From contig NC_015067.1 of the NCBI RefSeq assembly GCF_000196555.1, positions 1,080,001 to 1,112,000 of the forward strand: a stretch of 32,000 bases of DNA. Reading direction: 5' to 3'. The DNA is from Bifidobacterium longum subsp. longum JCM 1217. Lineage in GTDB: Bacteria > Actinomycetota > Actinomycetes > Actinomycetales > Bifidobacteriaceae. The position numbers and the translations under genes were made by a program. Below, piece by piece: positions 1 through 32,000 of the stretch. The notes beneath the pieces were generated by a model. It saw nothing but the letters and a program-made list of their open reading frames with translations. It did not search any database and was not told where the DNA came from. Every line of letters starts with the position of its first letter. The first letter of the stretch is position 1.

Positions 1-195
1 CAGCCAGTCGCCAGCGTTGAAACTGTCCGCACACCATGCCGGATCGTCCGTCAGCTCTTGGATGCGCCGGACGCCGTTCGGGTCGTCGAGGAGCCCGGGG
101 TTCCAGCCTGCATGCTCGCAGACCACGTCGATCAGCGGGTCAAGCCGGCTGATGGCGCGTGTTCTGCCGGGCGTGACGATCACCGTGCTCCTCAT
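1..195 (-). CDS. hypothetical protein, N-terminal part only (gene runs off the left window edge)
   Basis: ATG at 195-193 lies 3 nt after the TGA of the 199-477 gene. The frame is open to position 1 (65 codons, MRSTVIVTPGRTRAISRLDPLIDVVCEHAGWNPGLLDDPNG...). Composition is non-degenerate and the strand matches its neighbours. Confidence 0.4.
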   Translation of the reverse strand, partial: MRSTVIVTPGRTRAISRLDPLIDVVCEHAGWNPGLLDDPNGVRRIQELTDDPAWCADSFNAGDWL

Positions 196-198
196 CGT

Positions 199-477
199 TC
201 AGTCCTTCTTCTCTTCGAGATCCTTGAACATGTCCCATCCACCGCGTCCGATATCGGCGTCTTTGCTGCCGATTACGACGATGCCGCCGCCTTTCTTGAG
301 CCGCCGCGTGCAGACTGGGTCCGTGTTCTCCTTGCCGTAAATGTCGAAGCTCTTGAGCGGGATCGCCCGCAAACCGTATTCGTAATCGTCGTTGATGCGG
401 TACACGGGCAGGTCGCCGTACCGGTCGCGGATGGCTTCGAGCTTCTCGATGAGTTCGGTGATGGTCAACGTGTCCAT
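199..477 (-). CDS. hypothetical small protein (92 aa)
   Basis: ATG-initiated ORF with balanced, charged composition (MDTLTITELIEKLEAIRDRYGDLPVY...). The ATGCGTCCCC motif (512-521) lies 35 nt upstream. Confidence 0.6.
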   Translation of the reverse strand: MDTLTITELIEKLEAIRDRYGDLPVYRINDDYEYGLRAIPLKSFDIYGKENTDPVCTRRLKKGGGIVVIGSKDADIGRGGWDMFKDLEEKKD

Positions 478-524
478 GGTCGGATGCCTTTCTTACGTCC
501 GCATCCCACGCATGCGTCCCCGGC

Positions 525-1013
525 TCACAGGCCCTTCGCCTTGAGGATCCCGTCCGCCTCTCTGGTGAAGTCATGCCGGCGGCGCAGCCGTCCCGCCTCG
601 TAGCGCGCATCACGCGCCGTCGGGTCGATGTCGCGCGCGAATCCGGCCATCACATCCGGGTCGATGCGGTGCGCGTATCGGAGCGCGATATACGGGTCGG
701 CCGTCCGGACGAGAGCGTGTTCGCCGCCCGGATGCTTCTCGCACGCGATCAGCCATGTGCCCGGATCGTCGCACCAGCCGATGAGGCGTTCCAACTGGCC
801 GGGCGTGCACTCCTGGCTGGCGATCAGCTGGTAGGCGACGTCCGGCGACCATGACGGGTTCGACTCCTCCATGAGCCGGACGAGCATGCCGATCTGTTCG
901 GGACGCAGTCTCGCGCTCGCGGCCAGATCCGTCATGACGCCGTCCCCGTGCTCGAACAGGGCGAGCAGCTGGGGTCCGTCCAGGGTGGCTATGAAATCGT
1001 CGAATCGTTTCAT
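525..1013 (-). CDS. hypothetical protein (162 aa from ATG 1013; the ORF is open to 1073)
   Basis: ATG 1013 (MKRFDDFIATLDG...) is preferred. It avoids overlap with the hipA 3' end, and the conserved block GGGGGACGCATACCCAGGGC sits directly upstream of it. Confidence 0.6.
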   Translation of the reverse strand: MKRFDDFIATLDGPQLLALFEHGDGVMTDLAASARLRPEQIGMLVRLMEESNPSWSPDVAYQLIASQECTPGQLERLIGWCDDPGTWLIACEKHPGGEHALVRTADPYIALRYAHRIDPDVMAGFARDIDPTARDARYEAGRLRRRHDFTREADGILKAKGL

Positions 1014-1050
1014 GCCCTGGGTATGCGTCCCCCTAATCAGGGAAACGGGG

Positions 1051-2394
1051 TCAGCGGCTACGCCAGTATCCACTGACCGGATATCCGCTTCGGATATGAG
1101 GGCTCACCCAGACGCCGCCCCCGCCGAAGGATGCCGTATTCGCCTTTGGCTTCGGCATCCTTCCGTGCAGTGGCTGGATGTTCTCGTTTGCCTTCGAAAC
1201 CGCCTTACGCATGGATTCCCTCAGCGAATCGGGCAAACCGGCCGATGCCTCATCCAGATGGTCGAGAACGGCTCCCGCCATGGTCCGGGCGATATGCGCC
1301 ACACGCTCCCCGTCCAAACCGGCCTCCTCCGCGAAGGCCTCCCAGTCGGATGGGGTGAGCAGTTCCGCGAATTCGACTCCGTTGATGGGCATCGCCATCT
1401 CCTGATCCACATGAGGCCATATTCTGGTGACCGTCATGTCGTACATCGGCGCGAAACGGAACCCGTTTTCGGCAAGAACAATCGAATAGTTCTTGCCATG
1501 GGAGTCCGAATCGCCCGATGAGACGTTGAAGGCAAGCCGGCGAACCCACTCGTATCCGGTTTCATCGCTTGCATCGAAATGATGCAGGAAACGGACGCAG
1601 CTTGCGGCGTCGATTTCATACTTGGATTCGGGATCCATGCCCATGGCCTGCGCTAGATCCTCGCAATGGATTCGTCTCACGTTGTTTCCATCCACGATGC
1701 GGTCGAAACGTCGGGTGATGAAGGCCTCCGTCCCATTCGCGGTGAGAACGCCATGCTCGGATACCGGCAATCCGCAAAGAGTCCCGAGCGTCAGGGTGGC
1801 ATCCTCCACCCTGTGACTGCCGGGGCAATCCCTCATTTCAGGTTTGATGATATGGGTGGAGGGGATGGACGCGTTGGGCCAGAGCCAGACACCGGCACGT
1901 CGGGCGAGCGTGAACTTGGGCTGGCCTCCGGCGATGGAGAAACGGCATTTCGGCGTATCCCGCTCATAGAACTCATCCTCATCATCCCGTGCGAACCAGT
2001 TGTATCCGTTCGCACGCACATATCCTATCTGATTGCCGATTTCCTCCTCGTCGAGGGGTTTCGCCTCGATGGGATGATGCGGGAGTTCGGGCTTGTCCGA
2101 GAATACGAGTCCGCCTACTGTATCCGCATCCGCAAGAAGTTTGAACATGTCCGTCGAATCCAGATGGAGTCGCAGCGCCATCCTACGACGGGCGTTCTCA
2201 TCGTCGGGAAGCAGGTTTTCGAGAAAGGCCGACGCCGTTTTTCCGGAAGCTTTCCCGGTTCTGGGCAGACTGAGGCTTATCGGCGCGCCTTCCTTGGAAT
2301 CATAGTGGAATGAAACACGTCCGCCGGAGGTTCGTATGAATTCCCCCACATGGTTTCCGTCGGCCCAGACATGCAGTCGTTCTCCTCGCATCAT
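1051..2394 (-). CDS. hipA: HipA-family serine/threonine kinase toxin (type II TA)
   Basis: 447 aa. The N-terminus matches the HipA coupling domain (LHVWADGNHVGEF...SFHYD), followed by ENLLPD. The catalytic loop reads DSHGKNYSIVL (D-x-H-x-K-N). ATGA overlap with the upstream HTH gene. Confidence 0.9.
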   Translation of the reverse strand: MMRGERLHVWADGNHVGEFIRTSGGRVSFHYDSKEGAPISLSLPRTGKASGKTASAFLENLLPDDENARRRMALRLHLDSTDMFKLLADADTVGGLVFSDKPELPHHPIEAKPLDEEEIGNQIGYVRANGYNWFARDDEDEFYERDTPKCRFSIAGGQPKFTLARRAGVWLWPNASIPSTHIIKPEMRDCPGSHRVEDATLTLGTLCGLPVSEHGVLTANGTEAFITRRFDRIVDGNNVRRIHCEDLAQAMGMDPESKYEIDAASCVRFLHHFDASDETGYEWVRRLAFNVSSGDSDSHGKNYSIVLAENGFRFAPMYDMTVTRIWPHVDQEMAMPINGVEFAELLTPSDWEAFAEEAGLDGERVAHIARTMAGAVLDHLDEASAGLPDSLRESMRKAVSKANENIQPLHGRMPKPKANTASFGGGGVWVSPHIRSGYPVSGYWRSR

Positions 2395-2693
2395 GCCTCC
2401 AGATATTCGGGCGGAACCCTATAGGGTTTGACGCCGAGTGTGGCGAACACACGCAGGGCCGCTTCCAACGGTACGATCCCGCGTTCCGCCATATCGGTCA
2501 CGATGCTTTCGGAGACGCCGCTTCTGTCCGCGATTTCTGACGGGGTTCGGCCGATTTCCGTGATTCGTGCGGAAATAATCTCGCCCGCCTTTTCCAATGA
2601 GGGCATGTCGCGAATGCCGTCATGCGATGGTTCTTCGCTGATGGAGATCTCATCGGTTTTCGACGGCAAGGCGTCGAATTCGCTGTAATCCAT
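2391..2693 (-). CDS. hipB: HipB-like XRE-family HTH antitoxin
   Basis: HTH segment: RTPSEIADRSGVSESIVTDMAERG. 4-nt ATGA overlap with hipA. ATG 2693 is preferred over 2723 because AAAGGAGCGG lies 7-8 nt upstream of 2693. Confidence 0.75.
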   Translation of the reverse strand: MDYSEFDALPSKTDEISISEEPSHDGIRDMPSLEKAGEIISARITEIGRTPSEIADRSGVSESIVTDMAERGIVPLEAALRVFATLGVKPYRVPPEYLEA

Positions 2694-2854
2694 TTCTCTT
2701 CCGCTCCTTTCCGGAAAAAGCATGCGTCCCGAAAACCAGAGGATTGCGAATCAGGCTGCTCGAACCATCATAACGTCGAATGCCTTATTCCGGCACGCGC
2801 CAGATGACGGCGGCGTGAAGACCGGCTGCCTGGCCGGGTTCCCGTCGAAAGGCA

Positions 2855-5653
2855 TCAGGACGCCTCCCCCGTGAGCCGCGCGTACCCGTCGAACAGGACC
2901 TTCAGGCGCGTATCGTCATCGTCCTTCAGCCATTTCCCCGCGCCGAACGCCACGTCCGCGATCTTGTCCAATTCCCGGTGGGCGGCGCGTAGGTCGGTCG
3001 GCATGTAGTCGGGATCGTACAGGTCTGCCAGGGACTGGCCGGGATGGTTGGCTCGAGCCACCAGCACGTTCCTGCCGGCCTCGATCAATGCGGCGCGGGT
3101 TTCATCGTCGAGGGCGGGCAGGGGCAGGTTGTTCCAAACCACCGTGTTGCTGAAACGGCAGCGTGATTCCAGTCGCCCTCCAATCGTCTGCTGCCATGTC
3201 ATGAACATGCGTGATTCGATGACGGCGAATGCGAGGCCATCCCGGTCGGGACTGGTGTACACCATGTCGCCGGCGATGATGTCCGGCGTGTACCAGTCGC
3301 AGGTCATGTATTCCCGATCCTCGCTGAACACCTTCGGGATCGCAAGATAGTTCATGGACGGCTGATGGTCGTCACGGAACAGCCAAGGTGTCGCACGATG
3401 CCTGTAGGCATCGCCCTTCATTGGAGCATTGCGACGGTATTCGGCGCATGCGTCGACACGCTTCTTCAGGAACGAGGATTTCCTCAGTTCCCCCGGCTCC
3501 GCGTCCCTGAGCCATAGGCACCAGCGGTCCGTGCCGTTGATGAGCTCGCGTCCCATGCGAAACGGCCGGACGAAGCGTGCGGCGATGGGATCGGCCATGG
3601 CCTTGGCATATTCCTCACGGTCGGCGAGCAGCAGGTTGCCTCCATCCAGGGGCATGGAACCGGAATCGGTGACATCGAGAAGAGGCGAGACCGGTCCCGT
3701 CTTCTGGCTTCGTTTGCCTACGTACAGGTCGGGGCCGTCTATGAGATACCCGTTGATGTTGTCCACGGTGCGGGCGGTCGGTTCCCCATTGATGTCCGCG
3801 TATTCGAACAGTACGGGCGCGGGCTTCGCTTTCCTGTCCAGGCCGATGATGACGACGTGGACGTGCGCGTTGTCCGTGGACTGCGCGTCCCATGCGAACG
3901 TGCGGTGCGCGAAACGGATATGCCAGCCGTCCGCATGCAACGGTTTGAACAGGGGTTCCACGGGCTGCCCCTGGGTGATCGAATTGGTGGTGACGAATGC
4001 GAACGCCGCATCCGGTTTAGACAGGTAGGAGGCGGCCTTCCGGTACCATCCGGTCGCGTAGTCGAGATATCCGTCATACTGGCGGCCCCACACGGTCTTC
4101 AGATCATCGGTCTGACCGGCGGTCTTGGTGACGTGTCCGATGAACGGCGGGTTGCCCATCACATAGTCGCAGTGGTCGCCGGGTAATAGTTCGTTCCAGT
4201 CGAGGCGCAGGGCGTTGCCTTGTTGAATATGGGCCGTATCGGTGAACGGGAGCCGGGGCAGGCCGCTGATGGTCGACTCGGTGTCGTCCAATGCTTGCTG
4301 TTCCGCGATCCAGAGCGCGGTGCGGGCGACCGCGCAGGCGAACCCGTTGATTTCAATGCCGTGGAAGTGGCTGATGCTGACTTTGACGGGGTTGATGTCG
4401 TCGCCGAGGTCGAGGGCGAGTTGTCCGTCCTTGTCCAAATCGGCGAGGATCCGGTTCTCGATGCGACGCAGTTCCAGATAGGTTTCGGTCAGGAAGTTGC
4501 CGGAACCGCAGGCGGGGTCGAGGAACCGGAGGCCGGCTATCTTGTCGTGGAGTTTGTTGAGCGCGTTGGTGCGGGAACCGCCTGCGACCGGCCTGGCCTC
4601 CGCCCCCTCGAGTTCGGCTTTCAAACCGTCGAGGAACAACGGGTCGATGAGCCTGTGGATGTTCTTGACGGACGTGTAGTGCATGCCTCCCTTGCGCCGT
4701 TCGTCATGGCTGAGGGTTTCCTCCATGAGGGAACCGAAGATGACGGGGCTGATGCCGCTCCAGTCGAAGCCTTCGCTGATTTCCAGCAGGGCATCACGCA
4801 GCTCCCCGGTCAACGGGGGCACGTCGATCCGGTCGGCGAACAGGCCGCCGTCCACGTAGGGGAACGCTTTCAACGGTTCCGGCAGGTAACGACGCCGCTT
4901 CTCGATTGGTGTGTCCAACGCTTCGAACAGGTCGTACAGGTCTTCGCCCAGACGTTCGGGCGTGGATGCCGCCACATAGTCGCGGAGCGCGTCCGGCCGA
5001 AACAGGTTCGCGTCCTCCGCATACAGGCAGAACACGAGGCGTACGGTCAGCATCGCCAGCGCATCATGCTCCGCCGGATCATCGGGATGTTCGAAGCATT
5101 CCGCCAAAGAGTCATGGAGTCTGGCGACCCGTCGGCCGGCTTTGACGGACAGTTTCTCCTGTTGGACGACACGGGAGTGCTCGTGGGCGAACAGGCGGCC
5201 GATTTCGTTGATGTGCTCCGGCAGGCCGGCAAGCGTGAACTCCGATTGCGGGGTGCGGGCCAACGGGTCGGCTTCCAGATCGTAGAGGCGGAATGTTCCG
5301 AAATTGCAGGTGATGAGCACGGACGGGTGTTCCGATGGCGGCAGGCTGTCGGAATACCGTTTCGCCTGTTCCACCGGGGTGACCATGGTTCCCTGACGTG
5401 GTTCCGGCCTGTCCAAATCCACGCCGAGGCTCTTCTGTTCGACGAGCACACGGGCTTGGATCATGAGCGCGTCGATGAACCCGTCCAATGCGGTGCGCCG
5501 TTCGAACCAGAGCGTCTGCCTGTCGCTCGTGTTCGGGATGAGCAGCACCTTGTCCAACAGGTCACGCCAGTACTGTTGGGTCTCGGATTTCTCGTCGCCT
5601 CGTCCCGCCCATGATTCGGCGAACTTGGCCGCCCTGCTCTTCAGATCATCCAT
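2855..5653 (-). CDS. MmeI-family type IIL/IIG restriction-modification enzyme (fused endonuclease, N6-adenine methyltransferase and target-recognition domain), 932 aa
   Basis: N-terminal D...EXK nuclease motif (FIDALMIQARVLVEQKS). Motif I FLDPACGSGNFL. Motif IV VMGNPPFIGH. Size matches MmeI-type enzymes. Start set at ATG 5653 (MDDLKSRAAKF...); the Arg-rich 149 codons upstream in the ORF track overlap a better gene in another frame. Confidence 0.85.
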   Translation of the reverse strand: MDDLKSRAAKFAESWAGRGDEKSETQQYWRDLLDKVLLIPNTSDRQTLWFERRTALDGFIDALMIQARVLVEQKSLGVDLDRPEPRQGTMVTPVEQAKRYSDSLPPSEHPSVLITCNFGTFRLYDLEADPLARTPQSEFTLAGLPEHINEIGRLFAHEHSRVVQQEKLSVKAGRRVARLHDSLAECFEHPDDPAEHDALAMLTVRLVFCLYAEDANLFRPDALRDYVAASTPERLGEDLYDLFEALDTPIEKRRRYLPEPLKAFPYVDGGLFADRIDVPPLTGELRDALLEISEGFDWSGISPVIFGSLMEETLSHDERRKGGMHYTSVKNIHRLIDPLFLDGLKAELEGAEARPVAGGSRTNALNKLHDKIAGLRFLDPACGSGNFLTETYLELRRIENRILADLDKDGQLALDLGDDINPVKVSISHFHGIEINGFACAVARTALWIAEQQALDDTESTISGLPRLPFTDTAHIQQGNALRLDWNELLPGDHCDYVMGNPPFIGHVTKTAGQTDDLKTVWGRQYDGYLDYATGWYRKAASYLSKPDAAFAFVTTNSITQGQPVEPLFKPLHADGWHIRFAHRTFAWDAQSTDNAHVHVVIIGLDRKAKPAPVLFEYADINGEPTARTVDNINGYLIDGPDLYVGKRSQKTGPVSPLLDVTDSGSMPLDGGNLLLADREEYAKAMADPIAARFVRPFRMGRELINGTDRWCLWLRDAEPGELRKSSFLKKRVDACAEYRRNAPMKGDAYRHRATPWLFRDDHQPSMNYLAIPKVFSEDREYMTCDWYTPDIIAGDMVYTSPDRDGLAFAVIESRMFMTWQQTIGGRLESRCRFSNTVVWNNLPLPALDDETRAALIEAGRNVLVARANHPGQSLADLYDPDYMPTDLRAAHRELDKIADVAFGAGKWLKDDDDTRLKVLFDGYARLTGEAS

Positions 5654-6275
5654 GATTCCCAATGGTATCCGGTTTTCCGCATGCCGGTCGGATATCGACC
5701 ACATCATGCGGCGTGATCGTCCATAGGCAGGCTTGGATCCACCGGTCCGGCAGCCGTTTCGGATCCGCGATCGCGTTCGCCCTGTACTGGAGCCGTTTCT
5801 TTTCGGCCGGATCGTCCCAATGCTCGTCCAGCCACCGGTCGTATTCGGCGGGAGTCCACCTGTCGGCATCCAGCGGGGCGCACGGCCACCGGTTGATGAC
5901 GCAATGGTATTGGTCGAAATCCGTGCAAAGCACCCGGTTCTCATCGACCCGCAGATGCAGGAGCTCCAACCCGTCGTACTGGTGGCGGAAGCCCGGATAC
6001 CGTCGGTCGGGACGCGTATGCGCCCTGCCTTTCGAATCGACCCAGCGCGCCCACGCCCACAAGGGGGCCGCGTCCGGGTCCGGACGCGGCATGCCGGCAT
6101 GCTCCATTTCGCCCATCATCCACTCATAGGCGGGGCTGATGCCGTCCCACCAGTCCGCGTCGCCGTCGGCAATCGACCGTTCGCGGGCCGCCTTCCATGA
6201 GGGCGTGTACGAGCCGGAACGGTCGAACGCGGCCCTGACATCCGGCCACCGTTGGAACGAATACAGATCGATCAG
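5646..6275 (-). CDS. DUF3841-like protein (about 209 aa if initiated at CTG 6275; 157 aa if at ATG 6119)
   Basis: Pattern recalled for DUF3841: PLWAWARW...RPDRR...LHLRVDENRVLCTDFDQYHCVINRW...IQACLWTI. The frame stays open and protein-like for 52 codons upstream of ATG 6119. AGGAGG (6287-6282) + TTTTTT + CTG (6275-6273) follows directly after the stop of the preceding gene. 8-nt overlap with the RM gene start. Confidence 0.6.
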   Translation of the reverse strand: MIDLYSFQRWPDVRAAFDRSGSYTPSWKAARERSIADGDADWWDGISPAYEWMMGEMEHAGMPRPDPDAAPLWAWARWVDSKGRAHTRPDRRYPGFRHQYDGLELLHLRVDENRVLCTDFDQYHCVINRWPCAPLDADRWTPAEYDRWLDEHWDDPAEKKRLQYRANAIADPKRLPDRWIQACLWTITPHDVVDIRPACGKPDTIGNHG

Positions 6276-6291
6276 AAAAAACCTCCTTTAG

Positions 6292-6639
6292 TCAGCATTC
6301 CCATTTGACGCGGCGACGGTACAGGCGGGGATCGTCCCAATCGTCGTCCATGAGGCCGGTATCCGCCTCGCGCACGGCGAGACGGCAACGATCGCGAACC
6401 GTATGGCGGCCCACGTAATCCGGATACCGGTCATCCTCGTAGTCATGCCAGCTGTGCCAGCGCCGGCCGGATGGGATGTGCGCCTTCCGGCTCTGCGAAT
6501 ACGCATATGCGGTCACGTCGCCTTCAAGGGTCGGCGGTTCGGTCGGGTGCATCCAGTTGTGTCGCAGGTACGCGTACCCGTGCTCCAGCGCCTCGCGTTC
6601 GAGCACACGGTACGGCTTGTCCTTGAACGTTCGGGACAT
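6292..6639 (-). CDS. hypothetical protein (115 aa), first gene of the RM operon
   Basis: ATG 6639 preceded by GGAAGGAAAAAACGA. Trp/Asp/Arg-rich but non-repetitive sequence. Its stop lies 16 nt before the DUF3841-like start. Confidence 0.6.
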   Translation of the reverse strand: MSRTFKDKPYRVLEREALEHGYAYLRHNWMHPTEPPTLEGDVTAYAYSQSRKAHIPSGRRWHSWHDYEDDRYPDYVGRHTVRDRCRLAVREADTGLMDDDWDDPRLYRRRVKWEC

Positions 6640-6770
6640 TCGTTTTTTCCTTCCATTAGGTTTGTTCGCCTAGTGGAAGTCGTGAGAGAGCAGCATCGCT
6701 TTTCCTTTCCGATGGCCAACTATACAAAGAACAAACGAATAGTCTTTGCTGTTATTGCGTATCCAATGTA

Positions 6771-6800
6771 TTGATATTGTACGTCAAGTTGACGTACAAT
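6771..6800 (+). promoter_or_regulatory. promoter plus palindromic operator of the DUF1778/GNAT TA operon; likely leaderless
   Basis: TTGATA (6771-6776), 18-nt spacer, TACAAT (6795-6800), with ATG at 6808 only 7 nt after the -10. A perfect inverted repeat ATTGTACGTCAA-G-TTGACGTACAAT (6776-6800) spans the spacer and the -10. Confidence 0.55.
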
Positions 6801-6807
6801 ACACGGT

Positions 6808-7086
6808 ATGACAAGCACTATTACGGAACCGGCACGCAGCTCACGCCTCAACATGCGCCTCACGCCAGAACAGCGCCAAACCATAGATATAGCGGCCTCT
6901 CTCAAAGGCTCCTCCATAACACAATGGGCCATCGACCATCTCGTCACCGACGCGCGCCGGGATATCGAAGAGGAGACCGTCACCCGTCTGCCCTCCAAGG
7001 CATTCGACGAATTTCTCAAGGCGCTTGACAGACCCATGCCGAAGGCCGCGAAGGATCTCATCGAAATGGAACCCGACTGGATATGA
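6808..7086 (+). CDS. DUF1778 (TacA/AtaR-type, RHH) antitoxin
   Basis: 92 aa. RLNMRLTPEQRQTIDIAASLKGSSITQWAIDHL is the characteristic DUF1778 N-terminus. ATGA overlap with the GNAT gene. Confidence 0.9.
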   Translation: MTSTITEPARSSRLNMRLTPEQRQTIDIAASLKGSSITQWAIDHLVTDARRDIEEETVTRLPSKAFDEFLKALDRPMPKAAKDLIEMEPDWI

Positions 7087-7574
7087 GATTCACCACACCA
7101 CGGCGCATAGAGTCCTCCGACATGCTCGATGGCTTTGACTGCGGCATTACGCCCATTGATGAATGGCTGTCCACGAGATCCCGTTCTGCCGAAAAACAGG
7201 GAACGGCCGTCGCGTACGTCACCTACGCCGAATCAGGGGAACTCGCCGGATTCTACTCTCTCAGCGCACACGCGATGGAACGCTCCAATATCGCCGGCGG
7301 ATGGCTACAGAGGAACGTTCCCGAGCGAGTGCCCATGATACTGCTCGGCATGCTCGGCGTGGACAGACGTTTCCAAGGCGAAGGCCTCGGCAGGAAACTG
7401 TTGCACGATGCGGTCATACGTTCCTTGAACATCAGCTCCGAACTCGGGGCGAGGGCCCTCATAGTGGATCCCGTGGATTCAGCCGCAGCTAGATTCTACG
7501 AGAACAACGGCTTCCAGCACATTCCGGAATCAGAACGAATGTTCCTCAAACTCGCGGGCAAGCATCTCGTCTAG
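7083..7574 (+). CDS. GNAT-family acetyltransferase toxin (TacT/AtaT-type)
   Basis: 163 aa. FDCGITPIDEWL near the N-terminus. Acetyl-CoA motif RRFQGEGLGRKLL. C-terminal FYENNGF. Its TAG stop shares the palindrome CTAG (7571-7574) with the stop of the convergent minus-strand gene. Confidence 0.9.
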   Translation: MRFTTPRRIESSDMLDGFDCGITPIDEWLSTRSRSAEKQGTAVAYVTYAESGELAGFYSLSAHAMERSNIAGGWLQRNVPERVPMILLGMLGVDRRFQGEGLGRKLLHDAVIRSLNISSELGARALIVDPVDSAAARFYENNGFQHIPESERMFLKLAGKHLV

Positions 7575-8119
7575 CATTCTTGGCTTCCTCCATCCAGCAG
7601 ATCGCACAGCACCCACAGGGCGAATCGGGCGCCGTTCAGCGCATCCTCGGGAAGGCCGCACGGATATGAGGCCTCGACCCCCGCATGCACGTTCCCGTCC
7701 GCATCCACGCCATCCAGCACGGTGACGGCCAGGGTCAGGCATCGCAATCCGCGTTCGGGCGTCGCGTCCCCGCGGACGAGCAGCCAGACTGGCGGCATCG
7801 CCATCGGCTTGCCGGGATCGAACGAACGCGCCTCGTCGGCGACGATGCCCGGTCCGAACGGTTCCCGCAGTTCCAGCCCGTACGTGATGTTCCCGGCACG
7901 ATATTCGAGCTTGATGCGGGCCGTCGTGCCGGACGGTTCGGATGTTTCGGATTCGACGGCGTACAGCCGGTAGCGGATGGAATCAAGCATTATCCCCATG
8001 GTAGTCCGGGTGCGCGGTTCCTGTTCTCGTGGGGGCCGCCGCGTGCCGTCCGCGTTGAACTGGGCGAGCTGCCCGATCGCATTGCCCGTGTTCTGCAACG
8101 CGCCATTGAGTAGACGCAC
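7571..8119 (-). CDS. hypothetical protein; probably the downstream part of a gene split at a G6 tract (see findings)
   Basis: GTG-initiated ORF of 182 aa with internal ATG alternatives at 7999 and 7990. An upstream ORF (8225-7983) with a good RBS shares the motif NAIGQL and would fuse to this frame on loss of one G at 8125-8130. Confidence 0.5.
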   Translation of the reverse strand: MRLLNGALQNTGNAIGQLAQFNADGTRRPPREQEPRTRTTMGIMLDSIRYRLYAVESETSEPSGTTARIKLEYRAGNITYGLELREPFGPGIVADEARSFDPGKPMAMPPVWLLVRGDATPERGLRCLTLAVTVLDGVDADGNVHAGVEASYPCGLPEDALNGARFALWVLCDLLDGGSQEC

Positions 8120-8265
8120 ACGCTCCCCCCATATCGTTGGTCTCCAACGCGAGACGCAGCTGGCCGATGGCCGCGTTCACCTGATTGCGGTACGTGTAGT
8201 TATTGTTCTCGGATGGCGCCGTCATGCCATCCGCCTTCCTTTCGTCCTTAGAACTGATATGCGTT

Positions 8266-8817
8266 TCAGCGAATCAGCTCCAGAAGCCCTCGGTTCTCGT
8301 TCCTGCCGAACCGGTGCAGTCTTGAATATTCCTTGAGCGCGTGTTCGAGCCGGCCGGGCTCGGCCCAGTATCGTTCCAGCCATGCGCGGCTTTTCACCTG
8401 CTTCATGCCCAGTTCTCTTTTGCAATAGTCGGAGGGCTTCAGCCGTGTGGAGCCGTTCGTGTATTTGCCGTACATGCCCTCGTTGATGATGACCAGCATT
8501 TCGATTTCGGGATGGGTTCGCAGGTTCACGACCTCGGCCGCATGTTCGTACCCTCGAGGTATGCGCAGTACATCCGAGTCCGAATCAACTATTCGGACGA
8601 TGAGCAATGGATGTTCGCCGTATGACATGTTGAGGAACCGGTCGAGCATCTGTTTTGATTCCTTGCGCGTGAAGTACCATGTTCCGCGCAGCTGGTTGGG
8701 CACGATAAAATCGGCCGGTATTGTCAGTTCCCCTCGTTCGAGGAGGGTCGTGAGTATGTACTGTTCGGCCACGCCCTCGCAGACGAACAGCACATACTGG
8801 CCTTCCGCGTTAAGCAT
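8266..8817 (-). CDS. Toprim-like protein (RloB/DUF4276/OLD-nuclease-like), partner of the upstream ATPase
   Basis: The N-terminal YVLFVCEGVAEQYIL contains the conserved Toprim Glu in a CEG context, as in RloB. IVDSDSD is a DxD motif about 70 residues later. ATG 8817 (GAAAGG 8 nt upstream) overlaps the ATPase TAA (8812-8810). Alternative ATG at 8835. Confidence 0.6.
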   Translation of the reverse strand: MLNAEGQYVLFVCEGVAEQYILTTLLERGELTIPADFIVPNQLRGTWYFTRKESKQMLDRFLNMSYGEHPLLIVRIVDSDSDVLRIPRGYEHAAEVVNLRTHPEIEMLVIINEGMYGKYTNGSTRLKPSDYCKRELGMKQVKSRAWLERYWAEPGRLEHALKEYSRLHRFGRNENRGLLELIR

Positions 8818-9991
8818 GCACGTACCTTTCCGCATAATCCTGGAGGGCGCGGACGGCCGCGTATGAGGGCGCGGTACCGGGCACCCGGTTGGCGAAGAAG
8901 GAGACGCTCTTCTTCAAATCGGTGCGGCCCAGGTATGCGCCCAGATTCCGGAGGGCGAAGCCTTTTCCATCGCGGACGGCGAACCATATCGAATCCTTGC
9001 GGGTGAAATGGTCCAGCAGCTCCGGATAGTGGGTGGAGAACAGGAGGGTGGCCCCGTGCGGGTTCGTGACCGGGGAGGCGAACAGGTCCATGATGGTGAA
9101 TACGAGCTGCTTGTTGATGCTGTTCTCCAGTTCGTCCACAATCAGATAGCCGCCCGCGCGCAGTGTCTCCAATGCTCGGCCGACCAGTGCGCCGCCTCTC
9201 AGGGTGCCGGATGAGACCATGTTGACCAGCGAGTTCGGGGTGACCTCCCGCTCCTTGCCCTCATTGCGGAATTTCAGATGGATTCCGTCCTTGTCGTAGT
9301 CGAGGCGTTCGATGCTGGCATCGAACAGCGTCACGACGGGGCGGGCCGGGCTGACGGTGAGCGTCGGGGACACCGGCAGCAGTTCGGTCGCGATGTCGGT
9401 GTCCTTGACGAAGGCCCCGCAAATACTCCGGTCGGGCGGCAGATACCGTTTCGCGTCGGCGGACAGTTCGCCCCGGACGCCGGGCCTGCCCACGTTGCGG
9501 GATGAGAGCACGGTCCACCGTTCCGGATCCAACGTGCCGTTCATGGCGGAGGCAAGCATTTTCTTGCTGAGCTTGCCATGGTGGATGCTCAGGGTCTCAC
9601 GGATGAACCTCAACGGCGTGCGACCCTCGCCTGTCCGCTCGAGCAGGCTGTCGATGAGATGGAAGCGACCGTCCTGTTCGAACAGCGCGCGCACCCCGAT
9701 CCGGTCGTCCATGGTGTCGTACAAAGGGAACAGGTCGGGGTTCAACGATCCCAGCGACATGCCGCCGGCGACGGCGAGGGCGAGTTCGGTGACCCTCAAC
9801 GCGGTGGTCTTGCCGGAGGCGTTGATGCCGGCGACGCCGATGGCCGTGTTGATGCTGATGTTGCGTGCGGCGCCGTCGAGCATGTGCGTGTATCCGGGTT
9901 CCCTTACGGCGTCGATGGCGTACAGGTCCATCCTGCATTCATGGTTTTCGTATAGGCGCAGGCCGCTGATGGCGTAGCTCAACAACCTCAT
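8810..9991 (-). CDS. ABC-type (AAA_21-like) ATPase
   Basis: Walker A GINASGKTT, Walker B LIVDELENS, H-loop-like FSTHYPELL. ATG 9991 preceded by AAGGGAGA. The 15 codons upstream in the ORF track lack an RBS. Confidence 0.85.
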   Translation of the reverse strand: MRLLSYAISGLRLYENHECRMDLYAIDAVREPGYTHMLDGAARNISINTAIGVAGINASGKTTALRVTELALAVAGGMSLGSLNPDLFPLYDTMDDRIGVRALFEQDGRFHLIDSLLERTGEGRTPLRFIRETLSIHHGKLSKKMLASAMNGTLDPERWTVLSSRNVGRPGVRGELSADAKRYLPPDRSICGAFVKDTDIATELLPVSPTLTVSPARPVVTLFDASIERLDYDKDGIHLKFRNEGKEREVTPNSLVNMVSSGTLRGGALVGRALETLRAGGYLIVDELENSINKQLVFTIMDLFASPVTNPHGATLLFSTHYPELLDHFTRKDSIWFAVRDGKGFALRNLGAYLGRTDLKKSVSFFANRVPGTAPSYAAVRALQDYAERYVHA

Positions 9992-10077
9992 GCTTTCTCC
10001 CTTGTAAACGTTTTTTCTGTATACATAGGCTATCACTGAATGGAGACCGTCGATACCCGGAAACCGTCAGAACGCCT

Positions 10078-10087
10078 CCCCCCCCCC
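10078..10087. repeat. homopolymer C10 (G10 on the minus strand)
   Basis: Ten consecutive C read directly. Lies 87-96 nt upstream of the ATPase start and 24 nt from the IS30 left inverted repeat. Confidence 0.9.
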
Positions 10088-10110
10088 TGACTCCCAGGCA
10101 GCCGGGCGGG

Positions 10111-11497
10111 TTCTAGTGATCGTTGCAACACCTGACCTACCGCAAGGAGGGTCAGGTGACCAGAAGCCACCGAAACGAAGACCGTGGCGGGGAACACCGT
10201 TGGACGTTCAACGGCGTCGAATATCCGACGAGGAAGCTGATGTGCGAGGCGAGACGCGCCGAGTACGTGCGCCTGCTGGACGAGGAAGGCATGAACTTCA
10301 CCCAGGCCGCGCACGCGGTCGGCGTCTCGAAACGCACCGGCAAGGCGTGGCGCAACGGCAGGACGCGCGCCACGGGAAGGAACGAGAAACCCCTGGTGGA
10401 CTGGTATCGTTCCACCATGGACAAACCCAAGACCCTCCATCCGCGCTACCTGAGCCAGGAGGAGCGCATCCAGATCGCGGACCGTCTGCGTCTGGGCGAT
10501 TCGATCCGCGCCATCGCCCGCCTGCTGGGCCGCGACCCCGGCACGGTCAGCCGCGAGGTCGAGCGCAACAGGAATCCCGAGTCCGGCGGTTACGAGCCTT
10601 ACCGCGCCCAGCAGAAGGCCGCGGACCGGCTCAAACGCCCCAAACCGCGCAAGGCGGCCGAGGGCACGCGACTGTGGGACGAGATCGCCGCCGGGTTGCG
10701 CAGGCATTGGAGCCCGGAGCAGATAGCCAACCGGCTGAGGCTGGACTTCCCGGATAATGGGGATATGCACGCGAGCGTCGAGACGATCTACCAGGCCATC
10801 TACCTGCAGGCCAGGGGCGAACTCAAGCAGGAGCTGAAACGCGCCATGAGGCAGGGGCGAACCGCCCGCAGACCCCAAGGCGGCCAAGGCCGCAAACCCC
10901 GTTTCCGCGAACCCATGGCCATGATCTCGGAGCGACCCCCGGAGATCGAGGACCGGGCGGTCCCGGGCCACTGGGAGGGCGATCTCATCACCGGCAGCCG
11001 CAACAAAAGCGCCATCGGCACGCTCGTCGAGCGCACCACCAGGTTCACGATCCTGCTGCACCTGCCCGACGGGCACGACGCCGAACACGTCCAGCAGGCC
11101 ATCATCGACAAGATGCAGCACCTGCCCAAACTCCTGCGCAACAGCCTGACCTGGGACCAGGGAGCGGAACTCGCCCTGCACAAACGGATCGGCGCCTCGC
11201 TGGACATGGCCGTCTACTTCTGCGACCCGCACTCCCCGTGGCAGCGCGGCACCAACGAGAACACCAACGGGCTCCTGCGCCAGTACTTCCCCAAAGGCAC
11301 CGACCTATCCGTCTACCCGGAGGACTACCTCGACGCGGTCGCCGAGGAACTCAACGACCGGCCACGCAAAACCCTCGGGTTCATGAAACCAAGCGAGAAG
11401 ATCATCGAACTGCTCGACGCCGCGTGATAACCTCAACAACCGACAACGTGACCATGGAAGGCCGCTCAAACCTCAGGTGTTGCAACCACCACTAGAA
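10111..11497 (+). mobile_element. IS30-family insertion sequence (about 1.39 kb)
   Basis: Terminal inverted repeats TTCTAGTGATCGTTGCAACACCTGA (10111-10135) and TCAGGTGTTGCAACCACCACTAGAA (11473-11497) match at 23 of 25 positions. They flank a single IS30-type transposase gene. No clear target-site duplication seen. Confidence 0.85.
10156..11427 (+). CDS. IS30-family DDE transposase
   Basis: N-terminal HTH region. HWEGDLI, TWDQGAE and PHSPWQRGTNENTNGLLRQYFPKG are IS30 hallmarks. GTG 10156 preceded by AAGGAGG (10144-10150). The ORF is open from 10123. Confidence 0.9.
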   Translation: MTRSHRNEDRGGEHRWTFNGVEYPTRKLMCEARRAEYVRLLDEEGMNFTQAAHAVGVSKRTGKAWRNGRTRATGRNEKPLVDWYRSTMDKPKTLHPRYLSQEERIQIADRLRLGDSIRAIARLLGRDPGTVSREVERNRNPESGGYEPYRAQQKAADRLKRPKPRKAAEGTRLWDEIAAGLRRHWSPEQIANRLRLDFPDNGDMHASVETIYQAIYLQARGELKQELKRAMRQGRTARRPQGGQGRKPRFREPMAMISERPPEIEDRAVPGHWEGDLITGSRNKSAIGTLVERTTRFTILLHLPDGHDAEHVQQAIIDKMQHLPKLLRNSLTWDQGAELALHKRIGASLDMAVYFCDPHSPWQRGTNENTNGLLRQYFPKGTDLSVYPEDYLDAVAEELNDRPRKTLGFMKPSEKIIELLDAA

Positions 11498-11564
11498 TCT
11501 GCCCCGGGCATGCCGCCCCGCGACGGGTCGGGCATGAACTGCTCCGGATTATCCCCGACCGCCG

Positions 11565-12026
11565 TCAGCAGAGCAGGCGGATGCCGGTCGCATCCAGGAG
11601 AACATCGCCTGTCAGGGCGTTCAGCGTGTTCGCGAGACGTTTCGCCGTGTTCTCGCCCGGCGTCGGCTCCGACGGGATGATGAGGCCCCCATCCGGGGTC
11701 TCCGCGATGAAGCAGGCGCATCCTTTGGCCATCTCCATGGGTTTCATGCCGTCGGCGATCGGGTTCGGCTCCCACTTGTCGCCATCCGTGAGATGACGTG
11801 CGCAGGATTCCAGATCCGAGAGGAGCGCGTCCGCGTTCATGTACGTGTCGTACAGGCGTCGCCAATGGGCGCGAACCTGTTCCATGATCTGCGGGTCGTC
11901 GCAGGACAGATGGCCTATCCCGTTCTCCGCGTCGTTGATGGCGGCGGCGAGCCCGCGGCGGGCGACCGCCAGCATCATCCTCGCCTCGGTGTTCTGTTCG
12001 AGCGTGAAATCATGGTTCGGCATCAT
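11565..12026 (-). CDS. hypothetical protein (153 aa)
   Basis: ATG ORF with ordinary composition (MMPNHDFTLEQNTEARMMLAVARRGLAAAINDAENG...). ATGA overlap with the upstream small gene. Last gene of the string before the IS30. Confidence 0.6.
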   Translation of the reverse strand: MMPNHDFTLEQNTEARMMLAVARRGLAAAINDAENGIGHLSCDDPQIMEQVRAHWRRLYDTYMNADALLSDLESCARHLTDGDKWEPNPIADGMKPMEMAKGCACFIAETPDGGLIIPSEPTPGENTAKRLANTLNALTGDVLLDATGIRLLC

Positions 12027-12190
12027 TCGCCCCAGCTTTCCCTGTTCGTCCGGATTTCGCTACGTCTGACGGCGGCGCGCGTGCGCAGCCGGTTGGGGCG
12101 CGGATCGTGAGCGCCGGCCTTGTTGGAGCGGCGGATGAGCTGCATCGCCTCGATGTACATGGGATTCGCCGTCCTATTCGGCCGTGCCAT
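12023..12190 (-). CDS. hypothetical small basic protein (55 aa)
   Basis: ATG 12190 preceded by GGAGG + 6 nt. Its stop overlaps the next start (ATGA). The upstream part of the 87-aa track ORF was rejected as out of register with the neighbouring gene. Confidence 0.4.
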   Translation of the reverse strand: MARPNRTANPMYIEAMQLIRRSNKAGAHDPRPNRLRTRAAVRRSEIRTNRESWGE

Positions 12191-12491
12191 GATCGGCCTC
12201 CAATGCGATGTCGTGCAGGATGCGGGAGAGGCGCAGCGCGGTCTCCCGGTCGAGGATGAGGCTTGCCGACCGGTAGGTGGTCCCATGGTCCGGGTCGGTG
12301 TCCTGCCGGGCTATCGCGATGCCGACCGTATCCGGCCAACGCCCGTCCGTCCACCGGCGGCGGGTGACCTCCGCCCGGTCGACGACCGTCGTATCCGAGC
12401 CGCACGGGATGGTCAGCATGACCCCCGTGTGTTCGAGCCCGCCGGCCGCGATCTCCACCTTCGATTCCCTGACGTTCGCATCCGTCATCAT
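12174..12491 (-). CDS. hypothetical protein (105 aa)
   Basis: ATG 12491 (MMTDANVRESKVEIAAGG...) forms an ATGA overlap with the upstream gene. ATGCGTCCC motif at 12528-12536. Confidence 0.55.
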   Translation of the reverse strand: MMTDANVRESKVEIAAGGLEHTGVMLTIPCGSDTTVVDRAEVTRRRWTDGRWPDTVGIAIARQDTDPDHGTTYRSASLILDRETALRLSRILHDIALEADHGTAE

Positions 12492-12847
12492 CCGTTCCTT
12501 TCCTCGTTGGCCTTCGACCCCGCGGGCATGCGTCCCGGTATGCCGAGCCGACGGCATTCAAGGCATTGCCCGTCCGTCCAGCCCGTCGGGTCGAGCATGA
12601 TGTTCGCGCAGGATACGCATTCGGGAAGCCGGTGCGCCGGGCAGTAGTGCAGGTCGCGGTCGAGTCCGGGATGGTCGTCGGCGTACAGGATCTGCCAGCC
12701 GGCGTCCATGCGCGCATCGTTCAGCAGCTCATCCTCGTCCGCCCGCCATTCGCTGTCGTCATACCGGTTTTCGCAGCCGGGCGCGTCACAGGCGAGCATG
12801 AGCAGGGGCGTCGCGTACCCGTCGAACCGTTGGGCGAGCATGGTCAT
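12488..12847 (-). CDS. hypothetical Cys-rich protein (119 aa), possible zinc-binding
   Basis: Starts MTMLAQRFDGYATPLLMLACDAPGCENRYDD. Also carries HYCPAHRLPECVSC and QCLECRR. ATGA overlaps at both ends. The Arg-rich upstream part of the 292-aa track ORF was rejected. Confidence 0.55.
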   Translation of the reverse strand: MTMLAQRFDGYATPLLMLACDAPGCENRYDDSEWRADEDELLNDARMDAGWQILYADDHPGLDRDLHYCPAHRLPECVSCANIMLDPTGWTDGQCLECRRLGIPGRMPAGSKANEERNG

Positions 12848-13470
12848 CTTGGCGTCACCCGTTTCGGGCGACGGTTCACGTCCGGCAACGGGTCGATGCC
12901 GGCCGCCTGGCGCAGCAGGTTCCCGATCCGGCGGCATGGCTTCTGGTAGAGATGCCGCCGGTCGCCGCAGGGGCCCCACATGCGGCGCAACGGCCCGCCG
13001 GCGGGGAACACGAGGTTCCCGGCAAGACGGTCGCCGTAGAACACTGGGACCGTGGGCTCGCCGTAAAGCCCGGCGAACGCGGGCCCATACGACCATCCGT
13101 CGCCCAGTTCCCCGGCCAGCGCGTTCAATCGGAGCCGCATGCAGCCCGTGACGTCCGTGGCATCGTTTTTTCCGGCTCGCCGTCCGGAGTCGGCGACGCC
13201 TTCCGCCTGCGCCCGTTCCAGTTGGGCGACCGTGCAGTGCACGCATTCCGGGTGCATGCCCGCCCAGACGCCGACCATGAACGCCATATGCCCGGTCTCG
13301 CCGGTCAGGCTTCCCATGAGGGGACGCGCCTCCCATGAGGGGAGCGGCCGCCAGCCGTCGCGCCAACAGTCCGACTCGAAGCCGATGTCATGGGTCCTGG
13401 CGGCCTTCGACGGCCATACGTGGATGAGGTCGGTCTCGACGTGCAGCGCGTATCTGAAGCGTATCGCCAT
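12844..13470 (-). CDS. hypothetical protein (208 aa)
   Basis: ATG 13470 (MAIRFRYALHVETDLIHVWPSK...) overlaps the upstream stop by 1 nt (TGATG). Globular-looking composition. Confidence 0.55.
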   Translation of the reverse strand: MAIRFRYALHVETDLIHVWPSKAARTHDIGFESDCWRDGWRPLPSWEARPLMGSLTGETGHMAFMVGVWAGMHPECVHCTVAQLERAQAEGVADSGRRAGKNDATDVTGCMRLRLNALAGELGDGWSYGPAFAGLYGEPTVPVFYGDRLAGNLVFPAGGPLRRMWGPCGDRRHLYQKPCRRIGNLLRQAAGIDPLPDVNRRPKRVTPR

Positions 13471-13721
13471 CAGTCCCGCCTCTCCTTTTCGTGTTCGAGT
13501 TCGTTGACGCAGCAGGCACACGGTCCGTCCATCAGATTGGGGACGTCGTCGCCGCAGCGGCGGCAACAGCCGGCCTCCGGCACGCGGGCCATGCGGTCGA
13601 ACAGGTAGTCGCCCATGTCGTTGATGTCGATGCGGCCGGCCTTGCCGTGCAGGTATCCGGCCAGCATGCCCTTCAGTTCGCGGCGGGCCACCTGCCTCGT
13701 TTCGAGATCTTTCAACGCCAT
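13470..13721 (-). CDS. hypothetical protein (83 aa) with a C-terminal Cys cluster
   Basis: Contains IDINDMGDYLFDRMARVPE, then CCRRCGDDVPNLMDGPCACC. Its N-terminal half is paralogous to the next gene upstream. Confidence 0.55.
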   Translation of the reverse strand: MALKDLETRQVARRELKGMLAGYLHGKAGRIDINDMGDYLFDRMARVPEAGCCRRCGDDVPNLMDGPCACCVNELEHEKERRD

Positions 13722-13722
13722 G

Positions 13723-13899
13723 TCACCCCTCTTTCAACCGGATTTCGTATTCCGGGGTTTCGGCCATCCTGTCGTCGAACAGGAAGTCGCCCATATGCTC
13801 CACGTCGATCGGGCAGCCGCCGCCGTACGGGTATTCGGCTATCGCGTTCTTGATCTCGCGCCTGTTGATGACGCGCTCGTCGCTGTCATGCCTTGCCAA
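13723..13899 (-). CDS. hypothetical small protein (58 aa), paralogue of the 13470-13721 product
   Basis: In-frame TTG 13899 preceded by AAAGGA + 7-8 nt. IDVEHMGDFLFDDRMAETPE aligns with IDINDMGDYLFDRMARVPE. The upstream part of the 106-aa track ORF overlaps a better gene. Confidence 0.4.
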   Translation of the reverse strand: MARHDSDERVINRREIKNAIAEYPYGGGCPIDVEHMGDFLFDDRMAETPEYEIRLKEG

Positions 13900-14056
13900 G
13901 GGTGTTTCCTTTCCCGTATTCGCCGATGCGGGCCAGCAGTCCGCCGAACATGCGTGATATGTCGCGCGCCGCCATACCGTTGTCCCAGGTCGTGAACCGG
14001 TGCAGCTCCCACTGGTCGGCCGCGGCTTTCGCGCTTTCGTCAAGAGGATTCGTCAT
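13886..14056 (-). CDS. hypothetical small protein (56 aa)
   Basis: ATG 14056 (MTNPLDESAKAAADQWELHRF...) forms an ATGA overlap with the FemAB-family stop. The same 9-residue N-terminus recurs at 15464 with different codons. Confidence 0.45.
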   Translation of the reverse strand: MTNPLDESAKAAADQWELHRFTTWDNGMAARDISRMFGGLLARIGEYGKGNTLGKA

Positions 14057-15324
14057 CGACCGGCTTCCTTCAGTAGTTTGATTGTGTGCGCGGCTTCGCT
14101 GAGCTTGTATCGGATCGTGCTGGTCGGTAGAGTGCATGCTCCAACCAGCTCCTCGGCATGCCCGTCGAACCCCTGCTTGAATTCCAACACCCCACGGCCC
14201 TCGTCATCCGGGTCGTTGAATACGCCGGTGATGCCGTACATGTTGAAGCGTGGCATCCGGCTACGGTTGACGCACAGGCGGAGCATTCCCTCATGGACCA
14301 ACAAGGCGGGAGCCTGATACGAACGGTATTCGGGGAGCGCGCCGGCTGTCAGATACACGATTTCACGCCGGTGTTCCACGAACAGGGCGCATGCCGCAGG
14401 AATGACGCTGCCGCGGGAAGCCAGTGCGCGCGCCTCGTTGAGGCGGTGTTCCATGGCGGTCAGGTTGCGGGTGATGTCGTCCTCCTGCCGTTTGATTCGA
14501 GATGTGGGATGATTCTCGTATTGGGTTCGCAGCAGGTCCAGCCGTTCGGCGAGTTTGTCGTATTCGGCGGTCAGTCTGGTCAGAAGTTCCCCGGCGTGGA
14601 TCTCGGCGAGCATGAAACGGGCTCGGCTTCCGAATGTCTCCTTGAACCGGCGGTAATAGTCTTCGTCGCGGGCCGTGAAGCCGCGTCGTCCTGCGGTCTT
14701 CCGTTCGATGTCCACGAACGTGCCGAGCTCATCCGCACCGAGTTCGCGTACTCGCACGCCTGACGTTCTCGCCCGGTTCACGCTCCACCGGGTGCGCGGC
14801 TTATAGGAGGCGAGCAGCGTCTTCTCATCCTTGATCCCGTCGAAGGTTCTGATCCAATTCCAACGGTTGACGACTTTTCCGTATCCGGTGTCGAATCCCT
14901 GATGCCTCCAGCCGCATGACCGGTAGGCGTCGAGGATCATCGTGTCGGGGGCCCCGATCGGGTTCCCGGCCGCGTCATGCCTTTGGTATTCGATGTTCGG
15001 CCAGCATGTGACGGACACGGCATGGCGGCGGCGTGCGGCGAGCCGGATTCCACGGGTCATGTGTTCGAGGAGTTTCGGATCATCGAGCGCGCATAACGGT
15101 CCGAGCCAGATGCTGCCTTCCGGGCCAAGCCGGCCTCGTGTCCACGCGATCAGGCAGCCGGCCGATAGAACGCCGTTGCGGGTCACGCCGATCAGATCCG
15201 TGGCGTCCACGTCCGGTTCGGCGAGATGAGCCATGTGCCCGGTCTGCTGGAATCCGCCCTGCGGATGTCCGGCAGACAGCAGATCCAGTTGGTTGAAGGT
15301 GATGGGTGTGATGTCGTAGATCAA
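14053..15324 (-). CDS. FemAB/MurM-family peptidoglycan aminoacyl-tRNA transferase-like protein
   Basis: 423 aa. Central coiled-coil insert (LTAEYDKLAERLDLLRTQYE...RLNEARALA). C-terminal FNMYGITGVFNDPDDEGRGVLEFKQGFDG is typical of the family. TTG start in a TTGA overlap, with GGAAGGA 8 nt upstream. Confidence 0.8.
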   Translation of the reverse strand: MIYDITPITFNQLDLLSAGHPQGGFQQTGHMAHLAEPDVDATDLIGVTRNGVLSAGCLIAWTRGRLGPEGSIWLGPLCALDDPKLLEHMTRGIRLAARRRHAVSVTCWPNIEYQRHDAAGNPIGAPDTMILDAYRSCGWRHQGFDTGYGKVVNRWNWIRTFDGIKDEKTLLASYKPRTRWSVNRARTSGVRVRELGADELGTFVDIERKTAGRRGFTARDEDYYRRFKETFGSRARFMLAEIHAGELLTRLTAEYDKLAERLDLLRTQYENHPTSRIKRQEDDITRNLTAMEHRLNEARALASRGSVIPAACALFVEHRREIVYLTAGALPEYRSYQAPALLVHEGMLRLCVNRSRMPRFNMYGITGVFNDPDDEGRGVLEFKQGFDGHAEELVGACTLPTSTIRYKLSEAAHTIKLLKEAGR

Positions 15325-15464
15325 TTCAGTCCTTCCATTATGAGACCGGTTCCGGCATGAAGAGCGTATGTGAAGCGGATCATCATCGATATCCCCCCTA
15401 CCCTCCCGTGTTTGGGTTCGTCTAGGATCAGGGGCACGGCGCTCTCATCCAACGGGTTCGTCAT
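15321..15464 (-). CDS. possible small ORF (47 aa)
   Basis: Hand-translated as MTNPLDESAVPLILDEPKHGRVGGISMMIRFTYALHAGTGLIMEGLN. Its TGA overlaps the FemAB TTG. The first 9 residues match the 14056 gene, with synonymous differences in four codons. Below the ORF-track length cut-off. Confidence 0.3.
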   Translation of the reverse strand: MTNPLDESAVPLILDEPKHGRVGGISMMIRFTYALHAGTGLIMEGLN

Positions 15465-15687
15465 CGCGGCCTCCCTCGTTCGCGATCGTCTGGAGAATGC
15501 CCGCCAGGCAGCCGATTTCGCCGGGGCTCAACCGGATTCGGCGGATCGTGCCGCCGCTGTCGGTGGACAGCACCCACGTGCGGACGCCGTGTCGGCCGTC
15601 GCCCGGCAGCCAGATGAGGCTCACATGCCCGCAGGAGGCGCCCGTGATCATGCCGGCGCGGCGTTCGACTTCGATTTCCGGCTTCAT
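15445..15687 (-). CDS. hypothetical protein (80 aa)
   Basis: ATG 15687 (MKPEIEVERRAGMITGASCGHVSLIWLPGDG...) forms an ATGA overlap with the HAD gene stop. Confidence 0.5.
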   Translation of the reverse strand: MKPEIEVERRAGMITGASCGHVSLIWLPGDGRHGVRTWVLSTDSGGTIRRIRLSPGEIGCLAGILQTIANEGGRDDEPVG

Positions 15688-16247
15688 CGCACGCCTCCCA
15701 GGATCAGGGGCACCGCGGCCCACCGGCGGAACATGCGGCCCGGCGCGGCCGTGCAGTACGCATGATCGGGATGCAGTACGGTCACGCCCTTCGCGGCCAT
15801 CGCCTCCAATGTGACGGGCCTGTCGTCGATGAGCACGTCCGGTGTGAGCAGCGTCTTGTCGCCGTTATAGTAGCCGTCGAACTGGAAGCCGTTGCGGTGC
15901 AGCCAGCGTTGGCTTTCGCCGCGCCGGTCGTCCGCGCGGCTGGTCGCCATGATGACGTTCCAGCCCGCATCGTGCAGCTGGTTCAAGGCTTCGGCGGCTC
16001 CCTCATAGGGTTCTTCGCGTGAGTAGAGACCGTCGGCGACGGCGCGCGTATGCCACCAGCGGAACGATTTCGCGTCGCCGCTGAACGGCCATCCGCCGGT
16101 CAGCGTGAAATCGTAGGCCGTCGGCTCCGGGCACGGGCATTCGTCCTCGCCATGTCCGCATTCGCGGATGTAGTCGCGCAGACCGTTCGTATAGTCGGCG
16201 ATCGTGTTGTCGATGTCCACCATGATTGTCCTGGTCAAGGCTGTCAC
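15684..16247 (-). CDS. HAD-superfamily 5'(3')-deoxyribonucleotidase-like phosphatase
   Basis: HAD motif I is VDIDNT near the N-terminus. VIMATSR serves as motif II-like and LIDDRP as motif IV-like. Size and layout resemble NT5C-type enzymes. GTG 16247 in a GTGA overlap; alternative ATG at 16223. Confidence 0.65.
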   Translation of the reverse strand: MTALTRTIMVDIDNTIADYTNGLRDYIRECGHGEDECPCPEPTAYDFTLTGGWPFSGDAKSFRWWHTRAVADGLYSREEPYEGAAEALNQLHDAGWNVIMATSRADDRRGESQRWLHRNGFQFDGYYNGDKTLLTPDVLIDDRPVTLEAMAAKGVTVLHPDHAYCTAAPGRMFRRWAAVPLILGGVR

Positions 16248-16480
16248 CTCTTTTCAAGCTGTTCCGCCAGTTCGTCAAGCCAGGCATCGACGGCTTCGCT
16301 CTCATACCCGTAGGAGCCGCAGGGCAGGTTCAGATGCCTGATCTCGTCGGCGGCAAGGCCTCCCGGCTCCCCGGGGTGGGCCAGGGTGAACGAGGCGAGG
16401 CGCTGCACCAGGTCGACGGGTACCGGCATGTAGGATGCGGGAGCCGATACGAGCGGGAACATCGGGTATGCCATGCTCAT
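16244..16480 (-). CDS. hypothetical protein (78 aa)
   Basis: ATG 16480 forms an ATGA overlap with the RNA ligase stop (MSMAYPMFPLVSAPASYMPVPVDLVQRL...). The upstream part of the 205-aa track ORF was rejected. Confidence 0.5.
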   Translation of the reverse strand: MSMAYPMFPLVSAPASYMPVPVDLVQRLASFTLAHPGEPGGLAADEIRHLNLPCGSYGYESEAVDAWLDELAEQLEKR

Positions 16481-17514
16481 AGTCCGTTCTTCGTCAGGTA
16501 TTTGTTGTTGATGATTTTGAAGCACCGATTGGCTCCCAGTTCGTTCGCCAATCCTTCGGACAACTGCTGGTCTTCGCGCAGATGCCAGACGATGCCCTCG
16601 TCCAGACGGTCTTTGGTGACGTTGCCACGCAACCCGTCTACTTTGGCGATCATGTCGTCCACGCTCCCCGTCAATGCCCACTCGTTTTCGTCGAGTTCGG
16701 GAACGGCAAGATTCGGCATTCCCGTCGGCCACTGGTCGCGGTCGATCTTGTGATGGTCTTTCCAGACGGCGAAGACGAACGGACGTTGGGCCGGCAGTTT
16801 CAAACGGTTTGATTGGATACCGGGGCCACATAGCTCGAACTGGACGGCCATGCCGGGCCATAGCATCTTGTCCAACTGGAATCTTTTGGCGAGCCGCATG
16901 TTCGAGGACATGGAGTCAAGCTCCCAGTTGCGTGAGTACACGTGGACTTGTCCTCGTTCGTCCATGCTGAGCGTGGTGCTGGCGCCATCGACCTTCACGG
17001 TCGGCACGGCTTTCAACGTCTTGATTTCATCCCAGTGGTCGGTGAGCGTCTGCAAACGTGGCGCGTCCGACTTGGAGCAGGGCGCGTCGAACCGGCCAAT
17101 CTGAGCACCGCCCATCGGCAGGGGCTCCTCGTATTTGAGCACATTCGCCTTATCGGTGATGTCCGTGCCGACAGGGGGCGTATACCGGAATCCGAGTTCA
17201 TCCAAACGCATGATGAGACCCTGCGAATACACTCCGCGCAGTTTCACGGTGCGCAGCACATGGCCGGTGATTTCCATGGAACCGACGATCATGGTCTTCT
17301 GACCGCGAGCCTGGAACGCCTTGTAACGCGGGTCATAGGCGGGCAGAAGACTGTCCGTCTCGAAATAGGCGACCCTGTCCCCCGGCTTCAGATGCATGTC
17401 CTTGCCGACGACCACACGCCACCCCAATATGCGGGCGACTTCGATGCGATCGGCCCCCTCGATGGGCTCGATGTTGGTGATTTCCTGTACGCTGACGAGT
17501 TTCCTGCTGCTCAT
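16477..17514 (-). CDS. RNA ligase, DRB0094/Rnl5-like family
   Basis: 345 aa. The N-terminal OB-like segment KLVSVQEITNIEPIEGADRIEVARILGWRVVVGKD...GDRVAYFETDSLLP is characteristic. Nucleotidyl-transferase motif I is VKVDGAS. Confidence 0.8.
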   Translation of the reverse strand: MSSRKLVSVQEITNIEPIEGADRIEVARILGWRVVVGKDMHLKPGDRVAYFETDSLLPAYDPRYKAFQARGQKTMIVGSMEITGHVLRTVKLRGVYSQGLIMRLDELGFRYTPPVGTDITDKANVLKYEEPLPMGGAQIGRFDAPCSKSDAPRLQTLTDHWDEIKTLKAVPTVKVDGASTTLSMDERGQVHVYSRNWELDSMSSNMRLAKRFQLDKMLWPGMAVQFELCGPGIQSNRLKLPAQRPFVFAVWKDHHKIDRDQWPTGMPNLAVPELDENEWALTGSVDDMIAKVDGLRGNVTKDRLDEGIVWHLREDQQLSEGLANELGANRCFKIINNKYLTKNGL

Positions 17515-17609
17515 GCCGCGACTCCCATGCTGTATCGTTCGGGCGAGATGGTGATGATCATCTCGTTTTCGTCGTAGGCTCCGTCTTTCATGCCTGTGAC
17601 CTTTGTCAT
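17511..17609 (-). CDS. possible micro-ORF (32 aa) coupled to the RNA ligase
   Basis: Hand-translated as MTKVTGMKDGAYDENEMIITISPERYSMGVAA. Its TGA overlaps the ligase ATG (ATGA). There is no other support. Confidence 0.25.
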   Translation of the reverse strand: MTKVTGMKDGAYDENEMIITISPERYSMGVAA

Positions 17610-17652
17610 ATTCAAACCGTGTCCATGTCCCGCTCCCCGCCGGTTCGCGTGG

Positions 17653-17874
17653 TCAGACGGGGCATGGGGCGCGCCCCTCGGACACGGTGTCCGATTCGAT
17701 GGTCAGGACCGGTTCGCCCTCGTCGTCGACGAGCGTGGCGGGCCGTCCCGTCGCGTCCGCCGCGGCGCGCGTGGCGGCGAGCATGCCGGCGAACGTGAGC
17801 CCGCCGGGCAGTGGGGTCGTGTAGTCGACGGGCCCGTAGGCGCCGTCCCGGGTCGCGTGGATCTCGTATTCCAT
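17653..17874 (-). CDS. hypothetical protein (73 aa), first gene after the non-coding iteron region
   Basis: ATG 17874 ([25 protein letters not shown]...) is directly preceded by GGGGACGCATACCCGGGGGC. The upstream His/Thr/Met-rich part of the 128-aa track ORF is a translation of the iterons. Confidence 0.5.
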
Positions 17875-17902
17875 GCCCCCGGGTATGCGTCCCCATACAC
17901 GC

Positions 17903-18208
17903 GGTCCGGGTGTATGCATTCCGGTCCGCGTGTATGCATCCGTATGCATCCGGGGATGCATACATCTTTTCTTTCCGTTTCGGCTTGGTTCCGACGTTCC
18001 GGGGATGGTCCGGAGGCGTGTATGCATTGTATGCATCATTCCCTTATAGGGGATTCGGGAAAAAGGAAGGAAACCCCATATATTGATGCATACAATGCAT
18101 ACAAGATAAAGGAATTATATTTTTTCCTTTATTTATAAGGGTTTTCGGGCTTTTTCCGGGCTTTTTCTGTATGCATCCCCGGATGCATACAGATGCATAC
18201 ACGCATAC
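17903..18208. repeat. iteron / nested inverted-repeat region around an AT-rich core (candidate origin, oriT or operator array)
   Basis: GTATGCAT at 17912, 17932, 17942, 18020, 18029 and 18169. ATGCATAC at 17956, 18086, 18095, 18183 and 18193. 37-bp arms 17928-17964 and 18168-18204 match at 36 of 37 as an inverted repeat. Inner perfect 17-bp inverted repeat at 18020-18036 and 18086-18102. AT-rich stretch at about 18100-18140 with TATAAT on the minus strand (18119-18114). Confidence 0.85.
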
Positions 18209-18227
18209 AAAACGGGCCGGAAAACTA

Positions 18228-18284
18228 TACAATATTGTAAAGGTCGGAGGTGAGACTTTACAATATTGTAAAGCCTCACCTCCG
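18228..18284. promoter_or_regulatory. two TACAATATTGTAAAG boxes; the second is embedded in a 40-bp near-perfect palindrome
   Basis: Boxes at 18228-18242 and 18259-18273. The palindrome CGGAGGTGAGaCTTTACAATATTGTAAAGcCTCACCTCCG (18245-18284) has one mismatched pair. Confidence 0.8.
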
Positions 18285-18372
18285 GGATGCGGTCGCCCCG
18301 CCGGCACATCGGGATGCCTTTTTTTCAGTTCGCGACCAGATCCGACGCCATATCCATCGGCTCGCCGCCTTG

Positions 18373-18393
18373 GCCCCGCCGTTCCGGCGGGGC
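18373..18393 (-). terminator. candidate GC-rich hairpin terminator (no U-tract)
   Basis: GCCCCGCCG-TTC-CGGCGGGGC forms a 9-bp all-GC stem with a 3-nt loop, about 100 nt downstream of the stop at 18491. The lack of a T-run makes the assignment tentative. Confidence 0.3.
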
Positions 18394-18490
18394 GCGCGCC
18401 GAACCTCACGGACAACGGTTCCTTGCCCAAATCGGGCTGGAAAACGGCTGATCCGGTTCTGAAGAGCCGGGCTTGCGCCGCAAAAACCGG

Positions 18491-18802
18491 TCAGGGTTTT
18501 CTCCTGTCCAGGTCGAGTTCGAGAAGCGTGCGCACCCGGTCGAGTTCGCCGGCGACGTCCGTCATCCACGCGGCGGCCCGTCTGAGACCGTCCGGCGTGA
18601 CCGTCCCGCCCGGCGTCGGACCGCGCCGGGCCCGGAGCCGGATGCCGCCGGCGGGCGTGGGGCAGGCGTCCACGCGGGGCGGCTCCTCCGGGTCGCCGTC
18701 AAGCCGGAATCCCGTGACCCGGTAGCGGACGGTCCCGTCGTCCCGGCGGATCCAGTCGATCCGGTAACGGCCCGTATGGCCCAATGTCAGGACGTCGTTC
18801 AT
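18491..18802 (-). CDS. hypothetical protein (103 aa)
   Basis: ATG 18802 (MNDVLTLGHTGRYRIDWIRRDDGTVRYRVTGFRLDG...). Last gene before the non-coding region. Confidence 0.5.
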   Translation of the reverse strand: MNDVLTLGHTGRYRIDWIRRDDGTVRYRVTGFRLDGDPEEPPRVDACPTPAGGIRLRARRGPTPGGTVTPDGLRRAAAWMTDVAGELDRVRTLLELDLDRRKP

Positions 18803-18880
18803 GGCCGCCCCGTCCGGGGCGTGCGGCGCACGACCCATTCGACCGGCCGTCCGCCGGGCAGCCCCTCGGGGCGGATGGTC

Positions 18881-19210
18881 TCAGTCGACATAATCGTATC
18901 CCGTCCAGTCGCGCAGCAGCTCGCATACGGTGACGTCTTTGACGAGCAGCACGTGATGATGGTCCTCCGCGTCCTCGAGCGTGACGAGCGCGCACCCGGT
19001 GCGGTCCGGCTTCGGGTCCATGGGGTCGGCGACGTCCTCCCATGCGACGGGCGTGCTCCCGTCCGCCATGTTTTCGTCGTACGGGGCGGGAGCCCACGTG
19101 CCGTCCGGCAGACGTTCGAACGTGTCCGTGGAATCCCGCCAGGCGTCCATGAGCCGTGTTTTGAGATGACCGGTGATGATGGCCCTGAACTGATGATCGT
19201 TGTCGTTCAT
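18881..19210 (-). CDS. hypothetical acidic protein (109 aa)
   Basis: ATG 19210 (MNDNDHQFRAIITGHLKTRLMDAWRD...) is directly preceded by GGGGACGCATGCCACGGGGC. Confidence 0.55.
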   Translation of the reverse strand: MNDNDHQFRAIITGHLKTRLMDAWRDSTDTFERLPDGTWAPAPYDENMADGSTPVAWEDVADPMDPKPDRTGCALVTLEDAEDHHHVLLVKDVTVCELLRDWTGYDYVD

Positions 19211-19264
19211 GCCCCGTGGCATGCGTCCCCGGACGGGCATGGGACGCGTCCGCGGCGAAGCGCC

Positions 19265-19669
19265 TCACCGGGCGTACGGGATCGCGTGCAGGCCGGCCCC
19301 GTCCGCCAGCAGCATGCCCCGGTCGCCGATCGGCGTGCCGTCCGGCATGGTGCTGAACGTGTCGCACAGCCACACGCCCTCCACGTTACCGGCCGACGGG
19401 ACGGGCGTATGGCCGGACACCTGGGTCAGGCGGCCGTCGTAGTCCCCGTGGCCGGGACGCGCCCACAACGGTCCGTCGTCGTCCATGTACAGGGCGGCCA
19501 GGCTTCCGGGACGGTCCGGCAGGCGGTTCAGACGGGCCGCGATCCGGTCGGCGGTCATGCCCGTCCAGGCGTGCCCGAACCGGCGGATCCCCCACCGGCG
19601 GGTGAGTCCCGCGTGCGTGGCGACGATCGTGCCGTCCGTCCATGCGATCCGCGTCGGGATGTCCTTCAT
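19265..19669 (-). pseudogene. C-terminal fragment of a calcineurin-like metallophosphoesterase (lambda-PP-like), separated from its N-terminal part by an IS
   Basis: Carries IVATHAG (motif IV) and VSGHTPVP (motif V). Motifs I-III lie in the fragment at about 21291-21611, on the other side of the TnpB element. Confidence 0.65.
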
Positions 19670-19679
19670 GAGCTCTTGA

Positions 19680-19830
19680 CGTCCTCCCCTCGGCTGAAGC
19701 CGGGGGATTCCTCCCGTCCTGACGATGGGAGAGGTTCTGGTCTCTAAGAGACCGCCACGGATTCGCGTGTAGCGTTTCCGTTGGTCTTACGTCCCTGTTC
19801 GACCGGGGTGCCGTCCGCGCCCCACAGGTT
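19680..19830 (-). ncRNA. candidate TnpB-associated omega RNA (right-end RNA)
   Basis: Position only. It covers the 3' end of tnpB plus about 65 nt downstream, including the bulged hairpin at 19686-19706. Ends are not determined. Confidence 0.3.
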
Positions 19831-21192
19831 TTCCGACGTGACGGCGAGCGTGTCCAATCCCCGTTCGAGGATGTTCCGGGCGGCGTTCACGTCGGCGTTC
19901 GCCGTGTACGAGCATTTCTTGCAGACGAAGACCGCTTGGCTCTCGCGGTTCTTCTTGTCCACATGCCCGCATCGGCTGCATGTCTGGCTCGTGTAGGCGG
20001 GGTTGACGAGTATCATGCCCACGCCTTCGGCCAGTCGGGTCTTGTAGGCGAGCATGGAGGACAGTCGTCCCATGCTCGCCTGTCTCAGGCTCCGGTTGAG
20101 TCCGTGTTTCGCGGCCTGCCCGTTGGGCAGGTATCCGCCCTCATGCAACGGGTCGGGAACAGGCTTGTTGCGGCGGCTCATGTTCGCCAACCGTAGGTTC
20201 TCCAACACAATCAGGTCGTTCTCGCGCACGAGCCGGGTCGTGTACTTCTGGTACACGTCGTCCAGTATGCGCTTGGATTTCGCGTGCAGTCTCCCGATTT
20301 CCAGCCGTGTTCTCCGATACGCGCGGCTGGTCTTGCCGCTCTTCGCGTACTCCCGTTCACTGGAGTATCCCGCGTTCCCAGCCCTGCGGGCTTGGGCCTT
20401 CTGCCGTTTCCTGATTTCACGGTCGATGGCCTTCAACCTGTCTTTCGGCAGGTCCATGAACCGTCCGTCGGAGTCGGCGGCGGCGTGCACGCATCCACGG
20501 TCGATGCCGACCGCCCTGCCGGTCGGCTCATGCTTGACGGGCGTTGGGGTGTTGTTGAACACGACGGTGCGGTTCGTCCAATCCACTTGGATGGCCGTGT
20601 ATTCGCGTATCGGCTGGCTGACTCGCACGTGCAGGAGGATGCGGTAGCGTAACGGTTCACCCGGCAATGACATGCCTTTGGGATTCTGTCCGGTGATGGT
20701 TATGATGCCGTGGTTGCGGTTGACCTGCCGGTATACGGCGTTGCGTCCCCCGTTGTGCCAGCAGACGAAACGCTGCCCGTCACGCTTGTATGATTTGAAC
20801 CGGGGCATTCGTCCCGGCTTCAACCGTTTGCCTAGCAGGGTCTTGCGTCGTTGCACGGCGGTGAACCATTCGACCCGTTCGATTCGTGTCGGTGACTCCA
20901 ATATGAGGGACGGCACCGCCGCCAGCCAAGAACATTCGCTTCGGGACCGGCTGACGCTGCGAGTGTCGGGTTCGCCTCCGATGGGGACGAGGGTTTTGTC
21001 CTTGCCGTATTTGCAACGGTTGGAACGCAATTGGTTGAACCGGTATCGCCAAGCGTCGCACAGCCAGTCCATCGCCTGACCGCCCGAACGCGCGTACAGT
21101 CTTTCGGATTCGGGGTCGTGCCGGTCGGCGTAGCCGGTGAACGGCTTGGCTCCGTCCAACGTCACGCGTTCCAACACGACTTTCTGACTCAT
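19744..21192 (-). CDS. tnpB: TnpB (RuvC-like RNA-guided endonuclease, OrfB_IS605 family)
   Basis: 482 aa. RuvC-I is AVGIDRG and RuvC-II is IVLENL. Zinc finger is CSRCGH...CKKCSY. RuvC-III is ANADVNAARNI. TGgTAGAAT, a -10-like sequence, lies upstream on the minus strand. Confidence 0.9.
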   Translation of the reverse strand: MSQKVVLERVTLDGAKPFTGYADRHDPESERLYARSGGQAMDWLCDAWRYRFNQLRSNRCKYGKDKTLVPIGGEPDTRSVSRSRSECSWLAAVPSLILESPTRIERVEWFTAVQRRKTLLGKRLKPGRMPRFKSYKRDGQRFVCWHNGGRNAVYRQVNRNHGIITITGQNPKGMSLPGEPLRYRILLHVRVSQPIREYTAIQVDWTNRTVVFNNTPTPVKHEPTGRAVGIDRGCVHAAADSDGRFMDLPKDRLKAIDREIRKRQKAQARRAGNAGYSSEREYAKSGKTSRAYRRTRLEIGRLHAKSKRILDDVYQKYTTRLVRENDLIVLENLRLANMSRRNKPVPDPLHEGGYLPNGQAAKHGLNRSLRQASMGRLSSMLAYKTRLAEGVGMILVNPAYTSQTCSRCGHVDKKNRESQAVFVCKKCSYTANADVNAARNILERGLDTLAVTSENLWGADGTPVEQGRKTNGNATRESVAVS

Positions 21193-21290
21193 AAGGCTGA
21201 TTCTACCACATTCGCGTATAATATGGGAATAGTAATGCCGTGATTCCTCCCCACGCCTAAAGGCGGGGGCACCCTCACGGCAAAACGGTG

Positions 21291-21611
21291 GACGCGGCGC
21301 TGCGCGCCTGGTTTGAAGCCCGGCGCCTGGGCGCGTACGCGCGCGAACGAGGCGGATCCGCGTCGCATGTAATACGGGACGTCATGGTTGCCGAGCAGCG
21401 GGACGATCTCCCGTCGCCCGGATTCGGCCCGGTACCATGAGGCGAACCGTTCCATGAACCGTATCATGCCCGTGTTCGACACATGCCAGTCGTCGCATAT
21501 GTCGCCGAGCAGCACGATCCGGTCGGCATGCTCCCGGTCTGCCATGTTCGAGATGAAAGGCAGCAGGTCGCCTTTCGCATGCAGGTCGCCGGCGAACAGG
21601 GTGCGGTTCAC
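21291..21611 (-). pseudogene. N-terminal fragment of the metallophosphoesterase (3' boundary approximate)
   Basis: GTG 21611 in a GTGA overlap with the upstream stop. FAGDLHA (motif I), LLGDICDDW (motif II) and LLGNHD (motif III). The frame then runs into the IS left-end hairpin. Confidence 0.65.
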
Positions 21612-22213
21612 GCCCCGCCCCCTTCCGGCAGGACCGCCGTGCTGTCCGACGTGGCGACGGACACGAGGCCGGGACGGGTCAGGAGCACGCCGGTCCTGAC
21701 CATGGCGTCCGCGTCCAGCCACCAGATCGCGTACCGGCGGTTCGCGTGTACGACCCGGACGGGCGTCTCCGGATCGTCGGGGTCGAGGACGCGCAGGACG
21801 CGGACCGGCCGGGTCGCGTCCACGCAGCGCATCACGGTGTCCGCGGGCGTCCAGTCCCAGGTGGCGGCGCGCCAGCCGGCCAATGCGGCCAGGGCGAGCA
21901 GGAGGATGACGCCCAGCGCGTTCTGGCCGGCCATGAACGAGACGACGGCGAGCAGGAGCACGCCCAGCATTTGCAGGATCATGGGCGTCAGGGCGCGACG
22001 CCATTCCGTGCGGGTCGGCCGGGGCACGGGGCTCCACGGGTCGCGCGGCCGCGTCTTCGTTTTCGCGGGTCTCGGTCCGCCCGTGGGCCGGACCGAGGGC
22101 GGACGGTCCGGTTTCACCTCGTGGAATGTTTCGGTTCGTTCGTCGGGGCCGGCGTGCGGACGGTCGGCGGCCAGGCGTCGTTCGAGCTCGTTGACCGCGC
22201 TCACCGCGCTCAC
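21608..22213 (-). CDS. hypothetical membrane protein (201 aa)
   Basis: GTG 22213 in a GTGA overlap. Pro/Arg-rich N-terminal region, then two hydrophobic helices (MILQMLGVLLLAVVSFMAG, LGVILLLALAALAGW), then a soluble C-terminal domain. Confidence 0.55.
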   Translation of the reverse strand: MSAVSAVNELERRLAADRPHAGPDERTETFHEVKPDRPPSVRPTGGPRPAKTKTRPRDPWSPVPRPTRTEWRRALTPMILQMLGVLLLAVVSFMAGQNALGVILLLALAALAGWRAATWDWTPADTVMRCVDATRPVRVLRVLDPDDPETPVRVVHANRRYAIWWLDADAMVRTGVLLTRPGLVSVATSDSTAVLPEGGGA

Positions 22214-22434
22214 CTGGCCTTCTTGCCGCGACGGCGGAGGATGACGCCCGGTTCGACGATGTGGTAGCCGCCGCATTCCGGGCATTTGCGGATCGTCTTG
22301 CCTTCCGGCAGGCGGCCGAGCGCGATCCGGGCGTCCACGGGGGTCGCGTAGCGGGTGCGGGAGCATTTGCGGCTGAACATGGCGTCGGCCTTCAACGGGC
22401 GGGGCTGGTTTTTCTCAAGGTTCCTGCGTGGCAT
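22210..22434 (-). CDS. small basic zinc-ribbon-like protein (74 aa)
   Basis: ATG 22434 preceded by AAAGGAAAA. Contains RKCPECGGYH. Lys/Arg-rich ends. Confidence 0.5.
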   Translation of the reverse strand: MPRRNLEKNQPRPLKADAMFSRKCSRTRYATPVDARIALGRLPEGKTIRKCPECGGYHIVEPGVILRRRGKKAR

Positions 22435-22476
22435 GGAATGGTTTTCCTTTCGTTTGCCGGGTTGCTGTGCGCCGGT

Positions 22477-22983
22477 TCAGACGGCGGCTTCGATGGCGAG
22501 GCGCGACAGTTCCGCCGAGTCGAACGCATGTTCGGCGATCCCCTTGCCGAGGGTGACGGTCACGCCGCCGGACCGGCCCGGCTGGTATTTCACTCCGTCC
22601 GGTATTTCTCCCCCGTGTTCGCGGATGAGACGTTCGAGGAAACGTTCGCCCATGGCGTTCGGGGTCGGGTAGTTGACGGTGATGACGGCCGGCTGCCCCT
22701 CGCAGTCCAGTCCGTAGTGGCTGAGGAAGTCCGCGTAGGCGAGCGGATCGTCCACCTTGTAGTAGCCTTCCCCGTCCCTTTTCACGAGCACGGTGGCCGC
22801 GTCGAGGCCGGCGAACACCGCGTTCTCCTTCGGACTGTCCGCGTCATGCGTGCGAAGATACTGGCGTTTCGCCCCGTCCAGCGCCTTCGTGATCTTCTTC
22901 TGGAGGATGGCCAGTCCGGCCATGTGGGCGAGCAGCATGTCGGGCGTCATCTCCGACCAGTCGCATGGTTCGGTTTCCGTCAT
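22477..22983 (-). CDS. hypothetical protein (168 aa)
   Basis: ATG 22983 (MTETEPCDWSEMTPDMLLAHMAGLAILQKK...) preceded by GGGGGAGGAAAGGAAG. The same frame stays open upstream to 23520 (see findings). Confidence 0.65.
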   Translation of the reverse strand: MTETEPCDWSEMTPDMLLAHMAGLAILQKKITKALDGAKRQYLRTHDADSPKENAVFAGLDAATVLVKRDGEGYYKVDDPLAYADFLSHYGLDCEGQPAVITVNYPTPNAMGERFLERLIREHGGEIPDGVKYQPGRSGGVTVTLGKGIAEHAFDSAELSRLAIEAAV

Positions 22984-23030
22984 GATTCTTCCTTTCCTCC
23001 CCCGTCCGGCACGGGGGTCTTGTCCGTATC

Positions 23031-23098
23031 CGCGTATGCGTCCCCGTCCGTGACGCATACGCGCCCGTATGGCCGGAAATCGGTGGAATTCCGGCCAT
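23031..23098. promoter_or_regulatory. two adjacent inverted repeats in the leader of the 22983 gene
   Basis: CGCGTATGCGTC-N9-GACGCATACGCG (23031-23063) has perfect 12-bp arms and contains the recurrent motif. ATGGCCGGAA-N10-TTCCGGCCAT (23069-23098) has perfect 10-bp arms. Confidence 0.6.
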
Positions 23099-23529
23099 CG
23101 TGCGATGCCAGGGCTAACGCCGACGAAGCGCGAACCAGGCGGCGGCGAAAACCGCGCAAGACCTGGAGCGGACGGCCGCGGGACCGTCCTGCAAACTAGG
23201 GCAAACCAGCCTGCAACGGCGCTCCCACCGGCCGTCCGCGCCTCTTTCCCGCTTCCCGCGTGTATCGGATGATGGGGGGCGGGGGCGAGCAGGCCCGCCG
23301 CCAGGACGATGAGCCCGATCCCGATCCCCATGGGCCGGGGTATGGGCGTGATCGCGAGGAACACGCCCCACATGATCCACCACATGGGCGTGATCGCGAG
23401 CATGAGGGTCCTGCATCGTCTCAGGACGCGCACGTCCGGGTCGGCGCGCCGCATGCGCCGCCGGCGTCGCGTGCCGCCGCTCACCCGCACCGGCCTCAAG
23501 GTCCTCGTCCTGTCGTCCATGCGCGCCGC

Positions 23530-24594
23530 CTATGCGCCCGTCAAGGACGGGCCGGTGGAGAACAGGGGGATCGTCGCGTCGAGCCAGGGGCTGAGCCACG
23601 CCCATTCGGCGAACAGGATCATGGTCCAGAACAGGATGAAGAGGATGATCCGCAATGGGACGGGTCCCGTCTGGAGACGCCAGGCGAGGGTCAGCGGATT
23701 CCATGTCGGTTCGCGCCGGGGCCTGCCCCCATGCCATATGAGCCATGCGAGGCCGGCGAGCAGGAGCCAGGCGCCGCCCGCGGCGGCGGCGAGGACGCGG
23801 CTGACGGGCATGCGCACGCTTATGCGGCGTATGACGCGACTGGCCGCCATGCGCGCCCTGACGGCGGGTCTCGAGGTCCCGTCGGCGAGTTCGGCGGGGA
23901 TCCCGTCCCCCACGTCCGACCATGATTCGAGGCGGCCTCGTATGATGAGGCGCGCGGACAGGCTGTCGGCCTCGTCGAGCGACCATTTGCAGGTGGTGAG
24001 CGTGATCGAGCGGGTGTCCCCCTGACCGGGCTGGTCGGCGACGACCGCGACGTCGTCGGGCGTGGTCATCCAGGATGACTGCACCTTGTACACGTACCAG
24101 TGCCGGGCGGTCTGGATGACGATCGGGTCGCCGGGCCGCAACGTGTCGGCGGCCCCCAGGTCGCCGGGCGTGCGGTGTCCCGCGTACGCGCTGTTGCCTT
24201 TCCCGCCGGGCATGGGCGTGTGCCCGTAGTGGCCTATCCCCTGGTTGGCGAGCACGTCCGTGCCGGTGCCTTCCTGGATGGCGCGTTTCCAGTCGTGGCC
24301 GAACCGGGGTATCCACATCCAGCCGATGACGGCGCCGTGGCCGGGTTCGGTTTCGGCCGGCGGGTCGCCGCCCCGGGGTTCGGCGATCCGGGTCGCGTCG
24401 CCCGCATCCACGTCCTTGACGCCGTGGCGGACGGCGAGGGTCTGCTGCGTGTGGATGCCGTCGAACGCGTCCCCCCACCACACCCAGCCGACGTGGAACA
24501 CGCACAGGATGGCGAGCGTGAGGCTCAGCCCGGACACGAATTGGAGGATGCGCCGTCCCGTGCGGGCGCGTGGGCGCGTGTGCCGGCCGGTCAA
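23530..24594 (-). CDS. sortase-family transpeptidase with an extra C-terminal membrane domain
   Basis: 354 aa. N-terminal basic segment plus TM helix. SAYAGHRT (catalytic His), TLTTC (catalytic Cys) and LIIRGRL (Arg). About 110 additional C-terminal residues with 2-3 hydrophobic helices. TTG start in a TTGA overlap. Confidence 0.8.
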   Translation of the reverse strand: MTGRHTRPRARTGRRILQFVSGLSLTLAILCVFHVGWVWWGDAFDGIHTQQTLAVRHGVKDVDAGDATRIAEPRGGDPPAETEPGHGAVIGWMWIPRFGHDWKRAIQEGTGTDVLANQGIGHYGHTPMPGGKGNSAYAGHRTPGDLGAADTLRPGDPIVIQTARHWYVYKVQSSWMTTPDDVAVVADQPGQGDTRSITLTTCKWSLDEADSLSARLIIRGRLESWSDVGDGIPAELADGTSRPAVRARMAASRVIRRISVRMPVSRVLAAAAGGAWLLLAGLAWLIWHGGRPRREPTWNPLTLAWRLQTGPVPLRIILFILFWTMILFAEWAWLSPWLDATIPLFSTGPSLTGA

Positions 24595-24932
24595 CGCCCT
24601 TCCCCGTCCCCATGGCGTCCGAGGGTTCGTGTGACCGCGTCGAGGATGACGAGGTCCGCATATCCGGGCGTGTCGGGGAAGGGGAACATGGCCTTGTAGA
24701 CGAGGTCGGGCCGGACGACGAGGTTCCTGGCGGCGAGCCCGTCGAGGACGAGTCTGACGATCTCGCGGAACGCGGGCATCGTGTCCTCGGGGTCGAGGGG
24801 GATCATGATCCCGTTCGCCGCGTCGTATTCGCGTGCCAGCTGTTCGCGCAATCGTAGGATCTGCGGGTCGTGGCTGACGTAGTCCCAGTTCACGGCGTGC
24901 GTGTATTTGTCCCTGACCGGATCGTCGCCCAT
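24591..24932 (-). CDS. hypothetical protein (113 aa)
   Basis: ATG 24932 preceded by GGGAAGGGGAGG. Ordinary composition (MGDDPVRDKYTHAVNWDYVSHDPQILRLREQ...). Confidence 0.6.
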   Translation of the reverse strand: MGDDPVRDKYTHAVNWDYVSHDPQILRLREQLAREYDAANGIMIPLDPEDTMPAFREIVRLVLDGLAARNLVVRPDLVYKAMFPFPDTPGYADLVILDAVTRTLGRHGDGEGR

Positions 24933-25230
24933 GGGCGGCCTCCCCTTCCCTTGTCCCGTGTCCGGCGCGGCCCGGCGGGCGCGTCGGATGCTTTCGCGTG
25001 AGGGTATGCGTTCCGGTGCGTGGGGTCTGGCCGGGGTGTCGTGTGGCGTTTTTCGACCGGGTTGACGAGGCTGATGTCCCCGCGACGCGGGTGGACGATG
25101 ATCTTCGTGAACTCGCGTACCGACTTCGGCGTGATGCCGGTGAAAATGATGAAGCCCACCTTGGCCGAGGTTTTCGATTAGCCGTGTTCCGGACCGTCCG
25201 GTTCTCCCCCGATGCGATTCGTGCGGCGGT

Positions 25231-25785
25231 TCACTGCTTGTGCGTCTTCCGGCACAGATCGAGCATGGGGCGCAGGTCCGGGCTGCCGCCCTCGCGTTCG
25301 ATCCGCACCGTATGCGCGGCCAATGGCAGCAGCCGTTCCAGGTTCGAATCCATGGTCTTACGATTCAGGACACTGTCCCAATCGGTGGTGATGCGGCGGA
25401 ACGCATTTTGGAATTGCTCCACCACGACGAACCTGTCGACATCGGAACCATACACGATCTCCGGTGTTTCCGGCATGCGCCCCGAAGCGAGCTCATAGTC
25501 CCCCGCCTGTCCGTCAAGCAGTCGGGCGAGGACGATGGCGTTGTCTTCGAACCTGTCCGCCGGCAGGCCGAGCGCCCGCATCCCGTTCGTCGCCCACTCA
25601 TGGTCGACGGAGGGGAGGCGCCATGGGCAGCCGCCTCCGTTCAGATGGAACTCGTACCCGTATACGTCCTTCAGGACCTTCGCGGCGGTCTCCCGAGGAT
25701 GGTCCTTTTGCATCCGATGCCATGCGCGTAAGGCTTCGCACAGCATCGCGTAACAGCCGTTCAGCTCCTCGTCACGGACGCCCAT
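25231..25785 (-). CDS. hypothetical protein (184 aa)
   Basis: ATG 25785 (MGVRDEELNGCYAMLCEALRAWHR...) preceded by GGGAGGGGG + 7 nt. The ORF is open to 25827. Confidence 0.6.
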   Translation of the reverse strand: MGVRDEELNGCYAMLCEALRAWHRMQKDHPRETAAKVLKDVYGYEFHLNGGGCPWRLPSVDHEWATNGMRALGLPADRFEDNAIVLARLLDGQAGDYELASGRMPETPEIVYGSDVDRFVVVEQFQNAFRRITTDWDSVLNRKTMDSNLERLLPLAAHTVRIEREGGSPDLRPMLDLCRKTHKQ

Positions 25786-26212
25786 CGACGGTCCCCCTCC
25801 CGTCGGATCCGGCATTCCCGCCGGCAACCAACCTGATTATCGTATCGGCCGTTTGCGCGGATTCGAGCAGCGTCTCCTCGCAATCCGCGAACTCCTCCAG
25901 CCGCTCCCAGAACATGTCCAGTTCCGGATCCGGGGCGGGTTCCGGATCGTATTCGAGATCGATGCCCTGTTCGTCGGCCGCCCGCCTCTTGCATCCCTCG
26001 AACCATTCCGTCTCCGAGGCCCACAATTCGTAGGCGAGCCGTCGAGCATCCCTGGCCGCCTTCGCGTAGGCGGCCAGGGCCTTCGCCAGTTCGGCGCGCT
26101 TGCGCCTGCTTGGTTTGAACAGCCGGTCGACCCTGTCCGCGAACCGGCGCCACTTCAGCTGGTCTTCGAGGGAATCGTCGTCGGGAATGCCGGACATATC
26201 CAGGGCGCTCAC
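25772..26212 (-). CDS. hypothetical acidic, helical protein (146 aa)
   Basis: GTG 26212 in a GTGA overlap; alternative ATG at 26197. Composition is charged and helical (RRKRAELAKALAAYAKAARDARRLAYELW...). Confidence 0.55.
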   Translation of the reverse strand: MSALDMSGIPDDDSLEDQLKWRRFADRVDRLFKPSRRKRAELAKALAAYAKAARDARRLAYELWASETEWFEGCKRRAADEQGIDLEYDPEPAPDPELDMFWERLEEFADCEETLLESAQTADTIIRLVAGGNAGSDGRGTVDGRP

Positions 26213-26475
26213 TTTTTCTCCGATCGTCCGGCCGCGTCGATACTCCGTCCGAGACGGCGGATGTCATCCCGGATGTCGACCGACGCCAGCGAGAAAGCGG
26301 CGACCGGTCCGCCGGATACGGAGACCACGTGCAACCCGGACGGGAGCCACGGGACGCCGAACTCCAGCCGGGCGCAGACGAACGCCGACAATGCCGCGGT
26401 CAGGGTAATGATGAACGCGATCGCGCCGACAGTCAGCAGACGGCTCGATTTGATGAAACGTATGAAACCATGCAT
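26209..26475 (-). CDS. small single-pass membrane protein (88 aa)
   Basis: ATG 26475 preceded by GGAAGGAAGGAA. TM helix LLTVGAIAFIITLTAALSAFV. Confidence 0.55.
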   Translation of the reverse strand: MHGFIRFIKSSRLLTVGAIAFIITLTAALSAFVCARLEFGVPWLPSGLHVVSVSGGPVAAFSLASVDIRDDIRRLGRSIDAAGRSEKK

Positions 26476-26493
26476 GATTCCTTCCTTCCCCTC

Positions 26494-27297
26494 TTACCAG
26501 CTGCCGGATGCCCCGCCGCCGCCGGATGAGCCGCCGCCGAACGAGGAACCACCGTCTGAAGAGCTTCCTCCGGACCAGCCGCCAGAAGAGGAGCCGAGCG
26601 AAGACCACCCGTCATCGGAGGATGAAAGCGACGATGGATGGCCGCCCGATCTGATGAAATCACGGCACACGAGAATGCAGCTTCCGAGAAAGAACACGAT
26701 GAGCATGACGGCGATCGTGATGCCACCGGCCTGTTCCTTCTTCCGTTGCGCCGTCAGGTATTTCGTGGGGGAACCGTCCTCGATACTGGTTTCGATGCCG
26801 TCCACCACCTTGTTGACCCCCTTGCTCCAGTCGCCGTCCTTGTAATCGGAGTGGGCCGTATCGATGATGTCGGCCGCATCCGCATCCGGAATCACGGATT
26901 CGAGCCCGTATCCGACCTCGAGACGATCCTTGCGATCTTCGACGGACAGCAGGTAGAGGAGTCCCGTGTCCTTGCCCTTCTCTCCCGGCTTGTATTTGTC
27001 GAACAGTTCGGTCGCCTTGTTCTCGATGCTGTCCCCGTCCAATGATTTCAGGGTGACGACCAGCAGCTGGGGTTTGTCCTTGCGTGACTCCCATGATTTG
27101 TTCAGGCCGTAGATCCGTTGTTCCGTGGCCTTGTCGAGCACGTCGCCGATGTCCTTGACGAAGATGTTGCCGGCCGGATCATCCGGCGGCACATACGTGC
27201 CCGACCTGTCGGAGGCCGCGACGGAACCGCAGCCCGCCAACAGGAGCAGTCCGGCGATGATGCCGGTCATCGCATGGCGTATCGTGCCCCTATTCAA
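26494..27297 (-). CDS. TPM-domain (YgcG-like) lipoprotein with C-terminal TM helix and Gly/Ser tail
   Basis: Lipobox LLLLAGCGS after a basic n-region. TPM pattern: FVKDIGDVLD...KPQLLVVTLKSLDG...KDTGLLYLLSVEDRKDRLEVGYGLE. TM helix ITIAVMLIVFFLGSCILV. Tail GGGSSGGGGASGSW. TTG start overlapping the lemA stop. Confidence 0.85.
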   Translation of the reverse strand: MNRGTIRHAMTGIIAGLLLLAGCGSVAASDRSGTYVPPDDPAGNIFVKDIGDVLDKATEQRIYGLNKSWESRKDKPQLLVVTLKSLDGDSIENKATELFDKYKPGEKGKDTGLLYLLSVEDRKDRLEVGYGLESVIPDADAADIIDTAHSDYKDGDWSKGVNKVVDGIETSIEDGSPTKYLTAQRKKEQAGGITIAVMLIVFFLGSCILVCRDFIRSGGHPSSLSSSDDGWSSLGSSSGGWSGGSSSDGGSSFGGGSSGGGGASGSW

Positions 27298-27871
27298 GAT
27301 TCACCTCCGGAACCTCATCGGAGCCGGCCGGAGCCTCATACTGCTGCAGCTTCTGGAAACCGAACATGCCGGCCACCAGATTCGCGGGGAACGACGTGAC
27401 CTGGCGGTTGTACGCGTTCACCTGGTCGATGTACCGTTTGCGTTCCACGCTGATACGGTTCTCCGAACCCTCCAGCTGGGTCATCAGTGTCTTCACGTTC
27501 TTGTTGGATTCCAGCTGTGGATAGTTCTCGTGGATCGCGTTCACCAGGATCGAGGTCTGTTCGCCCAGCTTCCGGTCGGCGGCGAGCTTGTCGTTCGGGT
27601 CGGTCGCGGCGGCGTATGCCTTGCGTGCGTCGGCGATGGCGCCGAACACCTTCTGCTCCTGTTTCATGCTGCCTTTGACCGCGTTGGTCAGGTTGGGGAT
27701 GAGGTCGTGCCGGCGTTGCATCACGTTCTCCACCTGCGCCCATTTCGCGTCAACGTCGAGTTTGGCGGTGTTCAGCCCGTTGTATGTGCCGCCGAGAATC
27801 ATCGCGATGATGAGCACGATGGCGACGATGATGCCCGCCGGCATCCACTTCTTCAGAGTCTTGTTATCCAT
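27290..27871 (-). CDS. lemA: LemA-family membrane protein
   Basis: N-terminal TM helix. Carries YNGLNTAKLDVDAKWAQVENVMQRRHDLIPNL and YPQLESNKNVKTLMTQLEGSENRISVERKRYIDQVNAYN, both LemA signatures. ATG 27871; the ORF is open to 27949. Confidence 0.9.
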   Translation of the reverse strand: MDNKTLKKWMPAGIIVAIVLIIAMILGGTYNGLNTAKLDVDAKWAQVENVMQRRHDLIPNLTNAVKGSMKQEQKVFGAIADARKAYAAATDPNDKLAADRKLGEQTSILVNAIHENYPQLESNKNVKTLMTQLEGSENRISVERKRYIDQVNAYNRQVTSFPANLVAGMFGFQKLQQYEAPAGSDEVPEVNLE

Positions 27872-27891
27872 TTTTTCTTCTTCGTGTCTGT

Positions 27892-28458
27892 TTAGAGGTA
27901 TTCGTATCTGATCGGCGCCAGTACTCCGTTGCGCGCCAATGCCTCGCACAGCATGTCGTATGTGAGGAACCGTTCCCGCTCATGGAGAATGCTCGGCGGC
28001 TCGTCGTACTGGACGTGCGAGCATCCGCTCCAGCAGCCGTGCAGATGCCAGTCCAACGCGGTGAACCAGCGGCCGCACGAGCATTGGGCTTTGAACGGAC
28101 GCTCCGGATCCGTGGCGCCCGTATCCCGGTGCAGGATGAACGTGGAGAGCTCCCTGGACGGAACGGATTCGCGTCGGACATGCGCACTTGACGTCTTCGT
28201 CACCGTTCGTTCCAACTGGTCTTCCTCCATCACCAGAATCGCGCCGCCGAACAGTTGGCTTCCGATAAACGAGCAGATCACGAACGCGGCAACCAGAACG
28301 GCAAAAGGGGTTCCCGTCAGGGGGACACAGGCGCCGAACGCCAGTGTCCCCACTGCAATCAGCATCAGAACCGCCCCGGCCTGCGCGAACCGTATGGCAT
28401 GGGCTGTGTTCCGTTCGATGAGTCCGATGACGGAATCCGGGAAAAAGATGTTCCTCAT
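27892..28458 (-). CDS. hypothetical membrane protein with a C-terminal Cys/His-rich domain (188 aa)
   Basis: ATG 28458 preceded by GAAGGAGGAAATC. Two hydrophobic helices. C-terminus reads KAQCSCGRWFTALDWHLHGCWSGCSH. Confidence 0.6.
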   Translation of the reverse strand: MRNIFFPDSVIGLIERNTAHAIRFAQAGAVLMLIAVGTLAFGACVPLTGTPFAVLVAAFVICSFIGSQLFGGAILVMEEDQLERTVTKTSSAHVRRESVPSRELSTFILHRDTGATDPERPFKAQCSCGRWFTALDWHLHGCWSGCSHVQYDEPPSILHERERFLTYDMLCEALARNGVLAPIRYEYL

Positions 28459-28469
28459 GATTTCCTCCT

Positions 28470-28736
28470 TCACGCGTTCGTATGGTCGAGGATCCACCGG
28501 GCGACGCTTCGGGCGGTCTCCTCGGGCACGTCCACCTGCATGGAACCGTTGCCGGCCTCCATATAGAAGCGGATGAGCCCGTTGCCCGTGAGCCGGTCGA
28601 CTTCCAGCAGATTGTCGGCATCCTCGGCACGGCAGTATTCGCTTGTATCGTTCTTCGCCCGTTCGCGCAGATGTTCGGGCAGATATTGGTTGGCGAGAAT
28701 ATCGCGGCGTAGTTCGTCGCTGTCGGTGAATTCCAT
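28470..28736 (-). CDS. hypothetical acidic protein (88 aa)
   Basis: ATG ORF with ordinary composition (MEFTDSDELRRDILANQYLPEHLRERAKND...). Lies 3 nt after the upstream stop. Confidence 0.55.
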   Translation of the reverse strand: MEFTDSDELRRDILANQYLPEHLRERAKNDTSEYCRAEDADNLLEVDRLTGNGLIRFYMEAGNGSMQVDVPEETARSVARWILDHTNA

Positions 28737-28739
28737 CGG

Positions 28740-29270
28740 CTACCCTTTCGAATGTTTCGCGCCCGGCTTCCATACCGGTGTCCCTGGATTCACCGGGGAA
28801 ACAATCATCCCTTGGTTATCGCGCAGTTCGACGTTTGCCCCGTCGATGTCCAGCGTGCCTTCGACGCGCCGCCCGTTCCGCTTCCATGAAACCCGGTAGG
28901 ATCCTTTGATTCGGGGGAAACCGGACAACGGGTCCATATATCCGGGTTCGGCGATCGCGAGACCATCGAGATTCCACACGTCGCCCACATACTCGTCCAT
29001 GGTCTTCGGCTTCGGGCCTCGGGGGCTCCAGTTCTCGGCCGGGGACATGAGCGCGAGGGCGGCGAACGGCAGCAGCACCGATGCGCCGACGAGCCTGACC
29101 TCGTCCATCGTGAGATTAGGAAAGCCGTTCCGTGCCATCACCAGGCAATAGGCATACGCCATGAGCGGAATGTCCGCGAGAAAGGCATACCAACCGAGAG
29201 CATTCAGGACCCTCAACAGCAATGGCATCCGCGAATGGTCCACCGCCTGAGCGTATTCGACAAGCTCCAT
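28740..29270 (-). CDS. hypothetical membrane protein (176 aa)
   Basis: ATG 29270 preceded by GGAGG + 8 nt. The track ORF begins at an upstream TTG (29285). Has 2-3 hydrophobic helices, then a soluble C-terminal domain. Confidence 0.55.
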   Translation of the reverse strand: MELVEYAQAVDHSRMPLLLRVLNALGWYAFLADIPLMAYAYCLVMARNGFPNLTMDEVRLVGASVLLPFAALALMSPAENWSPRGPKPKTMDEYVGDVWNLDGLAIAEPGYMDPLSGFPRIKGSYRVSWKRNGRRVEGTLDIDGANVELRDNQGMIVSPVNPGTPVWKPGAKHSKG

Positions 29271-29487
29271 CAGCTGAACCTCCAATGCAGTTCGTGCTGG
29301 TTTCGCTGGCCGATGAGCCGTACCTTGACTTCGATTATCCTAGTTTCCATGTCTTGGGTTTTCTTCTCTACGAGATTGCTAATGCCGGATTTTCTTGTCA
29401 CCAGCTGCCGGTTGCTCCGCTGCCAGTGGATGTGCCTCCGCCGAATGATGAAGAGCTGTCGAAGGATGGTGATGGGCCCGTATAAGG

Positions 29488-30423
29488 CTAGGGGTCATCG
29501 TTGATGGAATCATTTTCGGAGGAACGATCGTGCTCCTGTCTGTCCGGTCTCGATGCAAGCGCGACGGCTTGGGTGAGGATTATCGCGTCCCGAGCATCGA
29601 ATCCACGAGAGGGTGCGGCTTCTGCAATATAGGATGGGTCAAGCGGTGCTCGGCCGGTGTCCGGCTCGGAATGGTCCCGCTGCGCGTTGTCTAGTTCGGA
29701 ATAATCCGTTTGTTCACTCTTGTCATCTGACTGCAATCCCCATATCAGCAAGAGCACCGAGCCGACCACAACAATCACCACGCCGAGAACCCCGGTCCAT
29801 GCCGGCATTGGTGCGGGGGTTGTAGCCGACGTTGATGCGGATGAAATCTCGGGCATGTCTTGCACTGTTGAAGCGATATTGTCCAGGACTTTGCTGATGC
29901 CGGCGTTCCAGTATGATTTCTTATAGTCCGCATGCCCGGAGTTGATGATGCTCTCGCACGTGGATTGGTTGAATGTCTGTCCAATCCCCGTGCCGACGGT
30001 TAGCCGGTCCTTATGGTCCTTGATGGACAGCAGGTATACGAGGCCTGTGTTCTTGCCTTTCATGCCGGGTTTGTACCGGTCGAACAGTTCCTTCGCCTTC
30101 CGTTCGATGGGCACACCATCCAAAGTGGAGACGGTGACGACGAGCAGCTGCGGCTTGTCCTCACGTGACTCCCACGACTTATTCAGGTCGTAAACATGTT
30201 TTTCAGTTTCAGCGCTGAGTACGTTCGCCTGATCCTGCACGAAGATATTGCCAGCAGAATCGTTCTTCGGAACATACGTATCATCGGTTGCGGCCAATGC
30301 CGGCATGGAAATGCCGGCCATGATGAACAGTGTGGCGATGGCCGCGATGATTCCGTTAACCAGTTTGCCCATCAGGTTTCCCCTCGATATGCCTCTTGTT
30401 CCAAAACCCGCAGAAAATCTCAT
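29488..30423 (-). CDS. TPM-domain protein, paralogue of 26494-27297, ending at an in-frame TAG before the conserved tail
   Basis: Signal-like N-terminus. FVQDQANVLS...KPQLLVVTVSTLDG...KNTGLVYLLSIKDHKDRLTVGTGIG resembles the first copy by eye. ATG 30423 in an ATGA overlap; alternative ATG 30372. In-frame continuation at 29487-29398 encodes ...SSFGGGTSTGSGATGSW. Confidence 0.8.
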   Translation of the reverse strand: MRFSAGFGTRGISRGNLMGKLVNGIIAAIATLFIMAGISMPALAATDDTYVPKNDSAGNIFVQDQANVLSAETEKHVYDLNKSWESREDKPQLLVVTVSTLDGVPIERKAKELFDRYKPGMKGKNTGLVYLLSIKDHKDRLTVGTGIGQTFNQSTCESIINSGHADYKKSYWNAGISKVLDNIASTVQDMPEISSASTSATTPAPMPAWTGVLGVVIVVVGSVLLLIWGLQSDDKSEQTDYSELDNAQRDHSEPDTGRAPLDPSYIAEAAPSRGFDARDAIILTQAVALASRPDRQEHDRSSENDSINDDP

Positions 30424-30923
30424 ATAGCCACCACCTGTGGTCTCTCGCGACTCGTGGATTCCCAGATTCCCATCCGAGCCCACGGCATGCCGGTGTATTT
30501 GGATGAAAATATGTCCAGTTCTGCCCATGCGGACCATTGCTCCCGGTCTGGAACCAGTTGGACGGACAGGATAATCGGGATACGGGCGTCACTCTCCCTT
30601 ACCGTCTCCATCAAAGCTGAATCGTCTTCAAGACCCGGATTCACATGGTCGATAATCAGAAAGGAATCCGGCTCTTCCAAGATGGACGTGGGATCGTTCA
30701 CCGGAATCACACCTTGCACGGGCTTGGTATAACCTCGATCCACATACCCGTCAAACATATAGACCCGTTGCCCCATTTCGTTGAGACCAGGTATCAGGGT
30801 GTGTGTCAGCCACCAGGTCTTGCCGCATCCCGCGCCACCCGTCACCAGTAGGTTCCCATCGGAAACCGGGTTCCATGTCGCAACGCCATCATCGACCAAT
30901 CCGATTGTGAGGCTTTTCACCAT
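30420..30923 (-). CDS. small P-loop NTPase (167 aa)
   Basis: Walker A is VTGGAGCGKT. Walker B-like is SFLIIDH. No further family assignment is possible by eye. Confidence 0.6.
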   Translation of the reverse strand: MVKSLTIGLVDDGVATWNPVSDGNLLVTGGAGCGKTWWLTHTLIPGLNEMGQRVYMFDGYVDRGYTKPVQGVIPVNDPTSILEEPDSFLIIDHVNPGLEDDSALMETVRESDARIPIILSVQLVPDREQWSAWAELDIFSSKYTGMPWARMGIWESTSRERPQVVAI

Positions 30924-31177
30924 GCGCAGCTCACCTCCATCCAGATAAGCCCGCGCCCGTCCACAATCGATTTGAACTCGTCTATCCGCCAGCGGAGCGC
31001 GGCCGAATCGACCTTGAATGATTCAAGCCCGCCGTCGCGCAACGATTCGAACAACGCGTCGGCCTCGGCCCGGGTTCCGAACGGTTCCGGCCATGCGACC
31101 CATCGGCCGGGATAATCGGCTAGCCGGCGGGCCAGCTCCTCGTATCGCCTATCGTCCATCGGTCTTCTTCTTGTCAT
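30917..31177 (-). CDS. hypothetical protein (86 aa; 80 aa if started at ATG 31159)
   Basis: ORF overlapping both neighbours by a few nt. Ordinary composition (DDRRYEELARRLADYPGRWVAWPEPFG...). Confidence 0.5.
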   Translation of the reverse strand: MTRRRPMDDRRYEELARRLADYPGRWVAWPEPFGTRAEADALFESLRDGGLESFKVDSAALRWRIDEFKSIVDGRGLIWMEVSCAW

Positions 31178-31469
31178 TTGGCTTGTGGTCGCGGACGATG
31201 AGGATCATCCAGCCGAAGCACGGGAGCATCCGGTATTCGCCGTACCGGGTCAGGGCGGCCGCCAGGCGTTCCGCGCCGGGGCGGGTGGTCCATTCCTTTG
31301 AGTCCTCGTCGTAGTCCTCGGCGATCCAACCCTTCTTCAGCAGCCCGTAATGCGCCTTCTTCCACGCCCAGCTGACGATCGCGCCGAACAGATTGCCCGT
31401 CAGATACAGGAGCAGGATTCCCAGTATGATCGCGAACGGGGTGAGCACGCCCCACCAGTACCCGTCCAT
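31149..31469 (-). CDS. small membrane protein (106 aa)
   Basis: ATG 31469 overlaps the upstream stop by 1 nt. TM helix WWGVLTPFAIILGILLLYLTGNLFGAIV plus a second hydrophobic stretch. Lys-rich C-terminus. Confidence 0.55.
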   Translation of the reverse strand: MDGYWWGVLTPFAIILGILLLYLTGNLFGAIVSWAWKKAHYGLLKKGWIAEDYDEDSKEWTTRPGAERLAAALTRYGEYRMLPCFGWMILIVRDHKPNDKKKTDGR

Positions 31470-31762
31470 CAGAACCGCCCCAACCGGTGCAGGGCTTCGA
31501 CCGAATGGATGCGGGCCTGTTCGCCGCCCGCTCCCCCACTGGCGTTCACGGCCGTCTCGTTTTCGGCCGGCGTGGCGAACGCCGCGGGCTCGTCCCGGCA
31601 TACCAGGCGGGCGAACGCCCTCGCCTCCCCGTCCGACAGCACGACCCGGCCCTCCGACCCCTCGCGCATGCCGGCGACCGTCCACAGGCCGGACTTCGGA
31701 TCGCGCCACGCGCGCCCCCATTCGCCGAGGAAATGATATCCCTCCGGAACATGCAGACCCAT
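31469..31762 (-). CDS. hypothetical protein (97 aa)
   Basis: ATG 31762 preceded by AAGGAGGGG. A variant motif, GTATGCGTCAC, lies at 31808-31818 upstream. Confidence 0.55.
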   Translation of the reverse strand: MGLHVPEGYHFLGEWGRAWRDPKSGLWTVAGMREGSEGRVVLSDGEARAFARLVCRDEPAAFATPAENETAVNASGGAGGEQARIHSVEALHRLGRF

Positions 31763-31874
31763 ACGGACCCCTCCTTATTCGAAACGACGATTCCCGGTCG
31801 GCGAAGGGTATGCGTCACGTCGGATCCGACCGTCTCCGTGGCGCGGCCGTGCGGATCGGGACGATCCCACGCGG

Positions 31875-32000
31875 TCAGCGCGCGAGGCCCCGCATCCGGA
31901 CGGCGGCGATGCGACGGCGCCGCATGTCCCGGCGCGCCAGATCACGCCGTTCCTCCGGGGTCATGCCGCCCCAGATCCCGTACTGTTCGCCCGTCTCCAA
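31875..32000 (-). CDS. WhiB-family (Wbl) transcription factor, C-terminal 41 codons only (gene runs off the right edge)
   Basis: Hand-translated as ...LETGEQYGIWGGMTPEERRDLARRDMRRRRIAAVRMRGLAR*. GIWGG followed by a basic tail is the conserved Wbl C-terminus. Confidence 0.6.
   Translation of the reverse strand: METGEQYGIWGGMTPEERRDLARRDMRRRRIAAVRMRGLAR

Follow-up and report, generated by a model that had tools for sequence, protein, structure and literature searches.

The 32,000-nucleotide stretch of DNA from Bifidobacterium longum subsp. longum JCM 1217 analysed here (the window) raises the question of what a short motif, found again and again ahead of its genes, signals. The window belongs to a chromosomally integrated Bifidobacterium element, mosaic with pMP7017-type megaplasmids. 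An earlier note, made from the sequence by eye, had listed seven exact copies of the 9-mer ATGCGTCCC, all on the + strand (512, 1023, 2722, 12528, 17885, 19221 and 23036), and all seven were recovered. Its expectation of 0.24 copies was somewhat low for a sequence of 62% G+C, but the conclusion of enrichment stands: dinucleotide-preserving shuffles contained 0.61 copies on average and three at most, and none of 100 reached seven. The consensus can be written (CC)GGGACGCAT(G/A)N, a GC-rich box of 10-12 nt. Allowing up to two mismatches, the 12-mer was matched 26 times in the window, against 10.3 expected. Since nearly all genes are encoded on the minus strand, the sequence seen immediately ahead of their starts is GGGGACGCAT[G/A]C.

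All seven exact copies precede minus-strand ATGs, at 7-50 nt (Table 1). The three blocks of 22-23 nt with ATG at their end are present as claimed; the reading frame of the box varies between them, so it is the nucleotide and not the protein level that is conserved.

Table 1. Copies and variants of the box, and associated features, in the window
Feature	Position	Strand	Context
Box GGGGACGCATGC	510..521	-	32 nt to ATG 477, Shine-Dalgarno AAGAAAGG in between; long class
Box GGGGACGCATAC	1021..1032	-	7 nt to ATG 1013, without Shine-Dalgarno; short, leaderless-type class; after hipA stop
Box CGGGACGCATGC	2720..2731	-	26 nt upstream of ATG 2693; heads hipB-like/hipA pair; Shine-Dalgarno AAAGGAG
Box CGGGACGCATGC	12526..12537	-	34 nt upstream of ATG 12491 (105-aa gene)
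Box GGGGACGCATAC	17883..17894	-	8 nt to ATG 17874 (73-aa gene); edge of iteron array; short class
Iteron, AT-rich and palindrome region	17900..18300	.	11 ATGCATAC, both orientations
Box GGGGACGCATGC	19219..19230	-	8 nt to ATG 19210 (109-aa acidic protein); short class
Box GGGGACGCATAC	23034..23045	-	50 nt to ATG 22983 (168-aa gene, first of gene string)
Inverted partner GTGACGCATAC	23050..23060	+	Back to back with 23034..23045; absent from the earlier note
Transposase-2 RNA (RF03015)	23125..23193	+	Possible non-coding product of the inverted copy 23050..23060
Variant GGAACGCATAC	25004..25014	-	71 nt upstream of ATG 24932 (113-aa gene, then sortase)
Variant GTGACGCATAC	31808..31818	-	45 nt upstream of ATG 31762 (97-aa gene)

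The first copy begins 3 nt past the stop codon of a 162-aa gene, and homology with L018 and L020 stops just past it. The copy ahead of the 105-aa gene lies within a 540-bp segment missing from pMP7017. From the inverted copy it is 8 nt to ATG 23069 (67-aa ORF) and 64 nt to the Transposase-2 RNA; in the variants L012 and L015 its counterpart precedes a divergent gene of 91 aa by 8 nt. Of the weaker variants proposed earlier, two are family members that related contigs keep at corresponding places: 25004-25014 in L012, L015, L016 and L019, and 31808-31818, which follows the WhiB-like gene of related loci, in L012 and L015. The third, at 8258, finds no support: it has three mismatches and lies inside DNA common to pMP7017.

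A proposed link with the iterons turned out to be weak. The ATGCATAC iterons are a related but distinct repeat family that has the GCATAC core in common with the box; of the array, just the final unit (17883-17894) qualifies as a true box. They are clustered, with units in either orientation on the flanks of an AT-rich stretch, whereas the box is dispersed. Their T at the fifth position is confined to the cluster and never found in the dispersed box, and the array (17900-18215) is missing from other box-rich contigs. Nor does the box match the critical bases GGnCnAnnR of the pMP7017 RepB iterons (PMC8313286).

The distribution of the box follows a family of elements. The 44-kb element contains 10 exact and 12 one-mismatch copies of the 11-mer, compared with no exact and five one-mismatch copies both in a 198-kb sample of B. 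longum-type chromosome and in 123 kb of pMP7017-type DNA. The 9-mer core was counted 13 times in the forward and never in the reverse orientation, compared with 1.2 in third-order Markov simulations; 11 of these 13 cores lie wholly between genes, in DNA of which only 11.7% is non-coding (P = 4e-9). In related contigs, the density is 15-20 boxes per 20 kb. The box-bearing segments of the element are those without a counterpart in pMP7017; the suggestion that the motif connects the hipBA region with the long gene string was therefore right in a broader sense, the box marking segments that are not in pMP7017. L036 and L037 keep the box though they have nearly no genes in common with the window. 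The box is conserved across diverged elements, is specific to them, and is a hallmark of a whole family, integrated and megaplasmid-like, related to pMP7017.

Orientation and spacing were analysed across this family, including a 46.7-kb composite of the window's element, window included (comp). In comp, L034 and L035, the gene strand carries 42 of the 43 exact cores, and in L036 boxes and genes are inverted together. Divergent intergenic regions contain back-to-back boxes, each directed at its own gene; one such region of 66 bp consists almost entirely of two boxes. Over 100 unique sites, the spacing is bimodal. In the short class (n = 22), the ATG follows 7-9 nt downstream, a Shine-Dalgarno sequence is found at one site and a pyrimidine occupies position -1 at 21 (Y(-1)/A(+1)). 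A pyrimidine at -1 with A at +1 is the usual start-site dinucleotide. For a TnpB gene, a Pfam domain that aligns from residue 1 confirms the short-class start. In the long class (n = 39), the start lies 18-40 nt downstream and 36 sites have a Shine-Dalgarno sequence. Boxes are also found directly 3' of strong intrinsic terminators (e.g., comp 1840 and L035 9964; the box at L035 6342 begins 12 nt past the terminator stem 6297-6330), and one heads a stretch of about 350 nt without ORFs, followed by a 7-tRNA array.

Among the three options raised earlier, a DNA-level transcription signal (promoter element or site for an element-specific factor) is favoured, because box orientation tracks the genes, terminators lie just upstream, two spacing classes exist and one copy stands ahead of a non-coding leader and tRNA array. 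A role in translation initiation is disfavoured, as the box neither holds nor replaces a Shine-Dalgarno sequence at a spacing that could work, and no ORF follows some of the copies. On balance, we lean towards reading the box as a single-element, family-specific transcription start box: it would be the core cis-element of an initiation signal private to this family of Bifidobacterium mobile elements. RNA 5' ends would fall about 8-9 nt downstream of the 11-mer, which would place the box at about -19 to -9. An ATG 7-9 nt downstream would then yield a leaderless mRNA, and the other sites a leader of about 10-30 nt with a normal Shine-Dalgarno sequence.

Between -45 and +50, no conserved positions other than the box and the Shine-Dalgarno sequence were found. 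Neither a -35 nor a TANNNT -10 hexamer was detected beside the box copies, and sigma-70-like promoter matches were not enriched in L035 (2 against 3.0 expected). Since both hexamers are missing and the box is absent from the host sample, it is probably read by a dedicated factor and not by the housekeeping sigma alone; this reader might be a sigma-like factor, or an activator that retargets the host RNA polymerase. About 80 element proteins (Pfam, NCBIfam, PHROGs) and the precomputed Pfam lists yielded no sigma factor, RNA polymerase or NusG-like protein. The sole candidate is a basic, helical 157-aa protein encoded about 4 kb past the window end, which gave no fold match and could not be detected on two IMG/VR contigs that have the box. 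Against the start-box reading, no recognition element known for a sigma factor or RNA polymerase resembles the box, the distance to the next start is 45-83 nt for a few copies, and an operator over weak promoters would yield much the same distribution.

Such an operator is the alternative that survives best, although we consider it unlikely. An element protein would bind the asymmetric box as a repressor, at promoters and between genes, and silence the element in an orientation-dependent manner, like the immunity repressor of Cluster A mycobacteriophages, the true promoters being weak and unrecognisable. The asymmetric sites, about one per 1-2 kb, keep to the direction of transcription and occupy short gaps between genes, where they often touch the upstream stop codon; they were not found in the host chromosome sample, the element is integrated beside a tyrosine integrase, and a divergent gene with a box of its own encodes a basic protein. 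These hallmarks equal those of L5-type stoperators (PMC9283540). A repressor site would, however, leave unexplained the sharp 7-9-nt phase to ATGs without Shine-Dalgarno sequence and the Y(-1)/A(+1) rule, as well as where transcription could start in the roughly 30 nt between terminator and short-class ATG or in the 66-bp divergent region. Moreover, no homologue of an HTH repressor was found in the composite.

A signal acting in RNA, whether for cleavage or processing into monocistronic, partly leaderless mRNAs or for binding by a translational regulator, appears distinctly improbable. It would suit a strand-locked box between the genes of co-directional arrays and near start codons, and cleavage 8 nt downstream would likewise make leaderless mRNAs. 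But divergent back-to-back copies have no upstream co-directional transcript to process, other boxes stand immediately past strong terminators, and the copies ahead of the tRNA-array leader and of the Transposase-2 RNA (the inverted one) have no ORF downstream. Structure at the boxes gave no consistent signal (mean z -0.63; five of 49 sites below -2), so that a structured RNA element is unsupported. From what is established about Shine-Dalgarno spacing, the box also offers no workable complementarity or distance for anti-Shine-Dalgarno pairing.

That the box is primarily a site or microhomology for cassette exchange or IS insertion is very improbable: homology between related elements does begin or end at boxes (L034 and comp become homologous 2 nt ahead of the comp 1840 box, comp 5222-6118 terminates at one, and the box after the 162-aa gene is followed by three different genes), an IS605-type element lies directly after ..GGACGCATGA in two of three insertions and the segments with boxes are those pMP7017 does not share, but junctions at shared promoters are what recombination between dispersed identical 10-12-mers would be expected to leave behind, the spacing classes, Y(-1)/A(+1) rule and divergent-gene orientation are left unexplained, and no integron-type integrase or dedicated recombinase linked to boxes was found in the Pfam lists.

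Promoters read as a single element by a dedicated factor include the T4 late promoter TATAAATA, used with gp55, and those of T7-type RNA polymerases. Like these, the box is one conserved block that keeps a constant distance to the start and lacks a -35, in many element-confined copies independent of the host consensus. In the start-box reading, the block would differ in its more distant upstream position (about -19 to -9), with no conservation across the 8 nt that adjoin the start. No gp55-like sigma factor or single-subunit RNA polymerase was detectable in about 100 kb of related DNA.

The stoperators and operators of Cluster A mycobacteriophages, bound by the L5 gp71-type monomeric repressor, are asymmetric 13-bp sites, more than 20 per ~50 kb, located in promoters and short intergenic spaces and strikingly correlated in orientation with the direction of transcription (PMC9283540). 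Unlike the box, they have no fixed phase to the start codon and lie alongside recognisable sigma-A promoters; a homologue of their repressor (HTH plus stoperator domain) was not detected here. The Start-Associated Sequences (SAS) of Cluster K mycobacteriophages (GGGATAGGAGCCC) are 13-bp asymmetric repeats in 11-19 copies, nearly all in one orientation just before the starts of non-structural genes of unrelated families, favouring ATG and absent from the host genome; their distance to the start codon is 3-7 bp, and they include the Shine-Dalgarno core AGGAG (Pope et al. 2011, PMC3203893). SAS and box are thus alike as asymmetric, start-adjacent repeats of actinobacterial mobile elements that are absent from the host, but the box is found either 7-9 nt from the start without a Shine-Dalgarno sequence or upstream of a separate one. 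Its additional presence before non-coding DNA and right after terminators, unlike the SAS, points to transcription and not translation.

The nearest precedent, although a different motif, is the 34-bp promoter-associated motif of pMP7017, AWAYATGYTATACTGAATATGTCCACATAAAAWA (Dineen et al. 2024, PMC10832533). That motif is plasmid-specific and absent from bifidobacterial chromosomes, and its ~19 gene-oriented copies, a few tens of nt before starts, head about one quarter of the coding capacity; it contains an extended -10 of canonical form (TGTTATACT) and, after it, a presumed operator, with leaders of ~30 nt (PMC10832533). The box is unrelated in sequence, GC-rich and only 10-12 nt long, holds no -10 hexamer and, unlike the 34-bp motif, has a class 7-9 nt from ATGs without Shine-Dalgarno sequence. 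The 34-bp motif was not found in the window. Both motifs belong to the same family of Bifidobacterium elements, and in the contigs analysed the 34-bp motif (2-5 copies per 20 kb) has a distribution strictly complementary to that of the GGGACGCAT box.

On the + strand of the window, the core ATGCGTCCC was found seven times in a single orientation, as the earlier note had counted by eye; dinucleotide-preserving shuffles gave a mean of 0.61 copies, and none of 100 reached seven. Searching for the 12-mer box with up to two mismatches recovered 26 matches in the window, against 10.3 expected. Codon-position G+C and ORF lengths placed nearly all window genes on the minus strand, and the box read on the coding strand is therefore GGGGACGCAT[G/A]C. 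A minus-strand ATG lies 7-50 nt downstream of every copy, which bears out the proposed position upstream of gene starts, and the blocks of 23 nt including the ATG that had been noticed at three sites are real (22-23 nt, ending in ATG). Since the reading frame through the box is not the same among these blocks, its conservation, as judged from the sequences, is at the nucleotide level and not at the protein level, and a protein-coding origin was rejected.

The enrichment suspected in the earlier note was upheld by counts outside the element. The exact 11-mer GGGACGCATRC occurred 10 times in 44 kb of the element (12 matches with one mismatch), and was absent both from 198 kb of Bifidobacterium chromosome, sampled as the DNA flanking ten copies of the same IS30, and from 123 kb of pMP7017-type DNA (five matches with one mismatch in each). 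Within the element, the 9-mer core was found 13 times forward and never in reverse (1.2 expected from third-order Markov simulations); 11 of the 13 were fully intergenic, with a non-coding share of only 11.7% (P = 4e-9).

Homologous elements also carry the box. The related contigs L034 and L035, retrieved through a neighbouring protein, and L038 contain 15-20 copies per 20 kb, most commonly in the form CCGGGACGCATGG, and of the 43 exact cores in L034, L035 and the composite of the window's element, 42 lie on the gene strand. Contigs of the L034/L035 type carry tRNA arrays and TnpB elements, with no match among PLSDB plasmids (L035) and no near match in phage records. On the more diverged contigs L036 and L037, which have essentially one specific protein in common with the others, the box again stands before genes and changes orientation along with any genes that are flipped. 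A pattern scan of IMG/VR showed the same modules on contigs of 43 kb and 186.7 kb; two further matches (L021 and L023), with a single copy each and no enrichment, were judged to be due to chance.

The composite (46.7 kb) was made by joining three overlapping loci; the window, which has an additional IS30 insertion, corresponds to its positions 6737 to ~38700 read on the opposite strand. Exact-protein look-ups showed this entire arrangement to lie in a chromosome of 2.34 Mb (CP137052.1 and CP049767.1), where the element adjoins a tyrosine integrase followed by chromosomal MerR, FHA and DUF881 genes. Window positions 2900-17575 and 25600-31600 share 86-95% identity with the B. breve conjugative megaplasmid pMP7017 and with B. 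longum megaplasmids, and the box-bearing segments (1-2900, 12014-12554, 17575-19700 and 21300-25600) are those that pMP7017 does not share. Other features of the window were recorded along the way (see table). A box stands at the head of the hipBA-like pair, and none heads the adjoining MmeI-type gene. The 74-aa basic protein, which matched no family, could be a nucleic-acid binder, and the tRNA-Trp call is probably a false positive.

Positions of the box, of associated elements and of other features (window coordinates unless a locus or the composite is named)
Feature	Position	Strand	Observation
Core ATGCGTCCC	512, 1023, 2722, 12528, 17885, 19221, 23036	+	
Back-to-back box pair	23034-23045 and 23050-23060	- and +	+ copy faces a 67-aa ORF and the Transposase-2 RNA
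Other back-to-back pairs	composite 2742-2767; L012 8146/8153; L036 1479/1492; L037 739/745		
157-aa protein gene	composite 2260-2733		~4 kb past the window end; own short-class box
IS605-type element	L007 488 and 6118; L034 8448 (-); L039 10283		left end CCGAAAAAA(A/T)T(C/T)ATGCCCCGCGCTTCAGCGCTGGGG
Iteron array	17900-18215	both	11 ATGCATAC units around an AT-rich stretch
Box abutting the iteron array	17883-17894		last unit of the array; the only box so placed
HipA kinase gene region	1051-2693	-	100-aa upstream partner without HTH in Pfam
MmeI-type restriction-modification enzyme	2855-6100	-	1081 aa; adjoins the hipBA-like pair
IS30/ISBlo4-like transposase	10123-11427	+	insertion missing at this site in CP137052.1 and pMP7017; exact protein in 14,560 index blocks of the contig collection
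tRNA-Trp call (ARAGORN)	13182-13272	+	91 nt; antisense to the gene string; unconfirmed by Rfam
Metallophosphoesterase gene	19265-22037	-	upstream of the TnpB element, N-terminal part with start at 21189; C-terminal part 19265-19669; intact homologue in L036 aligns to both parts
TnpB (IS605-family) element	19744-21192		interrupts the metallophosphoesterase gene
74-aa basic protein	22210-22434	-	20 K/R; C-x26-CxxC-x3-H zinc-ribbon-like pattern
Transposase-2 RNA (Rfam RF03015, 72.5 bits)	23125-23193	+	not on the gene strand; 64 nt past the inverted box copy (23050-23060); spot occupied by a divergent 91-aa gene in variants L012 and L015

Alignment of 19 or 43 sites confined the information to about 12 positions (CC, GGGACGCAT, G or A, and a last position that is mostly C or G), with a purine-rich Shine-Dalgarno region 20-30 nt downstream. 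Two spacing classes were drawn from 100 unique box sites. In the short class (22 sites), the ATG follows the 11-mer by 7-9 nt, a Shine-Dalgarno sequence is present at 1 site, and the base at -1 is a pyrimidine in 21. In the long class (39 sites, -1 base not scored), the start lies at 18-40 nt, with a mode of 27, and 36 sites have a Shine-Dalgarno sequence. The start of a short-class TnpB gene is confirmed by a Pfam domain aligning from residue 1. Divergent intergenic regions consist almost entirely of two back-to-back boxes, each aimed at its own gene. Strong intrinsic terminators immediately precede the boxes at composite 1840 and L035 9964, and the box at L035 6342 starts 12 nt past a terminator stem (6297-6330), with an ATG 8 nt beyond the box. 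One box leads about 350 nt without an ORF and then seven tRNA genes; this copy, heading a whole tRNA array, is better evidence than a degenerate copy just upstream of a tRNA, which is the only one so placed and led us to reject a direct tie of the box to tRNA genes.

We rate the box as a probable element-specific promoter or regulon box. The 7-9-nt distance to ATGs lacking a Shine-Dalgarno sequence, together with a pyrimidine at -1 and A at +1 in 21 of 22 sites, would imply a fixed start point. Transcription starting about 8-9 nt downstream of the box would yield leaderless or short-leader mRNAs, and predicts this phase, the Y(-1)/A(+1) context and the leaders of Shine-Dalgarno length in the long class. 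In Actinobacteria, it is well established that leaderless mRNAs are translated from a 5'-terminal AUG.

The main rival is that the box is a repressor site of the stoperator kind. The stoperators of Cluster A mycobacteriophages (PMC9283540) have the same asymmetry, density, intergenic position and orientation lock, but a repressor site leaves the spacing phase unexplained and does not indicate where promoters would lie instead. A signal acting in the RNA, for processing or translation, would likewise sit before genes and read with them; the placement of boxes after terminators and in back-to-back pairs argues against it and for a DNA-level initiation signal, and folding of 49 box sites gave no consistent structure (mean z-score -0.63). 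The GGGA of the box as a Shine-Dalgarno-like sequence was rejected, as it lies 15 nt away from the ATG.

The third alternative is a recombination junction. Homology between related elements often begins or stops at a box (composite 1838 and 6118; window 505-521), and these breakpoints look as if box and gene had travelled as a cassette. L034 and the composite are unrelated upstream of the box at composite 1840 and identical from the box on, while the same upstream flank is found at L035 7973 before a different gene; similarly, after the 162-aa gene and the box at 510-521, three different genes come next in the window, L018 and L020. An IS605-type element inserts after ..ATGA; two of its three insertions lie directly after ..GGACGCATGA, and one truncates the gene for the 157-aa protein described below. 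The element itself has a box-like sequence 27 nt ahead of tnpB. In our reading, the mosaic junctions are a side effect of having many identical short sequences and not the primary function of the box.

The promoter reading departs from known promoter types. No sigma-70/sigma-A -10 element (TATAAT, or TANNNT ending 6-8 nt before the start) is formed by the box: when the start is placed on the A of short-class ATGs, AT(G/A)CNN occupies positions -12 to -7, and in none of the box's registers do an A at hexamer position 2 and a T at position 6 coincide. Nor was a TTGACA-like -35 element found 16-18 bp before a -10, as positions -45 to -3 never exceeded 0.35 bit in the 19 or 43 sites. Sigma-70-like promoter matches in L035 were not enriched (2, against 3.0 expected). 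Taking GGGAC as an ECF-type -35 would put the implied -10 on the Shine-Dalgarno sequence and the start inside the short-class genes, and the spacing is wrong for a sigma-54 GG-N10-GC reading; both were rejected. An ops-type loading site for an RfaH-like NusG paralogue is a single element on the non-template strand within a long operon's leader, accompanied by a gene for the paralogue, whereas boxes occur about once per kb and not once per operon, and no NGN or KOW domain appeared in any Pfam list. Rep-binding iterons cluster beside an AT-rich origin and a rep gene; the dispersed boxes are single and gene-proximal.

The link to the iterons suggested by the earlier note is weak. Both share a GCATAC core, which may reflect related DNA-binding specificities, while the T-for-C variant is confined to the array and the array is missing from L034-L038; an identical specificity was rejected as unproven. 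A 38-bp palindrome, GGAGGTGAGGCTTTACAATATTGTAAAGTCTCACCTCC, adjoins the iterons and carries promoter-like hexamers on both strands (TTGTAA-18-TACAAT). This region (17900-18300) could serve as an origin or in master regulation; at its place, CP137052.1 and CP049767.1 have about 99 N.

From the lack of TANNNT in any register, the lack of a -35 and the absence from the host chromosome sample, we infer a putative dedicated recognition factor. Pfam, NCBIfam and PHROGs scans, covering ~80 proteins, revealed no sigma factor, RNA polymerase, NusG paralogue or HTH repressor in the composite element; a WhiB-like protein was the sole regulator-like match, and an XRE-type HTH protein was found in L038 only. 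The only specific protein common to the composite and to L034, L035, L036 and L037 is a basic one of 157 aa (33 K/R residues), whose gene is among just five in the composite running against the main direction. Across every contig retrieved by means of this protein, taken with the composite, L034 and L035, no other protein is common to all. Its AlphaFold2 model (pLDDT 74) consists of long helices, and the only lead on its nature is that a helical repeat of 14 residues also occurs at the N-terminus of an HNH endonuclease. No sequence match was found in the PDB, no fold match with Foldseek, and no homologue in an alignment-based scan of GTDB representative genomes. Its family is a narrow one of 48 clusters, each with an identity of 63% or more. 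Because of this, of the missing fold match and of its non-detection on the box-bearing 186.7-kb and 43-kb IMG/VR contigs, the protein is only a lead as the box-reading factor.

A stronger form of the promoter reading can be sketched. The box would be a complete single-element promoter, read by an element-encoded initiation factor that is either minimally sigma-like or retargets the host RNA polymerase, the divergently transcribed, basic, helical 157-aa protein being one candidate. That such a promoter and an unrecognised factor of this kind provide a family of megaplasmid-like and integrated Bifidobacterium elements with a private transcription system yielding leaderless and short-leader mRNAs, with pMP7017 as a sister lineage using another private motif, is a speculative proposal, which we regard as a real but less than even possibility.

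Among the commensals of the infant gut, Bifidobacterium longum and B. breve are key species. Elements of the pMP7017 type occur in about 10% of microbiome samples (PMC10832533). If the box is a private, non-canonical start signal before about one gene per kb, the elements would govern their own expression without depending on the host promoter code, and the signal would define how dozens of unannotated genes, many of which encode small acidic proteins and defence or toxin-antitoxin modules, are organised into regulons and operons. It would also point to an undiscovered transcription factor and provide compact orthogonal promoter parts for the engineering of bifidobacteria. As the box coincides with mosaic junctions, it may help explain gene-cassette shuffling between elements.

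A limited search of the literature returned no description of the GGGACGCAT box, its sequence matches being primer coincidences only, and nothing useful on start sites or leaderless transcripts in Bifidobacterium. Among Actinobacteria, the closest formal analogues are the SAS of Cluster K (PMC3203893) and the Cluster A stoperators. Like the SAS, the box is asymmetric, kept in one orientation and absent from the host sample. The SAS, however, lie 3-7 bp from the start codon and contain the Shine-Dalgarno core, whereas the box lies 7-9 or 18-40 nt away and lacks AGGAG, the Shine-Dalgarno sequence of the long class being separate from it. With the stoperators it shares the pattern of many asymmetric intergenic sites oriented with transcription, but their repressor has no detectable counterpart in the box element. 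The nearest precedent, with the same biology in the same element family, is the 34-bp motif of pMP7017 that has been published as promoter-associated (PMC10832533), from which the box differs in sequence and architecture: the pMP7017 motif includes a canonical extended -10 and the box does not. With up to 3 mismatches allowed, this motif, AYATGYTATACTGAATATGTCCACATAAAA, had no match in the window, and with up to 8 of 30 it had none in the composite, L019, L020, L034 and L035; it was found in L001, L006 and L009-L011. Contigs of the pMP7017 type carry 2-5 copies of it per 20 kb and box-rich contigs none, and the reverse is also true. This mutual exclusion of box and motif among related contigs suggests that two lineages differ in their private promoter codes.

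Follow-up and report, generated by a model that had tools for sequence, protein, structure and literature searches.

A gene for an MmeI-family restriction-modification enzyme and a gene for a DUF3841 protein form a two-gene module on a mobile element of Bifidobacterium longum, and the two genes overlap by 8 nt. The pairing is limited to one bifidobacterial lineage, and DUF3841 is not a general or obligatory MmeI partner. The stretch analyzed (the window) comprises 32,000 nt of B. longum subsp. longum JCM 1217 (GCF_000196555.1 NC_015067.1:1080001-1112000), and the locus lies at 2855-6639. From the arrangement of the genes we moderately favor the interpretation that DUF3841 is mobile-element cargo doubling as a leader cistron, with translation of MmeI coupled to that of DUF3841.

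The MmeI enzyme and its setting

The minus-strand gene at 2855..5653 (ATG at 5653, stop at 2855) encodes a type IIL/IIG restriction-modification enzyme of 932 aa, and its assignment to the MmeI family in an earlier note on this DNA is borne out. All five Pfam domains of the family, MmeI_N, MmeI_hel, MmeI_Mtase, MmeI_TRD and MmeI_C (E 1e-16 to 9e-81), are present, and PF20464, PF20465, PF20473, PF20466 and PF20467 occur in that order, which gives the single-polypeptide layout of the family: N-terminal nuclease, helical spacer, gamma-class N6-adenine methylase, target-recognition domain and C-terminal domain. The PADLOC model REase_MTase_IIG matches across the full length of the protein (1167 bits), which is also collinear with the MmeI structure (PDB 5HR4) over residues 3-928 (E 8.5e-169). 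The catalytic motifs of the family are all intact. These include the PD-(D/E)XK nuclease motif D61...E72-Q-K74 (GFID61...VE72QK74S, within 5429-5482), the SAM-binding methylase motif I DPACGSGNFL (residues 379-388; 4490-4519), and motif IV, NPPF (residues 501-504; 4142-4153). The nuclease motif was paired by inspection with GFVD...IEMKS of MmeI, the phmmer register being shifted there. The maximal open reading frame reaches 6100, but the domain alignments begin at residues 2-7 counted from 5653, and hence 5653 is the real start. The enzyme is probably a canonical single-chain type IIL restriction-modification enzyme and is predicted to be active. Family members recognize an asymmetric site, cut about 20/18 nt away from it and methylate one strand only. 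Among related loci the target-recognition domain (TRD) is found as four alleles on a conserved N-terminal half; a swappable TRD with several alleles is typical of the MmeI family. For B. longum, a type IIG enzyme whose motif is CGGGAG has been reported (PMC4618763); it is not equated here with the window MmeI.

MmeI resides in the defense and toxin-antitoxin cargo region of an integrative element of B. longum that is a relative of the pMP7017 megaplasmids, in the company of an integrase, AbiL-like genes, TacAT and HipBA. The last two are context only. The HipBA pair (1051..2723) begins 131 nt downstream of MmeI and consists, on the minus strand, of a HipB-like HTH gene (2391-2723) and a HipA kinase toxin gene (1051-2394; HipA_C and Couple_hipA domains); most related loci have a 145-aa gene at this position instead of HipBA. 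The pair encoding TacA, an RHH antitoxin, and a TacT-like GNAT toxin (6808..7574, plus strand; TacA1 and Acetyltransf domains) is divergent, inserted upstream of a 115-aa gene, and found only in window-type loci. A promoter and terminator scan returned nothing usable for the minus-strand unit.

DUF3841, its upstream neighbor and the junction with MmeI

The gene directly upstream of MmeI (5646..6275, minus strand, 209 codons) had been described as DUF3841-like, and an HMM search confirms this, the frame matching PF12952 at 29.5 bits, just over the gathering score of 27. The same model matches 15/15 clade relatives, and a profile built from the clade reaches 1236 family representatives; those long representatives that were scanned belong to PF12952. 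Residues conserved across the family are all present in the window protein (Q8, Y50, W52, W73, W75 and PD-R at 89-92), as are the further family-wide residues D119, H124, N128, Q181 and W185. The protein is modeled as a compact alpha/beta single domain (AlphaFold pLDDT 89.9), is tryptophan-rich (14 W), and has a pI of 5.6. A role as a DNA-mimic anti-restriction protein was considered and rejected, as this composition is not strongly acidic. The protein clusters to which the DUF3841 of this cassette belongs each number from hundreds to about a thousand sequences; full-text literature searches on DUF3841 and PF12952 found no papers.

Homologs of the protein start with MIDLYSFQ, while codon 1 of the window gene (6275-6273) is CTG, not a canonical start codon, and ATG, GTG and TTG are all absent from the frame ahead of codon 53. 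A mechanical list of open reading frames holds only a 157-aa product from an internal ATG (5646-6119). In an identical contig, NCBI annotates a 209-aa protein that starts at the CTG. The CTG is the predicted start. A Shine-Dalgarno sequence, AAAGGAGG (6282..6289, minus strand), lies 6 nt upstream of it, and a GGAG-type element is conserved at the same spacing in all CTG-type DUF3841 loci. Purifying selection acts on the gene (pN/pS 0.27-0.39), including codons 2-52 (pN/pS 0.33), which are under selection also in loci without a canonical start. DUF3841 is a real, selected protein belonging to the cargo of the mobile element.

Upstream of DUF3841 lies the 115-aa gene (6292..6639, minus strand). 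The earlier note placed its stop 16 nt from the next start; the distance to codon 1 of the DUF3841 frame is right, although that codon is CTG and not a canonical start. The 115-aa protein is without a match in Pfam, PHROG, NCBIfam or PADLOC, has homologs in Bifidobacterium only, and yields an uninformative AlphaFold model (pLDDT 51). About 10 of the related loci have the complete gene and about 6 a remnant of it; the others lack it and have in its place either a 67-aa gene or a 209-aa gene that is HAD-like. The 115-aa gene is an exchangeable neighbor that does not belong to the conserved unit, and the tight three-gene operon proposed earlier reduces to the DUF3841-MmeI pair. The upstream 209-aa gene is not a paralog of DUF3841 (hhalign probability 2.5%), being HAD-like with a DxDGV motif instead. 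A programmed frameshift leading out of the 115-aa frame and into that of DUF3841 was likewise rejected, as both frames contain stops ahead of the T-run.

A small gene followed after 16 nt by a gene with a weak CTG start invites comparison with a toxin-antitoxin pair, in which the 115-aa gene would encode an antitoxin and DUF3841 a weakly translated toxin, both unrelated to MmeI. Toxin-antitoxin systems surround the locus, DUF3841 is fused to Panacea in one distant member of the family, and the toxin DarT ranks first, weakly, among Foldseek matches to DUF3841 in both PDB and BFVD. This arrangement is nevertheless very improbable. Most DUF3841 loci lack the 115-aa gene, ATG-type DUF3841 genes have no such partner, and a 47%-identical homolog of the 115-aa gene occurs without DUF3841 in an unrelated conjugative-element context, its adjoining 149-aa gene not being DUF3841; as its distribution does not track DUF3841, the 115-aa gene was rejected as an antitoxin or partner. 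The DarT matches are not significant (E 0.28-1.5, TM about 0.3; best PDB structural match E 0.28, TM 0.30), and a PDB sequence and profile search with DUF3841 was empty. The conserved residues of the family include no invariant Glu or His/Arg of a catalytic triad of the ADP-ribosyltransferase type (H/R-Y/S-E in DarT), and the DarT-like assignment was set aside.

The MmeI ATG falls within the last codons and stop of DUF3841, in an 8-nt overlap, ATGGATGA (5646..5653, minus strand), exactly as first described. No good Shine-Dalgarno sequence precedes the ATG, ATTGGGAATC being found there in the window and TGTCCC in some relatives. Junctions of the ATGGATGA type are intact in 17/21 full-length related loci, with a weak or absent Shine-Dalgarno before the MmeI ATG, and the same overlapping junction occurs in 9/9 MmeI-seeded loci. 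Because the MmeI ATG sits inside the DUF3841 stop region without a usable ribosome-binding site of its own, translation of the two genes is most likely coupled. Ribosomes terminating on DUF3841 would re-initiate at the MmeI ATG, and the rate of DUF3841 translation, governed in the window lineage by a putative weak CTG start behind a strong Shine-Dalgarno, would set a low level of MmeI. Such a low level may be useful for a self-methylating nuclease that enters new hosts on a mobile element. Service as a leader cistron cannot be the whole role of DUF3841, since the purifying selection acting on it shows that the protein matters in itself. It seems rather unlikely, however, that DUF3841 was recruited as a true partner of MmeI, for example as a brake on or sensor of cutting during transfer of the element to a new host.

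Distribution of the pair inside and outside the clade

DUF3841 and MmeI with the same junction are found in about 45 related loci, on B. longum chromosomal elements and on pMP7017-type megaplasmids. MmeI adjoins DUF3841 in 30/31 clade loci seeded with DUF3841, and DUF3841 lies directly upstream of MmeI in 9/9 MmeI-seeded IMG/VR loci, in three exact-match contigs and in all six megaplasmids (6/6). Around the pair the upstream neighbor (four variants) and the downstream gene (the 145-aa gene or HipBA) have been exchanged. These loci are not independent observations, since all descend from one ancestral cassette, and the conservation of the junction could reflect only a lack of intergenic space for recombination.

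Absolute linkage and a junction kept across some 45 loci, although recombination has occurred on either side of the pair and within MmeI, would also be expected of a protein-level accessory subunit or modulator (an establishment regulator, sensor or second effector) in a two-component variant of the type IIL system. The selection on DUF3841 is consistent with such a role, which is possible, though we consider it unlikely. In about 8 loci a TnpB insertion or a nonsense codon disrupts DUF3841 while the MmeI open reading frame is intact; an intact DUF3841 is thus dispensable and is not needed to tolerate the enzyme. Where TnpB has disrupted DUF3841, MmeI could be coupled only to a predicted residual open reading frame from the internal ATG. 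The specificity modulator suggested in the earlier note is improbable, because one DUF3841 type accompanies four TRD alleles. DUF3841 matches no PADLOC or other defense model, and MmeI itself reportedly functions as a single polypeptide. One apparent natural fusion of the two genes (P0009) is not real but results from a 1-nt deletion; the locus, of the B. infantis type, is decayed and its MmeI is truncated.

Outside the clade the association dissolves. The collection scan was seeded with a 12-sequence subset of DUF3841, a broad alignment of 40 sequences being too divergent. MmeI occurs in 0/5 of the other bifidobacterial DUF3841 loci (relatives below 60% identity), and an MmeI-like neighbor in 1/31 distant DUF3841 loci (L083). 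Relatives of the L083 MmeI carry DUF3841 in 0/28 cases, and among 347 MmeI-bearing plasmids only six have DUF3841, all six from Bifidobacterium, leaving 341/347 without it. Enrichment of DUF3841 beside type IIL genes, the lack of which the earlier note named as refuting its proposal, is essentially absent at the family level. The earlier note's statement that MmeI-type genes normally stand alone holds for the closest non-bifidobacterial homologs of the window enzyme (about 39% identity; Dietzia, Gordonia and L. plantarum), and the DUF3841-MmeI architecture is accordingly unusual for the MmeI family.

A few neighborhoods lend an accessory subunit some support. L083 represents one independent distant adjacency of DUF3841 to an MmeI-like gene, but there 175 nt, including a terminator-like hairpin, separate the two genes. 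In L079, DUF3841 is near an HsdM-like gene, and other bifidobacterial DUF3841 genes lie beside DNA-targeting or defense genes; in B. vespertilionis, for example, the neighbor is cas9, and in B. callitrichidarum it is a stand-alone MmeI_N-like protein.

Other neighborhoods fit pure hitch-hiking, in which DUF3841, possibly together with the HAD-like gene frequently found ahead of it, is unrelated cargo behind which MmeI inserted once, the adjacency persisting by descent with no consequence for function or expression. In B. callitrichidarum the HAD-like gene and DUF3841 (37% and 49% identity) are adjacent without a full MmeI; in B. goeldii and B. scardovii DUF3841 is alone, and elsewhere its contexts are heterogeneous and of a housekeeping nature. 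All linked loci, moreover, belong to one clade. We regard this reading as doubtful, slightly more so than recruitment as a partner: an 8-nt overlap lacking a separate ribosome-binding site makes MmeI expression fully independent of DUF3841 translation unlikely, and the junction survives while its surroundings are exchanged.

Related systems and significance

A close known counterpart is B7017_p0173/B7017_p0174 of the Bifidobacterium breve megaplasmid pMP7017, the same DUF3841-MmeI pair with the 8-nt overlap (88% and 79% identity), which shares with the window an upstream synteny of ATP-grasp, AAA_21 and 183-aa genes. These two genes appear side by side in the supplement of PMC10832533, although the pairing is not discussed in the paper, and the MmeI homolog is moderately transcribed (PMC10832533). 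The pMP7017 pair is plasmid-borne, whereas that of the window is on an integrated chromosomal element; pMP7017 also has a 67-aa upstream neighbor instead of the 115-aa gene, a TTG at codon 4, another TRD allele and, where the window has HipBA, a 145-aa gene that overlaps the stop of MmeI. Compared with MmeI itself (Morgan et al. 2008, PMC2582602), the window gene differs in not standing alone, its start codon being embedded in DUF3841 and this arrangement fixed in one bifidobacterial lineage.

Type II restriction-modification systems with controller (C) proteins likewise have a small upstream gene co-expressed with a nuclease on mobile DNA, and a low level of nuclease during establishment is a plausible common purpose. 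DUF3841, however, lacks a helix-turn-helix and is not similar to C proteins, and the control proposed here would be translational, through coupling and a weak start, rather than transcriptional. BREX PglX and DISARM DrmMI resemble the window enzyme in an MmeI-related methyltransferase core that works with additional genes. Matches to the PglX and DrmMI models are nonetheless weak and partial (NCBIfam PglX 22.9 bits vs. a cut-off of 400), the window enzyme keeps its own nuclease domain, and Pfam lists of the neighbors include no PglZ, BrxC or Drm genes.

The DUF3841-MmeI cassette is found widely among B. longum and B. breve from the human gut, on megaplasmids as well as chromosomal elements. 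As matters stand, there is nothing unusual about the enzyme itself, and the pairing is a peculiarity of one lineage. If DUF3841 translation sets MmeI expression, the cassette would illustrate in a simple way how mobile DNA can carry a single-chain nuclease-methylase safely. Genetic manipulation of bifidobacteria is hindered chiefly by restriction-modification systems, and coupling, if true, would offer a handle for lowering this barrier. Should the DUF3841 protein instead modulate MmeI, this would be the first two-component type IIL system and would provide the first function for the DUF3841 family of roughly 1200 clusters.

The DUF3841 and MmeI genes of the window

Three genes follow one another on the minus strand of the window: an ORF of 115 aa (6639-6292), a DUF3841 frame of 209 codons (6275-5646) and an ORF of 932 aa (5653-2855). 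The 932-aa protein contains the domains MmeI_N, MmeI_hel, MmeI_Mtase, MmeI_TRD and MmeI_C in this order (E 9e-28 to 9e-81), is covered end to end by the PADLOC type IIG model (1167 bits), and aligns over residues 3-928 with MmeI (PDB 5HR4; E 8.5e-169), in agreement with an earlier note that had assigned it to the MmeI family of single-chain restriction-modification enzymes. With the nuclease motif (GFID61...VE72-Q-K74), SAM motif I (DPACGSGNFL) and NPPF all present, the enzyme is probably active, and it is an ordinary enzyme of a known family. The same note's recognition of the middle gene as DUF3841-like is borne out by a PF12952 match of 29.5 bits against a gathering score of 27. PF12952 is likewise matched by 15 of 15 relatives from the clade, defined here as DUF3841 relatives at about 75% identity or more from assemblies and metagenomes, and a clade profile search collects 1236 family representatives. 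The overlap between DUF3841 and MmeI, ATGGATGA at 5646-5653, is exactly as had been described.

The reported distance of 16 nt between the stop of the 115-aa gene and codon 1 of DUF3841 is also correct, but that codon reads CTG, a point absent from the earlier note. Because of this codon, the frame appears in a mechanical ORF list only from an internal ATG onward, as an ORF of 157 aa; in the window lineage, no ATG, GTG or TTG occurs ahead of codon 53. A strong Shine-Dalgarno sequence, AAAGGAGG (6289-6282, minus), is found 6 nt 5' of the CTG (6275-6273). Related loci divide into four start classes: 8 have ATG as codon 1, 5 have CTG and a TTG three codons later, at codon 4 (the Bifidobacterium breve megaplasmid pMP7017 among them), 6 have CTG but no canonical start close by (the window among them), and 4 have CTG and an ATG nine codons upstream. 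For loci without a canonical start, pN/pS is 0.33 in codons 2-52 and 0.29 in the remaining gene, and in a confident AlphaFold model (pLDDT 89.9) the residues of codons 2-52 make up the first strand and helices. NCBI annotation of an identical contig starts the 209-aa protein at CTG. Purifying selection on codons 2-52, together with the Shine-Dalgarno sequence, implies a conserved non-canonical CTG start, from which the full-length protein would be made, probably at a low level.

Conservation of the gene pair and loss of DUF3841

Within the clade, MmeI sequence is found directly downstream in 30 of 31 DUF3841-seeded loci, the exception being a sequence that ends 20 nt ahead of the DUF3841 stop, and DUF3841 is directly upstream in 9/9 MmeI-seeded IMG/VR loci. 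Of 21 full-length loci, 17 have kept the junction ATGGATGA intact, and the ribosome-binding site ahead of the MmeI ATG is poor or absent (ATTGGGAATC in most loci, TGTCCC in some). The surroundings are variable. The place upstream of DUF3841 is taken by the 115-aa gene or a remnant of it, by a 67-aa gene or by a HAD-like gene of 209 aa, while MmeI is usually followed by a 145-aa gene overlapping its stop, a position occupied in the window by HipBA (HipB-like HTH gene and HipA kinase toxin, 1051-2723, minus). The three-gene unit of the earlier note is thus reduced to two, the 115-aa gene being interchangeable with the HAD-like gene, the remnant or the 67-aa gene, and a toxin-antitoxin pair composed of the 115-aa gene and DUF3841, close neighbors in the window, is highly improbable. 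The HAD-like gene, with a DxDGV motif and a weak HAD_SAK_2 match, stands directly 5' of DUF3841 in about 20 loci (e.g., locus L004, 9368-9997).

The N-terminal half of MmeI is 89-100% identical between loci, and the target-recognition domain (TRD) forms four classes with about 99, 66, 57, and 32% identity to that of the window (window 2855-3736 compared with loci L004-L075), suggesting that specificity is switched by recombination inside the gene. From the varying flanks, the conserved N-terminal half and the variable TRD, the conserved unit is DUF3841 plus the 5' half of MmeI, and across the four TRD classes DUF3841 is not bound to one MmeI specificity.

DUF3841 is itself broken at several loci. 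In L032, L033, L035, L069, L073, and L075 the gene is interrupted at codon ~57 by the same TnpB element of the IS200/IS605 type, about 1.35 kb long; these loci have differing TRD alleles, and the shared position would reflect either a hot spot for insertion or an old event with later recombination. A nonsense codon truncates the protein at 140 aa in L022 and at 199 aa in L019. All of these are metagenome assemblies, and in these 8 loci MmeI is undisrupted as far as the sequence goes: where the contig is long enough it appears as a complete ORF or as one match over its entire length, and in L032 and L033 the match continues until the contig stops. Given an undisrupted MmeI where DUF3841 is broken, an intact DUF3841 seems not to be needed to live with the enzyme, and the combination speaks against DUF3841 acting like an antitoxin or as an obligatory helper in methylation. 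At the locus of the B. longum subsp. infantis type, the two genes have decayed together (L028, L030), and a 1-nt deletion (CATG -> CTG) joins DUF3841 in frame to truncated MmeI, about 100 aa (proteins P0009 and P0021). A true partnership of DUF3841 and MmeI at the protein level, to be weighed between the near-constant adjacency in the clade and the loci with broken DUF3841, is possible, if doubtful.

The DUF3841 protein and its family

The DUF3841 protein is a compact, tryptophan-rich alpha/beta domain with a pI of 5.6. A structure search of the PDB with its model gave no significant neighbor (best DarT, E 0.28, TM 0.30), and BFVD contributed one unnamed phage protein (E 1.5e-4). Searches of PDB sequences, PHROG, NCBIfam, and PADLOC returned no match, and a full-text literature search found no mention of DUF3841 or PF12952 in the main texts of the papers covered. 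Residues conserved family-wide are Q8, Y50, W52, W73, W75, P89-D-x-R92, D119, H124, N128, Q181, and W185; an ADP-ribosyltransferase triad was considered and rejected, as the conserved residues do not match it. With few exceptions, the family consists of proteins of 175-220 aa with a single domain; one representative, P0196 (332 aa), carries a fused SocA/Panacea antitoxin domain.

The subfamily is found in Bifidobacterium only, and none of the relatives at 60% identity or less adjoins MmeI. In B. goeldii the neighbor is an AAA_14/DUF4143 ATPase, in B. vespertilionis DUF3841 is followed after 146 nt by cas9 in the same orientation (L003, 5927-12090), with a CRISPR array that has 10 or more 36-nt repeats downstream, and B. 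scardovii has two copies near RelA_SpoT and MazG genes. B. callitrichidarum DUF3841 comes after a HAD-like gene (37% identical copy) and an intervening 112-aa gene (L002, 7900-10600); 1.3 kb 5' of DUF3841, and followed by the HAD-like gene, is a stand-alone 278-aa MmeI_N-like protein resembling only the MmeI nuclease domain.

The 31 distant members with usable flanks have heterogeneous neighbors, including glycosidases, transporters, regulators, Fic, KilA-N, Z1/HNH, and an HsdM-like fusion. Only one (L083, 6001-11741) has an MmeI-like gene nearby, 175 nt 3' of a canonical DUF3841 with a terminator-like hairpin in between, and this gene is broken at about residue 400 by an element with two large serine recombinases. 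DUF3841 stands beside 0/28 relatives of the L083 MmeI with upstream sequence, and is detectable on 6 of 347 plasmids with an MmeI-like gene, all six being Bifidobacterium megaplasmids. The closest non-bifidobacterial MmeI homologs (Dietzia, Gordonia, L. plantarum; about 39% identity) stand alone behind intergenic spacers of 120-230 nt. Enrichment of DUF3841 beside type IIL genes, on which the earlier note had staked a functional linkage, is therefore essentially absent at the family level. An adjacency kept purely as hitch-hiking by descent, set between this restriction to one clade and the fixed junction within it, is unlikely. At another locus (L079, 784-6389), a canonical DUF3841 overlaps a 615-aa ORF by 13 nt, followed by a 922-aa protein with an HsdM-like methyltransferase of type I as its N-terminal half.

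Mobile-element context and a proposed bicistronic module

Over the DUF3841-MmeI region the window is 100% identical to B. longum CP137052.1. The region is a one-directional run of small genes with a tyrosine integrase at its end, and is therefore an integrated mobile element. Its block of ATP-grasp, AAA_21, a 183-aa gene, DUF3841, and MmeI recurs on the conjugative pMP7017 and on five related B. longum megaplasmids. The supplement of the pMP7017 study has B7017_p0173 (DUF3841) and B7017_p0174 (MmeI-like) in adjacent entries; the MmeI homolog is reported to be moderately transcribed, and the pairing is not discussed (PMC10832533).

Further defence and toxin-antitoxin genes lie around the module in the window, HipBA among them. 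An AbiLi-like AAA_21 ATPase (8810-10036, minus; PADLOC AbiLi E 2e-28) is followed by an overlapping gene of 183-189 aa (pair at 8266-10036, minus), with the same pair on pMP7017; the two may form an AbiL-like system for abortive infection. The promoter-like site of a TacA/TacT-like pair (RHH antitoxin and GNAT toxin, 6808-7574, plus; with the repeat, 6777-7574) coincides in part with a perfect inverted repeat of 11 bp, TTGTACGTCAA-C-TTGACGTACAA, which is probably the operator. Also part of the element are FemAB, a TnpB gene, an NT5C-like gene, and an RNA ligase (PHA02142 OB-fold and RNA_ligase), as well as an N6_N4 methyltransferase and a tyrosine integrase past the window end (window 14053-21192; L063).

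The reading favored here, by a slight degree, is that DUF3841 and MmeI form a bicistronic module of a single lineage, in which translation of MmeI would be coupled to termination on DUF3841. Initiation of DUF3841 in the window would be weak because of the CTG start, and would set a low level of MmeI, an arrangement that suits a self-methylating nuclease moving with integrative and conjugative elements. As a protein, DUF3841 would be selected cargo, not a general partner of MmeI. The fixed overlap between MmeI and a DUF gene is a new departure, restricted to this clade, from the usual stand-alone layout of MmeI. It would surprise specialists only if the protein-partner reading were true; the module itself is useful for bifidobacterial genetics.

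Follow-up and report, generated by a model that had tools for sequence, protein, structure and literature searches.

Plasmid pSM19035 (inc18) carries three heptad arrays of the omega protein (RHH), which serve both as operators and as parS centromeres, and each of which consists of 7-10 contiguous 7-bp sub-sites in direct and inverted orientation. Dispersed and often asymmetric repressor sites are also represented by the C1 operators of P1, the stoperators of mycobacteriophages Bxb1 and L5, and the conserved inverted repeats of phiC31; the KorB sites of RK2 constitute another dispersed operator regulon. The SaPI ori, located next to pri-rep, and the lambda ori are single-copy iteron origins tied to an initiator gene. 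The Correia elements of Neisseria and other MITEs are short non-coding units with terminal inverted repeats, often located upstream of genes, which supply promoters or processing sites; MITEs are characterized by target-site duplications, variable orientation, genome-wide spread and polymorphic empty sites.

In the bifidobacterial megaplasmid pMP7017, a 34-bp conserved motif overlapping a canonical -10 box has been described at 19 sites (Dineen et al. 2024, PMC10832533). The large conjugative elements of bifidobacteria, which are key gut commensals, are almost unstudied, and most of the proteins encoded by the element considered here have no recognisable family. The DNA analysed (referred to below as the window) is a 32,000-bp stretch of the genome of Bifidobacterium longum subsp. 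longum JCM 1217. It contains a nested inverted-repeat structure which we consider, with a confidence slightly better than even, to be the core of a ~313-bp cassette that is repeated, specific to the element and of the multi-operator or enhancer type, acting as a platform for a candidate regulatory protein.

Genetic context of the window

Nearly all genes of the window are located on the minus strand. The predicted products include (i) an MmeI-type restriction-modification enzyme, a HipA/HipB pair and a GNAT toxin-antitoxin pair, and (ii) a sortase, LemA/TPM proteins, FemAB, an NT5C-like nucleotidase and an RNA ligase. Insertion elements are also present: IS30 and an IS605-family TnpB element, which interrupts a metallophosphatase gene. 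The same locus was found in complete chromosomes (2.3-2.5 Mb) and in many gut assemblies, and the plasmid relatives are B. longum records throughout. The strains of CP118598.1 and CP197593.1 are examples of carriers of the element.

A homologue of the window DNA is carried by a 186.7-kb IMG/VR contig, which also encodes a 1382-aa VirB4-like AAA_10 ATPase, a PIF1 helicase, an 847-aa PrimPol/DUF5906 protein, DNA methylases, a SpaA-type pilin and large tRNA arrays. The ATPase shares 32% identity, over 98% of its length, with a protein of the 170-198-kb megaplasmids of B. longum, which we take to be of the pMP7017 type, and a FemAB/RNA-ligase module is common to these megaplasmids and the window element. 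Based on the gene content, the VirB4-like ATPase and the shared megaplasmid module, the window is assigned to an integrated conjugative mega-element, a distant relative of the pMP7017-type megaplasmid family.

The gap that contains the repeat structure is bounded on one side by the ATG of a 73-aa gene (17874, minus strand) and on the other by the stop codon of a 115-aa gene (18491). The 115-aa gene (18491..18838, minus strand) is the last of the upstream gene block. The 73-aa gene (17653..17874, minus strand), encoding an acidic protein with a pI of 4.1, is the first of the downstream operon, which continues with the RNA ligase gene (16477-17514) and includes those of FemAB (14053-15324) and the NT5C-like nucleotidase. 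The genes flanking the window copy of the cassette are therefore co-directional.

Structure of the cassette

The 8-bp box GTATGCAT is present in 11 exact copies (six on the plus and five on the minus strand), in agreement with the original description, and all of them are located within 17912-18200. About 0.5 copies would be expected in the whole 32-kb window, and none of 100 shuffles reached 11. The boxes form four clusters, in which direct pairs are spaced by 9-10 bp and inverted pairs by 14 bp. The left outer arm (17912..17963) contains four boxes, at 17912, 17932 and 17942 (plus strand) and at 17956 (minus strand), the last two of which together constitute a 22-bp palindrome, GTATGCATCCGGGGATGCATAC. 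The right outer arm (18168..18208) contains boxes at 18169 (plus strand), 18183 and 18193 (minus strand), together with a degenerate twelfth one, ACGCATAC (18201-18208); in 9 of the 22 aligned copies, this site carries a perfect box.

The 37-nt outer arms of the original prediction (17928-17964 and 18168-18204) are 97% complementary, and the predicted direct repeats, CGGTCCGNGTGTATGCAT, were recovered at 17902 and 17922, with a weaker copy at 18010. Between the outer arms are two inner pairs of boxes. The left one (18019..18038) has the structure TGTATGCAT-TGTATGCAT with 9-bp spacing and the sequence TGTATGCATTGTATGCATCA, and the right one (18084..18103) is its perfect mirror. The inner repeat had been predicted as a perfect inverted repeat of 17 nt; it is indeed perfect, but its length is 20 nt.

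The predicted AT-rich core (18100..18141) has a G+C content of 17.5% over 18100-18139, compared with ~62% for the window. It contains the inverted repeat AAAGGAA-N9-TTCCTTT (18108-18130) and a conserved sequence, CCTTTAT(T/A)TATAAGGG. It is followed by three phased T-tracts, TTTT, TTTTT and TTTTT (18142..18167, plus strand), which are spaced in steps of ~10-11 bp and kept in all copies, and which probably confer an intrinsic bend on the DNA; the tandem TTT(T/C)CGGGCTT described originally was found at 18142-18163. The TATAAT reported on the minus strand is present at 18114-18119, but it is not conserved, being absent from several other cassette copies. A conserved internal sigma-70 promoter was rejected on this ground, and also because there is no TTG-type -35 sequence at the right distance.

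To the right of the cassette lie two perfect 16-bp TTTACAATATTGTAAA-type palindromes, (A/T)TACAATATTGTAAAG, placed 31 bp apart at 18224-18242 and 18255-18273 (together 18224..18273). Jointly they read TTGTAA-18-TACAAT on both strands, which is the only sigma-70-like promoter match in the gap, and a 40-bp hairpin (18245-18284) has the second of them in its loop. NrdR and ArgR boxes were considered for the palindromes and boxes and rejected by eye, the register of the half-sites and their spacing being at odds with the consensus sequences.

Distribution of the cassette

A pattern of three boxes taken from the outer arm was searched for in viral contigs, species-representative genomes and human-gut metagenomes. 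The 186.7-kb contig contains six two-armed copies of the cassette, at ~53, 70.5, 113.6, 118, 142 and 175 kb, i.e. spread over about 120 kb, the last of them inverted; a second viral contig contributed one more. When the unit was compared by BLAST with all of the fetched sequences, 39 near-full-length matches were obtained, representing 30 distinct unit sequences in 31 distinct contexts, which comprise the window, related contigs and human-gut metagenomes (the metagenomes contributing about 30 distinct contexts besides the six copies of the 186.7-kb contig). The copies share 85-100% identity with the window copy, and their flanks are unrelated. The limits of the unit, set where initially 7 and later 31 copies cease to align, are ~17909-18221 (~313 bp). 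The structure is thus a dispersed repeat and not unique. Besides this dispersal, the original prediction lacked the twelfth box, the TTTACAATATTGTAAA-type palindromes and the box-like sequence GTATGCGTC, which lies at 17884-17892, at a distance of 8 nt from the ATG of the 73-aa gene.

Tandem pairs of cassettes occur in four cases (L073, L087, L107 and L121). Contigs frequently end inside the unit, which in one chromosome assembly is replaced by a gap of 100 Ns.

No copy of the cassette was found in 185,579 species-representative genomes, where the sole three-box match, in a Clostridia MAG, is not a cassette copy. A search of phage DNA with the gap gave no match. The unit itself (17909-18221) had no blastn match in plasmids, and the only plasmid match of the query was a 53-bp segment at 18441-18493. 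Several GTATGCAT-rich metagenome contigs (Ga0315315 and others) were judged to be unrelated: L045, the one examined by ORF content, appears eukaryotic, with long multi-domain ORFs, one of them DEAD-box-helicase-like, and others, e.g. L019, have a low coding density. These searches establish, within the databases covered, that the cassette is specific to this element family. No description of it was found in the searchable literature using the 8-mer and Bifidobacterium ICEs.

Conservation of the boxes

Comparison of seven copies revealed no variable position among the 88 box columns, versus 60 among the 225 other columns (Fisher p = 3e-10). When all 30 distinct copies were compared, mismatches were found in 1 of 2,640 box cells versus 413 of 6,030 non-box cells. 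The inner boxes are as strictly conserved as the terminal ones. No such constraint is apparent for the 6 bp that separate the boxes of an inverted pair, which are freely variable (CCGGGG, CAGGGG or CGGGGG; CCCCGG or CCCGAG) and in the left arm change without compensation. A count made for the nested hairpin in 22 copies gave one double change in the long stems, which is no better than in shuffled sequences, and the variable non-box stem positions are mostly unpaired, in 5-20 of the 22 sequences.

Since the boxes are nearly invariant and the variable stem positions are not compensated, these alignments demonstrate a repeat family under position-specific purifying selection, the target of which is the sequence of the 8-mer and not the hairpin. 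The two arms are therefore alike because they are built of the same sites, and not owing to selected pairing, which argues for recognition of TGTATGCATY by a protein and makes it less likely that selection favours a hairpin of RNA or single-stranded DNA. Fair conservation is also seen in the T-tracts, in CCTTTATNTATAAGGG and in the stem formed by AAAGGAA-N9-TTCCTTT, the 9-nt loop or spacer of which differs between copies. The mean identity of the non-box parts is ~93%. As a pure operator array would not need such well-kept intervening sequences, other functions of these parts, or recent copying between units, are possible.

Searches of Rfam at both gathering and permissive thresholds assigned no family to the structure, and returned only tRNAs, a Transposase-2 RNA elsewhere, and sub-threshold miRNA-hairpin noise. 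A link with an omega-RNA of IS605/TnpB was rejected, as the nearby TnpB gene lies in the split metallophosphatase gene, 1.5 kb away.

Location of the cassettes relative to genes

In 27 of the 31 contexts, a gene block running leftwards begins ~20-70 bp away from the left end of the unit (in the orientation of the window). The remaining four are the second units of tandem pairs, which lie behind a hairpin cluster and have no gene start on their left. Five classes of left neighbour recur: (i) the 73-aa gene with the RNA-ligase operon, (ii) a gene for a DNA methylase with a DPPY motif, (iii) a gene for a 275-aa protein, (iv) a PIF1 helicase gene and (v) a tRNA array of 12-20 genes, which in one contig includes a suppressor with a CTA anticodon. 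Two contexts (L006 and L080) fall outside these classes, yet they also have a start codon at the left end. These comparisons establish that the placement of the unit at gene starts is fixed.

The genes on the right side are usually divergent and encode PrimPol, an RNase T-like exonuclease, a 105-aa protein or a 183-aa XRE-type HTH protein (Pfam HTH_3, E = 2e-6), and 1-3 copies of the TTTACAATATTGTAAA palindrome are present at the right border in 22 of the 31 contexts. The start of the XRE-type gene is 55 bp from the palindromes. The original statement that no gene for a matching binding protein is obvious is correct for the window; in related copies, however, this divergent gene is found beside the flanking palindromes. 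The XRE-type protein lacks a tie to the 8-mer, as does a weakly RHH-like 83-aa ORF located near one copy. PHROG and Pfam scans of ~50 neighbouring proteins for a regulator left almost all of them without a match; the inspection of the 186.7-kb element for regulator genes covered about half of it.

Alignment of the flanks of the 31 contexts revealed no target-site duplication, and the similarity fades gradually at the ends of the unit. The unit is present in all 10 distinct contexts of the 73-aa gene, even though the DNA on its other side differs. No empty site was detected among these 10 contexts, the loci sampled having been found via the unit or via the 73-aa gene. One left flank was found joined to several different right flanks, so that the cassettes are also joints of gene-module exchange.

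The gene-start signal

Many genes of the element start with a box-like signal, GGGGACGCATRC-N8-ATG. For the 73-aa gene, it takes the form GGACGCATAC-N8-ATG (17872..17892, minus strand), without a Shine-Dalgarno sequence and in the same direction as the three nearest boxes, and GGACGCATGC-N8-ATG precedes a 109-aa gene (19208..19228, minus strand). Further copies are located at 510-519, 1021-1030, 2720-2729, 12526-12535 and 23034-23043 (all on the minus strand). Seven copies of GGACGCATRC are present in the window, compared with an expected 0.32, and each of them is on the coding strand. In 349 kb of related DNA, GACGCATRC is present at 72 distinct sites, with an ATG mostly 8 nt downstream (range 6-9). 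The signal resembles the box (ACGCATAC compared with ATGCATAC). It is located 23-38 bp to the left of the cassette in 20 of the 31 contexts, and 44-105 bp to its right in 11.

A Shine-Dalgarno sequence is missing from the three motif-preceded window genes that were examined (starting at 1010, 17874 and 19210); many other window genes have a purine-rich one. A bipartite form, ACGCATRC followed by GCATG, is also found ~20 and 66 nt upstream of tRNA genes, which makes a transcription signal likelier than a translation signal. The gene-start signal could be a promoter of leaderless transcripts.

The boxes, the gene-start motif and the palindromes are all absent from 50 kb of a B. longum pMP7017-type megaplasmid. 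This megaplasmid has a motif of its own, TATACTGAATATG (part of the 34-bp element, PMC10832533), one copy of which lies just upstream of the syntenic RNA-ligase operon. The three signals are therefore specific to the element and not general to the host.

Discussion

We propose that a large integrated conjugative element of Bifidobacterium places one and the same cassette upstream of many of its gene blocks. Each cassette would offer 11-12 identical sites of 8-10 bp (TGTATGCATY), bound as a cooperative array by a putative sequence-specific protein, which is probably encoded by the element itself. The four clusters of sites around a bent AT-rich centre would suit a nucleoprotein complex, looped or wrapped, by which the genes on either side are turned on or off in concert. 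The outer sites point to these genes, which open with the weaker box-like signal GGGGACGCATRC-N8-ATG, and the adjacent TTTACAATATTGTAAA palindromes may constitute a second layer of control, probably as operators of an XRE-type repressor. As is typical of an operator regulon, the boxes are identical short sites that are repeated at many putatively promoter-proximal places and kept more strictly than their surroundings. Binding by a protein and joint regulation of the genes, whether by repression or by activation, are what we infer from the sequences. Of the readings offered originally, a multi-operator switch for the downstream operon fits best, although it has to be widened to a family of cassettes located before many operons.

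The original prediction had favoured a replication origin and had named dispersal in many copies, which is what was observed, as evidence against it. Clusters of iterons flanking a core of 17.5% GC beside phased T-tracts do have the anatomy of an origin, and cassettes functioning as iteron origins, or as helicase or primase loading sites for the PrimPol-helicase or the PIF1 helicase of the element, would suit the location of one class of copies directly upstream of the 847-aa PrimPol/DUF5906 gene and of another upstream of the PIF1 helicase gene, as well as the usual divergence of genes from the cassette. We consider this clearly unlikely. Six or more full copies spread over ~120 kb are unlike any iteron replicon and hard to square with integration; most of them precede unrelated genes (methylase, tRNA array, RNA-ligase operon), only one class being located beside the replication-type gene PrimPol, and in place of a single initiator-linked copy there is a family. 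In addition, the two genes flanking the window copy are co-directional, and no DnaA box (TTWTNCACA, up to one mismatch) is present in 17875-18490, although such boxes are not obligatory in every plasmid origin. Given the six copies, an oriT is as unlikely as a single origin. The dispersal itself, together with the small size, non-coding nature, inverted terminal arms and unrelated flanks of the unit, might instead point to a MITE-like transposon with 37-bp terminal inverted repeats, as the prediction had assumed for the case of dispersed copies, or to a cassette with outward regulatory signals spread by recombination. The four tandem pairs, the rearrangement joints at which the same left flank meets different right flanks, and the IS605/IS607-family elements nearby agree with mobility of this kind. 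It is nevertheless unlikely, since target-site duplications are absent, the ends decay gradually, the orientation towards the neighbouring gene start is fixed, and the 10 contexts of one flank include no empty site. Moreover, copies were seen only in this element family, with none in the species-representative genomes, and the strictness of the inner boxes equals that of the terminal ones, although a transposase would have no need of this.

Folding of the structure is very stable, both as RNA (-198.6 kcal/mol, z = -13) and as DNA (-83.7 kcal/mol, z = -12), and, the design being close to palindromic, both strands would adopt the same fold. It might accordingly act as a structured nucleic acid, either as RNA (a processing site for RNase III, a terminator or insulator, or a long regulatory leader) or, in the course of conjugation, as single-stranded DNA (a promoter of the Frpo kind or a signal for priming); the element is conjugative, judging from its VirB4-like ATPase, and the downstream genes (methylases, primase, helicases) resemble establishment functions. 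What makes this quite improbable is the behaviour of the stems, which show no covariation and in which the variable positions break pairs. Exact direct repeats of an 8-mer are needless for a hairpin, no Rfam family matches, the stems hold only boxes without the -35/-10 pair that an Frpo-type promoter requires, the flanking genes are on opposite strands, and one of the six copies is inverted. A different use of the boxes would be a methylation-sensitive switch, in which their ATGCAT palindromes are clustered targets of a DNA methyltransferase encoded by the element, so that incoming unmethylated and resident methylated DNA are read differently. ATGCAT occurs 11 times in the cassette and twice in the other 31.7 kb of the window (8.3 expected window-wide), and DNA methylase genes are located directly downstream of two classes of cassette. 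The argument is purely circumstantial, however, and the conserved site, TGTATGCATY, is longer than ATGCAT and asymmetric. Such a switch, which we regard as very improbable, would still need a reader protein, and it is more a refinement of the operator cassette than its competitor.

The operator cassette may also be part of something larger. It is possible, though doubtful, that the cassettes and the signal GGGGACGCATRC-N4-6-GCATG form a private transcription system of the Bifidobacterium mega-element. The signal would then be a non-canonical promoter, firing leaderless mRNAs, with the ATG inside the signal and no Shine-Dalgarno sequence, as well as the precursors of the tRNA arrays. Its reader would be a sigma-like or activator protein encoded by the element, or a polymerase of its own, and the 313-bp cassettes would present the consensus site of the same factor in high-affinity arrays that serve as enhancers or reservoirs. 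Such a system might allow methylases, helicases, primase, RNA repair and tRNAs to be switched on jointly, e.g. just after transfer.

Bifidobacterium is a difficult genus to engineer, and the gene-start signal, if it is a private promoter, would supply it with orthogonal parts for expression. As the cassette precedes replication, methylation, RNA-repair and tRNA modules, the 8-mer may be used to fish out a master regulator, and the cassettes mark units of transcription as well as of modular recombination. The locus also teaches caution, in that iterons around an AT-rich core in a non-coding gap need not mark an origin.

Comparison with known systems

The cassette shares with the SaPI and lambda origins short repeats that flank an AT-rich segment, bent DNA and, for one copy, a location beside a PrimPol-helicase gene. 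It differs from them in being present in six or more copies, mostly before unrelated genes. None of the four hallmarks of MITEs given above was seen for the cassette, which sets it apart from the Correia elements and their like.

It would appear to work most like the dispersed operator regulons of mobile elements. As in pSM19035, where one small protein binds cooperatively and co-regulates operons, arrays of a short site are located in several promoter regions. The boxes of the cassette, however, are arranged in four separated clusters over ~290 bp around an AT-rich core and occur in six or more copies, and no omega-like protein was found on the cassette side, where a weakly RHH-like 83-aa ORF is located near one copy. 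The operators of temperate phages resemble the boxes in being numerous, short and orientation-biased with respect to transcription, and there a single repressor controls the early operons. Those sites occur singly or in pairs and not as a 313-bp composite, and the element that hosts the cassette is conjugative and not a demonstrated phage.

The closest system in biology is the 34-bp motif of pMP7017. Both are element-specific cis-acting motifs, absent from host chromosomes and repeated before many operons, and both are located upstream of the syntenic RNA-ligase/FemAB module in elements that are distantly related (ATPase identity of 32%). There is no sequence similarity between the motif and the cassette, and a single 34-bp site in the megaplasmid contrasts with a 313-bp palindromic cassette of 11-12 sites and a separate gene-start signal. 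All of the systems compared differ from the present one in the same respect: here, a conserved 313-bp composite of 11-12 sites is present in at least six copies per element and is coupled to a gene-start signal.

Gene-start signal

The motif GGGGACGCATRC, which resembles the repeated box of the cassette, occurs seven times in the window (0.32 expected), always on the minus strand (510-519, 1021-1030, 2720-2729, 12526-12535, 17883-17892, 19219-19228 and 23034-23043). In most cases it is followed by an ATG at a spacing of 8 nt, and a Shine-Dalgarno sequence is absent from all three of the motif-bearing genes examined in the window. The signal may constitute a private promoter of leaderless transcripts. 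Some tRNA genes of related loci are likewise preceded by it. Two signals form an inverted pair, placed face to face, at window positions 23030-23060 (GTATGCGTCCCCGTCCGTGACGCATAC). Approximately 70 nt beyond this pair, on the plus strand, lies a Transposase-2 RNA (Rfam RF03015, 72.5 bits; 23125-23193).

Surroundings of the cassette in related loci

In related loci (L128 2997-3548; L005 829-3199), the cassette and the gene of a 183-aa XRE-type HTH protein are divergently oriented, with a distance of 55 bp between this gene and the two TTTACAATATTGTAAA palindromes. In two further loci the cassette is located directly upstream of tRNA arrays, comprised of 12 and 20 genes (L007 100-2604 and L059 849-5136, respectively). 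The latter includes a tRNA with a CTA anticodon (L059 3417-3491), called tRNA-Pyl by ARAGORN, which is a potential amber suppressor. In the window itself, ARAGORN reported a 91-nt tRNA-Trp (CCA) on the plus strand (13182-13272), within a run of minus-strand ORFs. This call may be spurious, because its length is unusual and it is not among the Rfam results at the gathering score.

Tandem cassettes are separated by a conserved stretch of approximately 150 bp (L107 7150-7300; also present in L121 and L087), which contains three GC-rich hairpins, e.g. CCCCTCGGCTGAAGCCGGGGG and ATTCCTCCCATCCTGATGATGGGAGGAAT. This stretch, for which Rfam gave no match, could encode a small RNA or constitute a terminator cluster. 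The cassette repeat breaks assemblies: many metagenome contigs terminate within the unit, and the "complete" chromosome assembly CP137052.1 carries a run of 100 Ns exactly at the expected place of the cassette (L001, about 9300-9560).

Outside the cassette, the palindrome ATGCAT is found only twice (17392 and 26470), against approximately 8 occurrences expected for the whole window (1-32000), a scarcity that may reflect restriction avoidance.

TnpB insertions

The calcineurin-like metallophosphatase gene of the window (pieces at 19265-19669 and 21189-22037) is split by an IS605-family TnpB gene (482 aa; 19744-21192); most related loci (L129-L136) have it unbroken, with a product of 245 aa. In the homologous 186.7-kb element, an IS607-like insertion, consisting of a 202-aa ORF and a 396-aa TnpB, parts the XRE-type HTH gene from its ribosome-binding site.

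Motifs and matches on metagenome contigs and megaplasmids

Dense intergenic clusters of GTATGCAT and GTATGCATAC were observed in unrelated metagenome contigs (L019, L045 and other Ga0315315 / Ga0055584 loci). L045 is eukaryote-like, with long multi-domain ORFs (one DEAD-box-helicase-like), and the remaining contigs of this set, such as L019, have a low coding density; the clusters presumably represent a eukaryotic promoter motif.

A 53-bp stretch of the window (18441-18493), located just past the stop codon of the 115-aa gene, shares 89% identity with an unannotated region of the B. breve megaplasmid pMP7017 (NZ_KM406416.1), and may be a terminator-like element common to both. In a B. longum megaplasmid (NZ_CP065398.1; L138 14068), the pMP7017-type motif TATACTGAATATG immediately precedes the syntenic RNA-ligase/FemAB operon. 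Different private signals are therefore in use at the same place among related elements.
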